In this document: one piece after another, positions 1 through 64,000 of the stretch
Layout of the letters: every line of letters starts with the position of its first letter
Numbering within the stretch: the first letter of the stretch is position 1
Assembly: GCA_002762795.1 (NCBI GenBank)
Contig: PCYA01000014.1
Location: 5,632 to 69,631, forward strand
Direction of reading: 5' to 3'
Source: Candidatus Woesearchaeota archaeon CG10_big_fil_rev_8_21_14_0_10_37_12
GTDB lineage: Archaea; Nanobdellota; Nanobdellia; Woesearchaeales; ARS49
Length of the DNA: 64,000 bases
The notes under the pieces: generated by a model
What the model was told of the DNA's origin: nothing
The model's input: only the letters and a program-made list of their open reading frames with translations
Databases searched by the model: none
Position numbers and translations under genes: made by a program

Positions 1-3000
1 CGGAGACACATTATCTTTCAGAGATAATACTAGTTTGTTTAACATTGCAAGAATAAACAACACAGCTGCAGAGATTAGATTTACACCTCAGAATAAAACA
101 ACAGAAGTTGTTGAGTTAGAGGTTTGTGATAATCACAATGCGTGTTCGCAGAGAAATATTACTGTAACTGTAACAGATGGTTTGCCACCAAGGCTTGTAA
201 GCCAGACAACCCCTCATAATGAAACGTATGATTTCAATAAAACATACATCTGGAACTCAAGATGGACTGACAACAACAACATTTCACAAGTTGTGTTTGA
301 GTTTGAAGGCACAAATGTTACTGTAAATGAATCTGCAACGTCTGGTTTGTACATTACAAATAAAACAGACTTGCCTGCAGGAACATATCAGTTCAGATGG
401 TACGCTATTGATTCTGATGGTAATTTGAATGCTACAAATTTAACAAATGCGACAATCTTGAAAGCAACAAGCAATCTTGGTTTGTTCTTGAACGGAAGCG
501 TTGCAAATATGACTGTTGATCAAAATGACAATGTCACAGTATTAGCAAATATGAGTAACACGTTTGGACCTGTGAGCGTGCTGTTAAATAACGCTTCATT
601 AACTTCAGGAAATGTTGACAGAAACAACAGTTTAGAGTTTAATCATACATTCCCTAATGCAGGACAGTTTGATTTCCTTGCAAGGTTTGCAGGCAATATA
701 AATTACACTGCTGAAAATAGATCATTAACTGTATTTGTACGAGATGTTGATGCTCCAACATTTGGCAGCTCATCAGTTTTACCACTGACAGCTATTGTTA
801 ATGATACTGTTACGTTTAGACAAAATGTGTTTGATAATGTAAATGTGACAAGGGTTTTGTTTGAAAGAAACAACATGAATTTCACGCCTTCACAAGTTGG
901 TAATTCAAGTTTGTACGAGATTAATGTTACTGGCATACCTGGAGGAGTTCACCAGTTCAGATGGTTTGCTCAGGACGCTGCTGGAAACTTGAACAGCACA
1001 AATTTTACTAACTATACTGTTGCTCAGAATGCATCAGGAGTCATATTAAACGTGTTTGAATTCAATAATTCTCTTGCAGACCCTGTAGTTGTTGAAGTTT
1101 TAACACCCTTGGTTATTAATGTAAACTTAACAAATCCTGCAGGAGGAATTGTAAACTTGACACGTAACGGCACAAGTGTTGCGAATCAAGCAACACCATT
1201 TAATTTCAGCTTTACTCCTCAGAGCATTGGCGTGTTTAACTTTACAGGAGTATTTGGCGGCAATTCAAATTTCAGTTCATCTCAAGCAACAAGATTAGTT
1301 AATGTAATTCCAACTCAGGTTCCGCAGTTTGGTACTGAAACTATCAGTCCAGCATCGCAAGCACAAGTTGGTCAACCAGTTAACTTTAGACGAGTTGTAA
1401 CTGATAATGTTGATATTAACAATGTAACTTTAGAAATCGGTAACACAAACAGAACAGCAACAAGAGTGAGCGGTAGTATCTTTGAAGTAATTGCTACTGA
1501 TTTACTTCCAGGAAACTACACTTACAGATGGTTTGCTACAGACAATGCAAACAATATGAATAACACTCCACTAGCAAATTACACTGTTGTAAAAATACCT
1601 TCAGTTGTACTGCTCACACTTAACGGAGCTGCAAATAATATTACTGTAGAGCAGAATGAGCCTGTTGAGAGTATTGCAAATGTAACTACGCCAGCAAATG
1701 CACTTGTTGAATTGCTTGTTAACGGAGTTGTTGCACAATCAACACCAAACTCAATTAACTTAACAAGATCATTTGCGACACCCGGCATAATTAATATTAC
1801 TGCTGTGACTCCCGGAAATATTAATTTCACAAGAGAAGAAGTTTCAAGATTTGTGAATGTTATTCCATCAATTGTTCCTTCATTTGGCACTGAAACAATA
1901 AGTCCTGTATCACCAACTCCAATTACTCAACAGTATACATTTAGACGAGTTGTAACGGACAATGGCGGAGTTCAGAATGTTACATTACAAATTGATAACA
2001 TAAACCATACTGCACAAAGAGTTGGAACGTCCAACATATTTGAAGCAGTTGTTGCAGGATTAACTGTTGGCAATCACACTTATGTATGGCATGCTCGCGA
2101 TAGTGTTAACAACACAAATAGCAGCACTCCACAAACGTATGAAGTCACAAAAGCAGCATCTGCGCTTGAATTAACATTAAACGGTCAGGCTGGGAACATT
2201 AATGTTGAGCAAAATGCTCCTGTGTTAAGCATCGTAAGATTAGTAGTGCCAGGAGCAGGCAATGTTGAATTGTTTGTAAACAGCGGCATTGCAAGTTCAG
2301 GCGCTTCACCAGTAAACAGCACTGACAGGTTTTCGGCTGTTGGACAAGTAGTAAATGTTACAGCAGTTTTCGCAGGCAATGTTAACTTTACACCTTCAAC
2401 AATAACAAGATTTGTTACTATTACTGCTCCTTTCGCTCCAACGTTTGGAACGCAGACAATTACTCCAAGTTCACCAGCACCGTTCAGTCCAGCATACACT
2501 TTCAGAAGAATTGTGACTGATAATGGTGCAGTAAATAATGTGACTTTGCAAATTAACGGAACTAACTTTACAGCATCAAGAATTGGCACAGGCAGTTTAT
2601 TTGAAGCAAATGTTACTGGTTTGAATGTTGGAACGCACCAGTTTGTCTGGTTTGCAGAAGATGATGCTGGAAACCGAAACAACACTTCACCAGAGAATTA
2701 CACTGTTGTTCCAATTCAACCTACAATCGCAATCCTATTGAATAACGCAACAAGCAACATTAATGTTGAGCAAGGCCAGCCAGTAGTCATTGTTGCGAAT
2801 GCAACAAGTCCTGCCGGAGCAAACATTGAGCTGCGTGTTGATGGAACACTTGAAAACGCAGGACCTGCACCAGTAAGTACAACAAAAACATTTGCAACTG
2901 TTGGTACTGTAAATATAACTGCCGTTATTCCTGCTACTGGTAATTTCGGAAGGGTAGAATTAACAAGAATATTAACTGTTACACCTGCACAAGTTCCACA

Positions 3001-5812
3001 ATTCGGAACTGAAACAATTACTCCAAGTTCACCAGCACCATTTAACCCTGTATACAATTTCAGAAGAGTTATAACAGATAACGGTGTTGTACAAGATGTA
3101 TTCCTTGAATTAGATGGTTCTCAACTGTCTGCTTCAAGAATCGGAACAACAAACGAATTTGAAGCAAACTTAACAAACTTAACAGTAGGCAACCACACAT
3201 ACAGATGGATTGCAACAGACAATGCAGGAAATATCGCAAACACAAGTTTCTTCACTTATGAAGTAATCCCAGGACAATCAAGCAATACATTAACCTTGAA
3301 TGGATTTGCAGGTGATACAAGTGTTGAACAAAATGCACCTGTTGTAATCTTTGCAGAAGTTGTAAATCCAGTTGGTTCGCAAGTAAACTTGTATGTTAAT
3401 GGAATATTGAATGCGACAGGAACTCAGATTAACAGAACGGATGTATTTACAGCAACTGGTCAGATCGTATTCACTGCTGAATTTGTAGGCAATGTTAATG
3501 CAAGTGCATCAAACGTGACAAAAATATTAACTGTTACACCTGCACAAGTTCCACAATTCGAAACTGAAACAATAACTCCAAGTTCACCAGCACCATTTAG
3601 CCCAATATACAACTTCAGAAGAGTTATAACAGACAATGGCGTTGTAGCAAATGTAACATTTGAGTTAGATAATAGCACAAACGTAACTGCTTCAAAAATC
3701 GGAACAACAAACGAATTTGAAGCAAACTTAACAAGCTTAACAGTAGGCAACCACACATACAGATGGATTGCAACAGACAATGCAGGAAACAGCAACAACA
3801 CTGCTTCAGCAAACTATGTTGTAAGTCCAGGAACAGCTTCTATTGAACTATTCTTGAATGGTGTAGATGGCAATAACAATGCACAAATAAATGATTCAGT
3901 GAACATTACTGCAAATGTAGTAAATCCAACTGGAGGATTTGTTGAGTTGTTTGTCAATGGAACATCTGTAGGAAGTGGTAATTCGCCATTTACTGTTGCG
4001 CAAAACTTTAGCACTACAGGAACCGTTACAGTGCTTGCAAGTTTTGCAGGTAATGCAAACGTTAGTGCAGGAAATGTAACAAGAACATTAACAATCATAC
4101 CAACTGTTGGCAGAGGAGGCATTTCTCCAGCTACAGCAGCTCATTTTAACTTGAGTTCATTCCAGATGACTGTGAATACAACTGGCATTACAACTTGCAG
4201 TTGGGACTCACAGGATGTTGCACAAGGCGTTATGAGAAATAACTTTACAACAAGCAACGGCACAGCACATACTGGAACAATTACCAACTTAACACTTGGC
4301 ACAAATAGTATTCATGTTGCATGCAATGGAGAATCTGCTGCTACAAATGCAGATCTTGTTTACTTTGCAGACAACATATTAGATGGCAGCACGTTAAGTG
4401 GGACAAATAGTATAAGTAACACGATAATGACAAGCAGTACGTTGAATAATGACACATTGAGTTCAACAAATGGTACTGCGAACGTGTTGACAAATGTTAT
4501 TTCAACTAATAGCAGAATTGAAAGGTCTATCTTGACAAGTTGTACAGTAACTAATAGTATTATTTTAGATAATATCGCATCCAATTGTAATTATATTGGC
4601 GTATTTATCGATCCAAGTACTACGACTGGAAGCAACATTGTTGGCGGAAGTATCATCAACAGCACAGTAACCTTTAGCAATGTAACAAACAGCAACATTA
4701 CAAACAGCAATATCAATAATTCAGTAATTGATGACAGCACTATAACAAATAGCTCATTTGTTGATGCAACAGTTATTGATGCAGTCATTACAAATGATGT
4801 AATAACTGCCGGATTCATTAGTGTTGGCAATCAATCATATAATGCTACAACAAGCGGAACAGCAAACTTGTCTGACGTGATTTCATTTGCTCCTGTTGCA
4901 AGTTTCACTCTAAGTCCGTCAAGTACAACGCCAGGTTCAGTGATTGCATTTACAAGCACATCTACTGATAGAAACATTCCTGGAGATTTGAATGATAGTT
5001 TGTCATTCTTCTGGGATTTTGGTGATGGCACAAACAGTACTAATGCATCAGTTAACAAATCATACAGCAGTGCTGATACTTACACTGTGACATTAACTGT
5101 TACTGACTCTTTTGGTTATAGCGATTCAGAGCAAGGCACAGCAAGAGTTTCAACTCCTGCTCCTGCACCTTCTGGTGGTGGCGGTGGTGGTGGCGGTGGC
5201 GGCCTCGGTAGCATCAATTTAGATGGTGACGCAACAACTGTACGTACTATTCGTCCTGGTCAACCATTAAGATTTAGGCTTGATGGCAAGTTATTCCAGC
5301 CAACACTCATATTGCGTACAGTAAATCTTGATAGTGAGGTTACTGGTTGGATGATTAATGGCAGAATGGTGTCTGCAAAGAAAGGGGAACCAACTGTATT
5401 TGATATAAGTGGCGATGGCATTGGTGATTTGCAGATTAATGTGTTAGATGTTGCAAGAACAAGTGTTCGTGCAAGCTTTGGAATTGCTCGTGCAGCACCT
5501 GTAACAGGTTTTATTCCTGGAATAAATCCATTTGAGAACTTTGGTCAACAACCAACAACTCCAAGTGATCCTGCACTGCCAGAGCTTGTAGAGGAGCCTG
5601 CTGTTGGACCAACAGGCGGCAGTGTTACTGAAGTTCCTGTAACTGCGGACATTCCTGCAGAAAGCTTGGCTGCAAAGTTTGTAAAGATGATTCAATCAAT
5701 AGTTGAAGCATTAGTAACTGGTTTTGCAGCAAAAGTAATCATCGTCATTGGTGTTGTAATCCTTGGATTGATTGCTTATGGCGTTTTTGTGCGCTATGAA
5801 TCAAGCTTTTAA
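1..5812 (+). CDS. Giant surface/adhesin-like protein, 5' end probably outside the window. Tandem Ig-like repeats, low-complexity beta-helix-like region, PKD domain, Gly-rich linker, C-terminal membrane anchor
   Basis: 1925-aa ORF from 35 (TTG), open back to the window edge. Recurrent 'G.HTYRW.ATDNAGN.N.T' motifs every ~185 aa, many N-x-T/S sequons, PKD signature 'FFWDFGDG...YTVTLTVTD', poly-Gly, hydrophobic C-terminus. Confidence 0.8.
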   Translation, partial: GDTLSFRDNTSLFNIARINNTAAEIRFTPQNKTTEVVELEVCDNHNACSQRNITVTVTDGLPPRLVSQTTPHNETYDFNKTYIWNSRWTDNNNISQVVFEFEGTNVTVNESATSGLYITNKTDLPAGTYQFRWYAIDSDGNLNATNLTNATILKATSNLGLFLNGSVANMTVDQNDNVTVLANMSNTFGPVSVLLNNASLTSGNVDRNNSLEFNHTFPNAGQFDFLARFAGNINYTAENRSLTVFVRDVDAPTFGSSSVLPLTAIVNDTVTFRQNVFDNVNVTRVLFERNNMNFTPSQVGNSSLYEINVTGIPGGVHQFRWFAQDAAGNLNSTNFTNYTVAQNASGVILNVFEFNNSLADPVVVEVLTPLVINVNLTNPAGGIVNLTRNGTSVANQATPFNFSFTPQSIGVFNFTGVFGGNSNFSSSQATRLVNVIPTQVPQFGTETISPASQAQVGQPVNFRRVVTDNVDINNVTLEIGNTNRTATRVSGSIFEVIATDLLPGNYTYRWFATDNANNMNNTPLANYTVVKIPSVVLLTLNGAANNITVEQNEPVESIANVTTPANALVELLVNGVVAQSTPNSINLTRSFATPGIINITAVTPGNINFTREEVSRFVNVIPSIVPSFGTETISPVSPTPITQQYTFRRVVTDNGGVQNVTLQIDNINHTAQRVGTSNIFEAVVAGLTVGNHTYVWHARDSVNNTNSSTPQTYEVTKAASALELTLNGQAGNINVEQNAPVLSIVRLVVPGAGNVELFVNSGIASSGASPVNSTDRFSAVGQVVNVTAVFAGNVNFTPSTITRFVTITAPFAPTFGTQTITPSSPAPFSPAYTFRRIVTDNGAVNNVTLQINGTNFTASRIGTGSLFEANVTGLNVGTHQFVWFAEDDAGNRNNTSPENYTVVPIQPTIAILLNNATSNINVEQGQPVVIVANATSPAGANIELRVDGTLENAGPAPVSTTKTFATVGTVNITAVIPATGNFGRVELTRILTVTPAQVPQFGTETITPSSPAPFNPVYNFRRVITDNGVVQDVFLELDGSQLSASRIGTTNEFEANLTNLTVGNHTYRWIATDNAGNIANTSFFTYEVIPGQSSNTLTLNGFAGDTSVEQNAPVVIFAEVVNPVGSQVNLYVNGILNATGTQINRTDVFTATGQIVFTAEFVGNVNASASNVTKILTVTPAQVPQFETETITPSSPAPFSPIYNFRRVITDNGVVANVTFELDNSTNVTASKIGTTNEFEANLTSLTVGNHTYRWIATDNAGNSNNTASANYVVSPGTASIELFLNGVDGNNNAQINDSVNITANVVNPTGGFVELFVNGTSVGSGNSPFTVAQNFSTTGTVTVLASFAGNANVSAGNVTRTLTIIPTVGRGGISPATAAHFNLSSFQMTVNTTGITTCSWDSQDVAQGVMRNNFTTSNGTAHTGTITNLTLGTNSIHVACNGESAATNADLVYFADNILDGSTLSGTNSISNTIMTSSTLNNDTLSSTNGTANVLTNVISTNSRIERSILTSCTVTNSIILDNIASNCNYIGVFIDPSTTTGSNIVGGSIINSTVTFSNVTNSNITNSNINNSVIDDSTITNSSFVDATVIDAVITNDVITAGFISVGNQSYNATTSGTANLSDVISFAPVASFTLSPSSTTPGSVIAFTSTSTDRNIPGDLNDSLSFFWDFGDGTNSTNASVNKSYSSADTYTVTLTVTDSFGYSDSEQGTARVSTPAPAPSGGGGGGGGGGLGSINLDGDATTVRTIRPGQPLRFRLDGKLFQPTLILRTVNLDSEVTGWMINGRMVSAKKGEPTVFDISGDGIGDLQINVLDVARTSVRASFGIARAAPVTGFIPGINPFENFGQQPTTPSDPALPELVEEPAVGPTGGSVTEVPVTADIPAESLAAKFVKMIQSIVEALVTGFAAKVIIVIGVVILGLIAYGVFVRYESSF
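2968..3789 (+). repeat. Near-identical intragenic direct repeat (~2968-3231 vs ~3523-3789)
   Basis: Long shared blocks such as aatattaactgttacacctgcacaagttccacaattcg and aatcggaacaacaaacgaatttgaagcaaacttaacaa...gacaatgcaggaaa. Confidence 0.85.
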
Positions 5813-5815
5813 AAA

Positions 5816-6778
5816 ATGACAGTAATTATTGCCGCGAGATTTGATGAAAAAAATGCAGTCATGATAGCAGACGAGCGATCAAGTACTCAAGTAAGACAGT
5901 TTGACATTGCAAGAAAGTTGCACACTGTGAGGACAGAAGGTGGTGTTCATGCAGTTTTTGGCGGGACTGGAGTTTCAGACAGACTTTATGAGTGCGCAAT
6001 AAGATTTATTGATGATATCGCTGATAAGGATGGCAGACCGGATATAAAATTTGGCTGGCAATTAGCGAGTGCATTAGATCAACAATTAAAACTTGTACGA
6101 CATGAAATGATCGATGGTGAGTTGTTAAGAAAGTATGGTTTAACAAGAGATAATTTTCTAAGAGGTTTATTTACTGATCAACGAGGTAACACTGGACCTA
6201 TCAATGAGTCTTGGGTTGTTGATTACAAAAGGATGGTTGAAGGAGAACATCCTATAGTTAAAGAGTTAGCAAATCAATTTTTGTGTTTATCTTATGATTC
6301 TAAGGGTAGACTCTGTATCCACAGTACAGATATGCTAAGCGGCAAGCCTTATCTTGTTGCGCGACCTTTTGAAACAGCTGGAAGTGGAAGCGATCTTGCA
6401 CAAGTTGTTCTGAGTGATTTTTACGGAACTGCTTCAAGAGATAATAATTATATTGTAGATAAATGTGAGGGCGTATTAGCTGCAGTGTCTTCAGCAAACG
6501 CTGCAGCAAAGGGCAATATTGGAGTTGGAGGAACGCCATATATACAACCACTTGTTGACGGAAAGTTAGAAGATTGCTTAAGTGATGCTGAATCAAGATT
6601 GGTTGCAGAAATAGCAAAGGGCCATGATAAAAAGCTTCTTGGAACAGATTTTGCAAAACAAGCAGTAAATGATTTAGTTTACGAAAGGAAAACAGCCAGT
6701 TCTGTTGAAGAAGAAATGTGGAGAAGAACAACCAACAAAGAAGGATTGAGTAGGCTGTTAAGAGGGTATAAAAATTGA
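5816..6778 (+). CDS. Proteasome-beta/HslV-like Ntn-hydrolase with a helical insertion
   Basis: N-terminus M-T-V-I-I-A...ADERSS (Thr1 after Met removal), 'IARKL', 'TAGSGS', 'GVGG'. Confidence 0.65.
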   Translation: MTVIIAARFDEKNAVMIADERSSTQVRQFDIARKLHTVRTEGGVHAVFGGTGVSDRLYECAIRFIDDIADKDGRPDIKFGWQLASALDQQLKLVRHEMIDGELLRKYGLTRDNFLRGLFTDQRGNTGPINESWVVDYKRMVEGEHPIVKELANQFLCLSYDSKGRLCIHSTDMLSGKPYLVARPFETAGSGSDLAQVVLSDFYGTASRDNNYIVDKCEGVLAAVSSANAAAKGNIGVGGTPYIQPLVDGKLEDCLSDAESRLVAEIAKGHDKKLLGTDFAKQAVNDLVYERKTASSVEEEMWRRTTNKEGLSRLLRGYKN

Positions 6779-6781
6779 ATA

Positions 6782-7540
6782 TTAAATCTTATTTCCTGGC
6801 AGACTGTTCCATATCATTTTGAACCATGTTTTGTACGATTCTGCAAGTGGTTGACTTATAATGACGAATTGTGTTAAATCAGTTTCTAATTTTTTTATGC
6901 CGAGTCCTGTAAATGTTACAACTCTATCCCCAAAAATGTCTATGGCTGAGTTTGTTGAGTATTCTTTTGGTAAGAATTTAAATTGTACAGGTTTTTCGTT
7001 TATGACTGGTTTGAGGATTTCTGCAGTTTCCATTTCTGCATCGAATAAGTTATAGTTTATTATTTTCTTTTTTTTGAGTTGTTCATAAAAGCGTTGTCTG
7101 AATGGATCAAGTCTTGGATCCCACCATCCTGCTTTTGCTCCTAAACAATAAACATCTTCTCTTGCATCAAGAATATCTTGCATATAGTTTCGGAAACCCT
7201 GAATGCCTTTGTACACGTATGCTTGTTCTTTTGTTTCTATTTTTTGAAATCTTTTTTGCATTTCAGGAAGTTTTTCAGAGATGATTCTTTCTTTGTCTTG
7301 AAGAATACCAAGCAATCTTTTTGGTTCTATTGCTTTGTAGTGTTTTTCATTTTGTAAAATAAGTTCTGATATGAGTCCTTTTTCTATGAGTTTGTTAATA
7401 CAATCATAAACATTTCTTCGGTGTACTTTTGCTTTGATTGCAATTGTACTAATGTTTGCTGATTGTACACTCAATAGAGCTTCGTATATTTTGGCTTCGT
7501 TAGGGCTTAGTCCTGCTTGGTGTAATGCATGTTCAAACAT
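6782..7540 (-). CDS. TrmB-family transcriptional regulator
   Basis: 'GLSPNEAKIYEALL...HRRNVYDCINKLIEKGLI' wHTH, 'YKGIQG' motif. Confidence 0.85.
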   Translation of the reverse strand: MFEHALHQAGLSPNEAKIYEALLSVQSANISTIAIKAKVHRRNVYDCINKLIEKGLISELILQNEKHYKAIEPKRLLGILQDKERIISEKLPEMQKRFQKIETKEQAYVYKGIQGFRNYMQDILDAREDVYCLGAKAGWWDPRLDPFRQRFYEQLKKKKIINYNLFDAEMETAEILKPVINEKPVQFKFLPKEYSTNSAIDIFGDRVVTFTGLGIKKLETDLTQFVIISQPLAESYKTWFKMIWNSLPGNKI

Positions 7541-7576
7541 GAATCTGCTAAATTTCTCCTCTTTTTAAAGGTTGTG

Positions 7577-7590
7577 GTGATAACTATCAC
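7577..7590. promoter_or_regulatory. Palindrome GTGATA-AC-TATCAC in the divergent promoter, candidate TrmB operator
   Basis: Perfect 6-bp inverted repeat between the TrmB start and a TTTATAT TATA-like box at ~7599. Confidence 0.45.
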
Positions 7591-7656
7591 TCCAAAGATT
7601 TATATGGTTCTATTGTTTTGTTACCATTAGAACATGACAACTTTGAGGTGGCAAAA

Positions 7657-8136
7657 ATGAGTGAAAACAAAAAAGAAATGAAAGAAAAACAAACCGGGAT
7701 TTATTTCCCAAGAGACCAACTAAAATCAGACCTGACAGAGAATCCAGGATACCAATTTAAGGTTGAACAAGCAGGAGATGGCATCCTTTATATTTCTCCC
7801 CCTAGAGGAATTAATAGATTCTGCCCTGAAGGAAAAAGTGAATCAGTTTTAAATTTAACAATAAGAAGACTCTACGCAGGATTATCTGAAGAAGCAGCAT
7901 ATACCGTATTTTATTGCGCCGAGCATGACAAAGAAAAAATAATTGAAGAAGTATACGTACTTGGAGCGGATCTTGAAGAAAGAAAAATCATAATGCATGA
8001 GCGCTCAGACCAAATAATTAATTCTTTGGACAATTTGCTTCTCAGAGATACAACACAGAAAGGAACCAGATTAACTCTTGTAGAAGACCCTGAGTATTTG
8101 TTGAGTGGATATGCATGGGCGCCAGAGGTTGAATGA
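7657..8136 (+). CDS. Hypothetical protein
   Basis: ATG at 7657 follows a GAGGTG RBS; stop overlaps the next start. Confidence 0.6.
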   Translation: MSENKKEMKEKQTGIYFPRDQLKSDLTENPGYQFKVEQAGDGILYISPPRGINRFCPEGKSESVLNLTIRRLYAGLSEEAAYTVFYCAEHDKEKIIEEVYVLGADLEERKIIMHERSDQIINSLDNLLLRDTTQKGTRLTLVEDPEYLLSGYAWAPEVE

Positions 8137-9611
8137 TGGCATACATAACAGCTACTGAAGGTTTTGCGGTGCTTGCGGTTTTTGCAGCAATAATGATTGG
8201 TTTGGTTTATTTTTTGACAAAAAGAAAATTTAAGACAATTGATTTGTTTTTAGTTGCTGACAGGAATGTTTCTTGGTTTCGAGGAGCATTCAGCATTGCA
8301 GTAAGCTGGATTTGGGCTCCTGCATTGTTTGTTGCAAGTATGCAAGCGTACACGACAGGACTAGCAGGCGCATTTTGGTTTATTGTTCCAAATATTGCGT
8401 GTTTTTTCTTATTTGCTCCGCTAGCCATTCGCTTAAGGAGGTTGATGCCAAATGGATATACTTTGCCTGAATTTATTTTGAAAAGGTACAATAATGATAA
8501 ACGAACGCATCTTGCCTTTTTGTTCATTTTTTTCGCATATCAGCTTGGCGCAATTATCATCAATGCATTGGCAGGCGGAACATTATTACATATTTTGACA
8601 GGTATGAATTTTCATATCGCAGTCATTAGTTTGTCCGTAATTGCATTAATTTATTCATTGATTAGCGGCCTTGAGGCATCTATTATTACAGATGTATTAC
8701 AAATGGCTTTTATTTTGATAACGGGTTTTGTTCTTGTTCCTTGGGCCATTTTCACTGCAGGAGGTCTTTCAGCAGTTGCAGGAGGCTTAAGTGGCATTGC
8801 AGGTTCTTCATTTATTTTTGATCCTTGGATTGCTTACTCTTTTGGAATTGCGATGACTTTTGGTTTGTTATCTGGTCCTATTGGTGATCAGATGTTTTTC
8901 CAGCGTGGTTTTGCTGTGAAGAAAAAGAACATCGTTAAAACATTTGTTGTTGGAGGTTTGTTGTTTGGTCTTGTTCCAATTACTTTAAGCTTGCTTGGTT
9001 TTGTTGCGGCAAATCCCCTAATTAACAGCGCATTAAGCATATCTGATCCGCAAATGGTTGCGCCTATTGTTATTGGTGCGTTTTTACCGAAGATCGCGTT
9101 GCTTTTGTTTGTATTCATGGCGTTTGCAGGGTTGTGTTCAACAATGGATTCTGCATATTGTGCAGTGAGTTCTCTTGGAACGATTGATATTTACAAGAAA
9201 TACATAAATGCAAACGCGAGAAGCCAAAAATTGTTGCAAGTTTCTCGTGCTTTTATGCTTGGGATTGCTGTTTTCGGAACTGGAATTGCTTTGCTGCAAC
9301 CTAAATTGTTGTGGGTGTTCCTTATTTATGGTGCATTATCTTCTGCTGGTTTGTTTCCAACAATTTTCAGTTTGTTCTGGAATAAATTGGATGCAAAAGG
9401 TGCGTTTTGGGCCGTTACGTTGTCTCTTGTGCTTGGCTTGCCACTCTCAATTTATGCAAATGTTGTTGAAAACACACATTTGATTGTATTGGCAGCAGTC
9501 TTGAGCGTGCTTATTGGATTAGTAGTTTGTTTGATTGCAGGAATTAGAAATAAAGAAAGATATAAGTTTATTTTTTGTCAAGAACCACCCGTCAATAGAC
9601 GGGTGGCATGA
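8133..9611 (+). CDS. Sodium:solute symporter (SSS) family transporter; last 11 codons come from an inserted palindromic element
   Basis: ~13 TM helices, 'SIAVSWIWA', 'GYTLPEFILKRY', 'GLEASIITDVLQ', 'STMDS'. Confidence 0.85.
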   Translation: MMAYITATEGFAVLAVFAAIMIGLVYFLTKRKFKTIDLFLVADRNVSWFRGAFSIAVSWIWAPALFVASMQAYTTGLAGAFWFIVPNIACFFLFAPLAIRLRRLMPNGYTLPEFILKRYNNDKRTHLAFLFIFFAYQLGAIIINALAGGTLLHILTGMNFHIAVISLSVIALIYSLISGLEASIITDVLQMAFILITGFVLVPWAIFTAGGLSAVAGGLSGIAGSSFIFDPWIAYSFGIAMTFGLLSGPIGDQMFFQRGFAVKKKNIVKTFVVGGLLFGLVPITLSLLGFVAANPLINSALSISDPQMVAPIVIGAFLPKIALLLFVFMAFAGLCSTMDSAYCAVSSLGTIDIYKKYINANARSQKLLQVSRAFMLGIAVFGTGIALLQPKLLWVFLIYGALSSAGLFPTIFSLFWNKLDAKGAFWAVTLSLVLGLPLSIYANVVENTHLIVLAAVLSVLIGLVVCLIAGIRNKERYKFIFCQEPPVNRRVA

Positions 9612-9790
9612 AGCGATAGCTTCATCTTTGCTTGTAATGACCAGTGGTTCCCAAGAAAATCCTCTGGATTTTCTGGGCCAGAAAATGCTTTGCATTTTCT
9701 TGGCTTGAGCATGCTCAGAAATATACCAGATCACTATGGTAATAGGGACGTTGTCCATCAGTCAAATAGACTGATGGTATATTTCTGACA
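9576..9790. mobile_element. Palindromic insertion element type A (215 bp) with a nested 54-bp double hairpin at 9651-9704
   Basis: Matches the 161-bp copies at 52620 and 55734 apart from 4 substitutions and the 54-bp insert; TGTCA...TGACA ends. Confidence 0.9.
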
Positions 9791-9798
9791 TATTAATT

Positions 9799-10014
9799 TC
9801 ACATCCAATGATCTTTGTGTGCTTGTTTCCATAAGAGAACTGCGAGTGTTCCTGTAATAATAATTGCGATCCAGCTTAATAGTGCTGGTGCTTGCCATGT
9901 TCCAATTACTAATGGCCAGCCGTATGCGATGCGCAGTGCATGTACAAATGTGACTATTGCAAAGATTGTTGCTGCTATCAATAAAATTGTTTGGTTAATA
10001 TCATGTCTGTGCAT
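9799..10014 (-). CDS. Small 2-TM membrane protein
   Basis: 71 aa, 'HALRIAYGWPLVIGTWQAP' between two hydrophobic helices. Confidence 0.7.
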   Translation of the reverse strand: MHRHDINQTILLIAATIFAIVTFVHALRIAYGWPLVIGTWQAPALLSWIAIIITGTLAVLLWKQAHKDHWM

Positions 10015-10080
10015 ATTATTTTTTAAAGAATTGTCTTATTTAATGATTTGGTACGATTTAAGAGTTATTACAAAAAGTGT

Positions 10081-10221
10081 TTAGCGAATGAAAAAATATT
10101 AGTTACGCCTCATATTGCGTTTGCAACAGAGCAAGCCAGAAAAAATGCTGCTGAAACTGTTGTGCAGAATGTTGAATCATTCCTTGAAGGAAATCCACAG
10201 AATGTAGTAGTGAATAAATAG
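10081..10221 (+). pseudogene. C-terminal remnant of a D-2-hydroxyacid dehydrogenase
   Basis: Hand translation LANEKILVTPHIAFATEQARKNAAETVVQNVESFLEGNPQNVV; the 'TPHIA' catalytic motif is present but the N-terminal domains are absent. Confidence 0.7.
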
Positions 10222-10375
10222 AAATGACGCGAGGAAGATAATGGAAGAAAACAGTGTTTTCGTGGAATAAATTGAAACTGATAAATTATTAGAAGATGAA
10301 CTTTTGGTTTGAATTCTATTCTTTAATTGCCGCGTTAAGTTTTGGGTCAGTTTTGCGGCAATTAATGTTCGGAAA

Positions 10376-10472
10376 TGTCAGAAATTCACAAAAGTTATTA
10401 TTCTTTGTGTGAATTTCTGAGCATGCTCAAGAACTGCAAAAAAAGATATGTTTTTCTTGGCAGTTCTTAACA
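10376..10472. mobile_element. Palindromic element type B (97 bp), preceded by a hairpin at 10323-10365
   Basis: TGTCAGAAATTCAC...GTGAATTTCTGA GCATGC TCAAGAACTGC...GCAGTTCTTAACA. Confidence 0.85.
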
Positions 10473-10579
10473 AATTAACTATTTGTCCCATTACTTAATT
10501 TTCCCGTTATTTGCAAAAGAACCACTCAATAGTGGCAAAAAAAGAAAGATTTTTAAAGACTTTTGTAGGTTAAAGAAGC

Positions 10580-10852
10580 ATGACTTTTGATCTCATTAGT
10601 GTAATGGATGCTTCTGCTTCAATAGTTGATTTGGAGAGTAAGCTTAGAGGAGAGAAACAAGTTTTTAGGAGAAGAAAGCAGTTTCTAAAATGGCTTGAGA
10701 ACGAGTGGAAGAAAATAAAAAAACCAGTTCTTGAGGAAATTGCCAATACTGTTCTTGATTCTAAACCAGTACTTCCAACAGTAGTTGTTGATTTGCCTGA
10801 TGCACGCGCTATAGATTACACGGACTTATACACGGTTGGGAATGGCCAGTAG
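10580..10852 (+). CDS. Hypothetical protein
   Basis: 90-aa ATG ORF downstream of a TTTTTAAA TATA-like box. Confidence 0.5.
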   Translation: MTFDLISVMDASASIVDLESKLRGEKQVFRRRKQFLKWLENEWKKIKKPVLEEIANTVLDSKPVLPTVVVDLPDARAIDYTDLYTVGNGQ

Positions 10853-11001
10853 CTTTAAAACAGAAGGTAAAAACATTTCTGAAACATCAGGTAGACGGAA
10901 GAGGTTCTTCAAAGTCAGCCTGGTATTGTGAAGAAGGGTTTAAAAGTAATTTTGGAATAAAATGGATAACTGAATTAGAAGACCTTACAAACACTTCAAA
11001 G

Positions 11002-11496
11002 TTGGAGTCCTCTGGAAATGAGAATCCTCTTGATTTAATAGGCGATGCAAGAACAAGCCTTGTTGGTTTTGGATGCTACATTTTACTCAAATCAGAAGTT
11101 CTTAGAGGGAATGAGTCTTCAGATTTTGCTAGATTGCTTAGCAATGCACTTAGAGATCCTAGGTATCAAGATTTGGCAGTAAGGTACTCACATGAGAGTA
11201 GTCTTCCTGAGCCGTTTGGCTTAGAATTGGATTATTTGAATGATCGTTCATCTTTATTGAGTAAATTTTTATTTCATGGAGTTGCTACTGCTGCTGAAAG
11301 GTCATTGTGGACTGCAAATAAACTATTGGAAAGAGGAAAATCAGCTGTAGGCACAAGACACACAAGTTCAGCAAGAGTCAGATTGGAAATAGATTATTTG
11401 TGCGGTGCAAGTCACGTTCCTCAAATTGCTTACTTTTTAGAGTACCCTGATTATTCTTTTGATCATTTAGATGCATATCTCGAAGAGAGAAAATAA
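11002..11496 (+). CDS. Hypothetical protein, start uncertain
   Basis: 164-aa ORF with TTG start; an upstream ATG at 10962 is one base out of frame. Confidence 0.5.
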   Translation: MESSGNENPLDLIGDARTSLVGFGCYILLKSEVLRGNESSDFARLLSNALRDPRYQDLAVRYSHESSLPEPFGLELDYLNDRSSLLSKFLFHGVATAAERSLWTANKLLERGKSAVGTRHTSSARVRLEIDYLCGASHVPQIAYFLEYPDYSFDHLDAYLEERK

Positions 11497-11898
11497 TTAC
11501 AACCTCAAAATTTTATCCAATTCCTCTGCAACATCTTTCATTTCGTCCAAATACCTGTTCATGTCTTGTTGTAAGTCATGAACTAAATGCATAAGATTGT
11601 TTGATCGCATGACATATTTGTATCTGTCATGTATAACGATCCCTTTGTCCATTAATGTGTTTAAATGATGAATAACTGTTGCTCTTGTTAATCCTAATCG
11701 TTCTGCAAGTTCGTCGCTTGTTAATCCGCCTGTTATGCGCACTGCTTTCAATAATTCAATAAATATTCGAAAACAACTTCTGTCTCGATCTCGTTCGCCG
11801 AACAAGCCGAGTGCTTCTCCGAACCATTGGAGTTCTTCATTAAGTGTGTATTCTACTGGCTTCCTGATATTGACAATCGTTATTCTTCTTATCCTCAT
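11497..11898 (-). CDS. ArsR-like winged-helix regulator
   Basis: 'LTSDELAERLGLTRATVIHHLNTLMDKGIV'. Confidence 0.8.
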   Translation of the reverse strand: MRIRRITIVNIRKPVEYTLNEELQWFGEALGLFGERDRDRSCFRIFIELLKAVRITGGLTSDELAERLGLTRATVIHHLNTLMDKGIVIHDRYKYVMRSNNLMHLVHDLQQDMNRYLDEMKDVAEELDKILRL

Positions 11899-11932
11899 AA
11901 AACCTCGATTGTGTATCTATTACTTCAAACCA

Positions 11933-12280
11933 CTAACCCATATATGTTGGAGCTCGTGTTGTTTGTTTTTCTTGCGCAAGTTTCTTTTGTTTCTTTTCTG
12001 CTTTGTCTAATGGTTTTGGTTTTTGTACTTTTCCAAATTCTTTTTCATATTTGTCTACGACATTACCGAGAATTCCTATGAGCATTTTTGCGTGCCATGG
12101 TTCCAGCATGACCACATTGTGTTTTAGCTGGAAGCTTGGTTTTTTGCTTCTTGGATCTGTTCGTGGCGTAATGCATTTAAAGTCCATTGTGAGTTGCGTT
12201 GGTGTAAAGTTTACTGTTACTTCATGCGCAAAGAATGCATCGCCTTCCACTATATTGATGTTAATTGGTTCATCTGACAT
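11933..12280 (-). CDS. DUF3467-like protein
   Basis: 'FFAHEVTVNFTPTQLTMDF...VMLEPWHAK...YEKEFGKV'. Confidence 0.7.
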   Translation of the reverse strand: MSDEPININIVEGDAFFAHEVTVNFTPTQLTMDFKCITPRTDPRSKKPSFQLKHNVVMLEPWHAKMLIGILGNVVDKYEKEFGKVQKPKPLDKAEKKQKKLAQEKQTTRAPTYMG

Positions 12281-12407
12281 ATCGTCACCTCAAAAGCTGC
12301 AAAGTATAAAGAATTTATAAACATTCCGATTTTTAGCGAAAACTTTATATAGAAGTATCATTCTGAAACGACTTAGTTGACGTAAGATCAACAATTATGG
12401 TGAGTGT

Positions 12408-12944
12408 ATGAGTGAGAAAAAAACCCATGACAACAAAACTAAGGAAAAAGAAGTTCCTGAGATTGAAAGATTAAAACTACAAATTGCTGAAAGAGAAACA
12501 AAAATTCAGGATTATACAAACCATTTAAAACGATTACAAGCAGAATTTGAAAATTATTGCAAACGAGTAGAGAAAGAACGCAAAGAATTCATGGGTTTAG
12601 CAACAGAAAGAGTAATTGTACGTTTATTGTTGATCATTGATGACTTTGAACGTGCATTACAGCAATTAAATGATTTGCCTGAGCAAACAAGCAAAGGTGT
12701 TGAAATGATTTTCAAAAACTTGCACAAAGTACTTGATGAAGAACAAGTTATGCCAATAAAGTCTGTTGGTGAGAAATTCGATCCGTATAAACATGAAGTA
12801 TTGTTGCAGGTTGAAAGCGAAGAGCCTGAAAATATAATTTTAGAAGAATTGCAAAAAGGTTACACAATGAATGGTAAAGTTATCAGATATGCAAAAGTTA
12901 AGGTGAGCAAGGGAAAACAAGAAGAGGTAACACAAAATGACTGA
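12408..12944 (+). CDS. grpE: Nucleotide exchange factor GrpE
   Basis: 'RLQAEFENYCKR', 'FDPYKHE', 'QKGYTMNGKVIRYAKVKV'. Confidence 0.95.
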   Translation: MSEKKTHDNKTKEKEVPEIERLKLQIAERETKIQDYTNHLKRLQAEFENYCKRVEKERKEFMGLATERVIVRLLLIIDDFERALQQLNDLPEQTSKGVEMIFKNLHKVLDEEQVMPIKSVGEKFDPYKHEVLLQVESEEPENIILEELQKGYTMNGKVIRYAKVKVSKGKQEEVTQND

Positions 12945-13239
12945 AGGAAAAAAAGAAAAAATATTCACTAATAATGATGAAACATGTTCAGAAGAACTAG
13001 CAAAAGAATTTGTAGAAAAATACAGAGAATGCTTCAAAGCATACAAAATAATACATGACGGAGTAAGAACAAAAATCCAATACGAAGTTAATGAAAATGC
13101 GTTTTGCAGTATGCAACCTTGTGTTGATTTTTTCACTCAGAGAGTTACACGCCCAGACAATACCCAAATGTTAATGTGCGAAAAACACGCTCAAGAATTT
13201 GAAACTAAAACAGGATGCAGAGCAGAACTACTTTGGTAA
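12937..13239 (+). CDS. Hypothetical Cys-containing protein inside the chaperone operon
   Basis: 100 aa, overlaps the grpE stop, GAGG RBS, CxxxxC and CxxH motifs. Confidence 0.6.
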   Translation: MTEGKKEKIFTNNDETCSEELAKEFVEKYRECFKAYKIIHDGVRTKIQYEVNENAFCSMQPCVDFFTQRVTRPDNTQMLMCEKHAQEFETKTGCRAELLW

Positions 13240-13300
13240 TACAAAAGTCAAGGTAAGAAGGGGAAACAAGAATTTGAAAATGCAAATGGAGGAAAGAAAA

Positions 13301-13624
13301 ATGAGTGAAGTAACATCAGTAACAGGGTTAAAGATTGGAGGAATAGTTAAAGAAAATGAATCTGTTGGCATGCATATCGAAATGCCAAAAAAGCCAGGAG
13401 TTGGAGTACACATAAACATAAACGACCAAATAATTGATAATAAAGTAAAAAAGATTATGGAGTCTATTCCAAATATTCCTGAGACTGAAAAAATTCTAGA
13501 AAAAGCAAAAGAAGTTTTAGACGAAAAAGAATCGGAGTTGAAAATCAATAAATTTGCGAAATTCAAAGAATTTTGTTCAACTGTAAAAGACGTTGCAGTC
13601 ATTGCTGCAACCATTTTCAGATAG
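13301..13624 (+). CDS. Hypothetical protein inside the chaperone operon
   Basis: ATG at 13301 after GGAGG. Confidence 0.6.
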   Translation: MSEVTSVTGLKIGGIVKENESVGMHIEMPKKPGVGVHININDQIIDNKVKKIMESIPNIPETEKILEKAKEVLDEKESELKINKFAKFKEFCSTVKDVAVIAATIFR

Positions 13625-13651
13625 GAAATAAAATAGTGGAGGGAAAACAAA

Positions 13652-15493
13652 ATGACTAAAGAAAAAATAATTGGAATTGATCTAGGAACAAGTAATTCAG
13701 CAGCAGCAGTGTTAGAGGCAGGCAGGCCAAGGATTGTTCCTTCTGCCGAAGGAGCATCCATGTACGGTAAAGCTTTTCCTTCGTTTGTTGCATTTACAAA
13801 AGATGGTCAAATTTTAGTAGGAGAGCCTGCAAGACGACAGGCTGTTTCAAATCCTAAAGGCACAGTCTATGCTACTAAAAGAAAGATTGGTACAAATTTT
13901 AAGTACAGCATTTACGGCAAAGAATATACACCGCAGCAAATTTCTGCTTTTATTTTGCAAAAAATCAAGCGTGATGCTGAAGCGTTTACTGGTGAGAAAA
14001 TCAACAAAGCAGTAATCACTGTTCCTGCATATTTTGATGACAACCAACGTCAAGCTACAAAAGATGCAGGAACTATTGCTGGTTTGGAAGTTGTAAGAAT
14101 TATTAATGAGCCAACAGCCGCCGCATTAGCGTATGGTCTTGATAAAACTGACAAACAGCAAAAAATCTTAGTGTTTGACCTTGGCGGTGGAACATTAGAT
14201 GTTACAATCATGGATTTCGGCGAAGGTGTTTTTGAAGTTGTTTCAACTTCAGGAGATACACAACTCGGCGGAACTGACATGGACAATGCAGTAATTAATT
14301 ACATAATTGATGAATTTAAGAAAACAGAAAATCTTGATTTGAATGATGATGAGGTTGCAATGCAGCGTGTTCGTGAAGCTGCTGAAAAGGCAAAGATTGA
14401 ATTGAGTACGGTTTTAGAAACTGAAATTAATTTGCCGTTTATTGCTTCTACATCTGCTGGTCCTAAAAATTTGCAGATGAAATTAACTCGCGCGCAGCTT
14501 GAAAAGCTCGTTGATGACCTTGTAAACAAATGCAAGAAAAGTGTTGATGCGACATTAAGTGATGCAAAGTTAACAAAAGACGATATTTACAAAGTTATTC
14601 TTGTTGGCGGTCCGACAAGAATGCCTGTTGTACAAAAACGTGTTGAAGATTGGCTTGGCAGTAAAGTCGAACGTGGTGTTGATCCTATGGAAGCTGTTGC
14701 TATGGGTGCCAGTGTTCAAGCTGGTGTTCTTGCAGGTGAAGTGAAAGATGTGTTGTTGCTTGATGTAACTCCTTTAAGTTTAGGCATCGAAACACTTGGT
14801 GGCGTTTTTACGAAGGTGATTGATAGGAACACAACTATTCCTGCTAAGAAAGGCCAGGTATTCAGCACAGCTGCAGATAATCAGCCTGCTGTTACGATTA
14901 GAATCGCACAAGGCGAACGTCCAATGTTCAATGATAATAAAACACTTGGACAATTCGATCTAGTAGACATACCTCCGGCACCTCGCGGTGTGCCCCAAAT
15001 CGAGGTCACGTTTGATATTGACGCAAACGGCATATTAAACGTGACCGCAAAAGATTTGGGAACCAGTAAGCAGCAAAGCATTAGCATCACTGCACCAAAT
15101 AAACTTGATGAGGCTGAAGTTGAGCGTATGAAGAAAGAAGCTGAACAGTTTGCAGAGCAGGACAAAAAGCGCAAGGATGAAGTTGAGACGATTAATCAAG
15201 CAGACAGTCTTGTGAATACTGCTGAAAAACAGTTGAAAGATTTTGAAGGCAAGGTTAAGGAAGAAGAGATTAAGCAGATCAAGGATAAAATTGAAGATCT
15301 GAAAAAATTGCTGGCTGCTTCACCAAGAGATTTTGTTACGATTAAGAAAAAGCTTGATGAAACAAACGAGGTTTTTCATAAAGCAGCAACAGAGCTTTAC
15401 CAAAAAGCAGCTGCTCAACAACAGCAAGCGCAGGAAAAAACCACAAAGGATAAAAAGCATCAAGATGATGTAGTTGATGGTGAGAAAGCATAA
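13652..15493 (+). CDS. dnaK: Chaperone DnaK (Hsp70)
   Basis: '[11 protein letters not shown]', 'TVPAYF', 'DLGGGT', '[16 protein letters not shown]'. Confidence 0.98.
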
Positions 15494-15651
15494 TGGAATT
15501 TGAGGTGATTGGTTACATTGCAATTGGGATCTTGCTTGGTTATGCAGCTCTGCGAATGTTAGCAGCTCGTACAATAAAGCGCAATATTGACGCTGAGTTT
15601 GAGGAAGTGTTAACAAGTGATGAGAGTAAAGTAAAGGGCAGATATGAGTAA
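15493..15651 (+). CDS. Small single-TM protein (52 aa), absent from the ORF track
   Basis: [52 protein letters not shown]; overlaps the dnaK stop and the dnaJ start. Confidence 0.7.
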
Positions 15652-16705
15652 GGATTACTACAAAGTTTTGGGCGTTGACAAAAACGCAAGTATTGAAGAT
15701 ATCAAGAAAGCATATAAGAAGCTCGCAAAGCAATACCATCCTGATGTAAATAAGGATTCTGGTGCTACAGAAAAGTTTAAAGAAATCAGCGAAGCTGCTG
15801 CTGTACTTGGAGATGCTCAAAAACGCCAACAATACGATCAGTTTGGCAGTGATGCCTCGCAACAATTTTCTGGTGCTGATTTTAGTGATTTCATGTCTGG
15901 CGGATTTAATGATATTTTTGAGAACATTTTTAGCGGAGGTTTTAGTGGTTTTGGACGGCAAAGAAAAAGGCCTGGCAGAGATTTAATTGCAGAAATTACT
16001 ATTTCTTTGAATGAAGTTGCAACAGGCACAACAAAACAATTGCAGTTTCAAAGATTAACAACCTGCAAGGCTTGTCATGGCAAGGGTGGCAGTCATTTCA
16101 AGACGTGTGAGAAGTGCAATGGTCAAGGCAGAGTACAGCATGCAAAGCGCACTCCTTTTGGTGTGTTTGCTACCACAACAACCTGCAAAGAGTGTGCTGG
16201 TGAAGGCGAAACTCCTGAAAATGTATGCACTGATTGCGATGGTGAAGGAAGAATTGTAACACGAGATCCTATTAAAGTAAAAATTCCTGCAGGAGTTCAA
16301 GATAGAATGAAAGTTCGCATTGAAGGTGAAGGTGAAGCTGGAGAGTCTGGAACGCATGCTGGTGATTTGTATGTTATTGTGAATGTTGCTGCTGATGATC
16401 GTTTTGTTCGCGATGGAAGTGATTTGCGCATTGAACATCCTATTACTTTTCCAATGGCTTGTTTAGGCGGTGAAACTGAAGTTGAAACTTTGCATGGAAA
16501 GAAAAAGCTTGACATTCCTGCCAGTACGCAAAACAATAGCGAATTACATTTGAAAGGTGAAGGTCTGCCTGACTTACGCAGCAGACATGTTGGTGATTTA
16601 GTGATTAAATTAGTTGTTGATGTTCCTACGAAATTAACAAAAAAACAAAAAGAATTGTTGCAAGAATTTGAAAAGGCCGGTGGAAAGAAGTGGGGATTGT
16701 TTTGA
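15644..16705 (+). CDS. dnaJ: Chaperone DnaJ
   Basis: J domain with HPD, four CxxCxGxG repeats. Confidence 0.98.
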
Positions 16706-17443
16706 GTGGAAGTTGTTCTCTATATGGCAATGTCTGTTAATGGAATGATTGCTGATGAGAGCTGCAATGAAGATTTTCTTTCTGATGTTAACTGGAAAAC
16801 GCTGATAGATCTTTCAGAAAAATATGGAGGGTTTATTATTGGCAGAAAAACGTATGACGCTGTCAAGAACCACCGGTGATCGCTCCTTCGTCGCTCAACA
16901 CCAGTGGCATGACTGTTCAGAAAATTATAAGAAAAATATGACCAGTGGTTCCCAAGAAAATCCAGAGGATTTTCTGGGCCAGAAAATGCTTTGCATTTTC
17001 TTGGCTTGATCATGCTCGGAATACCGCTCGCTTCAGTAAACCACTCGTGATAAACACGAGTGGCATTCCGACATGTAAAAAAATGGGGAACTCCGAGCTT
17101 TGAGGATGTTCCTGGAATTAAAATTGTTGTTTCAAAAAATAAAAATCTAAATTTGCCTGAGAGTTACATAGTTGCAACAAGCCCTGATGATGCGCTGGTA
17201 AAAGCAGAAAGTGCAGGTTTGAAAAGTGTTCTGCTTACAGGCGGTTCAATGTTAAACAGTGAGTTTATGAAGAAAAATCTGATTGATGAGATTGCTCTTA
17301 ATATTGAGCCTGTTTTAATTGGAAAAGGTGTGCCTTTATTTGGAGAAAGTTCTTTTGAAAAAAAACTCAAGTTAATTGAAGTTAAAAAGATAGAAAAAGA
17401 TATTTTGCAATTAAAGTATAAAGTAAGAAAGAAATATGATTAA
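16706..17443 (+). pseudogene. Dihydrofolate reductase/RibD C-terminal family gene interrupted by a 213-bp palindromic element
   Basis: 5' half MEVVLYMAMSVNGMIA...IIGRKTYDA joins 3' half VKKWG...TGGSMLNSEFMKKNLIDEIALNIEPVLIGKGVPLF when 16861-17073 is removed, giving 174 aa. Confidence 0.9.
16861..17073. mobile_element. Palindromic element type C (213 bp) with a nested 54-bp double hairpin at 16952-17005
   Basis: TGTCAAGAACCAC...GTGGTTC[54]TTGA TCATGC TCGGAAT...ATTCCGACA. Confidence 0.9.
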
Positions 17444-17500
17444 CTTTTCACAACTTTTTTATACTTGTAGAAAGTCCGAATAGCTGTTAAATTAAAATCG

Positions 17501-17601
17501 CGCCGCCGCTGGGATTTGAACCCAGATATCGCTGGCTGCGAATACGGTGATCTGACCGCAAACGCTTTCAGACCGTTGTCATACCTTTAGACTACGGCGG
17601 C
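17501..17601 (-). tRNA. Intron-containing tRNA; canonical splicing gives anticodon GAA (Phe), but it has a long variable arm and G73
   Basis: GCCGCCG/CGGCGGC acceptor, GTC/GAC D stem, ACGGT/ACCGT anticodon stem, CTGGG-TTCAAAT-CCCAG T arm. 16-nt intron at 17550-17565 with a CTGA/TCAG helix and ATC bulge. Confidence 0.8.
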
Positions 17602-17716
17602 GCTTATTTTTCTTAATGCGTTACTTATTAAGAAGCCTTGCGGCAGAAATCACGTAAATTTTCCGACGAGTTTCGTAATCATTTCAGAGATTTTGGTTTT
17701 TTCCGAAAATAATTTT

Positions 17717-18250
17717 TTAGAAATCTAATTTTTTGTATCCGAACCGTGCTAAATCATTGATAATATTCATGTAGCTTTTTCCGCAGAGCATTCCGCCTGC
17801 TGTGAATTTTTCTTGTGTTACGTTTGCTAAGCAGAAGTCTGGCATTTGAAAGTTGTTTTTGTCTTCTTCTTTTTCAAATTCAAAATCTACTAAAACAAGG
17901 CCTTTCAAATCTCCTTGAAATATATCTACTTCTGCTATTCGCCCTTGATATTCATAGCAATATCTGATTTTGTGTACTTTTTTCCCTTCAAGTTTAAAGA
18001 ATGCGTCAAATTCTTCTTTTGTTAATGGAATTGTGTGTTCGTGTTGTGCTGATGCATCTCCTTCTTTTACTGGATATTTTTTGGTCATTTCGTATTTATC
18101 GCCATTTTTTCGCAGTCGTAGAACTGGATGATTGCTTTCTTTTGGGTAATACACATCTATGATTTCTTTTGATTTGCATCCTGTTAAATCTGGCAATATT
18201 TTTGCAAGGAATGTTTTTTCGAGTTCTATCATTATAATAAGCGGAGCCAT
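17717..18250 (-). CDS. CYTH/triphosphate tunnel metalloenzyme
   Basis: 'IELEKTFL', 'LRLRK', 'KIRY', 'EVDIF', 'VDFEF'. Confidence 0.85.
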   Translation of the reverse strand: MAPLIIMIELEKTFLAKILPDLTGCKSKEIIDVYYPKESNHPVLRLRKNGDKYEMTKKYPVKEGDASAQHEHTIPLTKEEFDAFFKLEGKKVHKIRYCYEYQGRIAEVDIFQGDLKGLVLVDFEFEKEEDKNNFQMPDFCLANVTQEKFTAGGMLCGKSYMNIINDLARFGYKKLDF

Positions 18251-18295
18251 TTGCTTTTTATCTTTTGCTGTGCTTGATAAGATACTTACAGAAAA

Positions 18296-19069
18296 TCATT
18301 TCCCTAAAATGTGATCTTTTGCTCGTCTTTGATATGCTCTCATGTTCCTCAAGTCTTCTTCAGCAGGTGGGTTTCGTGAAAGATATTGATGGCCCTCTAT
18401 TAAATCAACATTTAGAATTGGTCTGACAAGGAAGTATCCTCCATCGTAAATATCTTCTGGAGTTATGTTGTCATTTTGTGGCCAGGAATACGTAAATGGT
18501 TGTGCAAATCTTCCTCTGCGAAAGTATTCTCCTGTTCCTTCAAGGATTATTTTTTCTCCGAGCGTTTTTGGTGGTGGTAGTCCTAGTTTTTCTCGGCGAA
18601 GATCGTCCCAGAAATGTCCTAGTTCGTGTCTTATTATTTCATCAAGTTGATGTTTCCAGTCAGGTGCTGTTGTTGCTTCTGTTGGCGGAATAATTAATGT
18701 GTCTATGTCAGGAGCGTACATTCCAGAATCGTCTCCTGTGTGAGATGCTATAAAAAGAACGCCTGGAGATCGTGCATATTTTATTCGGAAATATTTTTCT
18801 TGTTCTTTCATGATTCGGGGAATTGCTTCTGTAACATGAGGTTCTACCTGCTGTCGATGTAAGTTTAATATCTGTTGAAGGTTTTCGTTACGGCCTCTGT
18901 TTTCAAGAGAAATAAGGGAGTTTTTGTATTCTGCGCGTAGAAAAGCTGCTGCAGCAATTAAAACCATGTATGCTGCAAGTCGTCCTGCTCCGAATTTTGC
19001 TTTGTTCACAAGCTCACCAGTTATCGTTTCGATTACTTGCTTATATATTTTACTAAAATTACCACTCAA
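18296..19069 (-). CDS. Membrane-anchored putative zincin metallopeptidase
   Basis: N-terminal TM, 'IIRHELGH' HExxH followed by 'LEGTGEY'. Confidence 0.6.
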   Translation of the reverse strand: MSGNFSKIYKQVIETITGELVNKAKFGAGRLAAYMVLIAAAAFLRAEYKNSLISLENRGRNENLQQILNLHRQQVEPHVTEAIPRIMKEQEKYFRIKYARSPGVLFIASHTGDDSGMYAPDIDTLIIPPTEATTAPDWKHQLDEIIRHELGHFWDDLRREKLGLPPPKTLGEKIILEGTGEYFRRGRFAQPFTYSWPQNDNITPEDIYDGGYFLVRPILNVDLIEGHQYLSRNPPAEEDLRNMRAYQRRAKDHILGK

Positions 19070-19135
19070 AAGTAGTTTAAAGTGCTGATTTGTTTAACAG
19101 TTACCTTTTTAGCATGCTTTTTATAACCAAAACCC

Positions 19136-19966
19136 ATGTTAGAAGATATGGTTTGGCGTGTTTTGCCGTTAGAAGAGCGGAGTCCGTTTGTGATTGCTGC
19201 AATGGAAGAAGTTTTGTTAGAAACTGCTGCAGATAAGAACATAAATACAATTGTGTTTCATGAGTGGCCAGCTTCTTTTTCGCTTCCAATGGCTCAAACA
19301 TTGGCTGATTTGAATTTTGAGCGTTGTCAAAGAAAAGGTTTGCCAATTGTGCAGACAACTGTTGGCGGAAGAGCTGTTTATCATGATAAAGATTATTGTT
19401 TGTCTTATTGTGTTGCAATAAACAAAGATACTTTACCTGAAAAAGTATTTAATGATAACACAAAGTTGTATCATTTTTTGCTCGAACGTGTCGTGCGTGG
19501 TTTAAACGCGTTAAATATTCCTGCAGAAACAGTCAATAATCATTATGTTCGTGTTGGTGATAAAAAAATTTCGGGTAATGCAATGAAAAAAATTCAGGGT
19601 GGTATTGTATTGCATGGTTCTTTGTTGTTCGACATTCCTGACGTTGATGGTTACGTATCAAGAATGTTAGACTTCACAAATACGCGTGGTGAAAGAAATG
19701 GTTGGCACAGAGATATTGCACAATTGTTATCTTGTGTTCGCTGGCATAACCAAACAGTTTCTCGTGAACAAGCATGTGCTGCAATTGCTCGTGCGTTTGG
19801 TGCTGATTATTCTGTCAGAGGTTCCTTAATTGCTGATGAAGAGACTAAAATACGTGAATTATCGCGAGGCAAGTATGCAAAACTGGAAGAGTATTCTGGG
19901 CAGCAAGAGCGTGGTTTGTGCTGGAGAAAGTATGGCGTTTCTCCTGAAGAGACAAGAGGACGTTAA
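19136..19966 (+). CDS. Lipoate-protein ligase A family protein
   Basis: 'VGGRAVYHD', 'DKKISGNA', 'LHGSLL'. Confidence 0.8.
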   Translation: MLEDMVWRVLPLEERSPFVIAAMEEVLLETAADKNINTIVFHEWPASFSLPMAQTLADLNFERCQRKGLPIVQTTVGGRAVYHDKDYCLSYCVAINKDTLPEKVFNDNTKLYHFLLERVVRGLNALNIPAETVNNHYVRVGDKKISGNAMKKIQGGIVLHGSLLFDIPDVDGYVSRMLDFTNTRGERNGWHRDIAQLLSCVRWHNQTVSREQACAAIARAFGADYSVRGSLIADEETKIRELSRGKYAKLEEYSGQQERGLCWRKYGVSPEETRGR

Positions 19967-21009
19967 TTTTTAATATTTATGTCACCTGGAAAGTGTTGTG
20001 TTTTGTGAAGATCCAATGCAAGGTGGTAACTATAATCGCGTATTGATTCTCCAAATTGTTCTTTCATTTTGGTTAGTATGTTAAGAAATTCATTAAAACC
20101 TGGGCATTCGACGTTAAATTCAAAATCGCTTCCCCCAATTGAGCGCAAAGATTTTACAATATATTGATTTGATTTAATGAATGTGTTTAAAGCTGTAAGT
20201 TCTTCAAGCTTTTCTAAGTTAACATTTACTTTATAATGATGATATCCTAGTGCATCAAGGTTTAGGGCTGCACGGTAGCGTACAATAATTTTTTTCTGTT
20301 CTAATTGTTTAATGCGGTAACTTACTGCTTTTGATGTAAGTTTTATTTTGTTTGCAAGCTCTATGAGAGAACAGCGCGCGCTTCGATACAGCAATTCAAG
20401 CAGTTGCAAATCTATTTTGTCAAGTTTTTCTGGTTTCGATAATCCTGTCACATCTACTAAATGTTTTAATTGTTTGCCTTCATAAAAGTGATGTCGTCTA
20501 AATCTGTATTCTTCTGTAATAATTGCTATTTCTTTGCGCTGAATATGTGGTCTGAATTTTTTTTCAAATGCAAGCCAAGTTTTGTCAAAGTCTTCGTGTG
20601 TTTTTACCCAGAGCATAAAAACAAAGTTCCAGTCGCCTTCTATGCGTGCTAGGTTACGAACGTTGTTCAGTTGCGAAATGTAGTTTATCATTTCTTTTTC
20701 TTTTTCAGAAGAAATATTTTGGAATTTAAGATAAACACGAACAGTGAAATATCCTAACTTCGAAGGATCAAGAACTGCATAAAATCTGCGAATGACTCCT
20801 TTTTCGATTAGTCTGTTAATACGATAAATTACTACGTCCTTGCTTAAACCGACACTTTTTGCTATTTGCAAATATGTTTGTCTCGCGTCAGTGTCTAACT
20901 CATACAGAATCTTGCGATCCTTTAAGTCGAGATGTACAATTTCTGTCATCATTCTAAGAATATCTGTAGTTTTGAATATAAAAAGGTTCTCTTTTTTCTT
21001 AGAGTTCAA
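19963..21009 (-). CDS. Tandem double-domain Lrp/AsnC regulator
   Basis: Two 'LD..D..IL..L...AR' HTH units; likely start ~20950. Confidence 0.85.
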   Translation of the reverse strand: MNSKKKENLFIFKTTDILRMMTEIVHLDLKDRKILYELDTDARQTYLQIAKSVGLSKDVVIYRINRLIEKGVIRRFYAVLDPSKLGYFTVRVYLKFQNISSEKEKEMINYISQLNNVRNLARIEGDWNFVFMLWVKTHEDFDKTWLAFEKKFRPHIQRKEIAIITEEYRFRRHHFYEGKQLKHLVDVTGLSKPEKLDKIDLQLLELLYRSARCSLIELANKIKLTSKAVSYRIKQLEQKKIIVRYRAALNLDALGYHHYKVNVNLEKLEELTALNTFIKSNQYIVKSLRSIGGSDFEFNVECPGFNEFLNILTKMKEQFGESIRDYSYHLALDLHKTQHFPGDINIKN

Positions 21010-21039
21010 CAGTCAGTTTAAATTAGCAAAAGCAACATA

Positions 21040-21990
21040 TTGTCCTATAAAATGACGACAAGTCTTCTTGGTATTGCACCTGCGCTTGATGACGCAATAC
21101 AAGAAGTAGCATATAACGGAGAGAGATATTCTGATTTTCATCCAGCTAATGCAGGTGATATAAGCCAAGTATTTGATGCACAGTTAAGTAGAGAGTTAGT
21201 TGATCGTTTTACTACTACAATGTCTGATTGGTTTGATATTACTCGTCTGCAAGATCTTGCAAGCATTCGTTGTGACGGAAGAGCAGGTTATCGAACAGAG
21301 GGCATAGAAAATCCTGGTTTTTATGAATTATTAGTTCCAATTACTGGGCGGGTTATGTTAATTACGCGTACTGGTTCTGATATTGCTTCAATAAAAAGTG
21401 TTGTAGACTGCGGACAAGATGGTAAGTTGTTTAATCTTGTGCAAGTTGATGACACTGGAAAACGTATTAGGATAATTTATGGTAATAAAGAATATGGTTC
21501 TATTCCTTCTATTGAAACGCATATTCATATTGCTGCTAATGCCATGCATATGGCTGAGGGTTGTGATACTCCTGCAACAGTCCATGCGCATCCTCCTTAT
21601 TTGGTTGCACTTGGAAGACACCCAAAAGTCGCAGGAGACTTTGAGCGGTTTAATGCTGTTGTTTATACTGCAGTTGAAGGATTAAATAGAAATCATAAAA
21701 AATTGATGGGTGTTGTTCCGTATCATCAATCTGGCTCTGCTGATTTGGTAGATAGCAGTTTAGATCCGTTAAAAAAACACGGTTTTGTGTTGTGGATGCA
21801 TCATGGTGCAACTGTTCGACAAATCAATATTCGTCAAGGGTATGTTATGCTTGGTTATGCCGAGCATTGTGCAAGAATGGGTCTTGATTCAGTGCGTGAA
21901 GGTGCGTTAAGAATGCCTGATAAAGAGATTGTTCCGTTCTTAGAAGAAAAAGGATTAAAAGCTGCATATGATGTTGTTTTTGAAACGTAG
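21040..21990 (+). CDS. Class II aldolase/adducin-like protein (rhamnulose-1-P aldolase-like); stop codon supplied by an inserted element
   Basis: 'PSIETHIH', 'VHAHP', 'VVPYHQSGS', 'LWMHHG'. Confidence 0.7.
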   Translation: MSYKMTTSLLGIAPALDDAIQEVAYNGERYSDFHPANAGDISQVFDAQLSRELVDRFTTTMSDWFDITRLQDLASIRCDGRAGYRTEGIENPGFYELLVPITGRVMLITRTGSDIASIKSVVDCGQDGKLFNLVQVDDTGKRIRIIYGNKEYGSIPSIETHIHIAANAMHMAEGCDTPATVHAHPPYLVALGRHPKVAGDFERFNAVVYTAVEGLNRNHKKLMGVVPYHQSGSADLVDSSLDPLKKHGFVLWMHHGATVRQINIRQGYVMLGYAEHCARMGLDSVREGALRMPDKEIVPFLEEKGLKAAYDVVFET

Positions 21991-22162
21991 AAATTCCATC
22001 AGTGTGCTCACTGGTGGTGAAGCAAAGCGTGTATGTGCTTATTGATTACAGGTGGAATTTCTAGGTGATCAAGAACCACTGGTCATATTTTTCTTATGAC
22101 TTTCTGAATAGTCATGCCATTGGTGATCGCACTGCGGTGCTCAACACCAGTGGTTCTTGACA
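21986..22162. mobile_element. Palindromic element type D (177 bp): B-like arm joined to a C-like arm
   Basis: CGTAGAAATTCCA...TGGAATTTCTA GGTGA TCAAGAACCACTGG...CCAGTGGTTCTTGACA. Confidence 0.85.
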
Positions 22163-22230
22163 AATAGGAAAAATAATGTGAGCCATAAAATAGTAAATGA
22201 AGCCACCATCAAAAATTTTGCACAGTCATT

Positions 22231-22350
22231 TTACGCTGAGATCGCTTCAAGGTACGATCTCATTTCTTGTGCTTCAAATGCATCGATTTGTCCTGCACGC
22301 AATAGGGTACTTATTGCCAACAAGTCTTCTTGCAAATGTTTGTATGCCAT
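22231..22350 (-). CDS. Small protein (39 aa), absent from the ORF track
   Basis: MAYKHLQEDLLAISTLLRAGQIDAFEAQEMRSYLEAISA with a GGAGG RBS upstream. Confidence 0.55.
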   Translation of the reverse strand: MAYKHLQEDLLAISTLLRAGQIDAFEAQEMRSYLEAISA

Positions 22351-22504
22351 CTTTTTTCCTCCGTCAAAAGCAACAATTTTTGTTGCCTTCAACGAATATC
22401 ACAATAACAACTGTTTTTAAATTCATTATGAAGAGTTGATTAAGATAGGAAATATTAACTAAATATCCACAAAGCTTAAAAAGTCATTTTTAAAATGGTG
22501 TACT

Positions 22505-23212
22505 ATGGTTCAAGCAATGGTAGGGCCTTCTTGGTTCTTAGGGGTTGATGCAAGCTTGGAGGCACTTGCAGGGATAATTGCGTTAGCTGTTGCGTTCGCA
22601 GCATTTCATATGTATTCTTTGACAAAAGAAAGAAGGTATGCTTTTTTAACAAGCAGTTTTGCTTTAATGACTGCAAGTTTTATTTCTCGTGCAGTAACTG
22701 ATGTGTTGCTTGCAAATAAAGAAGTTAGTTTATCTGCTGCAATGGCAAAGAATGTGTTTATTCTGGGGTATGTAACTCATATCCTGTTAGCACTGCTTGC
22801 GTATGTTTTATTAATAATTTTAACATACAGACTCCCTGATAAAAGATTGTGGGTTTTGCTTGTGCTTATTTTAATGCCAAGTTTGTTGTTAAGTTCAAGT
22901 TATTTCTTGAGCTTTTATGGTTTGAGCGTGATTTTGCTTGGTTTTGTTTCATTAGCATTTTATGACAACTATGTAAATAATAGATCTTGTGCTGCAGGCA
23001 TGGTGTTTCTTGCGTTTGCATTATTAACACTTTCTCAGATACAATTCCTTCTTGGACCTTTGAAAGATTTACTATACGTTTCTGCGCATGCAACTCAAGC
23101 AGCAGGATTTTTGATGTTGTTTTTTGTGTTAGTCAAGGTTAAATTGCGTCCAAAAGATATTGCGCGGGATGAAAAATTAGATGTTAAAAAAGGTAAAAAA
23201 AGGAGCAAATGA
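22505..23212 (+). CDS. 7-TM membrane protein
   Basis: Seven hydrophobic segments; coupled to the next gene. Confidence 0.75.
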   Translation: MVQAMVGPSWFLGVDASLEALAGIIALAVAFAAFHMYSLTKERRYAFLTSSFALMTASFISRAVTDVLLANKEVSLSAAMAKNVFILGYVTHILLALLAYVLLIILTYRLPDKRLWVLLVLILMPSLLLSSSYFLSFYGLSVILLGFVSLAFYDNYVNNRSCAAGMVFLAFALLTLSQIQFLLGPLKDLLYVSAHATQAAGFLMLFFVLVKVKLRPKDIARDEKLDVKKGKKRSK

Positions 23213-23478
23213 AACGTTCAAAATTAGATATTGTCTATGACATGCTCAGAGCAATGGAGGACAAGGGAGGCAGAATTATTCCAACTCATTTGCTTTATAA
23301 GTCAAATTTGTCTCATCAGCGCATGAAATTGTATCTCAAAGAGTTAGAAGATAAAAATATGATTGTTGAAGTTGAAGTGAAAGGGAAAAAAATGTTTGAA
23401 CTTACTGATGGCGGCAGAAAATTCTTGCAGAACTTCAAGCAGATGAAGGAATTCACTGAAGCGTTTGGTCTGTCGTAG
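23209..23478 (+). CDS. Archaeal winged-helix DNA-binding protein
   Basis: 'KRSKLDIVYDML...THLLYKSNLS...YLKEL...LTDGGRKFL'. Confidence 0.85.
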   Translation: MKRSKLDIVYDMLRAMEDKGGRIIPTHLLYKSNLSHQRMKLYLKELEDKNMIVEVEVKGKKMFELTDGGRKFLQNFKQMKEFTEAFGLS

Positions 23479-23508
23479 TTTTCTAAGAACGTAGATTTTT
23501 TATAGTAG

Positions 23509-24087
23509 TTGCTATTAATTGCTGATATGAAAAGAGAGGTATGGTTATTGGCTTTTGCTTTATTTTTGCCTGCATTTATGGTTATGAGCATGGTGGAGCT
23601 TTCTTCGCCAGAGGGAAGAGTTGTGAACCCTATGGCAGAATTTCGTATGAACAGGATCAATTTGTGGTTCCCGTATCCATTCGGTGTTTCTCCAAGTTGC
23701 CAGGCACATGTTGCAACAGTGCAAACAGGTATTAGAATTAACAGTGATGGAAAGTTTTATGGTTTGAGTGGTTTGCAGCATGGCCAGGAATATTTTGATA
23801 ATGAGCGTGTGTTATTCACTGCATTAGAAAAAATACAAACTCCTGAGCCGTATGTGCAAGCGTGTCCGTTTGACATTGAAACTCGTGCTGTTGAAGTTAG
23901 AGATGCTCTTGTAAAGTTAAATGGTGATTTGATTTTGTATACGTTAGATAATACTCCTTGTGATCGTCCGCAAGCAGCGTTTAATTATATTGATAGTGCA
24001 TTGAATGCTAGCGCGATGCATGACGATCAGGTATTTTTGAATGATTTTGAGCAAAGTTGGTTGTTGCTTACGGAATGTACGCGATGA
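23509..24087 (+). CDS. Hypothetical membrane-anchored protein
   Basis: N-terminal TM; likely start near 23527. Confidence 0.55.
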   Translation: MLLIADMKREVWLLAFALFLPAFMVMSMVELSSPEGRVVNPMAEFRMNRINLWFPYPFGVSPSCQAHVATVQTGIRINSDGKFYGLSGLQHGQEYFDNERVLFTALEKIQTPEPYVQACPFDIETRAVEVRDALVKLNGDLILYTLDNTPCDRPQAAFNYIDSALNASAMHDDQVFLNDFEQSWLLLTECTR

Positions 24088-24647
24088 AGTTTTCTAAGTT
24101 AGAAATTAGAGATATAGTGAAAGCGTGGTTTACTGTTTCGTTAATGTTTGCGATTGCGTTAACTGGTCTTAAGCAAGAGTTACTCGTAGCATTGTTGTTT
24201 GCGTTAGTAACTGCTGGTATTGGTTTTGTGTTGCACGAGTTAGCTCACAAATTTGTTGCACAAAAGTATAAGTGTCAGGCTGAGTTTCGCGCAAATAACC
24301 GAATGTTGCTTGTTGGGTTGATCATTAGTTTTACTGGGTTTATTTTAGCTGCTCCTGGCGGAGTATTTGTTCAGGGCGCAAATAAAAGTCAGCATGGCAA
24401 GATTGCTTTTGCTGGTCCGTTGATGAACATCTTGCTCGCCATTTTATTTTTAGTGTTAACAAAAACAACAACTGGTTTGCTCGCAAATGTCATGTTGTAT
24501 GGTTGGTTGATTAACAGCTGGCTTGCAGCGTTTAATTTGATTCCAGTAATTCCTTTTGATGGCAGGGCTGTTTGGTTGTGGAACAAAATTGTTTATGTTA
24601 TTGCAGTGATTGTTTCTTTGGGATTGGTTGGGTTTTCGATGGGTTGA
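24084..24647 (+). CDS. Site-2 protease (peptidase M50)
   Basis: 'LHELAH', 'AGPLMN', 'FNLIPVIPFDG'. Confidence 0.9.
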   Translation: MKFSKLEIRDIVKAWFTVSLMFAIALTGLKQELLVALLFALVTAGIGFVLHELAHKFVAQKYKCQAEFRANNRMLLVGLIISFTGFILAAPGGVFVQGANKSQHGKIAFAGPLMNILLAILFLVLTKTTTGLLANVMLYGWLINSWLAAFNLIPVIPFDGRAVWLWNKIVYVIAVIVSLGLVGFSMG

Positions 24648-24695
24648 TATTTTTTGGACGTAATCTTTTTAAACAAAGCTCACCTATATTACAGT

Positions 24696-24976
24696 ATGAG
24701 ACGAGAAGATATATTGAAAACTATTGCGAGCAAGTTAAAGAAAGCTGGAGCTAGAAAAATCGCCATATTTGGCTCTTATGCACGGAAAGAAGAAAAAAAA
24801 ATAGCGATGTTGACGTTTTGGTTGAATTTTCTGAACCGAAATCTTTGCTTGAATTTGTTGGAATTGAACAAGAGTTAGCTAAAGCAACAGGCAAAAAAAT
24901 TGATTTGCTCACCGAAAAATCTATCAGTCCTTATTTAATTAAAAGAATAAAGAAAGAATTGGTGGATATAGCTTGA
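24696..24976 (+). pseudogene. Minimal nucleotidyltransferase (MNT) antitoxin, frameshifted in an A9 run
   Basis: 'IFGSYARKEEKK' and 'SDVDVLVEF...IDLLTEKSISPY' lie in different frames across 24793-24801. Confidence 0.8.
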
Positions 24977-25306
24977 TGGAAAAAGATAATTCCGTTTACT
25001 TAAAGCACATTTTAGACGCGATTAAACGAGTTGAAGAATACACAAAAAACTGCAGTAAAGAAAAGTTTTCTAGAAACAAACATGATTCAAGCAGCAGTGA
25101 TTCGTGAGATTGAAATTATTGGAGAGGCTGCCAAAAATTTAAGCAGTAAGTTCATAGAGACCTATAAAAACATACCTTGGAAACAAATTGTAGGGATGAG
25201 GGATAAACTCATTCATGGTTATTTTGGAGTTGATTTAGAATCTGTTTGGAAAACAGTAAAAGAAGATTTGCAGTATTTAAGGAAGGAGATTAAGAAAATA
25301 AAGTAA
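24976..25306 (+). pseudogene. DUF86/HepT-like HEPN RNase, frameshifted near 25066
   Basis: 'MEKDNSVYLKHILDAIKRVEEY' is out of frame with 'EIIGEAAK...IPWKQIVGMRDKLIHGYFGVD'. Confidence 0.8.
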
Positions 25307-25443
25307 TCTTGTTGAGTTTGCGATGGGTTGATTGATAATCATTCAATTTTAAGTTTTCTTTTAGGCAACTTTGAATTAATCAGCTTTTTGGTGAATGGCG
25401 TGAACGCCCCATAATTCTTGTCGTCGATATTCAAAGTTGGCTT

Positions 25444-25536
25444 AGGGAACGCTCGAAAATTGTGATTTTCGGCGCACCAAAAAGCTTGGCTTTTTTAGTG
25501 CTTTGACTCAATTAAGATAGTTTTTCAAAGTTCCCT
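25444..25536. repeat. Hairpin with a 51-bp double hairpin inserted in its left arm (25451-25501)
   Basis: AGGGAAC|TTTGA pairs with TCAAA-GTTCCCT once the insert is skipped. Confidence 0.65.
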
Positions 25537-25640
25537 TTACAAAAAAACTGAATCACTCCCCACTCGACAACTGCTCGTAATCTTTTTAAACAGCTCATAA
25601 AACCAATGATACATAAGTAAGAATACAATTTAATTACAAT

Positions 25641-28600
25641 ATGGAAAATAAATCTGATGAATTAATCTCTTGGAAAGAGAAACCGAACACTAAGACTGAA
25701 GTAGAGAACTTGCTAAATCCAACTATCAAAAAATGGTTTCTCACAAGATTCCCAAACTTCAGCCTACCACAATTATTTGGCGTGTATGAAATTCATTGCA
25801 GAAATAATATTCTTGTATCTGCTCCAACTGGTGCAACAAAAACATTAACAGGTTTTCTTTCAGTCTTAAACGAACTTGTGGATAACGCAGAGAAAGGAAA
25901 ACTTGAAGATAAAGTGTATTGCATTTACATTTCTCCTCTTAAAGCACTGTCAAATGACATTGAAAAAAACCTCAAAGAACCATTAAAACAAATTGAAGAA
26001 CTTGCTGGCAAACCATTAAACATTCGTGTTGGTGTTCGTACTGGGGATACAACACAATCTGATAAAAGCAAAATGTTGAGAAAGCCTCCGCACATTTTGA
26101 TAACCACTCCTGAATCATTGGCAATTATGTTATCATCTATAAAATTCAAAGATCACTTAAAGAGTGTTGATTGGTGTATTGTTGATGAAATTCATGCATT
26201 GGCTGAAAACAAAAGAGGCACTCACCTTTCATTATCTCTTGAGCGTTTGCAGAATCTTGCTCAGGGCATGTGTCGTGTTGGCTTGAGTGCAACTGTTTCC
26301 CCATTAGAAGAAATTGCAAAATATCTTGTCGGCGAAAATCGCAAGTGTAAAATCATAGATGTACAATTTCTAAAAAATATGGATTTGAAGGTGATGTCTC
26401 CTGTTGCTGATTTGATTGAAACAACACATCACGACATGCATCATGAAATGTACAAATTAATTGATAAACTAGTACAAGAACACAAAACAACAGTGATTTT
26501 TACAAATACGCGTGCCGCAACAGAACGAGTTGTTGATCACTTGAAAAATAAATTCCCGAAAAATTACATTGGCAACATTGGAACACATCACGGCAGCATG
26601 AGTAAACATGCACGGCTCGATATTGAAAACAAACTAAGAAGTGGCGAGTTAAAATGCGTTGTTTGCTCGACAAGCTTAGAATTGGGCATCGATATTGGGT
26701 ACATAGATTTGGTAATTTGTTTGGGTTCTCCGAAATCTGTTGCGCGATTTCTGCAAAGAGCTGGACGTTCAGGCCATAAATTGCACGAAACAGTAAAAGC
26801 AAGAATTATCGTACTTGACAGAGATGATCTTGTTGAATGCGCGGTGTTAGTCAAAAGTGCTATTGAGAAAAAAATCGATAGGGTTCATATTCCGAGATTA
26901 GCTTTAGATGTGCTTGCGCAACAAATTATTGGTATGTCTTTAGAGCAAGTCTGGGATGAAAGTGATTTGTTTAAAACAATTAAAAAAAGTTATTGCTACA
27001 CTGATTTGAAAAGAAAAGATTTCAATGAAATTTTGAGCTATCTTGCTGGAGAATTTGTTGATCTTGAAGATAGACATATTTATGCAAAAATCTGGCGCGA
27101 AGATGGCAAACTCGGCAAAAAAGGAAGGATGAGCCGCGTGATTTATATGACTAATATTGGCACGATTCCTGACGAGTCTTTTATTACTGCAAAAGTAGGA
27201 AAGGAAACTGTTGGTTTACTCGACGAGAATTTTGTTGAACGACTTAAGCCAGGTGATGTTTTTGTGCTTGGCGGTGAAACGTACATGTTTAAGTACACGA
27301 GAGGCATGGTTGCGCAAGTAACTGCTTCTGTTAATAGGCCTCCTACTGTTCCAAGATGGATGAGTGAAAGTTTGCCGTTGAGTTTTGATTTAGCAAATGA
27401 AATTGGAAGATTTAGAAGACTAATGACTGAACAATTTGTTGCAAAAAAAAAGAAAGTTGAGATTGTTAAGTTCATTAATGATTTCTTGTATATTGATGAT
27501 AAAGCTGCAACAGCAGTGTTTAATTATTTCAAAGAACAGTATGATTATTGTGGTGAAATTCCAAGTGATAAAAAAATCGTTATCGAGTATTGCAATGATG
27601 GGAGAGATCAGAAAATTGTGTTTCATTCATTATTTGGTCGTCGCGTGAATGATTGTTTAAGCAGAGCAATAGCATTTGTGCTAAGCAGGACCGAACACAA
27701 AGATGTTGAACTCGGCATTAGCGATAATGGTTTTTATATTACTGGCAACAGAAAATTAAATATCATCAAAGCAATGAAAATGTTGCAGGCTGATAAGCTT
27801 AGTTTGGTAATGAATTCTGCAATTGAAAAGAGTGAAGTGTTCAAGCGAAGATTTAGGCATTGTGCTACTCGTTCGTTTATGATTTTGCGTAATTACATGG
27901 GCAGACAAAAGCGTGTTGGCAGGCAGCAAGTGAGTTCTATGATTTTAATGAGTGCCTTGAAGCAATTAAATCCTGATTTTAGCATTTTGAAAGAGGCAAA
28001 GCGTGAATGTTTAGAAGATTTGATGGACATTGGTAATACAAAAAAAGTAATTGAAGGGATCGAGTCAAGTAAGATAAAGCTTGTTGAGTTAGAAACAAAA
28101 ATTCCGTCTCCATTTGGCTTGACTCTTGCATTGCAGGGTTATGCTGATGTGTTAAAAATAGAGGATAAGTATGAATTTTTGCGCAGGATGCATGAACAAA
28201 TTCTTGCAAAGATTGAAGGCAGAGAAACACAGGCTGTTAGCGGGACAGGATATGTTGCGAAAGCACGTGAAAATCGGAATGAGTTTAAAGAACAGTTAAA
28301 AAAAGATGCTTGGAACTTAAAGCATGTTCCAAAGTTTGCAAAAGCTGAGTTGATAAGAATTATTGACGGCGAACGCAGCAATATTGACAAACGGTTCATT
28401 GAAGGTATTGAACAATACAAAGATGACATTGAGCAAAATTGGCCTGATGAATTAAAGAAATTTTTGTTTACAGTATTAAAAGATTTAAAAGAAGGTGAGT
28501 TTTCTTATGAGGATTTTTGGAATGAAGAATCTGAGAAAAAAGAAGAAGAGGTAAGTGATGAAAAACAAAGAATTATTGAGCAGTTTAACAAAGCTGCGCG

Positions 28601-28781
28601 AAGAATAAAACTTGACGCGCAAATTAAGTATGATGTGTATCGTATGATTGATGGCGAGAAAGACAATTTTAGAAAAGAGACTAAACACTGGTTGAAAGAT
28701 TTGTTTAACAAAGCAGTTCCTAAAGTCTGGGAAGATGATATTGCAAAGTTCTTGCAGAAGAAGATGAAAGAGATTGTTTAA
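25641..28781 (+). CDS. lhr: Lhr-like SF2 helicase with a duplicated C-terminal extension
   Basis: 'APTGATKT', 'SPLKAL', 'TTPESL', 'DEIH', 'SAT', 'HHGS', 'LELGID', 'QRAGRSGH'. Confidence 0.9.
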   Translation: MENKSDELISWKEKPNTKTEVENLLNPTIKKWFLTRFPNFSLPQLFGVYEIHCRNNILVSAPTGATKTLTGFLSVLNELVDNAEKGKLEDKVYCIYISPLKALSNDIEKNLKEPLKQIEELAGKPLNIRVGVRTGDTTQSDKSKMLRKPPHILITTPESLAIMLSSIKFKDHLKSVDWCIVDEIHALAENKRGTHLSLSLERLQNLAQGMCRVGLSATVSPLEEIAKYLVGENRKCKIIDVQFLKNMDLKVMSPVADLIETTHHDMHHEMYKLIDKLVQEHKTTVIFTNTRAATERVVDHLKNKFPKNYIGNIGTHHGSMSKHARLDIENKLRSGELKCVVCSTSLELGIDIGYIDLVICLGSPKSVARFLQRAGRSGHKLHETVKARIIVLDRDDLVECAVLVKSAIEKKIDRVHIPRLALDVLAQQIIGMSLEQVWDESDLFKTIKKSYCYTDLKRKDFNEILSYLAGEFVDLEDRHIYAKIWREDGKLGKKGRMSRVIYMTNIGTIPDESFITAKVGKETVGLLDENFVERLKPGDVFVLGGETYMFKYTRGMVAQVTASVNRPPTVPRWMSESLPLSFDLANEIGRFRRLMTEQFVAKKKKVEIVKFINDFLYIDDKAATAVFNYFKEQYDYCGEIPSDKKIVIEYCNDGRDQKIVFHSLFGRRVNDCLSRAIAFVLSRTEHKDVELGISDNGFYITGNRKLNIIKAMKMLQADKLSLVMNSAIEKSEVFKRRFRHCATRSFMILRNYMGRQKRVGRQQVSSMILMSALKQLNPDFSILKEAKRECLEDLMDIGNTKKVIEGIESSKIKLVELETKIPSPFGLTLALQGYADVLKIEDKYEFLRRMHEQILAKIEGRETQAVSGTGYVAKARENRNEFKEQLKKDAWNLKHVPKFAKAELIRIIDGERSNIDKRFIEGIEQYKDDIEQNWPDELKKFLFTVLKDLKEGEFSYEDFWNEESEKKEEEVSDEKQRIIEQFNKAARRIKLDAQIKYDVYRMIDGEKDNFRKETKHWLKDLFNKAVPKVWEDDIAKFLQKKMKEIV

Positions 28782-28822
28782 AATAGAAAAGTTTTTATAG
28801 GATATATGCTATCAACATACAC

Positions 28823-29431
28823 ATGGATGTTAATAACATACATTTTACTGCGTTGGAACTTAAAATCGTTAGATACATATTCAAACATTACAAGGATAAA
28901 CATAATGCGAGGCAGTTAGCAAGGATTTTAAGAATTAATCATGCTCACACGAACAAATTGTGCGGTTTATTAGTTAAAAAGAGACTTTTAATAAGTGAAA
29001 CTATTGGAAACGCAACATATTTTTCGTTCAGTTACAATAATAAACTGTCAATTAAGTTCATGCAATATTTGCTTGGACTGGAAGAGCAATTGTTCCCAAA
29101 ATGGTTGTCAATTGTCCTATATAATTTAAAAAGATTTAGTCAACACATAAGCTTTGGCGCTATTTTTGGATCGTCGGTTAACAATAATAATTTTAATGAT
29201 GTTGATGTATTACTCGTTTACGATAAGAATAAAATAAAAGATATTAAAAAAATAAAAGATGAAATAATAAAATCTCAACTCATAGAACAACCAATAAGAT
29301 ACGTTGAAATTACAGAAGATGACGTGATGTTAAATAAAGACAGTAAAACATTCTACAATATTTTTTCAAATAATTTAATTTTTTATAATGCTGAAAAATA
29401 TGTTGAGGTGATTAAGAAGTGCCACAAATAG
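28823..29431 (+). CDS. HTH plus nucleotidyltransferase (MNT-type)
   Basis: N-terminal wHTH, 'IFGSSV...NDVDVLLV'. Confidence 0.75.
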   Translation: MDVNNIHFTALELKIVRYIFKHYKDKHNARQLARILRINHAHTNKLCGLLVKKRLLISETIGNATYFSFSYNNKLSIKFMQYLLGLEEQLFPKWLSIVLYNLKRFSQHISFGAIFGSSVNNNNFNDVDVLLVYDKNKIKDIKKIKDEIIKSQLIEQPIRYVEITEDDVMLNKDSKTFYNIFSNNLIFYNAEKYVEVIKKCHK

Positions 29432-29901
29432 AAAAACATTTGAAATGGTGCTTAAATGATGAAAAAAGATTATTAAAAATAAAACCTGACAACGAATTAG
29501 CAAAGAAACATCTGAAAAAATCAGAGTATAATTATTCAGTCTTGCAAAATCTTGAGAAATTAAAAAATTACGATTGGGCGCTTAATGTTGGTTTTTACGC
29601 AATCTATCATTGTTTTCTTGCAATTCTTTCAAAACACGGGTATGAATCAAGAAACCAATCATGCACCATAACTGTGTTACTTCATTTAATAGATCAAAAG
29701 AAATTGGAGTTTAGCAAAGAAATAGTTCTTCAATTCGATACGCTTGAACCAGAAAAAAATATAATAACTCACACATTAAGATTTGAGCGAGAAGAATCAA
29801 CGTATGGTGTTAAAACAACAATAAAGTTAGAACAGTTAAAGAAAATAAAAGAATTAGTTGTGAAAACTCAAAGAGAAACAATCAAAGTGCTTTCAGATTA
29901 A
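29419..29901 (+). CDS. HEPN domain protein
   Basis: 'DWALNVGFYAIYHCFLAIL...GYESRNQSC', 'REESTYG'. Confidence 0.8.
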   Translation: MPQIEKHLKWCLNDEKRLLKIKPDNELAKKHLKKSEYNYSVLQNLEKLKNYDWALNVGFYAIYHCFLAILSKHGYESRNQSCTITVLLHLIDQKKLEFSKEIVLQFDTLEPEKNIITHTLRFEREESTYGVKTTIKLEQLKKIKELVVKTQRETIKVLSD

Positions 29902-30001
29902 CTATGCTAACTTTTGTTCAGTTCACGTATGATCTTTTTTTTCTAGTGTATAGTAAATTGCCTTAAATATCGAACCTTTTAGCAATTTACTATATTTGAA
30001 A

Positions 30002-30097
30002 CGTCAGAAATTCACAAAATTTAATATGGTTTGTATGAATTTCTGAGCGTGCTCAAGAACTGTCACAATTATTGATTATTTTTGACAGTTCTTGACA
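30002..30097. mobile_element. Palindromic element type B (96 bp), preceded by a hairpin at 29949-29994
   Basis: CGTCAGAAATTCA...TGAATTTCTGA GCGTGC TCAAGAACTGTCA...TGACAGTTCTTGACA. Confidence 0.85.
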
Positions 30098-30104
30098 TTC
30101 GCAA

Positions 30105-31100
30105 TTATTTGTTCGATTTCTTGCGAATTTCATTATAGCCTTTTGATGGTGGATTTTTTGATTCAGGCTTTTCATACCCTCTAACTTCAAGCTCTGGTTG
30201 ATATTCTCCCTGTCTTGTTTCTACGAGAGCTTGTACCCCAACTGCACGTTTTGCGAGTGTTCTCCACAAGTTGTAAAATGCAAGGCTTGTTGGTTGTTCT
30301 ATTGATTCTCGCGTGTGCAATGCAAATTTTCTGCGCTGTCTTAATCGTTTTGGTAAGTTTAAGAATGGATGATCTGGATGTGCGTCTATCATTACTTGCC
30401 ATAATTCATATTTTGCGAATTCTGCTGGTAAGCGAACCAATAAATAATTGTTTGCCATGTCTAAGAATCTGTCTTGATGCATTAATTTTCCGTCGCCATC
30501 AGTCACACGTTTTACAGGTCCTGTATTGCCTGCAAGATATTCGTGTGCTGCTTCGCACAAACCATCTAATCTGTCTGCAAGTTTTGCCACTTGCCCTTCT
30601 GCTGTTCTGAGATTCTGACTAACACGTAATGCTCTTTCGTAACGTACGCCATTAACATATAGACCGTCAAACATGACAATGAGTTCTTCTACTGCGCGTG
30701 TTTCCAAGTCTTTTATTCTTTGATGATCAGCCTTTGTGCCTCTTGTTTTTGCTCCTGCATCAATATCTCCTATTTTAATTTCAATGTCGTCATGAACTTT
30801 GGCTGCAGCGCGTGCAAGTTGACGATCATACTGTGTTGAGTCAGGAACTAAATTTCCTAATTCATCTGTTATCTCTGCAACGCGTAAAGAATGATCCAAA
30901 TTGGTGGTTCTGTACAACATAGGTTTAGAGCCGTGCCATCTGTCTATTTGTGCAAGTCCTTGTTCCCTGCTTCTGATATCTCGGTGATTTATTCTTGGAA
31001 CGTGATCTACTTCACCATTGTCAAATTTAACTACAAGAGGTCTAAATGGAAGCAGTAGCTGGTCAGGATCATCTGCTGATTTTCTTCCCCTTTTAGCCAT
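30105..31100 (-). CDS. HD-domain phosphohydrolase (YfbR-like)
   Basis: 'IDRW', 'HSLRV', 'VHDDIE...GDI', 'KLADRLD'. Confidence 0.75.
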   Translation of the reverse strand: MAKRGRKSADDPDQLLLPFRPLVVKFDNGEVDHVPRINHRDIRSREQGLAQIDRWHGSKPMLYRTTNLDHSLRVAEITDELGNLVPDSTQYDRQLARAAAKVHDDIEIKIGDIDAGAKTRGTKADHQRIKDLETRAVEELIVMFDGLYVNGVRYERALRVSQNLRTAEGQVAKLADRLDGLCEAAHEYLAGNTGPVKRVTDGDGKLMHQDRFLDMANNYLLVRLPAEFAKYELWQVMIDAHPDHPFLNLPKRLRQRRKFALHTRESIEQPTSLAFYNLWRTLAKRAVGVQALVETRQGEYQPELEVRGYEKPESKNPPSKGYNEIRKKSNK

Positions 31101-31164
31101 AAGTGTACCTCTTATTTGTGGAATATACAAAAACTATTTAATACTCTGCTACTCCTGTTCAATA

Positions 31165-31815
31165 ATGAAACTGGCAAGTATAAAAGCAATAGGTTTTGAT
31201 TTAGATTATACACTATACCCGCAAAGCAAAGACATTCAAGAAAAAGTTGCTGATGAAGTAGCAAAACACTTAGCAGGTGCTCAAAATCTACCGTTCGATG
31301 AAGCAAGAAAGAAATATGAGGAAACATATGCAAAGTTAAAAAGCGGCAAAGGAACACTACTCGCATTAGGCGTTGAAAATGCCCGAGAAGTCATGCAGAA
31401 TTGTTTAGAATCTGCTGAACGTGTAGATTTCATAGAACAAAATGCAGAACTTGTGAAACTCATTGAACAGTTAAAAGAAAAAGTCGGCTGCGTTTTCCTC
31501 ATAACTGGCAGTAGAAAGCATTTAGCAATTCCCATTCTTGAAAAGATCGGTTTGACAGAAAGCCATTTTGATCATGCAATTTATGGTCCTGACACTGAAG
31601 GTGATCATTTGATTAAGTTTAATGGAACAGCATTTGCAGAAATCGAAAGACTTACAGGTTTAAAACCAGAAGAACTTTGTTATGTGGGTGATAATCCAAA
31701 AATGGACATACATCCAGCGCATGCAAGAGGTTGGAAAACTATTTTAGTAAATGATAAAGATGATAAAGCAACAGTGTGTATTCAAGATATTTTGCATATT
31801 AAAGAACTAATTTAA
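31165..31815 (+). CDS. HAD-family hydrolase
   Basis: 'FDLDYTLY', 'YVGDNPKMDI'. Confidence 0.85.
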   Translation: MKLASIKAIGFDLDYTLYPQSKDIQEKVADEVAKHLAGAQNLPFDEARKKYEETYAKLKSGKGTLLALGVENAREVMQNCLESAERVDFIEQNAELVKLIEQLKEKVGCVFLITGSRKHLAIPILEKIGLTESHFDHAIYGPDTEGDHLIKFNGTAFAEIERLTGLKPEELCYVGDNPKMDIHPAHARGWKTILVNDKDDKATVCIQDILHIKELI

Positions 31816-32094
31816 AGAGAGGATAGAAGCTCCTCTGGCTTTACCAGTTTCGCAATGTCCTCTCCTTATCGCGAGTTTGCTCGCGTATTAGGAAATCTGA
31901 AATTTTGTTGTTTCCCAGATTTCCTATAAACCTCACCTGTGAATCTAAAAATTGAAAGCCAGACTGACGGTTTGCGCTTGCAAGTTTACTATAACTAGGG
32001 TGTTATAAAGAGGGGCAACCATTAGCCTAATGCGCGCAAGGAGCGCGACCCCTCTGTACTAATAATCCGACAAAGAAGATTTTTCGCCAAAAGT

Positions 32095-32559
32095 TTAACT
32101 CCATGAAAACTTGTCTTTTACTGTTTGTATTTTGTGTCCTGCCCAGTATAACATTCCGCCAACAAATAAGTATGCTGCTGCAACGCTCATAATTGTTGGC
32201 ACGCTATGACTAACGTACCATTCTGCCATGCTTTGTACTGCAAAGTTACCGCTGATACTGCTCATGCCAAGCAGTTCATCAAGTGTGACAAAACCAAAAA
32301 TGAGTGTAAGTCCTCCCGGGATAAATACTGTTGCACCCATTGCTTTGAGTGTGTCTGGTATTGTTTCTTTTAATCTGTAAAGAACAAATGCGCTAACTAA
32401 TACCAAAATAACTCCTATCCAGAAGTAGTGCGGGCTTGCATTCCATGGGCTTGTACTGGCTTCAAGTGCTGCAACAAATGATGGTTGCAATAGTGCAAAA
32501 CCTGCAAATAGTGCAAGGTGCATGATTAAATGCCCTGCAGTATGATGAACAATCTTCAT
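32095..32559 (-). CDS. Membrane protein
   Basis: Four hydrophobic segments. Confidence 0.6.
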   Translation of the reverse strand: MKIVHHTAGHLIMHLALFAGFALLQPSFVAALEASTSPWNASPHYFWIGVILVLVSAFVLYRLKETIPDTLKAMGATVFIPGGLTLIFGFVTLDELLGMSSISGNFAVQSMAEWYVSHSVPTIMSVAAAYLFVGGMLYWAGHKIQTVKDKFSWS

Positions 32560-32635
32560 AAATACTCTAAGATTGTTTATGTTTATAAGTGTTTTCTTGG
32601 AAAAACTTATTAAGAAGTATAGCGTTAATAAACAA

Positions 32636-33085
32636 ATGTTAAAAACAGGAGATAAAATTAAAGATTTTGAATTGCCCGATCAGAACGGTAAGTTAGTGAA
32701 GCTTTCTGATTTTAAAGACAAAACAATCATCATATATTTTTATCCGAAAGATATGACTCCTGGTTGCACAGCAGAGGCTTGTTCTTTTAGAGATAATTTT
32801 TCTAAATTGAAAAAGAAAAGTGTTGTTGTGATTGGCATTAGCAAGGATTCTGAAAAATCGCATCAAAAATTTATTGAGAAATATGACTTGCCGTTCACTT
32901 TGTTATCTGATCCTGACGCAAAAGTGATCAAAGCGTTTGGTGCGTGGGGAAAGAAGAAGTTTATGGGCAGAGAGTTTGATGGGATTTTGCGAAGTACATT
33001 TGTTATCAAAAATAACAAAATTATCAAAGTGTACGATAAAGTGAACTGTACAACACATGCAGAAGACTTATTGAAAGATCTGTAA
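32636..33085 (+). CDS. bcp: Peroxiredoxin (Bcp family)
   Basis: 'YFYPKDMTPGCTAEACSFRD'. Confidence 0.92.
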   Translation: MLKTGDKIKDFELPDQNGKLVKLSDFKDKTIIIYFYPKDMTPGCTAEACSFRDNFSKLKKKSVVVIGISKDSEKSHQKFIEKYDLPFTLLSDPDAKVIKAFGAWGKKKFMGREFDGILRSTFVIKNNKIIKVYDKVNCTTHAEDLLKDL

Positions 33086-33121
33086 TTAAGCAAGCATTAA
33101 TTTAGCAAGTTTATGAAGTTT

Positions 33122-33323
33122 ATTATTGCAAAGTTCGCAGGACTTTGCACTGGGGTTTAAAACCACGCCCAGCTGGAAGTCTCCAACTTCCAGCTTGCTC
33201 AGAAAATTACACACCTATACGATTTTTGTAATTTTCTGACATTTAGGGCGAACTTTGCAAGTAGAAAAACGCACGATAAAATACCCCGACCTTCAGGTCG
33301 GGGAATAGTGCGTTTTTCTTTAT
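33122..33323. mobile_element. Palindromic element type F with a nested 71-bp element at 33171-33241
   Basis: Same frame as 49467-49598; extra AGCTGGAAG...CTTCCAGCT-TGC-TCAGAAAATTACA...TGTAATTTTCTGACA. Confidence 0.85.
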
Positions 33324-33390
33324 CTTCAAGTAGTTTTAAAAAATAAGAAAATTGAGAAAAATAAACTTATTCATGATAAACCAGCTTATA

Positions 33391-33588
33391 TTATGCTGTT
33401 TCTTTTTTTACGTTTACTGCTTTGGGACCTCTGTCGCCTTGTTCTACTTCAAATTCTACAACATCATTTTCTTTTATAGTTGCGCCTGCAGCTAGTCCTG
33501 ATTGGTGTACAAAGTATTCTTTGCCGTCATCGCCTGCTATGAAGCCAAATCCCTTCATATCATTAAAAAATTTTACTTTTCCTTTCAT
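33391..33588 (-). CDS. cspA: Cold-shock protein
   Basis: 'GKVKFFN..KGFGFI...EYFVHQS...GPKAVNV'. Confidence 0.95.
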   Translation of the reverse strand: MKGKVKFFNDMKGFGFIAGDDGKEYFVHQSGLAAGATIKENDVVEFEVEQGDRGPKAVNVKKETA

Positions 33589-33600
33589 GTTTTTTCCTCC

Positions 33601-33726
33601 TTAAGAGCGTGTTTTGTTCATTTTTGGTTGGCAGGTTTTACAACAAAGTACTTTTGCTTGATCTTTGCTGAGCACCATGCGCGTTTTGCATATTTTGCAG
33701 TTTTTTACTATATTGTAGTTTGCCAT
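33601..33726 (-). CDS. Small zinc-ribbon protein (41 aa)
   Basis: MANYNIVKNCKICK...CCKTC, directly upstream of cspA. Confidence 0.55.
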   Translation of the reverse strand: MANYNIVKNCKICKTRMVLSKDQAKVLCCKTCQPKMNKTRS

Positions 33727-33850
33727 GTTTTTCGAGAAATAATTAATGAATGTCAAAGAACTGATTTTGTTGTTTTTTCCACAAATTAACTGTTTCACAT
33801 CACAAGGATAAGGCAGGGTTTTTAAATTATTCTACTTTTTAGTGCAATAA

Positions 33851-34408
33851 ATGCCTGAAAAATCAATCCATCCAAAGTCTCGTAAAGCGTGGCGTTCTTG
33901 GTTGGAGAAAAATCATCTGAAAGAGAAGAAAGTATATCTCATAAAGTACAAGAAACATACAGGCAAGCCAACAATAGCAAACAAAGAAGCAATGGAAGAA
34001 GCTATTTGTTTTGGTTGGATTGATACAACAGTAAAAAGATTAGATGATTATACCTATCAGCAATGTTTTATGCGCAGAACAGACAATAGCAGATGGAGCA
34101 ATAATACATTAAAATATGCTAAAGAAATGATTGAACAGAGAAAAATGTCTGCAGAAGGGTTGAAACGATACAACGAAGGGTTGCAAAAACCTGTTATTGA
34201 TCATAGTTTACCAAAGAATCCTGATGTTCCTGAAGATCTAAAAAAAGCGTTGGAAAAGAGCAAAGAAGCAAAAGAAAATTTCAACAATTTTGCTCCTTCT
34301 ACGAGAAAAGTGTATATTTATTGGATTGAGAAAGCAAAGCGTCCTGAAACCAGAAAGAAGAGAATAGAAGAGACTGTGAGAAAGTCTGCTGAGAATAAGA
34401 AGTGGTAA
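33851..34408 (+). CDS. YdeI/OmpD-associated family protein
   Basis: 'WRSWLEKNH', 'EAICFGWID', 'SRWS', 'AKRPETRKKRI'. Confidence 0.9.
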   Translation: MPEKSIHPKSRKAWRSWLEKNHLKEKKVYLIKYKKHTGKPTIANKEAMEEAICFGWIDTTVKRLDDYTYQQCFMRRTDNSRWSNNTLKYAKEMIEQRKMSAEGLKRYNEGLQKPVIDHSLPKNPDVPEDLKKALEKSKEAKENFNNFAPSTRKVYIYWIEKAKRPETRKKRIEETVRKSAENKKW

Positions 34409-34447
34409 AACAGAAAAAATTAAAAGAATAAGAACGGTTCAAATGAC

Positions 34448-35458
34448 ATGAAAAGAGTGATTCTTTTATTATGTATTGTTTTAGTTATTTCTTGTAGTGT
34501 TGAAGATACTAATGATTTTGAAGTGTTAGTTTCTGGTCTTGATACTCCTTGGGCGATTGATTTTCTTCCTGATGGCAAGATGATTTTTAGTGAGCGTGAA
34601 GGAAGAGTAAGTATTCTGGACAAAGGAGTTGTGCGCGAAGTTGGAACTATTGATGTTAGTGAACTTTCTGAGTCTGGCTTGATGGGTGTTGCTGTTGATC
34701 CTGAATTTAACACAAATCGATTTGTTTATTTGTATTACACGCATGAAACAGGCAATAAGGTTTCTCGTTTTACGCTTAATGATCAATTAGAAAATGAATT
34801 GGTTTTGTTGGATAACATTCCAAGTGCAATTTATCACGATGGTGGGAGAATCAAATTTGGTCCTGACGGCAAATTATATATTACGACTGGTGATGCAACA
34901 GAGCCGAGTTCTGCTCAAGATCTTAACTCAGTAGCAGGCAAGATTTTACGAATAAACAAAGATGGGACAATTCCTGATGACAATCCATTTGGAAATTATG
35001 TTTTTTCATATGGTCATAGAAATTCACAAGGTATTGCTTGGCATCCAGTAACAAATGATTTGTTTGTTTCTGAACATGGGCCTACTAGAAACGATGAAAT
35101 TAATATTATCACTAAAGGGAAGAATTATGGCTGGCCTGCCGAGTGTACAGGTGTGCCAGATGGCTTTACAAACCCTATCAGATGTTTTACTGAGTTCACG
35201 CTTGCTCCTGCAGGAATCGCAATTCATAACAACGTGTTGTATGTTGCTGCGTTGCGCGGTGCGCAAGTGAGAATGCTTGTGCTTGGAGATGATCATAAGA
35301 CAATTGTTGAAGAAAAAGTGCTGTTTAATGATTTAGGAAGAGTTCGCGATGTTGTTATGCACGATGGTTATTTGTACATTGCAACGAGTAATTGGGATGG
35401 CCGTGGTATTCCTCATTCTGGTGATGATAAAATTCTTCGTATAAAGTTAACAAGATAA
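34448..35458 (+). CDS. PQQ-dependent sugar dehydrogenase family lipoprotein
   Basis: 'PWAIDFLPDG', 'HDGGRIKFGPDGKLY', 'YGHRN', 'NYGWP'. Confidence 0.9.
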   Translation: MKRVILLLCIVLVISCSVEDTNDFEVLVSGLDTPWAIDFLPDGKMIFSEREGRVSILDKGVVREVGTIDVSELSESGLMGVAVDPEFNTNRFVYLYYTHETGNKVSRFTLNDQLENELVLLDNIPSAIYHDGGRIKFGPDGKLYITTGDATEPSSAQDLNSVAGKILRINKDGTIPDDNPFGNYVFSYGHRNSQGIAWHPVTNDLFVSEHGPTRNDEINIITKGKNYGWPAECTGVPDGFTNPIRCFTEFTLAPAGIAIHNNVLYVAALRGAQVRMLVLGDDHKTIVEEKVLFNDLGRVRDVVMHDGYLYIATSNWDGRGIPHSGDDKILRIKLTR

Positions 35459-35497
35459 ATAGAAGAAATTAAAAAGATACGTTAATTTTAGTTTGTT

Positions 35498-36367
35498 ATG
35501 AAACGAGCATTAGTTTTGTTAATTTTTTGTTCATTGATAGTTTCTGCTCTTCCTCAATCACAAGGTTTTGTGAATGATTTTGCAAATATTCTGTCTTCTG
35601 AAGACGAGCTAAGGCTTTCAAGTTTGATTGATTCTATTGAAAAAAATACAAGTGTTGAAATTGCAATTGTTATAATTCCTGAATTAACTGACAAGTCTAT
35701 TGAGGAAGAAGGTCTTGCTTATTTGGAGGGTTGGGGCGTTGGTAAAAAGGACAAAGATAATGGCATAGTAATAGTGATTGCGCCAAACGACAGAAAGTAT
35801 CGTATTGAAACTGGCTATGGTATGGAAGGTATTATTCCTGATAGTATTTCTGGCCGGCTTGGCAGAGATATTCTTGTTCCTGCATTCAGAGAAGAAAAAT
35901 ATGGCGAAGGTTTGTATCAGTTAGTGTTGGCTATTCAGGGTTTTGTTGGCGATGATCCTGCAATTGTTGAAAAATACAGTTTAGAAGAAGGCACGTTTGC
36001 TGCTGATACTATTTTGATTTTCTTTGGAGTTGTTGCGTTTTTAATGCTTGTTGGTTATACTGATGGTATTAAAAAAAAATGGCTACGTTGGACAGTATTT
36101 GGTACGAGTAATACCTTGCTTGCATTGCTTATTTTATTGTTCGCGTTTGCAATTGCATCCTTTATTTTTGGCATATTTGGTTTTATTTTGCTTGTATTTG
36201 GCCCCGTTATTTTTTACTTCTTAAGCAAATCTCCTGGCAATTTTGGAAAAGGCAATAATGGTGGCGGTTTTATTTGGTTTGGCGGTCCTGGTGGAGGTTT
36301 TGGTGGCTCTGGCGGAGGTTTTGGTGGCGGTTCTGGTGGTGGCGGAGGAAGTAGTGGTGGTTGGTAA
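35498..36367 (+). CDS. TPM-domain (YgcG-like) membrane protein
   Basis: 'FVNDFANIL', 'WGVGKKDKDNG', 'IETGYGMEG', Gly-rich tail ending in GGW. Confidence 0.9.
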   Translation: MKRALVLLIFCSLIVSALPQSQGFVNDFANILSSEDELRLSSLIDSIEKNTSVEIAIVIIPELTDKSIEEEGLAYLEGWGVGKKDKDNGIVIVIAPNDRKYRIETGYGMEGIIPDSISGRLGRDILVPAFREEKYGEGLYQLVLAIQGFVGDDPAIVEKYSLEEGTFAADTILIFFGVVAFLMLVGYTDGIKKKWLRWTVFGTSNTLLALLILLFAFAIASFIFGIFGFILLVFGPVIFYFLSKSPGNFGKGNNGGGFIWFGGPGGGFGGSGGGFGGGSGGGGGSSGGW

Positions 36368-36414
36368 TGAAATAGACCAAAATTATTTTATAATCAGTAA
36401 ACTAAATATCTATT

Positions 36415-36671
36415 ATGACTGAACTGCTATTCTTTCTCATCGCGTTTATTGCAACTGTATTTGGCAAGCACATTCTTTCTAAAGAGCGTGAGCTTTCTGA
36501 TTGGGCAAAAGATGAGCTTGCAAAAGCCAGAACAGAGTCTGAATCAGAAGCGGTGAAAATAGAAGATGTTTGAAGCTAGGCTCTCTTCTCAACCTCAAAA
36601 ATTTTTTAAAAGGCAAGATACGCACAGTTACATACTGGGTTTTAGAGCACAGAGGAAAAGTGTATAACTGA
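36415..36671 (+). pseudogene. Probable decayed RelBE-like toxin-antitoxin remnant
   Basis: 36415-36573 ends with antitoxin-like 'ELSDWAKDELAKAR...KIEDV'; overlapping 'MFEARLSSQPQKFFK' and out-of-frame 'LEHRGKVY' resemble RelE termini. Confidence 0.45.
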
Positions 36672-36712
36672 AAAAGCAACATTTTTAAGCTAATGCTATA
36701 TTCAAGACAACA

Positions 36713-37297
36713 ATGGCAAAGAACAAGTTTAAATTGAAGCCTTGGATGTGGATTTTAGCTATTGTAGTTATTCTTGGTATTTGGTTTTTTGCCAGTTACA
36801 ATAGTTTAGTGCGATTAGAAATTTCTTCTGAGAAGGCTTGGCAGGATGTTGAAGTTCAATATCAAAGAAGGTTTGATTTGATTCCTAATTTAGTTGAAAC
36901 AGTAAAAGGGTATGCTGCTCATGAAGAGGGAGTGTTCACGACTGTTACTGAAGCGCGCAGTCAGTGGCAGAAGGCAAAGGTTTCTGGTGATGTTGCTGGC
37001 CAATTAGTTGCTGCATCGCAGCTTGATGTTGGTCTTGGCAGGTTGATTGCTGTTGCTGAAGGTTATCCTGATTTGAAAGCATCACAAAACTTTTTAGCAT
37101 TACAGGATCAACTTGAAGGTACTGAAAATCGTATTTCTGTTTCACGAACAAGATTTAATGCAGCAGTTGCAGATTATAACTACAAAATTCGTAGAATTCC
37201 AACAAACATTGTAGCTGGCTTGTTTGGTTTTGAGAGAAAACAAATGTTTGAAGCAGTCCAAGGTGCTGAAGAAGTTGTTAAAGTTGATTTCTCGTAG
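36713..37297 (+). CDS. lemA: LemA family protein
   Basis: 'QYQRRFDLIPNLVETVKGYAAHE', 'YPDLKASQNF', 'GTENRI'. Confidence 0.95.
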   Translation: MAKNKFKLKPWMWILAIVVILGIWFFASYNSLVRLEISSEKAWQDVEVQYQRRFDLIPNLVETVKGYAAHEEGVFTTVTEARSQWQKAKVSGDVAGQLVAASQLDVGLGRLIAVAEGYPDLKASQNFLALQDQLEGTENRISVSRTRFNAAVADYNYKIRRIPTNIVAGLFGFERKQMFEAVQGAEEVVKVDFS

Positions 37298-37343
37298 CAA
37301 AATACACAAAAAATTTTTATTCTCTAAAATAATCAGCAAGTGT

Positions 37344-37652
37344 ATGGGCGTTCACGTATTTGAATGGGAAAAAGAACATACACCGAAAGAGCCAGAGTTA
37401 GAAGTTATGCTTGAGAAAAAAGGAGTGAACTCATACCGTTTTGTGATGGAAAAAAATGAAGTGTATGGCGCGCACAGTCATGATAAAGATGAAATTCGCG
37501 TTGTTGTGTATGGCGAGGTAGAATTTTGTGCTGATGGCAGGCAACATATTTTGAAACCTGGCGATAGGATTCATATTGGTGCAGGAACAGTGCATACTGT
37601 GCAAAATTTAGCTCCGTACCAGAGTGTGTTGTTGGGAGGGGCGAAAGAATAG
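37344..37652 (+). CDS. Cupin domain protein
   Basis: 'HSHDKDE', 'LKPGDRIHIGAGTVH'. Confidence 0.85.
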   Translation: MGVHVFEWEKEHTPKEPELEVMLEKKGVNSYRFVMEKNEVYGAHSHDKDEIRVVVYGEVEFCADGRQHILKPGDRIHIGAGTVHTVQNLAPYQSVLLGGAKE

Positions 37653-37653
37653 T

Positions 37654-38049
37654 TCAATCAGATTTTATTTCAGTTACTTGTTTGTTAGTAAGGTATATGC
37701 CAATAGAACCAGCAATCATTGATGGTAAAGTCGGATCACTATCATTAGTAAGAAGAGCATAAGTATAAAAAAGTCCAGTAACTGTAAGAGAGAACAAATT
37801 TGCGTTAAGTCGGCCATATTTCCCAGAAGATTTTGTTATATAATCAACTCCTTTAGCATATATGAGATTTGTCACTGCAAAAAAAGGCACATTTTTTATG
37901 GCATCCTCAAGCCCTGCAGAAACATCTTTTGTTTGAGCTGTAATAAGTGCAAAATTTAATGCTGTTTGGGCAGAAGTATATCTGACAAAAGAACATTTGA
38001 TATTATTCCATTCATTCACTAAGCTTTCTAGATTACTGTTTTCGCTCAT
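37654..38049 (-). CDS. Hypothetical membrane protein
   Basis: 131-aa ORF with hydrophobic segments. Confidence 0.55.
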   Translation of the reverse strand: MSENSNLESLVNEWNNIKCSFVRYTSAQTALNFALITAQTKDVSAGLEDAIKNVPFFAVTNLIYAKGVDYITKSSGKYGRLNANLFSLTVTGLFYTYALLTNDSDPTLPSMIAGSIGIYLTNKQVTEIKSD

Positions 38050-38141
38050 CTAACATTTGATAAAACGCCGAATAATAAAATACGCCATCCATATTTTTAC
38101 AATAATAAAGTTTATAAAGAAATAAGCTTAATAATAGTAAA

Positions 38142-39074
38142 ATGAATGCGTTAGATACTAAAATATTGTTTGAATTGACCAAGAACTCAAGAATTCCATT
38201 AACCATGTTAGCAAAAAAGCTCAAGCGCTCAAGAGAAGTCATAACATACAGAATAAACAAGCTGAAAAAAGAAGGCAATATCATAGCTTTTATAACAGAA
38301 ATAGATACAAGTAAACTGGGTTTTGTTGCATCTGCAGTCTTTATTAATATTCGGCTAAAACGTCATAAGGAATTCAAAGAATACTTAGCAAAACAGAATT
38401 TTATTTCTTGGGCAGGAGCTCATTGTGGTTTGTACAGTTTTGGTTTTTCAATTTATGGCAAAGATTTAGATGATATTGATAAGAAATTCTTTGAGTTGCA
38501 TAAAAGGTTCAAAGACGATATTGTTGATTATTGGACAAGAGTGCATAAAGATACTTTTTTCTTTTATGAGAAATGTTTTGGTAGAGGGGAACAAAAGAAA
38601 ATAAAAAGTTCTGAAGAACATATCGATAATAAAGATAAATTAATTCTTAAATTGTTAGCAAAAAACTCTAGAATCGAGGCAGTAAGAATTGCAGAGCAAG
38701 TAAAATTAACTGCTCCTGCTGTTGCACATAAGATAAAAAGATTAGAAAATGCAGGAGTTATTAAGAAATATTCTCTTTTTATCAATTTGTCAAAGTTAAA
38801 CATCATGCAATATAGTGTATTTATTCTGAACAAAAATATGGAAGTAAGAGAAAACTTGTTGGCATATCTTAAAGAGCATATGAATATTTCTTTTGTTGCC
38901 ACATATGTTAGTGACCTTGTAATTGAGTGTGGCATTTTAGTTTCTAATCCTTACAAATTGCGTGATTATTTGCTAGAAATTGAAAATAAATTTCCAGATA
39001 ATAGAATAACGCATATTTTCCTTCTTCAAGAAGAATTCTTTTCTGTTGGAGCTCCTGATTGTGTTTTTTGTTAA
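38142..39074 (+). CDS. Tandem double-domain Lrp/AsnC regulator
   Basis: Two Lrp-type HTH units. Confidence 0.85.
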   Translation: MNALDTKILFELTKNSRIPLTMLAKKLKRSREVITYRINKLKKEGNIIAFITEIDTSKLGFVASAVFINIRLKRHKEFKEYLAKQNFISWAGAHCGLYSFGFSIYGKDLDDIDKKFFELHKRFKDDIVDYWTRVHKDTFFFYEKCFGRGEQKKIKSSEEHIDNKDKLILKLLAKNSRIEAVRIAEQVKLTAPAVAHKIKRLENAGVIKKYSLFINLSKLNIMQYSVFILNKNMEVRENLLAYLKEHMNISFVATYVSDLVIECGILVSNPYKLRDYLLEIENKFPDNRITHIFLLQEEFFSVGAPDCVFC

Positions 39075-39112
39075 GCAAAACTATTTAAAACACAACATAT
39101 TACTCAATTAAA

Positions 39113-39301
39113 ATGAAAATCAGCAGACATGTAGTTTGGGAAATTGTTCTTGTTATTGCGTCTGTTTTTGTGTTTAGAAGCTTGTGGACTTTGATGGATC
39201 GTGTTGAGTTGTTTAATAACAGCGCAATTCTCGGAGTTTTTCTTATCGCAGGCTTAGTGTTCACTAGCATTTCGCTTTACAAGTTAACGCATGCTGATTA
39301 A
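39113..39301 (+). CDS. Small 2-TM protein
   Basis: 62 aa, two hydrophobic helices, TATA-like box upstream. Confidence 0.6.
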   Translation: MKISRHVVWEIVLVIASVFVFRSLWTLMDRVELFNNSAILGVFLIAGLVFTSISLYKLTHAD

Positions 39302-39361
39302 ATCAGAATGTCGGAAAAACAGAAGGAATGTTTTAAAAAGTAACTTTTTGCAGTTAAAAGT

Positions 39362-40147
39362 ATGGGCTATACTTATCTTGGGGAGGGGCTTTCTACAATC
39401 GCGATCGAGTATGGTGAAAGAGTTGTTAAAATAGGTAAATGCGGTCAGAGAGACCTTGCCTCGTGTGAAAAGGTTCGTATAGCGCACGATAGATATATAT
39501 CAAACTTAGAGCAGGCAGGAGTGAGAACGCTTGTAGAACTGTGTTATTCTAGTCTACAAGGATCAAGAAATCACGTTGTTGTCGTAGAAAGAAACGCTCG
39601 CAGTAATGTACTATCAAATATCTTGGCTAATTCATATTCTGCTGATTGTAAAGACTATTTAAGTGAGTTAATTGAGAATCTTAAGTTAGTATATGATCGC
39701 AACAGGCGAAATATAGTGCAAGTTGGCGTGTGTAGTAAGCTTTCTAGTTGGTGCAGAGAAGACGGGCGTTTAGTCTATCTTGATACTTTTCCTCCATTTA
39801 TTGATGATGGCTCTTTTGGAGAATTATTTTCGTTGCATTATGGATTGCCTGGTTGTTTTAAATTTGTTGCTGGCATTGTTAAGGCAAGTCATTTTGATGT
39901 AGATAAACAAATCGGTAAAATCATAGCAGATGTTAGTTCGTGTGATTCTGGTTTAGAACTGGGATATTTTGCACGCCAGCAAGCAATGCGGGTGTTTAAT
40001 GCTAAACGGCGTTCTTTAGAAAGATTAAATGTGCAAGGCTTGCAAAAAAGTTCGTCTTATAAGAGATTTAAAAGATTTATTGCACGGAAATTACTGGATA
40101 ATTCTTCATTTGTACCTGATTTCTGCAAGCTTGAAGAACGTTTATAA
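39362..40147 (+). CDS. Hypothetical protein, possibly a degenerate kinase-like fold
   Basis: 'YLGEGLSTIAI...VVKI', 'LVYLDTFPP'. Confidence 0.45.
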   Translation: MGYTYLGEGLSTIAIEYGERVVKIGKCGQRDLASCEKVRIAHDRYISNLEQAGVRTLVELCYSSLQGSRNHVVVVERNARSNVLSNILANSYSADCKDYLSELIENLKLVYDRNRRNIVQVGVCSKLSSWCREDGRLVYLDTFPPFIDDGSFGELFSLHYGLPGCFKFVAGIVKASHFDVDKQIGKIIADVSSCDSGLELGYFARQQAMRVFNAKRRSLERLNVQGLQKSSSYKRFKRFIARKLLDNSSFVPDFCKLEERL

Positions 40148-41048
40148 GCTCTTTCAAATTATCAGCTCGGGAAATTCCTTCTCTTACCCTCGCACTTCCT
40201 TCCAGTCCTTTTGTAAAACTCATTGCATGAGTTTTGATGATATTAAAAGGAAGTTCATATTTTTTTGCGAGTTCTAAAAATTCAAAGAATTGTTTTATTT
40301 TGTCAATAGATTCATACGTTCCTGTTTTTAGATAATCATTAACTTGCTGAAAAATTGCAGGGTTCCCTATTGCTCCGCGTGCAATCAGCACATAATCTAC
40401 TCTTGTTTCTTCAATTCTTTTTTTAACATCTTCAGGAGAAAAAACATCACCATTACCAATCACAGGAATGCTCACTGCTTCTTTTACTTGCTTAATAACA
40501 CTCCAATCTGCTTTTCCAGAATACCCTTGTTTTTGTGTTCTACCGTGCACGCCAATCGCAGCAGCTCCAGCATCTTCTGCAAGTTTTGCTATTTCAACAG
40601 CATTCATATGTTGTTCATCTATTCCAGATCTTATTTTCAGTGTAACAGGCTTGTTTACTGCACTTGCAAGTTTATTAATAAAAAAACTTATTTTTTCAGG
40701 ATTGTTTAATAATGCGCTTCCGCTTCCTGTTTTGATAACTTTCCATGCTGGGCAACCGCAATTAATATCAATTATATCAAAGTCATCCTCTATTTGCCTT
40801 GCAGCATCTACTACATCTTGTACAGAATTTCCAAATAATTGTACTGCGACTGGTTTTTCTATTAGATCTGTTCGCAGCATAAGCAAGGATTTTTCATTGC
40901 CTCTAACTATTGCAGTTCCGCTGACAAATTCTGTGTACGTTAACCCTGCTCCATATTGTTTAGCAAGTGTTCTGAAAGCTACATCTGTTACTCCTGCCAT
41001 TGGGCTTAAGAGCGCTTTTGATGTTAGTTTTGGAAAAGATGATCCCAT
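40077..41048 (-). CDS. dusB: tRNA-dihydrouridine synthase
   Basis: 'SPMAGVTD', 'DINCGCP', 'VHGRT', 'GNGD', 'ARGAIGNP'. Confidence 0.92.
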   Translation of the reverse strand: MGSSFPKLTSKALLSPMAGVTDVAFRTLAKQYGAGLTYTEFVSGTAIVRGNEKSLLMLRTDLIEKPVAVQLFGNSVQDVVDAARQIEDDFDIIDINCGCPAWKVIKTGSGSALLNNPEKISFFINKLASAVNKPVTLKIRSGIDEQHMNAVEIAKLAEDAGAAAIGVHGRTQKQGYSGKADWSVIKQVKEAVSIPVIGNGDVFSPEDVKKRIEETRVDYVLIARGAIGNPAIFQQVNDYLKTGTYESIDKIKQFFEFLELAKKYELPFNIIKTHAMSFTKGLEGSARVREGISRADNLKELINVLQACRNQVQMKNYPVISVQ

Positions 41049-41133
41049 GATAGAACTCGACAAAGTGCGATTTATAAATGTAACACTTGGCAGATTTTGC
41101 ATGAGTAAAAAGATTCAATCCTGCTAAGTTTAG

Positions 41134-42447
41134 TTAAGAGCGAGAGTGATAAATTCTTGCTGGACCAGTTCTTCCGTGTAATCCCATTGCTTCTTTGTAG
41201 GGTCTTTTTGCTAATTCGCGTTCGAGATCCTTTACTAGTTGACGGTAAGGAACTGTAGAAGGGTCAAAATCAAGTTCTTTATCATTACGCAAAGCATCCA
41301 AAATACTGCCTCCTCTGTTTGCAAAACGAATCAAGCCTCCGTTTGTTGCATAAGATTCGCAAAGTTTTTCTATTGCAGCTCCAGTTACTTGAGGAAATCG
41401 CTTTGCAAGTAATGTTGCGTGAATTGGTCCTAAGCCATCACCAATTTTGTATCTTGTTAAGAAACATTGCCACATGTCTGCTCGCTCTCTTTGTGTTGGA
41501 AGATCGATTTTTATTGGATTTAATCTGCCTTCACGAACAACGGCTGAATCAAAAGTTGTTGGGTCTAAATTTGTTGTAACTGCAACAACAAGCTCAGGAA
41601 CATTTCCTACATATGATTTAAGAACCCCTAATCCCTCTTCATAATAATGGGATGTGATGTCTCCACCAGAGCTCATAACTAAACTTGAACTTTCATCTGC
41701 ATAAACAAGAACAGGTCTTCCGTTTGCAGTATCAAGTGCTATTTGTAATTGTTGGTCAAGTTTTTTGCCAAAAGATGAAACCCATATATCAAATGTTCCG
41801 CTAAAAGTAAGTTCATGAGTGTGGCATCCTGCTCTTTCGTATAATTCAACAAGTGAACGCAATAATTCTGTTTTCCCTGTTCCTGGGGGTCCGTAAAGAA
41901 TAACTCCTGGATGAATTGGCATTTCTCCTGCAATCACTTGAGGGATGCTTGTATGAATCAATACTTCATTTAGAACAGTTTTTGGAAGAAACATATCGTC
42001 TAATGCCCCTAAAATATATTTCGGGGGCAAACTGATTGCTCCTGTTCCTGCAAGAAACACTCCCTCATGAGCAAGTGCATCTTCAAGTGTTGCAATTTGC
42101 GTTAATGTTTTTCTGCCCCGATCTGCACGCCAATGAAGTGGTATGCAGTGACCTTTCAAGCTAGAATTATGTTGAACGCGCCAATCAATATCTCTTACTT
42201 TGTTTATCTCAACAACAAATGCTGTTGGATGATTTTTCGTCCTCTTGACGGGAACAAAATATCGCCTCGATTTGTCAGAGCTTGCCTGACCATCCGGATC
42301 CAGCCATGCTTGAGCTCTTGTGCCAAAAGAAAGCGAATCTGGTCTAACATATGCTGAAGAATGTTCAGCAAGCTTTGCGATTTTAATTACCCCCATTAAA
42401 CACTTAAAAAGCATCTTATTTTTATTTGTTTCCTTACTCCAGTACAC
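41134..42447 (-). CDS. AAA+ ATPase, single module with an unknown N-terminal domain
   Basis: Walker A 'GPPGTGKT', Walker B 'VYADE', 'TTN', SRH-like 'AVVREGRL'. Confidence 0.8.
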   Translation of the reverse strand: MYWSKETNKNKMLFKCLMGVIKIAKLAEHSSAYVRPDSLSFGTRAQAWLDPDGQASSDKSRRYFVPVKRTKNHPTAFVVEINKVRDIDWRVQHNSSLKGHCIPLHWRADRGRKTLTQIATLEDALAHEGVFLAGTGAISLPPKYILGALDDMFLPKTVLNEVLIHTSIPQVIAGEMPIHPGVILYGPPGTGKTELLRSLVELYERAGCHTHELTFSGTFDIWVSSFGKKLDQQLQIALDTANGRPVLVYADESSSLVMSSGGDITSHYYEEGLGVLKSYVGNVPELVVAVTTNLDPTTFDSAVVREGRLNPIKIDLPTQRERADMWQCFLTRYKIGDGLGPIHATLLAKRFPQVTGAAIEKLCESYATNGGLIRFANRGGSILDALRNDKELDFDPSTVPYRQLVKDLERELAKRPYKEAMGLHGRTGPARIYHSRS

Positions 42448-42533
42448 ATTTCTGTAAAAATAGTTAATAATAGACCTTTTTAACGTATGATTTTAATCAA
42501 AAACATTTTAAGTTCGTATCATACAATAACTTT

Positions 42534-43247
42534 ATGCCAACAAGATTAACAAAAGATGTTTTTGCAGTTGATGTGTGCACATACTTGCCAGAGCATAAAG
42601 CGGTAATTATTGCCGATATTCATCTTGGTTTTGAAGAGCGATTAAAACGCCAAGGTGTTCTTGTGCCGCGAGTGCAATTCAAAAATATAATCAAACGATT
42701 AGAGTGGATTCTTAAGCAAGTCGATGTGAAGCGAGTGATATTAAATGGTGATATTAAAGAAGAGTTTGGCGGCATTTCTGATCAGGAATGGAGAGAAGTA
42801 AAACGATTGATTGAGTTTTTCAGAAAAAAGAAAATCAAAATCATTGCAGTAAAAGGCAACCACGATACCATACTCGGCCCACTTGCAAGAAAGTTTGACA
42901 TAAATGAAGTGAAAGAAGTACGCTTCAAAGACTTGCTTATCGCACATGGTGATGAAGTTCCTAAAAAATTAGAAAAAACAATCATCATTGGACATGAACA
43001 TCCAGCTATTCGATTGAAAGACAAACAAAAAGTTGAAAAATTCAAATGTTTTATTAAAGGCAAATACAAAAAAAGCACGCTAATTGTTCAGCCAAGCATG
43101 AAAACACTGCAAGAAGGAACAGATGTTCTGGAAGGCAAATTTTTAAGCCCCTTATTGTCCAATGTTTCTGACTTTGAAGTATTCATTGTTGATGATGAAA
43201 CGCATGATGTTTTGGCGTTTGGGAACGTGAAAGATTTAAAATGGTAA
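42534..43247 (+). CDS. Calcineurin-like metallophosphoesterase
   Basis: 'ADIHLG', 'NGD', 'GNHD', 'HG', 'GHEHP'. Confidence 0.9.
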   Translation: MPTRLTKDVFAVDVCTYLPEHKAVIIADIHLGFEERLKRQGVLVPRVQFKNIIKRLEWILKQVDVKRVILNGDIKEEFGGISDQEWREVKRLIEFFRKKKIKIIAVKGNHDTILGPLARKFDINEVKEVRFKDLLIAHGDEVPKKLEKTIIIGHEHPAIRLKDKQKVEKFKCFIKGKYKKSTLIVQPSMKTLQEGTDVLEGKFLSPLLSNVSDFEVFIVDDETHDVLAFGNVKDLKW

Positions 43248-43279
43248 AACTTAAATACTAACAATACTTTATTACTTTT

Positions 43280-43525
43280 GTGACAGAAGTTAAAACGATC
43301 AAGGATGTGGACGAGCAAGCATGGGCTGAGTTCAAGAGCTTGGCTGCAAAGAATAATGTTAAAATGGGTGTTTTTTTTAAGACTATGCTTAACGAGTACA
43401 AAAAGAGCACAAACACTTTTTGGGAACGAATCCTAAATGGGGAGAAAATACTCTCAGACAAAGAAGCAGATGAAATGGAAAAGGTTGTTGTTGCTGTAAG
43501 AAAAGAACATGGGTTCAGAGTATGA
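43280..43525 (+). CDS. Antitoxin (VapB-like)
   Basis: 81 aa, overlaps the downstream PIN gene. Confidence 0.7.
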   Translation: MTEVKTIKDVDEQAWAEFKSLAAKNNVKMGVFFKTMLNEYKKSTNTFWERILNGEKILSDKEADEMEKVVVAVRKEHGFRV

Positions 43526-43917
43526 CATTAGTTTTAGATACGTCAATACTCATTGACATAGAACGGAGAAAACAAAGTACAATAAATATACTCAAAGAAT
43601 TATCACAAAGTCATAGCGATCCTGCAAAGATCACGTTTATCAATCAGTTTGAGTTCTTATTGGGACTTAAAGAGAAATCTCCAAAAAACAAAAACACTGC
43701 AAAAATATTTCTTAATGAGTTTTTATCATTGCAAACTACTCAGTTTACTGCTGAAGTGATAGCAGAATTAAAACAAAAATATGATTCTATTGGAATAACA
43801 ATTCCACTTGCAGATTTATTAATTGCAACAATCACATTAGAGAATAATTGTACGCTTGTTACAAAAGATAAAGATTTTGAAAAGATAAAAGAGTTAAGAA
43901 AAATAATTATTAGTTAA
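43522..43917 (+). CDS. vapC: VapC PIN-domain toxin
   Basis: 'LVLDTSILID', 'DLLIA', 'LVTKDKDF'. Confidence 0.9.
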   Translation: MTLVLDTSILIDIERRKQSTINILKELSQSHSDPAKITFINQFEFLLGLKEKSPKNKNTAKIFLNEFLSLQTTQFTAEVIAELKQKYDSIGITIPLADLLIATITLENNCTLVTKDKDFEKIKELRKIIIS

Positions 43918-45007
43918 ATCTCTTCCCAACCTTGCTCTCCATATTGAATAAGCAATGTTTTTCTGTTTGAGGTGCGATCTTCTCCAAATGTTATGGGCTC
44001 GGCAAGTCCTTCATACGATTCTGTTTGCAATATATTTGCTACACATTCGGAATTTGTTCCGTTGCATTTTTTGAACGCATGTGCTAAAAACATTATTCCA
44101 TCGTATGCGAAAAGTGCATCAGGAATTAATTCTTCTCCATAAACTTCATTATATCTTTTAGCAAACTGTTCCATTTGAGGATTACTTTTTCCTTCAACAA
44201 AACCGTACCATGTTGAAATGGCTTTGTTTTTACTGAATTGTTCATTTGCAGAGTTTGCTGATGGGAGGAACGGTGCAACTGCGTGGTATGTTGGAGTGTC
44301 GATTAGTCCTAATTCTTCGAATTGTGGCATGACTTTGTCTTCAGATCTCCATACGCAAAACACGAAAGCATCCGATTTTGTTTTTTTTGCTTTGAGCAAG
44401 TATGTTCTAAAATCCTGTTCGCTTGGATCAACTGTCTGGTCAGAGATAAACTTTAATTTTTTATTGCTTAAGAATGAGTCATGAAATTGCTCGCATGCTT
44501 CGCTTGTTTCTCCAAGATATGCAAGTGTTTTATGATTTTGCAGAGTAACGTGTTCTGCTAATACTTTTCCTTGATCAACAATGTCAAAATAATCTCTGAA
44601 AACAAAAGAGTTTTCCTTTGACATTGTTGAAACAGTTGACTGGTAAATTAAAATTTTGCCTGCTTCCTGTGCAATTGGGGAAATTGGTTGTGCAATGTGA
44701 GTGAATGCACTGAAAACCACATCAACATTGTCCACTTCAAGCAATTTGTGCATTGCTGTTGTTGCCGCAACAGAGTCTCCTTGGTTGTCTTCTGCAAGAA
44801 TAACAAGATTTCTCCCATTAATTCCTTCGTTTTCATTAACATCCTGAATCGCCAGTTCTAATCCTTGTTTCTCTGCTGTTCCATAGAATGCCAGATTGCC
44901 CGTTAATGCAAGGTTTGCTCCTATTTTGATATTTTCTTGCAGAGTGGCTTGATTTTGCATGCTGCAAGCATGAGAAAGCAAAATAGTGCTATTGTTGTCT
45001 GTTTCAT
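43914..45007 (-). pseudogene. Branched-chain amino-acid-type solute-binding lipoprotein with its signal peptide out of frame
   Basis: ATG at 45007 gives MKQTTIALFCFLMLAAC and then a stop; the mature domain 'IKIG..LALTG...NEGINGR' lies in another frame. Confidence 0.75.
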
Positions 45008-45071
45008 TACTCGTCACTCTCCATTGTTATCACTAAGTGCAGAAAAGTGAGAAAACTATATTAATTATGTG

Positions 45072-45087
45072 TGTCTATAAATAGACA
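45072..45087. promoter_or_regulatory. Palindrome TGTCTAT-AA-ATAGACA upstream of the second TrmB gene
   Basis: Perfect 7-bp inverted repeat next to a TTTATAA box. Confidence 0.45.
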
Positions 45088-45119
45088 AATTTATAAGGGC
45101 GGGTTTCTGAACGACTTGT

Positions 45120-45824
45120 ATGAATGCTAAAGAGCTTACCAAACTTGGACTTACGGATGCTGAAGCGCGCATATATCATACAATCTTAAAATTAAATGTG
45201 TGTACGGTGAAAGATATTGCAAAGGAGTGCGGGTTTCACCGTACAAACATATACGATGTTATTGAGCAACTAAAAGAAAAGGGGCTTGTTACGTTTGTAA
45301 AAGAAGGCAAAGTTATGAAATATCAGCCAGCAGATCCGCATAACTTTTATGAGCTGCTAAAAGAGAAAGAAGATTTTCTTGACTCGATTTTTCCTGAATT
45401 GGAGAAATTGCATAAGCAAAAAACATCGCCTGTTGTTGTGGAAGTATACAAGGGCGAGGAAGGAATGAAGTCTGCGTACAGGGATATTGTGCGGGAAAAG
45501 AGCAAAGTATACGGGTTTGGCATTCGTGGCCAATTGAGAGGTTACCTGCCCATGTTTGCAGAACAGTGGTTGCGTGATATGAAAAAACATAAAATTCCAC
45601 TATGCGGGATTTACACGCAGCGCAAAGATCCACCTCCGTATATTACAGAAATAAGGTATGTTTCAAAAGAACTCGGGAGTCCTGCATGCACATTAATATA
45701 CGCTGATAAAATAAACATTAACATCTGGGAGCCGTCAATGGTCGCAATTATCATCAAGTCAAAACTTGTTGCGGACATGTACAAAAAACATTTTGACTTG
45801 CTTTGGAAGATCGCAAAGAAGTAA
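45120..45824 (+). CDS. TrmB-family regulator
   Basis: 'LGLTDAEARIY...HRTNIYDVIEQLKEKGLV', 'YKGEEG'. Confidence 0.85.
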   Translation: MNAKELTKLGLTDAEARIYHTILKLNVCTVKDIAKECGFHRTNIYDVIEQLKEKGLVTFVKEGKVMKYQPADPHNFYELLKEKEDFLDSIFPELEKLHKQKTSPVVVEVYKGEEGMKSAYRDIVREKSKVYGFGIRGQLRGYLPMFAEQWLRDMKKHKIPLCGIYTQRKDPPPYITEIRYVSKELGSPACTLIYADKININIWEPSMVAIIIKSKLVADMYKKHFDLLWKIAKK

Positions 45825-45834
45825 AGCAAAAAAA

Positions 45835-46980
45835 TTAAGATAAGCTACTTCGCTCAACAGTGATTTGTTCTCCACTAATAATTTCTTTAACTAAGAATGG
45901 TTTTGTAACCCCTCCTTTACCATCGAATGTTAACGTCCCTGAAACGCCATCATATGTTTTCAGACCAGTAAGGTATTCTTGCAATACTGTTGGATTTTCA
46001 CTTTCTGTTTCTTTCATTGCTTGCGCAAGCAACATCACCGCATCGTACGCTGTGTCTGCTCCGTAATCAATTGGCACACCAAATCTTTTATTGTATTTCT
46101 CTACAAACACGTCATTTGGTGTTGATGATGTAAGCATTATCATCCCGTCATATGTTTTTCCTGCTTGTTGTATCATATTGTCTCCTACAACCACTGAGTA
46201 AAAGGGCAACGTGCTTCCCAAGTCTCGTATTGCTTTTCCAGCTAAAAGTCCAACATTCATTGCTCCGCTAATAAGCACAACAGAGTCTATTTCTTGTTTT
46301 TCTTTTATTTTAAGTGCTTCTGTTCGGAGATCTATCTGATCCATGGCTGGTTCTTGAACAAATGTTTTCCCGCCTAATTGCTCAAATTTTTTTGTGAATG
46401 CCTGCGTTAAATCCTGCGACCATGGTTCTGCTGCACCTATTATTGCAACATTTCGCTGTCCTTCTTCATAGATCATTTTTGCAAGTTCATCTGCCAATAA
46501 ATAATCATGAGGCCACAGATTAAAAATATAGTTACTGCCTTCATTAAATTCTTTTCTTCCAACAGATGGGCTGATCATCAGAACTTTTTTTTGGTCTGCG
46601 AGTTCTGTCAATGGCAGTGCTGTTGGAGTCCACGTTGGACCGATTAAGATGTCAATTCCTTGAATGTCTGTTAATGTGTTGAACGCAGTAATTGCTGTTT
46701 TTGGGTCAAGTTTGTCATCTTGATGGTTTACTGCAATTAATTTACTATTGATTCCTCCTGCAGCATTAATTTCTTCTACTGCAAGGTCAATGCCGTTTCG
46801 TTCAGCAATGCCCCACGAGTTTCCGTCTCCTGTCAGGATAAGAATACTTCCAAGTTTTATCGTGTCCTGCTGCGCTGAACAGCCAATGAGCAAGGATAGC
46901 AGCAAAAATGTAAATATGACTTTTGTTTTTATGTATTTTGATTTCATGTGTACCACCAGTAAGTTAGAAAACCTCATCAT
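45835..46980 (-). CDS. Branched-chain amino-acid-type solute-binding lipoprotein
   Basis: Lipobox 'LIGC', 'GIDLAVEEINAAGGI', 'YDAVMLLAQA', 'GVSGTLTFD'. Confidence 0.88.
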   Translation of the reverse strand: MMRFSNLLVVHMKSKYIKTKVIFTFLLLSLLIGCSAQQDTIKLGSILILTGDGNSWGIAERNGIDLAVEEINAAGGINSKLIAVNHQDDKLDPKTAITAFNTLTDIQGIDILIGPTWTPTALPLTELADQKKVLMISPSVGRKEFNEGSNYIFNLWPHDYLLADELAKMIYEEGQRNVAIIGAAEPWSQDLTQAFTKKFEQLGGKTFVQEPAMDQIDLRTEALKIKEKQEIDSVVLISGAMNVGLLAGKAIRDLGSTLPFYSVVVGDNMIQQAGKTYDGMIMLTSSTPNDVFVEKYNKRFGVPIDYGADTAYDAVMLLAQAMKETESENPTVLQEYLTGLKTYDGVSGTLTFDGKGGVTKPFLVKEIISGEQITVERSSLS

Positions 46981-47051
46981 ATTTAGAATTTCTTACAAGA
47001 AAATCAATAAAATCACAATATTCTTATAGTTTTTATGTTATTAATAGAAAG

Positions 47052-48008
47052 ATGAAGCTTGACAGCAAAGACCGGAAGATTTTGTTTGAGTTAAGTTGCA
47101 ATGCGCGACAGCACAACACCACACTGGGAAAAAAACTTGGACTTAAGCCAGACGTGCTGCAATACAGAATTGATCGACTTGTAAAAGAAAGAGTTATTAC
47201 GAGTTTTTCTGCGTACCTTAATTTTCATAAGCTTGGGTACATAGATTTCGGGTTATACATAAGTTCTAAGTTGGACAAAAAGAAAGAAGTCGAGTTCATG
47301 AAAAAAACAGAACAGCACAAAAACGTTTCGTATTTCTCAAAAGTTGGAGGAACACATAAGTTTATAATAGGAATGTTAGCAAAAGACCCAATTCAGTTGA
47401 GCGAATTGCTTAAAGAGATCACTGCTGATTTTGAAGATTTTATTGAGGACGTTAATATTTTAACAAGATTAGAACTGCTACAATTTCCAAGAAAATATTT
47501 TGTAAAAGAACAAAATGTGAAAAAAAATCCGCAGTTTGGGGGCAGAATTGGACAATTAAAAATTGATGAGTTGGATAAAAAGATTGTCAAGTTATTGTCA
47601 AACAATGCACGATTAAAGATAACAGAAATCGCAAAAAAAGTCAAACAACCACACTCTACTGTTTTGTTGAGAATAAAAAATCTTGAAAAAAAAGAAATCA
47701 TTACAGGTTATGTTGCATGGACTGCACCTGAAAAATACAATTATCAATCATACCTGTTGTTAATGAAAACAAAAAATATGAACAAAAGTAAAGAACGAAA
47801 GCTAATAACTTTTTGTCAATCTCATGCACAAGTTTGTTGGATGATTAAAACCCTTGGCTCTTGGGATTTCGAGATTGGTGTTGATGTTGAAAACCAAGAG
47901 CAGTTGCAAAATGTTATTGCAGAACTAAAAGACGCATGTCCTGAAATAATGAGAATTGATTTTTTGACTATTTTCAAAGTTTTGAAATATACGCTGTATC
48001 CTTTCTGA
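47052..48008 (+). CDS. Tandem double-domain Lrp/AsnC regulator
   Basis: Two Lrp-type HTH units. Confidence 0.85.
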   Translation: MKLDSKDRKILFELSCNARQHNTTLGKKLGLKPDVLQYRIDRLVKERVITSFSAYLNFHKLGYIDFGLYISSKLDKKKEVEFMKKTEQHKNVSYFSKVGGTHKFIIGMLAKDPIQLSELLKEITADFEDFIEDVNILTRLELLQFPRKYFVKEQNVKKNPQFGGRIGQLKIDELDKKIVKLLSNNARLKITEIAKKVKQPHSTVLLRIKNLEKKEIITGYVAWTAPEKYNYQSYLLLMKTKNMNKSKERKLITFCQSHAQVCWMIKTLGSWDFEIGVDVENQEQLQNVIAELKDACPEIMRIDFLTIFKVLKYTLYPF

Positions 48009-48199
48009 ATTATTTTTTCTAAAGAACAAGAGCCCGTCAGTTTCCCGACGAGCCAATGTTGTAGTGAGTGAAGACTAGTAATTATCCAGCCATTCATACC
48101 TAGATATTTGCGAAGTTGAACAGCTTCTGCAAATATATGGATCATTGTGTGCGCTTTTGTGGATGGGTAACCCGCAGCCAATACAAAGGTTTTTCATTG

Positions 48200-48358
48200 T
48201 TAATAATCTCCTTCGTCCCAACTTTCTATCATTTCATCGTTGGCAAGTTCTGCTCCTTGCATAAAACCAAGCTCCCATGCTGATCCACCGTCAAGGGCAT
48301 CTTCCATTGCTTCTTCTTGGTCTTCCCAAAGATCATCCATTGAATCTAGTTCATCCAT
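48200..48358 (-). CDS. Small highly acidic protein (52 aa), absent from the ORF track
   Basis: MDELDSMDDLWEDQEEAMEDALDGGSAWELGFMQGAELANDEMIESWDEGDY; AGGAGGT RBS. Confidence 0.7.
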   Translation of the reverse strand: MDELDSMDDLWEDQEEAMEDALDGGSAWELGFMQGAELANDEMIESWDEGDY

Positions 48359-48534
48359 ATAGTATACACCTCCTGTGTTGAATTTATTAATCTGAGAATT
48401 CGATTTATATCTTCTGCTAATACTTTATAGAATTTATATAAAAAAATCAATATTATAAACAAAAACAAAGAAAATCATAAAATCAAAAATATTATATAGT
48501 TCATAGTATCTACATTTTTGGGGAAGAATCTACC

Positions 48535-49467
48535 ATGAAAAGAAAAGTCATCCAAATAGCAGACAGCACTCAGCTAATCTCATTACCAAGAAAATGGGCA
48601 TTAAAAAATAACGTTAAGAAAGGGGAAGAGCTCGATGTTATAGATAAAGCAAATACTTTAACTATTTCCTGTGATACAAAACAAAAAGCTGAAAGAGCAA
48701 TAATTCGTTTTAGTGATTATGGTGCATTGAGTGCAAGAGCTATTTTTGGACTATATAGGTTTGGTGTTGATGAAATGAAAATTTTAGTTGATTCTCCAGA
48801 TGAATTTCAAGAACTGCTCAATATTAGCCATGGAGATGCTGTTGGCTTTGAAATGGTTGAACAAGGAACTAATTATTGTTTGCTAAAAAACATTGCAGGG
48901 GATACACAAGGATTTGAAACAATGCTGCGACGAACTTTTTTGTTGCTTCAAAATATGGCTGATGAAGGAGTAAAAGCACTTAAAAAAGGAGATCAAAGCG
49001 CGCTCAAAAATTTAATAATGTTAGAAAAAAGCAATAATCGCTTTACAACTGTTTGCAGAAGGCATGTGAACAAGCATGAACATGATAAGTTCAAATCAGG
49101 CCCACTTTATGCAATCATAGAAGAATTGGAGAATATTGCTGACGAGTATAAATATTTGTTTGAGCAGTTAAAAAATGTGGAAAAAGGAAAATTAAACGTA
49201 ACAAAAGAACATATTGAGCTATACGACAAGCTTGCCCAAATGATTCGTTTATTCCATGAAGCTTTTTACAAAGAAGATCATAAAAAACTTGCAACTGCTG
49301 CAGAACTACGAAAAGAGATTGTTAATGCATGTTACAAGCGTGCAGAAAAAGACAAAGGACATATTTATTTTGCACTTAATCATCACGCATTAATATTAGC
49401 TCAAAGAGTGTTTAATATGGTTGGTCCTTATCTTGCAATGAAACCTGCGAAAGTAGAAGAAATATGA
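48535..49467 (+). CDS. AbrB-PhoU-type archaeal regulator
   Basis: 'KRKVIQI...LISLPRKW...KGEEL', 'LENIAD'. Confidence 0.85.
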   Translation: MKRKVIQIADSTQLISLPRKWALKNNVKKGEELDVIDKANTLTISCDTKQKAERAIIRFSDYGALSARAIFGLYRFGVDEMKILVDSPDEFQELLNISHGDAVGFEMVEQGTNYCLLKNIAGDTQGFETMLRRTFLLLQNMADEGVKALKKGDQSALKNLIMLEKSNNRFTTVCRRHVNKHEHDKFKSGPLYAIIEELENIADEYKYLFEQLKNVEKGKLNVTKEHIELYDKLAQMIRLFHEAFYKEDHKKLATAAELRKEIVNACYKRAEKDKGHIYFALNHHALILAQRVFNMVGPYLAMKPAKVEEI

Positions 49468-49598
49468 TTATTGCAAAGTTCGCAAGAACTTTGTAGAGGG
49501 GTTTAATACCCTGCCCTTTAGGGCGAACTTTGCAAGTAGAAAAACGCACGATAAAATACCCCGACCTTCAGGTCGGGGAATAGTGCGTTTTTCTTTAT
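49467..49598. mobile_element. Palindromic element type F, uninterrupted
   Basis: TTGCAAAGTTCGC...GCGAACTTTGCAA GT AGAAAAACGCAC...CCCCGACCTTCAGGTCGGGG...GTGCGTTTTTCT, with TTAT at both borders. Confidence 0.85.
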
Positions 49599-50284
49599 TT
49601 TTTTCCTAAAACAATTTCTTCAAGTTGATAAATGTCTTTCAAATTGTGGTGTCTATCTGGATTTTCGGGATTGTTCCATTCACTATTTACTGCAGCGGTA
49701 CACATGCCTAAATTTGCTGCAGGTTGTAAATCGCGGCGTACTGAATTGCCCACTGAAATAACTTCATGAGACTTGTATGGTTTTTGGTTAAGAAAATATT
49801 TGAAAGGTTGTTCATCAGGTTTCCAGGGCCCTCCATTAGATGATGTGTACCAAGGTAATTCAAACATATCTGCAACGTCAAGAGCAGTTAATAACAACTT
49901 AGCATTATCCTCACGATTAGATGTCAACAAATACAATAACATTCCGGCACTATTAAGCTCCTTGAACATATTGCGTAATCGCTTGTCAGGTTTTAACCTT
50001 TGTGCAACTTGAGGATAATTTGGAATGCGCCAGGCTTCTTCAGGATCTATGCCTAACGAAATAAGAGTTCTTATAGTGTCACCTACTTTTTCATATTCTG
50101 TTTTGTAAACTTTATATGCATCTTCAGGAGTTAGAGTTTTTTTTCGGCGTGAGTATTTAGAAATGAGAGTTTCCAATACTGCACTTTTTATTCGTATTGT
50201 TCTTCTTGTTTTTTGCGCAGGTGTAAGTTGATAAAGTGTTCCGTCTAAATCTATTATTCCTGCTTTAATTTTGGGTTTAGTCAC
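49595..50284 (-). CDS. HAD-family hydrolase
   Basis: 'IDLDGTLY', 'LTSN', 'KPD', 'VGNSVRRDL'. Confidence 0.8.
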   Translation of the reverse strand: MTKPKIKAGIIDLDGTLYQLTPAQKTRRTIRIKSAVLETLISKYSRRKKTLTPEDAYKVYKTEYEKVGDTIRTLISLGIDPEEAWRIPNYPQVAQRLKPDKRLRNMFKELNSAGMLLYLLTSNREDNAKLLLTALDVADMFELPWYTSSNGGPWKPDEQPFKYFLNQKPYKSHEVISVGNSVRRDLQPAANLGMCTAAVNSEWNNPENPDRHHNLKDIYQLEEIVLGKK

Positions 50285-52556
50285 GTGCTGGTTCCTCCCA
50301 GTTCAACCTATATTCTTTTGTATGTGCGTGTATTTTGGCAAATGTAAGTCCCAAATATGCAAGTTGAGCATATTTTTTTCTTTCTTTTTTAAATTTTCTG
50401 AAAACAGGATCGTAATCTGTTGCTATATTGGTTTTTCCGTTTGTTCTTTGAATCGATCTGCGGCTTTTTCTGTACCAATTTTCCAAATCAAGCACTCCTT
50501 GTCTTTCTGAGAATTTACTAAAAAATGGTTTGAGAAGAGCATCCACAATAGTTGAAGCTGTTTCTGCACAATGTTCTATAACTTTTTCAAGTTCTTGGCA
50601 CCCAGTCTCGTATTCTATACTATCCACAACACTGCGCTGGTAGTCTCTGTAAAGTTGCTTCCAAAACCTATCGGCATAAACAATAGTGAGTTTTGCTGCA
50701 CGATACGCGCACATTAAATTAGTTAACACAAGATTTTTCTCTGAGAACAGTTCATTCTCAGAATTGCTGTTTCTTGCAAAATAATCAAATAAAGGAGGGT
50801 TGTTTATGTCCCAACCGGTGTCTTCCCATAAAAATCTTGTTTGAGGCAGCGTAACTAAATGCGCATAATCTTCTGTTAGCGCTCCGTATCTTGCGTCTAT
50901 ATCAACATGAATTGCTGCATCATTAATAGCTTTAACATTTACTTTACCGTCTCGTAAAAATGCCGATTCAATATCTGCAAGTTCAAACACCACGTTTCTT
51001 CTGGCATCATATTTTGGACGTGGAAGGCGTAAACATAAATTTGCTGCTGCTGAATCACGTAAACGAACAATATGTTCTTCTGAAACTTGTGTAAACTCAG
51101 ATAGACAAGACAGCGCAGTAGTGTATGTTGCTCTTTCTGAATCATCAAATAAATCAGGAGTTAAGTTTTCAAACCTATCATGAAGCGATGCAAGTCCTGC
51201 TACATATGAGCTTGCAAGTTCGCCTGGAGAAGGCGGTTGCAAAAAAGGTCGTAAAAGTTTTGACTCTTCAGGTAAGCTTTCATCAATCTTGCTTAGCTGT
51301 TGAAACGTGAGGCAGTCGTAAAGAAATTTTTTTACAAGATCTTTTCGAAGGTGATCAAGAGGTTCATTGGGTGATTTTTCGCAGGTTTCATTGATAACTT
51401 CTAATACTTTTTCAAGAGAAGGTCCTCGGGCATCTTCCATAAGTAAGAAAGATCCAGTATGGTCTTCTCCTGTCAACGGAACAGGTCTCAAAATTTTAGC
51501 AGTTAAAAATATTGGTCTTGTTAAATGAGGCTTTTGTTCTCTCCAAGGGGATCTTTCATTGAGATATTTTGCAAAAGGTTTTATTTGTTTTCTTTTTTCA
51601 TTTTTTAAACTTAATCTAATCAAAGCTCTTGCATCGCGATATCTTTGATTTCCAAGTTCAAAAGGATCATATTTTCCTCTATCTGTTAAAAAACGCGCAA
51701 TGCAATATGGAGTATCAAATCCTCCTACGTCAAGTCGAAAAACACCCCCTTCTCCTATGATTGGAAAACCGATTGCAGTTCCCCTATATCCTTCTGCAAT
51801 TCTCCTAAGAAAAGCTTTGGCAAGAGATTGTGCTTTTCGAGAAGCTCCACTTTTGTGGGATTTTATAACTTCAGATATAAGATGTAAATCAATTGTTGTA
51901 TCTGCAGTTTCTTGATCAGGAATAATTCTACTACGATCTTCATCAAGAGTGGTTTCTCTTTGTTCTCGTTTAAATTCGTTATCAACCATTTTTTCTAACT
52001 GTTTAAAATAAGGATGTTTGTTCGGTCTGTTAAGAACGCGCATTATCAGATGACGTGGTAACGCTATTAATTGCTCATCTACCTTTTTTACTCTGCGCAG
52101 AGCATCAGTTACAGCATTATTAATAGTTGTAACTGCGTGATTTGGATCTTTAATAAGACAATAACCATCAATATTTTTTGGACCAATAAATTTATTGAGC
52201 AGGTCTTCAAGGGCTTCATCGCTCGTATGTTGTGATGTTTGTCCAATTAATTGTATTGCTCGGGGTGAATCTCCAATAAACAAAAGTGGTAATGTTTTTA
52301 CGTTCAACAAATCAGCTGTGCATGCGTCGGCATATGAAAAAACAACAAGACTATAAGGCAAGGTTTGATCACAATTTGCCGTTTCTGCAAAATCAACTTG
52401 CGGACCTCCTGCGCACTGTATGGTATTCAAGTGTCTCTTAATATCTTCATCAGAATTAGGCCTTAAAAGAGCCAGTATCTTTGGTTGTTCTCCAGCACGC
52501 TGTATAAGTATTTCTGCTAAATCCACAATTCCCCCGAGTGAACTAAAAGTACTCAC
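50277..52556 (-). CDS. Large hypothetical protein with a possible phosphotransferase-like C-terminal half
   Basis: 759 aa; 'LLMEDARGPSL', 'RLRDSAAANL', 'IHVDID'. Confidence 0.5.
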   Translation of the reverse strand: MSTFSSLGGIVDLAEILIQRAGEQPKILALLRPNSDEDIKRHLNTIQCAGGPQVDFAETANCDQTLPYSLVVFSYADACTADLLNVKTLPLLFIGDSPRAIQLIGQTSQHTSDEALEDLLNKFIGPKNIDGYCLIKDPNHAVTTINNAVTDALRRVKKVDEQLIALPRHLIMRVLNRPNKHPYFKQLEKMVDNEFKREQRETTLDEDRSRIIPDQETADTTIDLHLISEVIKSHKSGASRKAQSLAKAFLRRIAEGYRGTAIGFPIIGEGGVFRLDVGGFDTPYCIARFLTDRGKYDPFELGNQRYRDARALIRLSLKNEKRKQIKPFAKYLNERSPWREQKPHLTRPIFLTAKILRPVPLTGEDHTGSFLLMEDARGPSLEKVLEVINETCEKSPNEPLDHLRKDLVKKFLYDCLTFQQLSKIDESLPEESKLLRPFLQPPSPGELASSYVAGLASLHDRFENLTPDLFDDSERATYTTALSCLSEFTQVSEEHIVRLRDSAAANLCLRLPRPKYDARRNVVFELADIESAFLRDGKVNVKAINDAAIHVDIDARYGALTEDYAHLVTLPQTRFLWEDTGWDINNPPLFDYFARNSNSENELFSEKNLVLTNLMCAYRAAKLTIVYADRFWKQLYRDYQRSVVDSIEYETGCQELEKVIEHCAETASTIVDALLKPFFSKFSERQGVLDLENWYRKSRRSIQRTNGKTNIATDYDPVFRKFKKERKKYAQLAYLGLTFAKIHAHTKEYRLNWEEPARD

Positions 52557-52619
52557 ATTATATAAGCTTTACAGTGAATAAATCACAAAATTTATAAATA
52601 GTTCGAATATGTTTAAGAA

Positions 52620-52780
52620 TGTCAAGAACCACCCGTCAATAGACGGGTGGCATGAAGCGATAGCTTCATCTTCGCTTGTAATGACCAGTGGTTCTTGAGC
52701 ATGCTCAGAAATATACCAGATCACTATGGTAATAAGGACTCTGTCCATCAGTCAAATAGACTGATGGTATATTTCTGACA
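52620..52780. mobile_element. Palindromic element type A (161 bp), intergenic
   Basis: Identical by eye to 55734-55894. Confidence 0.92.
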
Positions 52781-52919
52781 TATTAAATATTATGAACAGT
52801 GAGAAGACTATAGAAAAGTTTGACTCGATTTTGATGGTTTTTCAAGCTTTTCTAAGAAGTGTTTAAATAACGCAGAAGGTAAAGGTTATTCAAAGCTCTC
52901 TATAAAAAGGATAATTTAA

Positions 52920-53324
52920 ATGACAAAACATCAAGGAAAAAAACATGGATCTAAGGCAGATATAGGACATACTGCTGCATATATTGTTGAAATACGAGTA
53001 GTTGGTGAATTGAGGAGAGCTTATGATATTGTAACTAACAGTTTTGCGGGAAGCTTAACAGCTGCTGAACAGTTTTATTTAGGAACACCCGCATATGGCA
53101 AATCTGATGATGGTAGAGCAGTTTTAGGGTTAGCAGCTGCTGTAAGAGATATTGCAAACAGATGTGGGTTGCAATACGCTTCAGCATCTCAAGGAAAGTG
53201 TCCTTTAAGTGATCTAGTGAGCGATGTTGGTCCTGAATTAGAACGTAGAGAAGAAAGATTGCGAGCCTATTTTGAAAGCACGTTGGCTCCTAAAGCGTAT
53301 GCTGCTAAGAAAAATGTATCTTAA
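52920..53324 (+). CDS. Hypothetical protein
   Basis: 134-aa ATG ORF. Confidence 0.5.
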   Translation: MTKHQGKKHGSKADIGHTAAYIVEIRVVGELRRAYDIVTNSFAGSLTAAEQFYLGTPAYGKSDDGRAVLGLAAAVRDIANRCGLQYASASQGKCPLSDLVSDVGPELERREERLRAYFESTLAPKAYAAKKNVS

Positions 53325-53375
53325 GTAACATTTAAATATCATATTCTATTCTGAAGTTAATTAAAGAGGTGTTTT

Positions 53376-55496
53376 ATGGTTCGTCATGTTCATACTAGTA
53401 TTTTTTTGATTGTTGCCATTGTTGGTGTTGCTGCTATTTTGTTTTCATCTGCGTTGTACCCTTCTCCTGTTTTGTTTGCAGTATCTTATTTGCCTGGTGA
53501 GGATGAGGTTGGTAGTGATACTGTTATTGTTAGTTTGAATGTGAATGATTTTATTAGTAGTGAACTTGAAGCTGTAGGAAGCGGACAATTCTCAGGGTTA
53601 AACAGCGGAACAATACAAACAAGAGATTCGAGAACTGAGTATACTCAATCATTACGTTTTGCACAATCAGGCGTGTTTAGTGGTGGTCAGGTTCTTTTTG
53701 GCCGTGATGAATCAAATAGAGTGAGTGATTTTTTACAGTTTGATGGTTCTGGATATGTTTTTGAGTACCGAGTTGATTTTGGTTCTGGGCTGAGAAGTAA
53801 AGTTGAAGTTGCGGGCCGTTTAGAGGATATGATTGGTGAAGAGTGGACTATGGGTGGTGCGCGATTTGCATTAGTTGATGCGGTTGCTGACACAACAGTA
53901 AATAGAATGCGCTTGAGATTTTTTGGCGGTTTTGGAAGTGTTGATTTTGAAGATAATGATTATACAGATGATTTGTTTCAACAAAGCGGTGTTCGTGTTA
54001 ATGGTCAGACTGTTGATGCTGATGTAAAAATAAGGGCAACAGAGACGTCAAATGATAAATTAACTATTTTTTCTATTCAGTATAGGCTTTCTGCAAATGC
54101 AAAGCAAGGCGGCGATGTGCAGGTTTTGCCATTGCATTGCGTAAGGGAGTTCTTGCAGCATCCTCTTGGAATGTTGTTCCCTGATTTTGATATTTGTTAC
54201 AAAGGCGCATCTGGTACTGCTCAGGCATCTTCTGGTATTTCTGGTAATTTGGTGCATGTGAAAGCGCGTGGTGATGATGAGTATGTAATGCGCGCGCAGA
54301 ATTTGTATGGGCAAACGTATGAAATTCCTCTTGCGCAGCTTCCGGGAATGTACGGTAATAGAGGAAGGAATTTTGTGTTTGTTGAGGCTGCAAATCTTGG
54401 TGCTCCAAATATTAATGTAAATGATTATTTGCTTGTAAACAGTAGGGACTGGCTTGGTGTCTCTCATGTGTTGCGTCTTGATCAAATAACAACTAATCAA
54501 GTGTATTTTGAAGATCTTGGAGGAAATCAAAGACAAGCAGTTTTTGATTCTGCAACTGGTGAAGGCGATTTGATTATGAGTGAAGGCACATATCATTTTA
54601 GAGTAACAGGTAATCAGCTTGCAATAGATCAGAATAATGATAATACTGTGAATGGGGGCGAAGCAGCATTCCATTTACCAGGTGGAACGTACATTGATTT
54701 TGGTCCCGGGTTTACTGTTAGTATTATAACTCCTCAGCGTTTGTTGGAAGAACAAGTAACTGACGAAGTAACCCAATTTGATATTACATTTGGAAGCAAC
54801 ATTGATTTGGATGTTTCGTCTCCGCAAGGAACTGTTTTTGAATTACATGGTTCAGGTAGTGGTGTTCGTGAAGGTATGACTTTGTATGGTATTCATTTCC
54901 GTTGGGATCAAGAATCTGATTCTGATGATTTGAGAATTACTGTTCCTGGTGCTCGTGCGCGTCAAGTGCGTGGTGGTGCAACTGCGCAAGTGTATCTTAC
55001 TTTAGAGCGTGATCGTTGGATGACTCCTGCACAACAACAATCTCCTGCTGCAGTTTGTGGCAATAGATTAAAGGAAAATGGAGAATATTGCGATCCTCCT
55101 GGAAGTTTGTGTGCGCAGAATGAGCAGGGAGGTGTTTGTGCAGATGATTGTAAATCGTGTGCGATTACTCCTCCTGCTGTTTGTGGTAACAGGTTGTTAG
55201 AACGTGGTGAGCAATGTGAGTCACGAGGTGATTGTGCTCAAACAGAAGATTGTCAAAACTGTAATTGTGTTCCTCTACCTAAAGCAGTATGCGGAAATAA
55301 CTTGCTTGATTTAGGAGAACAATGCGAAAAAGATGTTGATTGCTTGGGTGGTTTGGTTTGCAGAGGCTGCATGTGTGTTCCACAACCTAGATTGGACGTA
55401 CAAACACCTACTGCTCCTGTTGCAGCACAACCTGTACAACAGCCAAATGTCATTGCAAAATTCTTTTTGTGGATTGCAGGATTGTTCGGTGCCTGA
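53376..55496 (+). CDS. Surface protein: S-layer-like beta-rich body plus C-terminal Cys-rich repeats
   Basis: N-terminal TM, three 'AVCGN.L.E.GE.C' repeats, amphipathic C-terminal tail. Confidence 0.65.
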   Translation: MVRHVHTSIFLIVAIVGVAAILFSSALYPSPVLFAVSYLPGEDEVGSDTVIVSLNVNDFISSELEAVGSGQFSGLNSGTIQTRDSRTEYTQSLRFAQSGVFSGGQVLFGRDESNRVSDFLQFDGSGYVFEYRVDFGSGLRSKVEVAGRLEDMIGEEWTMGGARFALVDAVADTTVNRMRLRFFGGFGSVDFEDNDYTDDLFQQSGVRVNGQTVDADVKIRATETSNDKLTIFSIQYRLSANAKQGGDVQVLPLHCVREFLQHPLGMLFPDFDICYKGASGTAQASSGISGNLVHVKARGDDEYVMRAQNLYGQTYEIPLAQLPGMYGNRGRNFVFVEAANLGAPNINVNDYLLVNSRDWLGVSHVLRLDQITTNQVYFEDLGGNQRQAVFDSATGEGDLIMSEGTYHFRVTGNQLAIDQNNDNTVNGGEAAFHLPGGTYIDFGPGFTVSIITPQRLLEEQVTDEVTQFDITFGSNIDLDVSSPQGTVFELHGSGSGVREGMTLYGIHFRWDQESDSDDLRITVPGARARQVRGGATAQVYLTLERDRWMTPAQQQSPAAVCGNRLKENGEYCDPPGSLCAQNEQGGVCADDCKSCAITPPAVCGNRLLERGEQCESRGDCAQTEDCQNCNCVPLPKAVCGNNLLDLGEQCEKDVDCLGGLVCRGCMCVPQPRLDVQTPTAPVAAQPVQQPNVIAKFFLWIAGLFGA

Positions 55497-55584
55497 TTTT
55501 ATTCTTTTTTGGGTAAGCCATCAATTTCACAGAATAATGGACTTTTTCAATTAATTATTTAAGCAATTATAATTTACACCGGTT

Positions 55585-56465
55585 ATGCCTAAAATTGCTG
55601 TTGCCCAGATTAAAATTTTTGATGAATTGAGCAAAAATGTAAATAAGGTTATTGAGTTTATAGATAGGGCTTCCATTAAGAAAGCAGATTTGGTTTGTTT
55701 TCCTGAATCTTGTTTAGGTAACGACTTTTTGAATGTCAAGAACCACCCGTCAATAGACGGGTGGCATGAAGCGATAGCTTCATCTTCGCTTGTAATGACC
55801 AGTGGTTCTTGAGCATGCTCAGAAATATACCAGATCACTATGGTAATAAGGACTCTGTCCATCAGTCAAATAGACTGATGGTATATTTCTGACATATTAA
55901 TGGTGCTGAGATAAGAAGTATTAGGGAGAAATGTAAAGAGAGTTCTATTTACTGTATTTTTGGTGCTCATGCGAAAGATAAGGGAAAATTTTTCAATTGT
56001 GCTTTTTTAATTGATAGGAAAGGGAGGATTCAACATATTTATAAGAAAGTGAATTTATTTTCTGGTCTTGAGTTGGAGCAGACTTGTAATGGAGAATGGA
56101 ATGGGGTAATAAAAACAGATTTTGGAGATATTGGGATAATTATTTGTTGGGATTTTGCGTTTCCAGAACATATTAAGAAACTTTCGAAAAATGGTGCACA
56201 GATTATTTTCTGTCCTTCTTATTTGTTAAAAAGTGCAAGAATAAGTAAAGATGTTTTTAGAAGTTATCCTCTTACCAGAGCTTTTGAGAATTTGTCATAT
56301 TTTGTAACTTGTGATGCTTTTGGTAGCGATGTGATTTCTGAAAGTTATATTTGTAGTCCATTAAAGGTTTTGAATAAGATCTTACATCGAGAGGGTATTA
56401 TTTTTGCGGATTTGGATTTGAAGAAAATTATTCAGTTAAGAAAAAAATACAATTGTTTGAGCTAG
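55585..56465 (+). pseudogene. Carbon-nitrogen hydrolase (nitrilase family) interrupted by a 161-bp element
   Basis: Removing 55734-55894 gives ...FPESCLGNDFLN-INGAE...YKKVNLF...IICWD, 239 aa with an intact E-K-C triad. Confidence 0.92.
55734..55894. mobile_element. Palindromic element type A (161 bp), inside the nitrilase gene
   Basis: TGTCAAGAACCAC...GTGGTTCTTGA GCATGC TCAGAAATATACCA...TGGTATATTTCTGACA. Confidence 0.92.
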
Positions 56466-56490
56466 GCTTGTAGTTCTATTCATTTCAAGT

Positions 56491-57807
56491 TTAAACAATA
56501 TTCCCATACCCTATTAATCTCCATCTCTGTCCTACATTTCTGCCAATGGTTACTTGTGATCCTTTTTCTGCGCAGACTGGTCTTTTGAGAGAACAAGTTA
56601 TAATATTTTTGCTAAGGTCTTTTACTATTCCTACTGTGGCTGCTGCGTTAACGTTTAACATGAGCATTTCTGATTGTTTGATTGGTTCGACTACAAGTTT
56701 GTCTTTTGCTCCTACTACTCTTTCAAGGAGTTTTGTTTGTAATTTTAATTCTTGCCAGACTGGCGGTGAATTTCCTGGTGTTGTTACTGTGCTTCCTACT
56801 AGTTTGTCGCTTTTGACAACGCTTGGGTCTAATTGTGTGAGTAATGCGAATGTTCCTCCAGGGGTTGCTTCTTGTACTTCTGTGTTTCCTGCCATGATTT
56901 TGGTTATTTTTGTTTTGAATGGTTTCCATACTTGTTGATTTCTTTCTTGAACAGAATATCCTGGCAGGATTTCTATTTCTTGTCCTGTTGTGAGCTTGCC
57001 TTGTTTGAGTGATCCGCCGATCACTCCTCCGATTATTTTTTGTGGTGTTGTGCCTGGTTTGTTGACGTCGAAGCTTCTTGCTATGTACATGATTGGTTTT
57101 GCTGCCAGATTTCTTTCTGGTGTTGGAACAAGTTCTTCTATTGTTTTGATAAGCATGTCTAAATTAACTCCGTGTTTTGCGCTCATTGGGAGTATTGGTG
57201 CTTCTGTGTATGGTGTGTTTTTGAGAAAGTTTTTGATTTGTTGGTAGTTTTTCTGTGCTTCTGTTTCATCCACAAGATCGATTTTGTTTTGTATAATTAT
57301 TAGTTTTGTTATGCCTATGATTTCCAGTGCTTGAAGGTGTTCTCTTGTTTGTGGTTGAGGGCAGGTTTCGTTTGCAGATATCATTAATATTGCTCCATCC
57401 ATGATGTTTGCGCCGCAGAGCATTGTTGCCATTAAGCTTTCGTGTCCTGGTGCGTCTACAAGCGATATTTTTCTGAGGAGTGTTGTTTCTTTGCCGCAAA
57501 TCTCACAAATAGGTTTTACTGTGTATGTATTCTCTTCGCAAGAGCATTTGTAGAATGAGACATCTGCGTATCCTAATCTGATAGTAATTCCACGCTTGAT
57601 TTCTTCAGAATGCGTATCTGCCCATTTGCCAGATAGTGTTTGTACGAGTGTTGTTTTTCCGTGGTCTACGTGTCCAATAATTCCTATGTTTATTTCTGGT
57701 TGTGCTGGTTGTTTTAGAGTTGTTTCTGCTACTGCTTTTTTGGTGGTTTTTCTCTTTGATGGTGTTTTTGCTTCTGTTTTTGTAGATGTTTTCTTCTTTG
57801 CAGCCAT
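56491..57807 (-). CDS. eif2g: Translation initiation factor aIF-2 gamma
   Basis: 'QPEINIGIIGHVDHGKTT', 'GITIRLGY', 'DAPGHE', 'NKID', 'WRLIGYG'. Confidence 0.97.
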   Translation of the reverse strand: MAAKKKTSTKTEAKTPSKRKTTKKAVAETTLKQPAQPEINIGIIGHVDHGKTTLVQTLSGKWADTHSEEIKRGITIRLGYADVSFYKCSCEENTYTVKPICEICGKETTLLRKISLVDAPGHESLMATMLCGANIMDGAILMISANETCPQPQTREHLQALEIIGITKLIIIQNKIDLVDETEAQKNYQQIKNFLKNTPYTEAPILPMSAKHGVNLDMLIKTIEELVPTPERNLAAKPIMYIARSFDVNKPGTTPQKIIGGVIGGSLKQGKLTTGQEIEILPGYSVQERNQQVWKPFKTKITKIMAGNTEVQEATPGGTFALLTQLDPSVVKSDKLVGSTVTTPGNSPPVWQELKLQTKLLERVVGAKDKLVVEPIKQSEMLMLNVNAAATVGIVKDLSKNIITCSLKRPVCAEKGSQVTIGRNVGQRWRLIGYGNIV

Positions 57808-57860
57808 AATAAATAAAGAAAAAGTACCATTTATAAAACTTTGGGGATAAAATAGCTTTA

Positions 57861-59168
57861 TCAGTGAATATATTGCGTTATTTCTTTTATTGCATTTTTA
57901 AGGGTTTTTTGGTCTTTTGCCTCAACAACTAATCGTACTAATGGTTGCGTGTTGCTGATTCTAAAATTGAACCAAAATTTACCTGTATTAACAGATACTC
58001 CATCCACTGATTTGATAATAAATTTAGCATATCTTTTCTTTAATTTTTTTCTGACTGTTTCTCTGTCTTTAACTTTAAAATTAAGTTCTTCTGATGTTTG
58101 GTATTTGTCAAAGGGCTTGATAAGTTCGCTGATTGTTTTGTCTGTTTGAGAAAGAAGTGTAAGTATCGTGAGTGCTGCTAAGTCTCCTGAGTCTCCGTAT
58201 TTGAATTTTTTGAAGTAGAAGTGTCCTGAGAGTTCTGCGCCAAGAACTGCATCGTGCTTAATCATTTCTCGTTGTACTTCTGTGTGACCTATTGGTACAG
58301 CGATTGCTTTGCCTTCCCATTTTGGAATGAATTCTTCTGCAACTCTTCCTGAGTTAACTGTGTACAATATCTTTTGTCCTTTTTTTATGATGTGTTGTGC
58401 GAATAGAAGAAGTGTTTTTACAGAGGGTATTCTTTTTCCGTTTTCATCTATGAAAAATGCTCTGTCACAATCACCATCGTAGCAAATGCCAAGATCATAT
58501 TTGCCTTGTTTAATTTGTTTTTGTAGTTCTTTGGTGTTTTTTGGTTCTGCAGGGTTTGGGGTGTGGTTTGGAAATGTTCCGTCAAGTTTTCCGTAAAGCA
58601 AATTGTATTTAATTGGTAACCCTGCAAGCAATTTTGGAACAACATATCCTGCCATGCCGTTTCCGCAATCAATAAGAACGCAAAGTTTTTTGTATTTCCC
58701 GCTTATAGTTTTTTTGGTAAAGTCAATATATTCTGAAAGAATATTTTTTGACGTTGCTCTTCCTAGTTTTTTGGGCTCTGGAAAATGGCAACTGTTAACA
58801 AGTTTTTCTATTTTGTTTAGTCCGTTTTTATAACCTATTTCAATAAATCCTTTCCCAACAATTTTGATGCCGTTGTATTTTGCAGGATTGTGCGATGCAG
58901 TAATCATAATTGCGTGATGTTTAAAAGAAGCATAATACAACATAGGAGTATTACATAATCCAATGTTAATTACATTGCATCCTTGGTCTGTTATTCCATA
59001 AATAAGTGCTTTTTGTAATGCGAGCGAGCTTGTTCTGCAGTCTCTGCCAACAACAATGGTTTTGGCTTTGAAGAATTGTACAATTGCTCTGCCAACATTG
59101 TATGCAAGTTTTTCATTAACTTCTTCAGGATATATTCCTCTGATATCAAATGATCTGAATGCAGACAT
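57861..59168 (-). CDS. Phosphomannomutase/phosphoglucomutase
   Basis: 'FDIRG', 'TASHNP', 'DGDCDR', 'ELSGH'. Confidence 0.93.
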   Translation of the reverse strand: MSAFRSFDIRGIYPEEVNEKLAYNVGRAIVQFFKAKTIVVGRDCRTSSLALQKALIYGITDQGCNVINIGLCNTPMLYYASFKHHAIMITASHNPAKYNGIKIVGKGFIEIGYKNGLNKIEKLVNSCHFPEPKKLGRATSKNILSEYIDFTKKTISGKYKKLCVLIDCGNGMAGYVVPKLLAGLPIKYNLLYGKLDGTFPNHTPNPAEPKNTKELQKQIKQGKYDLGICYDGDCDRAFFIDENGKRIPSVKTLLLFAQHIIKKGQKILYTVNSGRVAEEFIPKWEGKAIAVPIGHTEVQREMIKHDAVLGAELSGHFYFKKFKYGDSGDLAALTILTLLSQTDKTISELIKPFDKYQTSEELNFKVKDRETVRKKLKKRYAKFIIKSVDGVSVNTGKFWFNFRISNTQPLVRLVVEAKDQKTLKNAIKEITQYIH

Positions 59169-59243
59169 GACTCACCTCTTAAATGAGATATATTGAAGAT
59201 TGTATAAAAACGTTTGCTCTGATGACAGAAAGCATTTTTGACT

Positions 59244-59523
59244 TGTCGGAATGCCACTCACTCCAGTAAACCACTCGTGTTTATCACGAGTGGCATTCTG
59301 AGCATGATCAAGCCAAGAAAATGCAAAGCATTTTTTGGGAACCACTGGTCATATTTTTCTTATGATTTTCTGAATCAGTCATGTCACTGGTGTTGAGCAC
59401 CGCAGTGCTGTCAGAAATCAACAATAGTAATTATATTTTGTGTCGATTTCTGAGCACCCAGAAAACACGCACAATAATAATTGTTTTTGCGTGTTTCCTA
59501 TGGATCACCAGTGGTTCTTGACA
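59244..59523. mobile_element. Palindromic element type C in reverse orientation (280 bp), with nested inserts at 59313-59339 and 59409-59502
   Basis: Reverse-complement scaffold of 16861-17073. Confidence 0.88.
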
Positions 59524-59537
59524 TGCTAAAGACAGAG

Positions 59538-60089
59538 TTATTTGTCATCATAAATTTCGCAAAGTCTGAGAGTAGATCTATCAAATAAGTCCGCATACAT
59601 TTCTTTTGTATGGTCTCCAAATTCAACGAGGACGCTGAATGATGTTATTGTGCTTAGTCCTTCATCTTCTGCATCGAGAAGGGTATGAAAGATACATATT
59701 CCTGCAGTTTCACCCATAACAAGAACTGTGCGAATGTTTTTTCCTTCAAGCAATTTTGCAATGTTCGTTCCCATGAATGCGCTCGCGTTAGGTTTTTGGA
59801 TTATTTGTAAACGATCATAGTTGCTAACTTCATTGAGAAGTGGAGAAATTGTGTGTCCTTCTTCTTCAACAGAGATTTCGAAAATTAATATTGGAAGGCG
59901 TCTTGCTATTGCGAATTTGAGAATTTCTTTTTGTCTTCTAATTGCAGGGACATAATGTGCATCCATTCTTGAACGTTGAACAATGAGAGAGTCATTTTGC
60001 ATATCGATGAGGAATACTGCAACATTCTCAGTTGATAACCTATTTTCAATAACTTGTTCAAGTCTTCCTCTGAGTAACTTAAGAGCCAT
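59538..60089 (-). CDS. Isochorismatase-like cysteine hydrolase
   Basis: 'LIDMQ', 'K..ASAF', 'MGETAGICIFHT'. Confidence 0.8.
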   Translation of the reverse strand: MALKLLRGRLEQVIENRLSTENVAVFLIDMQNDSLIVQRSRMDAHYVPAIRRQKEILKFAIARRLPILIFEISVEEEGHTISPLLNEVSNYDRLQIIQKPNASAFMGTNIAKLLEGKNIRTVLVMGETAGICIFHTLLDAEDEGLSTITSFSVLVEFGDHTKEMYADLFDRSTLRLCEIYDDK

Positions 60090-60134
60090 TAAAAAAGCAA
60101 GATAGAACGTGTATAAAATACTTTACCCAAAAAA

Positions 60135-61394
60135 CTAGAAAGGTATACGTTCTCCGATGAGCCAGTTATCGTGTGCTTCAATAATTTTAACAAGCATTTC
60201 TTGTCCTGCTTTCACGTTTTCTCTCACGATAATCAGTTTGTAAGCATAATTTCTACAATTCATACCATCCTTTGCTTCATCTTCTACACTGACTTCTCCT
60301 TCCCAGCCAATCCAATTTTTATTTTGTTCAAGAGCATTTTCTTTGAAAACTTTTGCCAGCTTTCTGCTCCGTTCTTTTGCAATGTTGCCGTGAACTTGTT
60401 GTTCCATTGTTGCAGCTGATGTTCCGGGTCGTGGCGCAAATCTTGCAATGTTAACACTATCTGGCTTAAAGTCTTTAACAAGTTGCAAAGTATCCTGAAA
60501 TTGCTCTTCTGTTTCTGTTGGATAACCCACTATCAAGTCTGTGCTGAATGTCATTTCAGGCAATTCATTTCTAAACGCATTTACAAGTTCTTTGAACGTT
60601 TCAACTGTATGCCCTCGTCTCATTGCCTTGAGAACTTCGTTATTGCCTGCTTGCACAGGAATGTGTAAAAACTTGAAAATATTCGGGTGCTTCATAACTT
60701 CAATCAATTCATGCAAGTACTTTGGTATGTGCCTTGGATTTCCCATTCCTACTCTGATTTTGTAATCTCCTGGAACTCCTTCAACAATTTTTTTCAAAAG
60801 TACTGCAAGGTTGGTTTTACGATCAAAGCCATAACAACAGGTATCTTGCCCTGTGATCCAAATTTGTTTGCACCCGTCATCAACACATTTGCGAACTTCA
60901 TTCACAATAATTTCTGGCGGGTAACTAAACAAAGTTCCTTTAACAAGTCGTGTGCTGCAAAAACCGCAAGCATCTAAGCATCCAGAACTAATTGGTACGA
61001 TTCCAACAACAGGATTTCTGCGCACACGAGGCAACATTAATTTTACGGGTTTCGCTTTGGTTAGAACATCTGTTTTAACTCTCAATAACTCATCTATTTT
61101 GTCAATGTGATGTGTGTTAATTAATTGTACTTCTGGATCTATTTGTTTTATTGGCGCAACAATACTATCTGTAACGCAGCCAGTTATTGCTATTTTTTTG
61201 TTTGGATATTTTTGTTTTACTTTTCTGATTTCTGTGAGTGCTGTTTTGTCTCCTTTTACTGTGCAAATGTTTAGCACAACCAATTCTGCATCTTCTTCGT
61301 TAACGAGCTGCCCTTCTTTGCAGAGTTTGCCAGCTATAATTTCTGATTCTGCATGATTTGCTGAACAACCATAACTTTTGACGTGAAATTTCAT
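60135..61394 (-). CDS. tRNA methylthiotransferase (archaeal MiaB-like/MtaB, radical SAM)
   Basis: 'SYGCSAN', 'CTVK', CxxxCxxC 'CLDACGFC', TRAM-like tail. Confidence 0.9.
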   Translation of the reverse strand: MKFHVKSYGCSANHAESEIIAGKLCKEGQLVNEEDAELVVLNICTVKGDKTALTEIRKVKQKYPNKKIAITGCVTDSIVAPIKQIDPEVQLINTHHIDKIDELLRVKTDVLTKAKPVKLMLPRVRRNPVVGIVPISSGCLDACGFCSTRLVKGTLFSYPPEIIVNEVRKCVDDGCKQIWITGQDTCCYGFDRKTNLAVLLKKIVEGVPGDYKIRVGMGNPRHIPKYLHELIEVMKHPNIFKFLHIPVQAGNNEVLKAMRRGHTVETFKELVNAFRNELPEMTFSTDLIVGYPTETEEQFQDTLQLVKDFKPDSVNIARFAPRPGTSAATMEQQVHGNIAKERSRKLAKVFKENALEQNKNWIGWEGEVSVEDEAKDGMNCRNYAYKLIIVRENVKAGQEMLVKIIEAHDNWLIGERIPF

Positions 61395-61467
61395 GATTTA
61401 TTTTCAAAAACAAGTTCTTTTAAATGCTTCGGTAAAAATTATAAACATGTAACAAATTGTCAAAACA

Positions 61468-62031
61468 ATGAAAATTCCACCAAATGCAAAACAAGTATTC
61501 AAAGGTGTTATTTTTGACGTTTATCAATGGCAGCAAGAAATGTTTGATGGTTCTTTTGAAACGTTTGAACGAGTAAAGCGTCCGCACACGTTGGAAGTTA
61601 TTGCAGTCAAGGGCGATAAAATTATTATTGCTGAACAGGAACAGCCAGGAATGCCCGGACCTATTTTTACTGTTTTTGGCGGTCGTGCTGAAGAGGGCGA
61701 AACTGAACTTGAGGGCGCTAAAAGAGAATTATTAGACGAGGCAGGTTTAGATTCGGATGATTGGGAGTTGTTTAAAACAGTTGAGCCTGAAGCAAAGATT
61801 GATTGGAAGATTCATTATTTTATTGCAAGAAATTGCAAAAAAATCGCGGAACAAAATCTAGAACCTGGAGAAAAAATCACGATCAAAGAAGTAACTTTTG
61901 AAGAGTTTGTGAAAATTGTAAGCGAAGGTCACTTTTGGGGTTCTGATTTGGCGTTAGAACTGTGCAGAATACGATTGTATCCTGAAAAACTTGAAGTGTT
62001 CAGAAAGAAATTGTTTAAGAAATTATTTTAA
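61468..62031 (+). CDS. NUDIX hydrolase
   Basis: 'GGRAEEGETELEGAKRELLDEAGL'. Confidence 0.85.
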   Translation: MKIPPNAKQVFKGVIFDVYQWQQEMFDGSFETFERVKRPHTLEVIAVKGDKIIIAEQEQPGMPGPIFTVFGGRAEEGETELEGAKRELLDEAGLDSDDWELFKTVEPEAKIDWKIHYFIARNCKKIAEQNLEPGEKITIKEVTFEEFVKIVSEGHFWGSDLALELCRIRLYPEKLEVFRKKLFKKLF

Positions 62032-62192
62032 TCATTTTTGGGAAGAACCGTGGTAAACGAAGTATCGTCTCTTCTTATTTCTTTTCTTGTTTTTGCTTGC
62101 TCAAGAGAAACTAATCGTCTGCAGTCAACGCACCATTTTCGCATTGGGCTGTATGATGGCACATCTGTTCCGCATCTTTGACAATTAATCAT
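62028..62192 (-). CDS. Small zinc-finger protein (54 aa), absent from the ORF track
   Basis: MINCQRCG...RKWCVDCR; GAGGGG RBS. Confidence 0.6.
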   Translation of the reverse strand: MINCQRCGTDVPSYSPMRKWCVDCRRLVSLEQAKTRKEIRRDDTSFTTVLPKND

Positions 62193-62301
62193 GAATTTCC
62201 CCTCTGAAAGTTAAATAAAACTTACAAACAATTAATAATTACAACTGGGAAACTATTTAAAAGTATTTCTATTGTTGAACCACTATGTGAAAACAACAAA
62301 T

Positions 62302-62865
62302 TCACTGCTTTGTGACGATTAAAACAACATTATCTCGATCATGTTCAAGATTTTCGTCATGAAGTCTGGTGAATACTTTTATATTGTGTTGTTTATTTTG
62401 TTCTTTTATCTCTTCAATAAAAGGCAATAACAACATACGATGATATATCTGTTCATTGTGTTGTCTTTCAGTCAAAATCAAAGTTCCATTTTTTTTAAGT
62501 TTGGGCAATGCTTGTTTGATAAATTGTTGCGGCAGTATGTGCGAGTCAATGTCCAAAGCCAAAAGCATATCAACACTGTTATCAGCAAAATCATCAAGCG
62601 CTTTTGAATGTCTTGCATGAATAAATTTTGCGTGTTGTTGTTTTTTGCAATAGTCAATAACTGATGAATTTGCATCTATACCTATTTTTTGCGAATACCT
62701 CCCCTTTAGCAAATGTAAGTCTGCTGCTACTCCGCAGCCAACAGACACAACTATTTGGCCTGTTAAATTAATATGGTTGTTAAGAAAATTAAACAAACCG
62801 TGCAATTGTTCTGCGCGCAGCTTAAAGAGTTCATCATTGTGCGCATAATATGTTTTTTTATCCAT
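62302..62865 (-). CDS. Class I SAM-dependent methyltransferase
   Basis: 'VSVGCG', 'IGIDAN', 'LKKNGTLI'. Confidence 0.7.
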   Translation of the reverse strand: MDKKTYYAHNDELFKLRAEQLHGLFNFLNNHINLTGQIVVSVGCGVAADLHLLKGRYSQKIGIDANSSVIDYCKKQQHAKFIHARHSKALDDFADNSVDMLLALDIDSHILPQQFIKQALPKLKKNGTLILTERQHNEQIYHRMLLLPFIEEIKEQNKQHNIKVFTRLHDENLEHDRDNVVLIVTKQ

Positions 62866-62871
62866 GACAAT

Positions 62872-63249
62872 TCACCATTTTTTCTTGCTCAACAACAAAT
62901 AAACGTGTACAAAAATTACTGTTAAAATAAACCATGTTGTAAATATCCACAACGGTAAAAGATTTCCAACAATTAACAACACCAATATTGATGCAACTCC
63001 TGCAACAATGTATAACTCTGTTCTTTTGTATTTCAAAAAATCTGCGCGTGCTCTCAGGAAAAGAAAATAAATAATTGCCAAGTTAACTGTTACGCTGACA
63101 AGCGGAATGAGGAATAGTGCAGACAGTATTCCCATAAATACAAGAAATAAAAGAAACATTACAAAGCCTAATACTGAAAACTGCCCTCTTTTCATAATAT
63201 TGCAAAAGACCGTTGCATATTTATGTATTTTCATCAGAATAAACACCAC
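62872..63249 (-). CDS. Membrane protein
   Basis: 'MKRGQF' start followed by hydrophobic helices. Confidence 0.6.
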   Translation of the reverse strand: MVFILMKIHKYATVFCNIMKRGQFSVLGFVMFLLFLVFMGILSALFLIPLVSVTVNLAIIYFLFLRARADFLKYKRTELYIVAGVASILVLLIVGNLLPLWIFTTWFILTVIFVHVYLLLSKKKW

Positions 63250-63350
63250 TTCACAGTCACTACTAAATAATTCTAAGTATGATCGTTGTCAAATTCAGAA
63301 TTATTTTCTTTTGCGAAAGTTTTTTAAACCGTTTTTGATTTTCAATTGAT

Positions 63351-63545
63351 ATGGGGAGAATTAAGACTAAGTTAACCAAAAGGCTCACGTTTGACATACT
63401 TAAAAAAGAGCGTGCACATTTGTCGAAGGATTTTGAAGAGAACAAAAAAGTAGTTGGCGAGTTGTTAGGGACAACAAGCAAGAAAATCCGCAATACAGTA
63501 GCTGGATACGTTACAAGATTAATGAGAAGCGATAAAGAATACTAG
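63351..63545 (+). CDS. rps17e: Ribosomal protein S17e
   Basis: 'MGRIKTK...DFEENKK...SKKIRNTVAGYVT'. Confidence 0.95.
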   Translation: MGRIKTKLTKRLTFDILKKERAHLSKDFEENKKVVGELLGTTSKKIRNTVAGYVTRLMRSDKEY

Positions 63546-63554
63546 GGGGACGCA

Positions 63555-63863
63555 ATGGAAGACGAACTTAATGAAAACATAACAAGACAAGATAACAATG
63601 TGCTTATTGGTAACAAGCCATTTATGAACTATGTTACTGGTGTTGTTATGCAGTTTACGACAAAGCAAGCAGATGAAGTCATTATTAAAGCTCGCGGCAA
63701 GTTTATTGCGCGTGCAGTTGACATTGCAGAAGTTTCTTCAAAAAGATTTTTGGACAACACAGTCCATGTAAATGATATCAAAATTGATTCAGAAGAATTC
63801 ACAAACACTGAAGGCAGACAGGTCCGCGTGTCCACAATTGAAATTTCTTTGAAGAAACATTAA
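63555..63863 (+). CDS. albA: DNA/RNA-binding protein Alba
   Basis: 'IGNKPFMNYV', 'KARG..I.RAVD', 'VSTIEI'. Confidence 0.95.
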   Translation: MEDELNENITRQDNNVLIGNKPFMNYVTGVVMQFTTKQADEVIIKARGKFIARAVDIAEVSSKRFLDNTVHVNDIKIDSEEFTNTEGRQVRVSTIEISLKKH

Positions 63864-64000
63864 TTTATTTTTTTCCCTTTGCAGCCAATGCATATGTTTC
63901 TATGTCAGGCCTATAGCTTTCAAGAAGTGATCTTATGGTTGTGTTTACAGGAACAATATCTTGCAGTGCATCATTTTTGACAAGTACTGAATCTTGCTGA

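Follow-up and report, generated by a model that had tools for sequence, protein, structure and literature searches.

DPANN archaea have tiny genomes that are thought to be poor in mobile elements. The nested small dispersed repeats of cyanobacteria are hairpin repeats that can land in genes or in one another without a known enzyme. Among the systems described so far, the CGTC/TGTC-tagged superfamily of REP sequences, in which CGTC becomes TGTC at one end, has stems of 8-9 bp and consists mostly of head-to-head dimers, often heterodimers (Di Nocera et al., 2013, PMC3733652). As described there, these repeats "apparently lack a dedicated transposase" and are reported from five bacterial phyla only, with an unpaired tag, loops of 4-5 nt and a CCA tail (PMC3733652). 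A census of MITEs gives 105 MITEs per Mb for "a Woesearchaea genome" (PMC11602168), a figure that may include the elements described below.

The window analyzed here, that is, the whole stretch of DNA of 64,000 nt, corresponds to positions 5,632-69,631 of the forward strand of contig PCYA01000014.1 (assembly GCA_002762795.1) from Candidatus Woesearchaeota archaeon CG10_big_fil_rev_8_21_14_0_10_37_12, the draft genome of which (G000) is 1.35 Mb in size and 99% complete. According to a sequence-only reading of this DNA, a DPANN-like archaeon hosts here a family of paired hairpins that encode no gene, and our results agree with it: there is no ORF within the elements and no multi-copy ORF in the genome, and the closest sequences to its DnaK come from Woesearchaeota MAGs (75%). 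The elements and the nested units that it listed are real, and all were located in the sequence. The elements follow the grammar T-GTCAAGAAY, alpha hairpin, RTTCTTGA, linker (G/T)C(A/G)(C/T)GC, TCRGAAAT, beta hairpin, ATTTCYGAC-A, in which the linker of the core is a 6-nt palindrome, mostly GCATGC. The smallest form measures 52 nt, and in minimal units a stem of 9 bp closes a loop of 4 nt (L201). A T directly precedes GTCAAGAA at 41 of 41 left ends, and the feet read YGTC. The proposed two-unit grammar from YGTC to GACA holds in general, since every window element starts with YGTC and ends with GACA, except that 10376-10472 has a degenerate AACA end; the linker between the two stem-loops is GCATGC, GCGTGC or TCATGC, except in 21986-22162, where it is GGTGA.

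The element at 9576-9790 (plus strand) joins unit A through GCATGC to unit D and carries, in the 3' arm of unit A at GGTTC|TTGA, a nested pair of mini-hairpins (H; 54 nt, 9650-9703, plus strand) that is missing from the A-D copies at 52620-52780 (161 nt) and 55734-55894, which are both on the plus strand and 100% identical to each other. A joint skipping these 54 nt was seen in independent contigs, and the same site is targeted in units B and F. Units B and C make up the element at 16861-17073 (plus strand, 213 nt, B(H,H)-C), where a 54-nt nested unit is present at 16952-17005, and the element at 59244-59523 (minus strand), which holds one mini-hairpin and one nested composite. Within the latter, a 27-nt nested unit lies at about 59313-59339, and the two-hairpin composite (94 nt, 59409-59502, plus strand) sits in the inner loop of unit B without target duplication, as compared with uninterrupted B copies, and recurs at G000:C19:20368-20600. 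At 21986-22162 (minus strand), unit B is combined with a variant beta unit, G, and its inner hairpin is inverted relative to other copies. Simple hairpins form the elements at 30002-30097 (F-E, 96 nt) and 10376-10472 (F' and E, with a degenerate alpha end, TTAACA), both on the minus strand. In addition, the SSF symporter ORF at 8133-9611 ends inside element 9576-9790, whose left part provides its final 12 codons and its stop, and the stop codon of the ORF at 21040-21990 lies within the first bases of element 21986-22162.

The junction TTGAKCRYGCTCR occurs seven times in the window against 0.02 expected (100 dinucleotide shuffles, none of which reached seven). Folded as single-stranded DNA, all four elements tested (three window copies and one copy of a relative) formed the two hairpins, with z-scores of -7.95, -7.41, -6.50 and -5.03, and 0 of 200 shuffles folded as well. 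Across 25 loci in about 25 genomes, the ends and the junction are conserved, while the interiors can be as short as a 4-nt loop or exceed 100 nt; the basal 8 bp of the stems and the linker are conserved in sequence throughout the whole order, as are the TGTC/GACA ends. Both sides changed at 4 of 23 pairs of the D-type unit across 6 genomes. Stem bases do more than change in compensating pairs, as suggested earlier, and the sequence conservation of stem feet, linker and ends means that the description "structure-defined" is only half right. In Rfam, one of the checks raised by the sequence-only reading, no family matched the elements: tRNA was the sole match in the window at the gathering threshold, and covariance models gave no match to four element loci at E up to 1. 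The junction pattern was also without a match in phage, plasmid and viral collections, including viral contigs.

In the source genome, BLAST with the seven elements revealed 80 merged loci totaling 9,184 nt (~0.7% of 1.35 Mb), and dispersed short hairpin repeats of several families account for 2.8% of the genome. Full-length copies number 17 for unit A, 20 for B, 17 for C, 9 for D, 6 for E and 10 for F. Element bases are 91% intergenic (9.3% inside ORFs versus 85.9% coding genome-wide), and 60 of the 80 loci overlap no ORF. Neither clustering of loci (18 gaps of <6 kb versus 17.6 expected, P = 0.51) nor a preference for convergent, divergent or tandem intergenic contexts was observed. Orientation was unrelated to local GC skew (n = 27, Mann-Whitney P = 0.98, with skew standing in for the direction of replication in this draft genome), which argues against strictly lagging-strand insertion. 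The beta-end flank carries the motif ATRTNAA (A in 31/35 copies, T in 30/35, R, T in 30/35, N, A in 30/35, A in 31/35), the N of which differs between near-identical copies; the motif is weak in the relative G373, and empty orthologous sites match it in part. Independent contigs from two public runs stop inside elements, where depth is ~8-10x that of the flanks. The worry that the copies are assembly artefacts is allayed by two of these contigs, which span the left junctions of 16861 and 21986 and show 0 differences there. Elements were also seen to break assemblies at contig ends.

As anticipated by the sequence-only reading, empty orthologous sites exist in relatives. Four loci filled in G373 are empty in congeners (2-3 compared per locus), all from a genus other than that of the source genome but of the same family, and at two of the four the flanks are contiguous to within 2-3 nt, with exact boundaries. 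In the window, element 16861-17073 interrupts a RibD_C-family gene between residues 58 and 60 of the intact G003 homologue, with the split codon kept and apparently neither loss nor gain of a host base: the N-terminal part (16706-16860, plus strand) aligns with residues 8-58 of this homologue, and the C-terminal part (17074-17443, plus strand) with residues 60-180 and with positions 103-196 of 197 of Pfam RibD_C (E = 3.5e-15). The in-gene copy contains stop codons, so that translation does not run across it. To its right the host sequence at this site, TGTAAAAAAA, is similar to the element left end, TGTCAAGAAC, and this resemblance gives a hint of microhomology. Insertion without target duplication, also claimed earlier, was confirmed, with 0 or 1 nt possible at the RibD_C split, 0 in nested inserts and 0-2 nt allowed at the congener sites. 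The 100% identical copies, the clean split of an otherwise intact gene and the 0-13 copies among congeners support recent activity, as had been proposed. Loop inversions (flip-flops) between copies were observed, an identical nested insert was found in two B subfamilies, and larger copies grew through nested hairpin insertion and loop inversion.

The 19-nt junction is present in 46 of 301 genomes of the order (reversed control, 0) and in 0 of 34 genomes of other orders. Junctions per genome range from 0 to 24, with none in 255 of the 301, and counts within one genus were 13, 10, 2, 0, 0, 0, 0 and 0. The beta end lies 0-2 nt from a start codon in 4 of 12 elements of G385, and abuts a start codon in 7 of 9 elements of G373 (counted by eye), often with GGAG 9-12 nt upstream.

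We consider it probable that the elements are copies of a non-autonomous mobile DNA element, similar to a MITE or a REP/BIME repeat, that is moved in trans. Mobilization in trans by an enzyme encoded elsewhere, as put forward earlier, is an assumption, because no candidate enzyme was found. The core of ~52 nt is composed of alpha hairpin, 6-nt palindromic linker and beta hairpin. A trans-acting enzyme would recognize the TGTC/GACA ends, the linker and the feet of the stems (8 bp), probably while the DNA is extruded or otherwise exposed in hairpin form. Cutting is exactly at T|GTC...GAC|A, and the element is inserted with a target duplication of 0-1 nt. Its targets are AT-rich intergenic sites resembling ATRTNAA, and it also enters other hairpin repeats, in their loops as well as in their stems. 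On this reading, units A to G, which form the variable interiors, arose through nested insertion of further hairpins, with a contribution from ectopic conversion between copies and flip-flop loop inversion, all of them DNA-level processes. The comparisons show the anatomy of the elements, their spread, insertion polymorphism, exact boundaries and nesting, whereas an intermediate in hairpin or single-strand form and the kind of enzyme involved are inferred.

The sequence-only reading had linked the elements to HUH Y1 and RAYT enzymes, and they could be ordinary elements of this kind (IS200/IS605-derived PATEs or REP/RAYT-type repeats) whose transposase lies outside the bins, on a plasmid, in a virus or in an unassembled repeat, or was recently lost; we regard this as unlikely. 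The anatomy would fit, with hairpins at both ends, lack of target duplication, a conserved short motif restricted to one flank and hairpin loops among the insertion sites; Y1_Tnp genes occur in 12 of 41 relatives, and RAYT (K07491) is the sole transposase KO for which a 2026 preprint reports strict matches in 256 Nanobdellota proteomes (10.64898/2026.05.13.725050). Several contig ends fall in repeats, and therefore part of the sequence is unassembled. However, the source genome has no match to Y1_Tnp (PF01797), TnpB Zn-ribbon, IS110, rve, DDE_Tnp_1 (IS4-type) or Y2_Tnp; Y1_Tnp is also missing from the element-rich G373 (99% complete), G385 (97%, 7 contigs), G033, G002, G004 and G005. Its distribution does not follow that of the elements, with 7 of 16 genomes matching element DNA (G000 counted) carrying it versus about 4.7 expected by chance. 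In relatives, four weak Y1 loci were inspected and have no element motifs nearby, six stronger ones (L090-L095) were scanned for motifs and likewise showed no element, and the IS605-type locus of G029, the sole one of this set whose upstream end was examined, is unrelated to the elements at that end. The unbiased orientation relative to GC skew and the absence of the junction pattern from viral contigs, phages and plasmids point the same way, the source genome has no Y1/RAYT gene flanked by the repeats, and an arrangement of left end, cargo and right end is missing from G000 and G385. The enzyme is none of the transposase families tested. Only tyrosine recombinases are common to five element-rich genomes, and the elements might be attC- or dif-like sites capturing gene cassettes, given a junction built as arm, 6-bp spacer and arm and a 3-kb two-gene segment (52781-55733) between the two identical copies. 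The R boxes of attC carry ...AAC/GTT..., to which the same letters in the stem feet may be likened. Yet the elements are dispersed and form no arrays, none lies beside a recombinase gene, and Phage_integrase has no match in the element-rich G373 and G385 but is found in the element-free G329 and G382; tyrosine recombinase anti-correlates with elements within the genus, and this reading is largely refuted and deserves hardly any credence. A gene-content filter (in G385 and G000, not in G382) yielded 33 proteins, and the 20 of them scanned included no plausible enzyme. The one filtered gene adjoining elements was rejected as the enzyme, as it shows no co-occurrence, with the junction in 3 of its 15 carrier genomes.

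Selection for a cis function, as 5' leader, promoter or ribosome-binding cassette, RNA stabilizer or terminator, with mobility ancient or incidental, could account for the order-wide conservation of ends and junction, the covariation in an inner hairpin and the beta ends at start codons in G385 and G373, but is improbable: most genomes of the order have no junction at all, beta ends in G000 lie within 12 nt of an ORF start in 2 of 35 cases, intergenic contexts are unbiased, Rfam gave no match even at E up to 1, stems are kept as sequence and loops are free, which is the opposite of typical RNA families, and an RNA element under selection would not be expected to flip its loops or to land in a coding gene. 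It is very improbable that there is no dedicated enzyme and that the elements spread and grew via replication template-switching at palindromes and ectopic gene conversion, which would leave unexplained why the elements occupy more than 50 unique intergenic positions, where their boundaries are exact and defined by sequence, and why the 19-nt junction is unchanged in 46 genomes of many families, even though loop inversions, the nested insert common to two B subfamilies and the microhomology hint at the RibD_C site are consistent with it. For an element moved in trans, we tentatively suggest that the mover may be an unrecognized Woesearchaeales enzyme, either a host protein outside all known transposase families or a very divergent nuclease or ligase. 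Such an enzyme would read the 8-bp hairpin foot together with the palindromic linker of 6 nt and would move double-hairpin DNA without duplicating the target. If true, this would amount to a new system of transposition, which might also supply the activity that is missing for the "orphan" CGTC-type repeats of bacteria.

The elements have split one gene and taken the place of gene ends, and those of a sister genus lie directly at start codons. With an unusually clear and conserved grammar, insertions differing between congeneric species and several nearly complete host genomes lacking every standard transposase family tested, they offer a clean system for seeking the enzyme that moves palindromic repeats without a transposase of their own, which for the CGTC-type REPs of bacteria has been an open question since 2013, and the 19-nt junction is a ready marker of the lineage and of repeat-induced misassembly in Woesearchaeal MAGs.

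Compared with known systems, the elements share with REP/BIME/REPIN repeats and their RAYTs short extragenic palindromes, head-to-head mosaics with defined linkers, tens of copies, the lack of ORF and target duplication, and a conserved tetranucleotide at the hairpin foot. In contrast, the tag here is YGTC and partly paired, whereas REPs have the tag GTAG, placed at the 5' foot of palindromes of 20-40 bp; the source genome is without any RAYT/Y1 gene, repeat-flanked or otherwise; the host is an archaeon rather than a bacterium; and the units take nested inserts of more than 100 nt. PATEs likewise carry hairpins at both ends, cause no duplication and have a short conserved motif on one flank only, but here no full-length IS has these ends, TnpA and TnpB are missing and strand bias relative to GC skew is lacking. 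As regards the fixed 4-5 nt target on one side of PATEs, the elements have ATRTNAA at the beta end in ~30 of 35 G000 copies, weakly in G373 and in part at the empty sites. Like TIR-type MITEs of DDE transposons, the elements are small and intergenic, with an imperfect terminal inverted repeat (TGTCARGAA) and TG...CA tips, but they lack the 2-10 bp target duplication, and the source genome has no DDE gene. They differ from integron attC arrays in being unclustered and in occurring in G373 and G385 without Phage_integrase. Rickettsia palindromic elements, like the cyanobacterial repeats, are hairpin repeats that can land in genes or in each other without a known enzyme, but the sequences are apparently unrelated to those here, and the in-gene copy differs in its untranslated state. 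With the CGTC-tagged REPs (families CGTC-1 to -4), compared through their description rather than by sequence alignment, the elements share the terminal CGTC/TGTC tag, the 8-9 bp stem, the head-to-head dimers and the lack of a dedicated transposase, and differ in the pairing of the TC of the tag with GA, in the missing CCA tail, and in having a fixed 6-nt linker and loops that can expand. Taken together, the elements are a new archaeal form of REP/MITE-like repeats whose mobilization mechanism is an orphan one.

Every hairpin element that a sequence-only reading had claimed for the window was present when the window was read at its position, and the two-hairpin family is real, recently active and non-autonomous. 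Each element, in which no gene is encoded, consists of two stem-loops arranged with a polar grammar across copies: an alpha hairpin with the stem foot TCAAGAAY/RTTCTTGA, a 6-nt linker (GCATGC, TCATGC, GCGTGC or GCACGC) and a beta hairpin with the stem foot TCRGAAAT/ATTTCYGA, the whole being bounded by T-G...C-A. The interiors vary in length between 4 nt and over 100 nt and were labeled A, B and F for alpha-type units and C, D, E and G for beta-type units, which were found in the composites A-D, A-C, B-C, B-D, A-G and F-E. The junction motif spanning the linker occurs seven times in the window, against 0.02 occurrences expected, and the four elements whose single-stranded DNA was folded, of which three lie in the window and one in a relative, all formed two hairpins, with z-scores of -5.0 to -8.0.

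The draft genome that holds the window (G000; 1,351,557 bp on 19 contigs, with a marker-gene completeness of 99%) has Woesearchaeota MAGs as its nearest relatives by DnaK, at 75% and 74% identity. The seven elements matched 80 merged loci in it, totaling 9.2 kb, while self-comparison revealed 238 short-repeat regions (38 kb, 2.8% of the genome), including hairpin families beyond those listed from the window, and several contigs end inside repeats. Independent contigs from two public runs also stop at elements, where the depth is about 8-10-fold; two of these contigs cross element-flank junctions with zero differences. The elements sit between genes, as only 9.3% of their bases fall within ORFs compared with 85.9% genome-wide; no preference for convergent, divergent or tandem gene pairs was found in G000, and a clustering test was negative. 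Measured over 20 kb, the local GC skew of G000 is strong, reaching about +/-0.2, and holds along whole contigs, being negative in contigs C2, C5 and C14 and positive in C4, C8 and C10, for example, which suggests a marked strand asymmetry of this genome. Element orientation, tested against the local GC skew, revealed no strand bias.

In the window, a 213-nt element at 16861-17073 splits a RibD_C-family gene whose homolog in another genome (G003) is uninterrupted. The upstream part (51 residues) matches residues 8-58 of the G003 homolog and the downstream part (122 residues) matches residues 60-180, with the split codon GC|T corresponding to residue 59. The host gene neither lost nor gained a base and each half is otherwise intact, indicating that the insertion was exact and probably recent. 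In addition, the elements at 9576 and 21986 supply a substitute C-terminus or stop codon to adjoining genes, one pair of window copies is 100% identical, and further copies are 91-99% identical. Junction counts within one genus were 13 and 10, then 2, followed by five zeros. Comparison with empty orthologous sites was achieved at four loci, which are filled in G373, an element-rich genome of a sister genus in the same family, and empty in its congeners. At two of these the flanking alignments meet within 2-3 nt, which sets the element boundaries at T|GTC...GAC|A(T) and limits any duplication to 1-2 ambiguous bases. The relatives of G000 itself are too distant to reveal its own empty sites (best DnaK identity 75% among genome contigs, best DnaJ identity 53% among metagenome contigs). 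A scan of 10 elements found no target duplication of at least 3 nt. The original claim of insertion without target duplication is borne out by the exact RibD_C split, by the G373 empty sites and by nested inserts, which show none.

These nested inserts account for part of the variation among copies. The inner-hairpin loops of B and C hold entire inserted composites with zero duplicated bases, and in a related genome (G098) the minimal element itself sits in another hairpin's loop. Mini-hairpins (CCAAGAAAATNN-loop-NNATTTTCTTGG) measure about 27 nt and occur alone, as pairs or in groups of four. Units A, B and F carry them at a single site of the alpha 3' arm, GGTTC|TTGA, and beta arms also carry some. 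Inner hairpins and loops were also observed inverted between copies, as in unit B at 22057-22162 and in unit C, where ATAAA alternates with TTTAT.

In about 30 of 35 G000 copies, A-T-R-T-N-A-A follows the beta end, N differing among near-identical copies, and the alpha flank carries a weaker mirror image of this motif; the host flank at the RibD_C site, TGTAAAAAAA, is similar to the element's own left end. Our reading is that insertion favors an AT-rich motif, not that its target is fixed. The beta end abuts a start codon in 4 of 12 cases in G385 (an element-rich congener of G373) and in 7 of 9 in G373 (by eye), but in only 2 of 35 in G000. At the G373 loci L225-L233 and in G385, the beta end often lies at a downstream ATG with GGAG 9-12 nt upstream, and in this genus the element may be acting as the 5' leader or may have taken its place. 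G373 and G385 have at least two insertion loci in common.

A search with element DNA matched 16 of 41 relatives, each representing a separate genus, chiefly at the junction. Of 301 genomes sampled from the order, representing 217 genera, 46 from 39 genera carried the 19-nt pattern TTCTTGAKCRYGCTCRGAA; G144, a genome flagged as unpublished, is counted in this tally. The reversed control gave 0. All 14 pattern-positive genomes of a phylum-level sample belong to this order, and none of 34 genomes from other orders carried the pattern; within this sampling, the family is restricted to a single archaeal order. The proposed Rfam search returned no match to the elements, nor did phage, plasmid and viral collections. 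Loci drawn from about 25 genomes share their ends and junction but have unrelated interiors, and the minimal elements among them are 52-56 nt long with 4-nt loops. The D-type unit is recognizable in six genomes with an invariant outer stem, and 4 of its 23 pairs change on both sides, all within the inner hairpin. Constraint therefore acts on sequence in the stem feet, linker and tips, and elsewhere on structure only or not at all. The description of the elements as structure-defined holds at most for the variable interiors, and fails for the parts kept as sequence.

The mobility of the elements is not explained by any of the standard transposase families tested. The sequence-only reading had pointed to HUH Y1 systems and to Y1, TnpB or IS110 genes, and G000 gave zero matches to Y1_Tnp, TnpB zinc-ribbon (PF07282), IS110, rve, DDE_Tnp_1 and Y2_Tnp; among the 41 relatives, Y1_Tnp is present in 12 without tracking the elements and is absent from element-rich G373 and G385. 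A large serine recombinase and Cas1 are present in G000 and absent from the other four element-rich genomes tested. Tyrosine recombinases occur twice in each of five element-rich genomes, but none adjoins elements, and they are missing from G373 and G385 but present in element-free congeners; they were rejected as the mobilizing enzyme. A possible integrated element on contig C19 (G000:C19:139500-145700) has a tyrosine integrase of 403 aa and a large serine recombinase of 542 aa at most 3 kb apart; Cas1 lies at the end of contig C1. When 3,249 ORFs were compared all-versus-all, no gene proved to be multi-copy in G000, which also lacks any arrangement of left end, cargo and right end, and inspection by eye of genes bracketed by elements found nothing transposase-like. 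Of the unknown proteins beside the element at 52620, one is a Cys-repeat surface protein and two lack a significant Pfam family, one of which had a TniQ match under the cut-off (E 0.046) that was disregarded. Similarly, the whole genome of G385 (7 contigs; 22 alpha and 25 beta hairpins) contains no autonomous copy. Filtering for genes in G385 and G000 that are absent from element-free G382, also fetched whole, left 33 proteins, and the 20 scanned included no credible nuclease or recombinase. The sole filter gene adjoining elements encodes a 167-aa protein that weakly matches GmrSD_N (G385:C2:115460-116255 and G000:C16:20079-20825; 61% identical), 100-200 nt from an element in both genomes, and was rejected for want of co-occurrence across the 301 genomes.

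The window also carries a separate hairpin repeat family at 33229-33326 and 49504-49601, within larger mosaics at 33118-33329 and 49461-49603. Its stems are GCAAAGTTCGC/GCGAACTTTGC and TAGAAAAACGCAC...GTGCGTTTTTCT around a CCCCGACC/GGTCGGGG hairpin, the 33118 copy has a nested TCAGAAAAT-type hairpin, and the family gave 34 genome-wide BLAST matches, at 91-100% identity save for one weak self-match at 83.7%. Further short dispersed repeats at 25347-25543, 31813-31979, 29949-30001 and 30098-30138 (small inverted repeats with up to 30 other copies) fall outside the two-hairpin finding. The stretch between the two identical A-D copies, 52781-55733, contains an ORF of 134 aa and encodes a 706-aa protein that has a signal/anchor and, at its C-terminus, Cys-rich repeats; no Pfam family applies to either, and the direct A-D repeats could mark a duplication or recombination event. 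A tRNA model match on the minus strand at 17501-17601 spans 101 nt for a 71-position model and is probably an intron-containing tRNA gene, and 1-5812 is taken up by an open-ended ORF exceeding 1,900 aa, with about five tandem repeats of roughly 555 nt.

We found no description of the family in the literature, and the sequence lists of a MITE census could include these elements; that census gives one Woesearchaea genome 105 MITEs per Mb, and the portion of its text available to us does not describe this family (PMC11602168). The family is a variant of an already known kind of repeat, with an anatomy that works like that of REP/BIME repeats and IS200/IS605-type MITEs. Membership in the established classes fails on missing defining features, since the elements have neither the GTAG nor the RAYT of REP/RAYT systems, neither the parent IS nor the strand bias of IS200/IS605-type MITEs, no target duplication as in DDE-type MITEs, and neither the arrays nor the integrase of attC sites. 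The closest likeness is to the CGTC/TGTC-tagged REPs, which likewise have no known transposase (PMC3733652) and which, like these elements, are head-to-head dimers.

Follow-up and report, generated by a model that had tools for sequence, protein, structure and literature searches.

Modular palindromic repeats in the window

The window, that is, the whole 64,000-nt stretch of DNA that was analysed, carries many short modular palindromic repeats, which make up about 2.5% of the DNA of this draft genome of a probable DPANN-type archaeon (1.35 Mb, 36.5% GC, 19 contigs with N gaps, completeness score 99.1%), with 205 repeat loci and 33.5 kb in total. The features considered here are the following.

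9576–9650, + strand: A75 module, head TGTCAAGAACCAC at the left, both hairpins in the canonical state
9651–9703, + strand: 53-nt B module, a double hairpin that interrupts the A tail; loop 1 TCT (9663–9665), the rare flipped state; loop 2 TTT (9689–9691)
9704–9797, + strand: C module with arms TCAGAAAT/ATTTCTGA, joined tail-to-tail with A/B through GAGCATGCTC
16861–17073, + strand: composite A90+B+D, 213 nt, within a RibD_C-family gene
16861–16951, + strand: A90 of the composite
16952–17004, + strand: B of the composite; loop 1 AGA at 16964–16966, the common state
17016–17071, + strand: D of the composite; inner loop ATAAA
21988–22063, + strand: palindromic module whose arms TAGAAATTCC/GGAATTTCTA (21988–21997 and 22054–22063) pair perfectly; a single copy in the genome
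22070–22159, − strand: A90 element whose head lies on the right in + strand coordinates; 19-nt loop (22126–22144) inverted
33171–33195, no strand assigned: hairpin AGCTGGAAGT-CTCCA-ACTTCCAGCT, loop reverse-complemented relative to a paralog
59246–59301, + strand: D module, interior (spacer plus inner hairpin) inverted; inner loop TTTAT
59339–59523, − strand: A90 element; loop in canonical orientation, interrupted by two nested modules at 59409–59502

The A element occurs in two main forms of 75 nt (A75) and 90 nt (A90), and its ends are the terminal inverted repeats TGTCAAGAACCAC...GTGGTTCTTGA; 24 complete copies with both ends were listed, and the 10-mer CAAGAACCAC occurs 39 times per strand in the genome. 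The modules are nested in one another and have true terminal inverted repeats with head/tail asymmetry, the heads reading TGTC-A/G-GAA and the tails TGA-G/T-CATG, and CAAGAA-like arm ends are common to all of them. The system is nested and modular, in an outline common to other DPANN genomes. The left arm of the single-copy module at 21988–22063 contains the stop codon of the ORF at 21040–21990. A base was thought to be missing from both sides of its stem; compared with family E, an ambiguous choice of comparison family, the module differs by several paired arm changes and not by one deletion.

With terminal inverted repeats, small size, non-coding sequence, many copies, nesting and one copy inside a gene, the repeats behave like MITEs. 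The composite at 16861–17073 splits the RibD_C-family gene and has TGT at both borders; with the composite and one TGT deleted, the halves of the gene are joined in frame. The TGT could, however, be part of the element end, and no empty site was observed for this composite. None of six transposase Pfam families (PF01797, PF07282, PF01609, PF00665, PF13358 and PF12762) had a match in the genome, the first of them being that of the REP-associated Y1 transposase (RAYT), and no interspersed repeat of IS length was seen among the genome's repeat intervals, the longest of which, about 450–560 nt, are clustered where they lie on contig C11. At Rfam gathering thresholds no repeat was matched, the sole match being a tRNA at 17501–17601; ARAGORN found no tRNA.

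Hairpin interiors occur in both orientations

The original prediction held that the interiors of some hairpins are inverted between copies, and all three of its cases were borne out to the base. In the first, TCT at 9663–9665 stands against AGA at 16964–16966 within 84-nt stretches that are otherwise 94% identical. Among the full B copies, collected with blastn-short, loop 1 reads TCT in one of nine, and in the copy at 9576–9797 this loop alone is flipped, so that the sub-hairpins of one element turn independently. Loop 2 reads AAA in all four copies that adjoin module E and TTT in all five that adjoin D or C; as its state tracks the neighbouring module in 9/9 copies, flips are inherited by later copies and not made anew in each round. 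The 3-nt loops of B sit in stems with a fixed asymmetry, CCAAG...CTGGG, which stayed unflipped when the loop flipped, and the unit as a whole therefore did not turn.

In the second case, the segment at 22126–22144 (ATCGCACTGCGGTGCTCAA) is the exact reverse complement of 59393–59408 plus 59503–59505, the two remnants into which the nested modules divide the loop of the element at 59339–59523, even though the two A90 elements point the same way. The loop is bounded by CCA(C/T)TGGTG and CACCAGTGG, and of the genome's 19 head-oriented copies of the 90-nt element, 18 share the orientation found at 59393, the element at 22070–22159 being the only one with the loop flipped. The third case concerns the D module at 59246–59301, whose inner loop is TTTAT where the composite at 17016–17071 has ATAAA. 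Here the whole D interior runs opposite to the head and tail ends of its own module and to the A and B modules next to it, a state found in one of the 14 D copies listed; three more copies assessed by eye (at 62884 and 69606 of contig C3 and at 126489 of contig C4) are canonical. The TTTAT state is present on two different A90 backgrounds, which requires either recurrence or recombination between copies. A further hairpin, at 33171–33195, has the loop CTCCA where its paralog at position 6368 of contig C4 has TGGAG between the same asymmetric flanks.

Genome-wide survey of loop orientation

Comparison of the genome copies, with the orientation of each sub-hairpin scored, thus shows that the flips are real (1/19 for the A90 loop, 1/9 for B loop 1, 1/14 for the D interior), and an in-silico flip test extended this to hairpin paralogs genome-wide. 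Among the 20024 comparisons scored, whose pairs are not mutually independent, 1884 pairs had the loop in the same orientation and 127 had it flipped. The reverse-only and complement-only control transformations never beat the reverse complement in any of the 20024 comparisons, so that chance is excluded. Every called flip was bounded by perfect arms of at least 7 bp, and flips were concentrated at stems of 8–10 bp and loops of 3–6 nt, the lengths that most readily allow switching between short repeats; for loops of 26–80 nt there were no flipped pairs and 733 same pairs.

When hairpins were grouped by their flanks (73 classes, 254 occurrences), ten loop variants were best explained by reverse complementation and 31 by point changes, inversions thus being about a quarter (10/41) of all loop variants. 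After reverse complementation no difference remained in eight of the ten and a single one in the other two. Reversal by itself explained no variant, and complementation by itself tied with the reverse complement in five, all with 3-nt loops. Some equally good hairpins were never flipped (CCCGACC-TTCA, 0/16 in two classes; ATGAAGC-TATC, 0/15), so the process is not uniform, or selection or family age plays a part. The inversions are exact, bounded by the arms, found at many hairpins but rare at each, and partly co-inherited with neighbouring modules.

Assembly and related genomes

This is a draft assembly in which several contigs start or stop inside repeats, and which copy of a repeat carries a given variant depends on the assembler, so flips could in principle have arisen during short-read metagenome assembly, as errors of the assembler or of chimeric reads at palindromes. 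We consider this very improbable. Any assembly k far exceeds stems of 7–10 bp, and a graph built with k=31 cannot be misled by a 9-bp stem; the k-mers that join flank, stem and loop must therefore exist in the reads for both states. In run X2, from another study, a single contig bridges 21829–22153 with no differences and includes the flipped 19-nt A90 loop with both flanks. In run X1 the depth is 16.7 for a contig that holds the flipped A90 loop with the flank on its right, and 17.7 for the adjoining left contig. This check on independent contigs (Logan) covered one flip, the 19-nt A90 loop, with contigs that break inside repeats and would not show minor isomers of a locus. A separate metagenome assembly has six of the loci in identical form, and the pattern was seen in ten hairpin classes, whereas the controls gave none. 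Given the second-run contigs with no differences and the short stems relative to k=31, an assembly artefact is unlikely. Separately, 54-nt skips at 9649/9704 and 16950/17005 were considered as polymorphism and set aside, the simplest explanation being contigs derived from paralogs without module B.

A BLAST-type search of 40 further genomes from this family and order found the A90 element in none of them. A 15-mer scan of genome contigs returned at least 117 stretches, of which 80 were inspected; most of these were chance matches, but five loci hold real A-like elements, in MAGs titled Woesearchaeota or Nanoarchaeota, and MAGs under both titles carry elements that share these ends and the three-arm layout. 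In metagenome contigs, a gapped-pattern scan found nine loci, all with the canonical loop and none with a new flip, and the metagenome matches came either from the same organism at 100% identity or from another organism with the canonical state only. The 40 genomes and the metagenome contigs yielded no sister strain or species that has orthologous loci; that the segments were inverted in situ and not during transposition is our inference.

Discussion

The explanation that we favour, with a probability of roughly 0.6, is that short inverted repeats within MITE-like modular repeats give rise to sporadic inversions, which are later spread by copying. Short perfect arms, mostly of 8–10 bp, flank loops of 3–6 nt (19 nt in one case), and the segment between two arms would occasionally be inverted in place. 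The most likely cause would be that a replicating strand switches template at a hairpin or cruciform and then switches back (inter-strand template switching), and a RecA-independent exchange between the two arms would be an equivalent one. Once inverted, a copy would stay as it is and pass its state to the copies made from it.

The partner in such an exchange could also be another copy of the repeat. Oppositely oriented paralogs could pair through their palindromic stems and donate a loop in inverted form, by short-tract gene conversion or by inter-molecular template switching; in a variant of this reading, mini-palindromes of about 25 nt (two arms and a loop) would be excised and re-inserted either way. 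The repeats are indeed mosaics: the two loop types of A90 are combined in several ways with its two right-half variants, one and the same nested insertion is found with either A90 loop type, and the other organism found in metagenomes has an identical left 53 nt of A90 with a different right half. The CAAGAA-like arm ends of all modules would allow mini-hairpins to be minimal mobile units, and where stems are perfect the inversion of a whole hairpin is indistinguishable from that of its loop. However, with a homology of only 8–10 bp a partner within the same molecule, a few bases away, is more likely than a distant paralog, the stem asymmetry of B did not turn with its loop, and in conserved arrays the hairpin orientations are mostly kept and not random. 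Loop donation and re-insertion of mini-palindromes, taken jointly, therefore seem to us rather doubtful as the source of the flips.

It had also been proposed that the flips resemble those of parvoviral termini and result from hairpin-primed replication through a folded single-stranded intermediate. As for the first part of that proposal, the flips are genuine inversions with hairpin arms as their limits, and the predicted folding of the tested modules as single-stranded DNA is strong (z-scores from −4.8 to −5.9, with none of 200 shuffles as stable), which together make some folded or strand-switched intermediate very plausible. If the elements moved or replicated as folded single strands, primed from a hairpin, each round could invert an interior. 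That the elements are mobile as units, as the 213-nt composite within the RibD_C gene suggests, would fit such a route, as would the D module at 59246–59301 with its whole interior flipped and the lack of a match to six transposase families. In parvoviral (AAV-type) flip/flop, however, the telomeres of a linear single-stranded DNA genome take two reverse-complement orientations through hairpin transfer with the Rep nickase in every round, and the forms are present in about equal amounts. The likeness to our elements is that the interior of a palindrome exists in two reverse-complement orientations. Unlike AAV-type termini, the flipped segments are sub-hairpins in the interior of repeat copies that lie in the chromosome between stretches of unique DNA, their states across copies are skewed and far from 1:1 (1/19, 1/9, 1/14), sub-hairpins of one element flip independently, and the neighbouring module and the state of B loop 2 are inherited together. 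Besides, no interior was inverted as a whole relative to head and tail in 24 complete A copies or in 19 head-oriented A90 copies (overlapping lists), and the Y1/HUH domain PF01797 has no match in a genome scored as 99.1% complete. Because of the internal position, the skewed states, the independent flips and the inherited state of B loop 2, the parvoviral analogy and hairpin-primed replication are left unsupported, and we hold this route to be improbable.

About as improbable, in our judgement, is that the flips are copying footprints of an undescribed modular palindromic superfamily in DPANN archaea. Heads, tails and internal 'decoy' arms would in that case fold as single-stranded DNA, and an enzyme outside the six families would prime or resolve synthesis at hairpins, occasionally turning an interior; the same ends and three-arm layout in the Woesearchaeota and Nanoarchaeota MAGs would fit such a conserved machinery.

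Small hairpin inversions are usually noticed singly and between species, whereas here dozens of paralogous hairpins are found in both states within one 1.35-Mb genome, and with about a quarter of loop variants inverted the repeat set is a natural reporter array for the frequency of strand switching at short inverted repeats in an uncultivable organism, and for the effect of stem and loop length on it. A flip mimics a cluster of substitutions, and any alignment, tree or dating built on these repeats would be distorted by it, which is a practical concern. Nested and modular, with an outline also present in other DPANN genomes and no known transposase found, the system of repeats may merit a study of its own.

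The inversions probably belong to a known class of mutation, which is present here at an unusually high density. As short, palindromic, multi-copy, non-coding elements with a mosaic or nested structure, the repeats resemble REP/BIME, REPIN and prokaryotic MITEs as described in the available text of PMC3116915 and PMC11602168, and the latter text places a woesearchaeal genome among the MITE-richest of archaea, at 105 per Mb. They differ from REP and REPIN in their true terminal inverted repeats and head/tail asymmetry, and in that no RAYT/Y1 was found. The available text of the REPIN paper (PMC3116915) contains none of the terms 'flip', 'inversion' or 'reverse complement', and our search, conducted outside subscription journals, found no literature linking loop inversion with MITE or REP.

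Closer parallels to the inversions themselves come from plastids and from RNA genes. Hairpin-associated small inversions in plastid DNA were reportedly described by Kelchner and Wendel in 1996. Plastid small inversions of 5–50 bp between inverted repeats of 11–24 bp have been said to occur in 'flip-flop orientations' (Kim & Lee 2005, as cited in the available part of PMC12928735), and as in our repeats a short spacer is found in both orientations, exactly inverted, bounded by arms and mimicking a cluster of substitutions. They distinguish orthologous loci of different species, however, whereas ours distinguish paralogous copies of mobile palindromic repeats in one small, probably archaeal, genome, with arms mostly of 8–10 bp and loops mostly of 3–6 nt. 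In rRNA and miRNA hairpins, loop inversions have been attributed to inter-strand template switching (Monttinen & Löytynoja 2022, PMC8794818), with, in the available text, 69 cases of 'loop inversion only' beside 9,406 single compensatory changes, the inverted loops being mostly of 4 nt and partly self-complementary. On that text, the RNA genes share with our repeats the complete inversion of a loop in place, within perfect stems that retain no footprint, but here ten of 41 loop variants, in 73 classes, are inverted, and they lie in non-coding repeats whose loops are probably unconstrained.

Palindromic repeat families in the genome

The draft genome (1.35 Mb in 19 contigs, 36.5% GC, with N gaps and a completeness score of 99.1%) carries 205 loci of short repeats, 33.5 kb in total; the window covers 5632-69631 of its contig C8. 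Self-comparison of the genome revealed no interspersed repeats of insertion-sequence length, the longest intervals being about 450-560 nt, with those on contig C11 clustered. The organisation is modular:

Repeat modules of the genome
Module A: ends TGTCAAGAACCAC...GTGGTTCTTGA(T/G)CATG; 75-nt (A75) and 90-nt (A90) forms
Module B: double hairpin of 53 nt; insertion point always between GTGGTTC and CTTGA, A tail
Modules C, D and E: palindromic; tail-to-tail with A via a GCATGC-type junction
Families F and G: two longer repeat families
Mini-hairpin arrays: units of roughly 25 nt; stems with A-tracts

With their terminal inverted repeats, many copies and nesting, the elements behave like MITEs. The six transposase families searched in the genome (Y1_Tnp, TnpB zinc-ribbon domain, DDE_Tnp_1, rve, DDE_3 and DDE_Tnp_IS1595) gave no match. 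All six stretches tested fold as single-stranded DNA far better than shuffles (z from -4.8 to -5.9). Modules A and D (17016-17071, 22070-22159 and paralogs genome-wide) have a 'three-arm' design: part of one terminal arm is repeated inside the module, so that the other arm can form a short hairpin with this internal copy or a long one with the terminal arm itself. Module B has four arms, which share AGAAAAT, and two nearly isoenergetic folds.

One apparent insertion into a gene is a 213-nt A90+B+D composite at 16861-17073, which splits a RibD_C-family gene (16706-17443). The upstream ORF part stops within the element, at TGA 16877-16879, and the downstream part, from 17075, has a RibD_C match with an E-value of 3.5e-15 that covers profile positions 103-196 of 197. 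Since both parts share one frame and TGT stands at each border, taking out the composite plus a single TGT would reunite the two.

Elements with the same ends (GTCAAGAACCAC...GTGGTTCTTGA) and layout were found, among the matches listed, in metagenome-assembled genomes titled Woesearchaeota or Nanoarchaeota (loci L014, L030, L047, L054 and L056; genomes G042-G044, with loci L137-L158), nine complete copies being listed in G042 alone. Their first hairpin re-uses the terminal-repeat CCAC/GTGG; CATGA comes next, then a second hairpin. In every element listed, the loop of the first hairpin has its purines mostly on the same strand. A passage of PMC11602168 ranks a Woesearchaeal genome among the most MITE-rich of archaeal genomes.

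Other features of the window were noted. A single-copy palindromic module at 21988-22063 provides, with its left arm, the TAG stop of the ORF at 21040-21990; its arms (TAGAAATTCC/GGAATTTCTA) match each other perfectly and carry several paired changes relative to the nearest family, E. Two A75+C composites of 175 nt (52612-52786 and 55726-55900), 99% identical, in direct orientation and 3114 nt apart, may mark the ends of a duplicated or mobile segment. An Rfam tRNA match at 17501-17601 (- strand), 101 nt long for a model of 71 positions and not called by ARAGORN at its default setting, fits an intron-containing, archaeal-type tRNA gene. Taken with the similar elements in genomes titled Woesearchaeota or Nanoarchaeota, this match suggests that the organism is an archaeon of DPANN type. 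The tandem repeats at 1289-3801 (five copies, period about 555-561 nt, 62-88% identity to the reference copy) are probably a repeat-domain protein gene, and the runs rich in GGT/GGC at 5158-5211 and 36277-36360, with a periodicity of 9-12 nt, are likely glycine-rich coding stretches.

Inverted hairpin interiors

The three inversions of the original prediction were all confirmed to the base. Two B modules that are nearly identical elsewhere differ in a loop that reads TCT in one (9663-9665) and AGA in the other (16964-16966). Two A90 elements have the same direction, yet reverse-complementing 22126-22144 in one gives exactly the sequence of 59393-59408 joined to 59503-59505 in the other; the latter orientation is found in 18 of the 19 head-oriented copies of the genome, the sole flipped copy being 22070-22159. 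In the D module at 59246-59301, whose tail adjoins the A/B side with its head on the far side, the interior, an asymmetric stretch made up of a spacer and the inner hairpin, is inverted. This copy is alone in that among the 14 listed; three further copies are canonical. Its inner loop is TTTAT, against ATAAA at 17016-17071, and TTTAT is also found in two D copies of canonical arrangement (C7:10015 and C12:65916).

Genome-wide, 971 perfect-stem hairpins (stem of at least 7 bp, loop of 3-80 nt) in 217 repeat loci were each aligned, with 25-nt flanks and in native, flipped, loop-reversed and loop-complemented versions, to all paralogous loci with flank words in common. In these 20024 comparisons, whose pairs are not independent, the native version led with a margin of 4 or more for 1884 pairs, involving 496 hairpins, and the flipped version was best in 127 (56 hairpins); reverse-only and complement-only controls beat the reverse complement in none. 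A stricter grouping by stem and ungapped flank identity gave 73 classes with 254 occurrences, where reverse complementation better explained 10 loop variants (15 copies) by at least 2 positions, 8 of them with zero residual difference, and point changes explained 31. Reversal alone explained none, and complementation alone tied in just 5, all 3-nt loops where complement and reverse complement fit equally. The A90 loop and the D interior, both with imperfect stems, bring the number of polymorphic hairpins to at least 12.

Clean examples, with identical asymmetric flanks
Stem GCGAAAAA: loops TACA / TGTA; flipped at C4:19864
Stem AAGAAAATTC: loops CTC / GAG; flipped at C8:131745
Stem AAGAAAATTC: loops AAA / TTT; C10:30123 vs C19:20344
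Stem AGAAAATC: loops TCAA / TTGA; C10:23437, C11:46813
Stem AGCTGGAAGT: loops TGGAG / CTCCA; CTCCA at window 33171-33195

It is unlikely that the flips are assembly artefacts, as any assembly k far exceeds a stem of 7-10 bp and words that run from asymmetric flank over stem to loop must therefore exist in the reads for both states. For the one flip compared with a second run, the A90 loop at 22126-22144 (at the level of contigs, which show a single state per locus), the Logan contig of the probable source run over 22124-22400 has a depth of 16.7, its left neighbour 17.7, and contigs from a run of another study span 21829-22153 and 22124-22399 with 0 differences each, so that a second data set shows the flipped loop together with its left and right flanks. 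Six loci are also identical in a separate metagenome assembly.

Distribution and origin of the inversions

Flips are uneven, being concentrated at stems of 8-10 bp with loops of 3-6 nt. For loops of 26-80 nt, zero flips were called against 733 same-pairs. Some good hairpins showed none (ATGAAGC-TATC-GCTTCAT, 0/15; CCCGACC-TTCA, 0/16 over two classes). There are fewer flip events than flipped copies. The second loop of module B is AAA in 4 copies with E next and TTT in 5 with D or C next; this tracking of the next module implies a single event that composite copies have inherited. Conversely, D modules in the TTTAT state are found on two different A90 right-half variants, which requires either that the flip recurred or that copies recombined.

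The repeats are clearly mosaic. An A90 of another organism has an identical left 53 nt and a different right half, and one and the same nested module pair (window 59409-59502; C19:20205-20490) interrupts the A90 loop after ATC in two copies with different loop types, which points to inter-copy recombination or a preferred insertion site. The main rival to inversion in place is that short tracts were exchanged with a paralog of opposite orientation, or that mini-palindromes were re-inserted as whole units.

The pattern itself is one of exact arm-bounded inversions, rare per hairpin, affecting sub-hairpins independently, heritable in state and favouring short loops flanked by 8-10-bp arms. It fits a known class, small inversions mediated by short inverted repeats. 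Inter-strand template switching at replication would invert the segment between the arms; alternatively, the two hairpin arms could undergo exchange.

Comparison with known systems

The original prediction had likened the elements to parvoviral termini, with flip/flop through hairpin-primed replication or template switching at cruciforms. The parvoviral analogy fails on three defining features, none of which was seen across the copies compared: a terminal position, about equal isomers and a whole interior turned in every round. Closer counterparts are the loop inversions of the same kind described in rRNA and miRNA hairpins in PMC8794818, and those that Kim & Lee (2005), cited in PMC12928735, are reported to describe for plastid DNA. 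Our literature search, which covered sources other than subscription journals, retrieved no paper joining loop inversion with MITE or REP, and the passages searched in the REPIN paper (PMC3116915) have none of the relevant inversion vocabulary. Novelty lies not in the mutation class, which is known, but in its setting and density: the inversions distinguish paralogous copies of mobile palindromic repeats within a single small genome, probably archaeal, and account for 10 of 41 loop variants.
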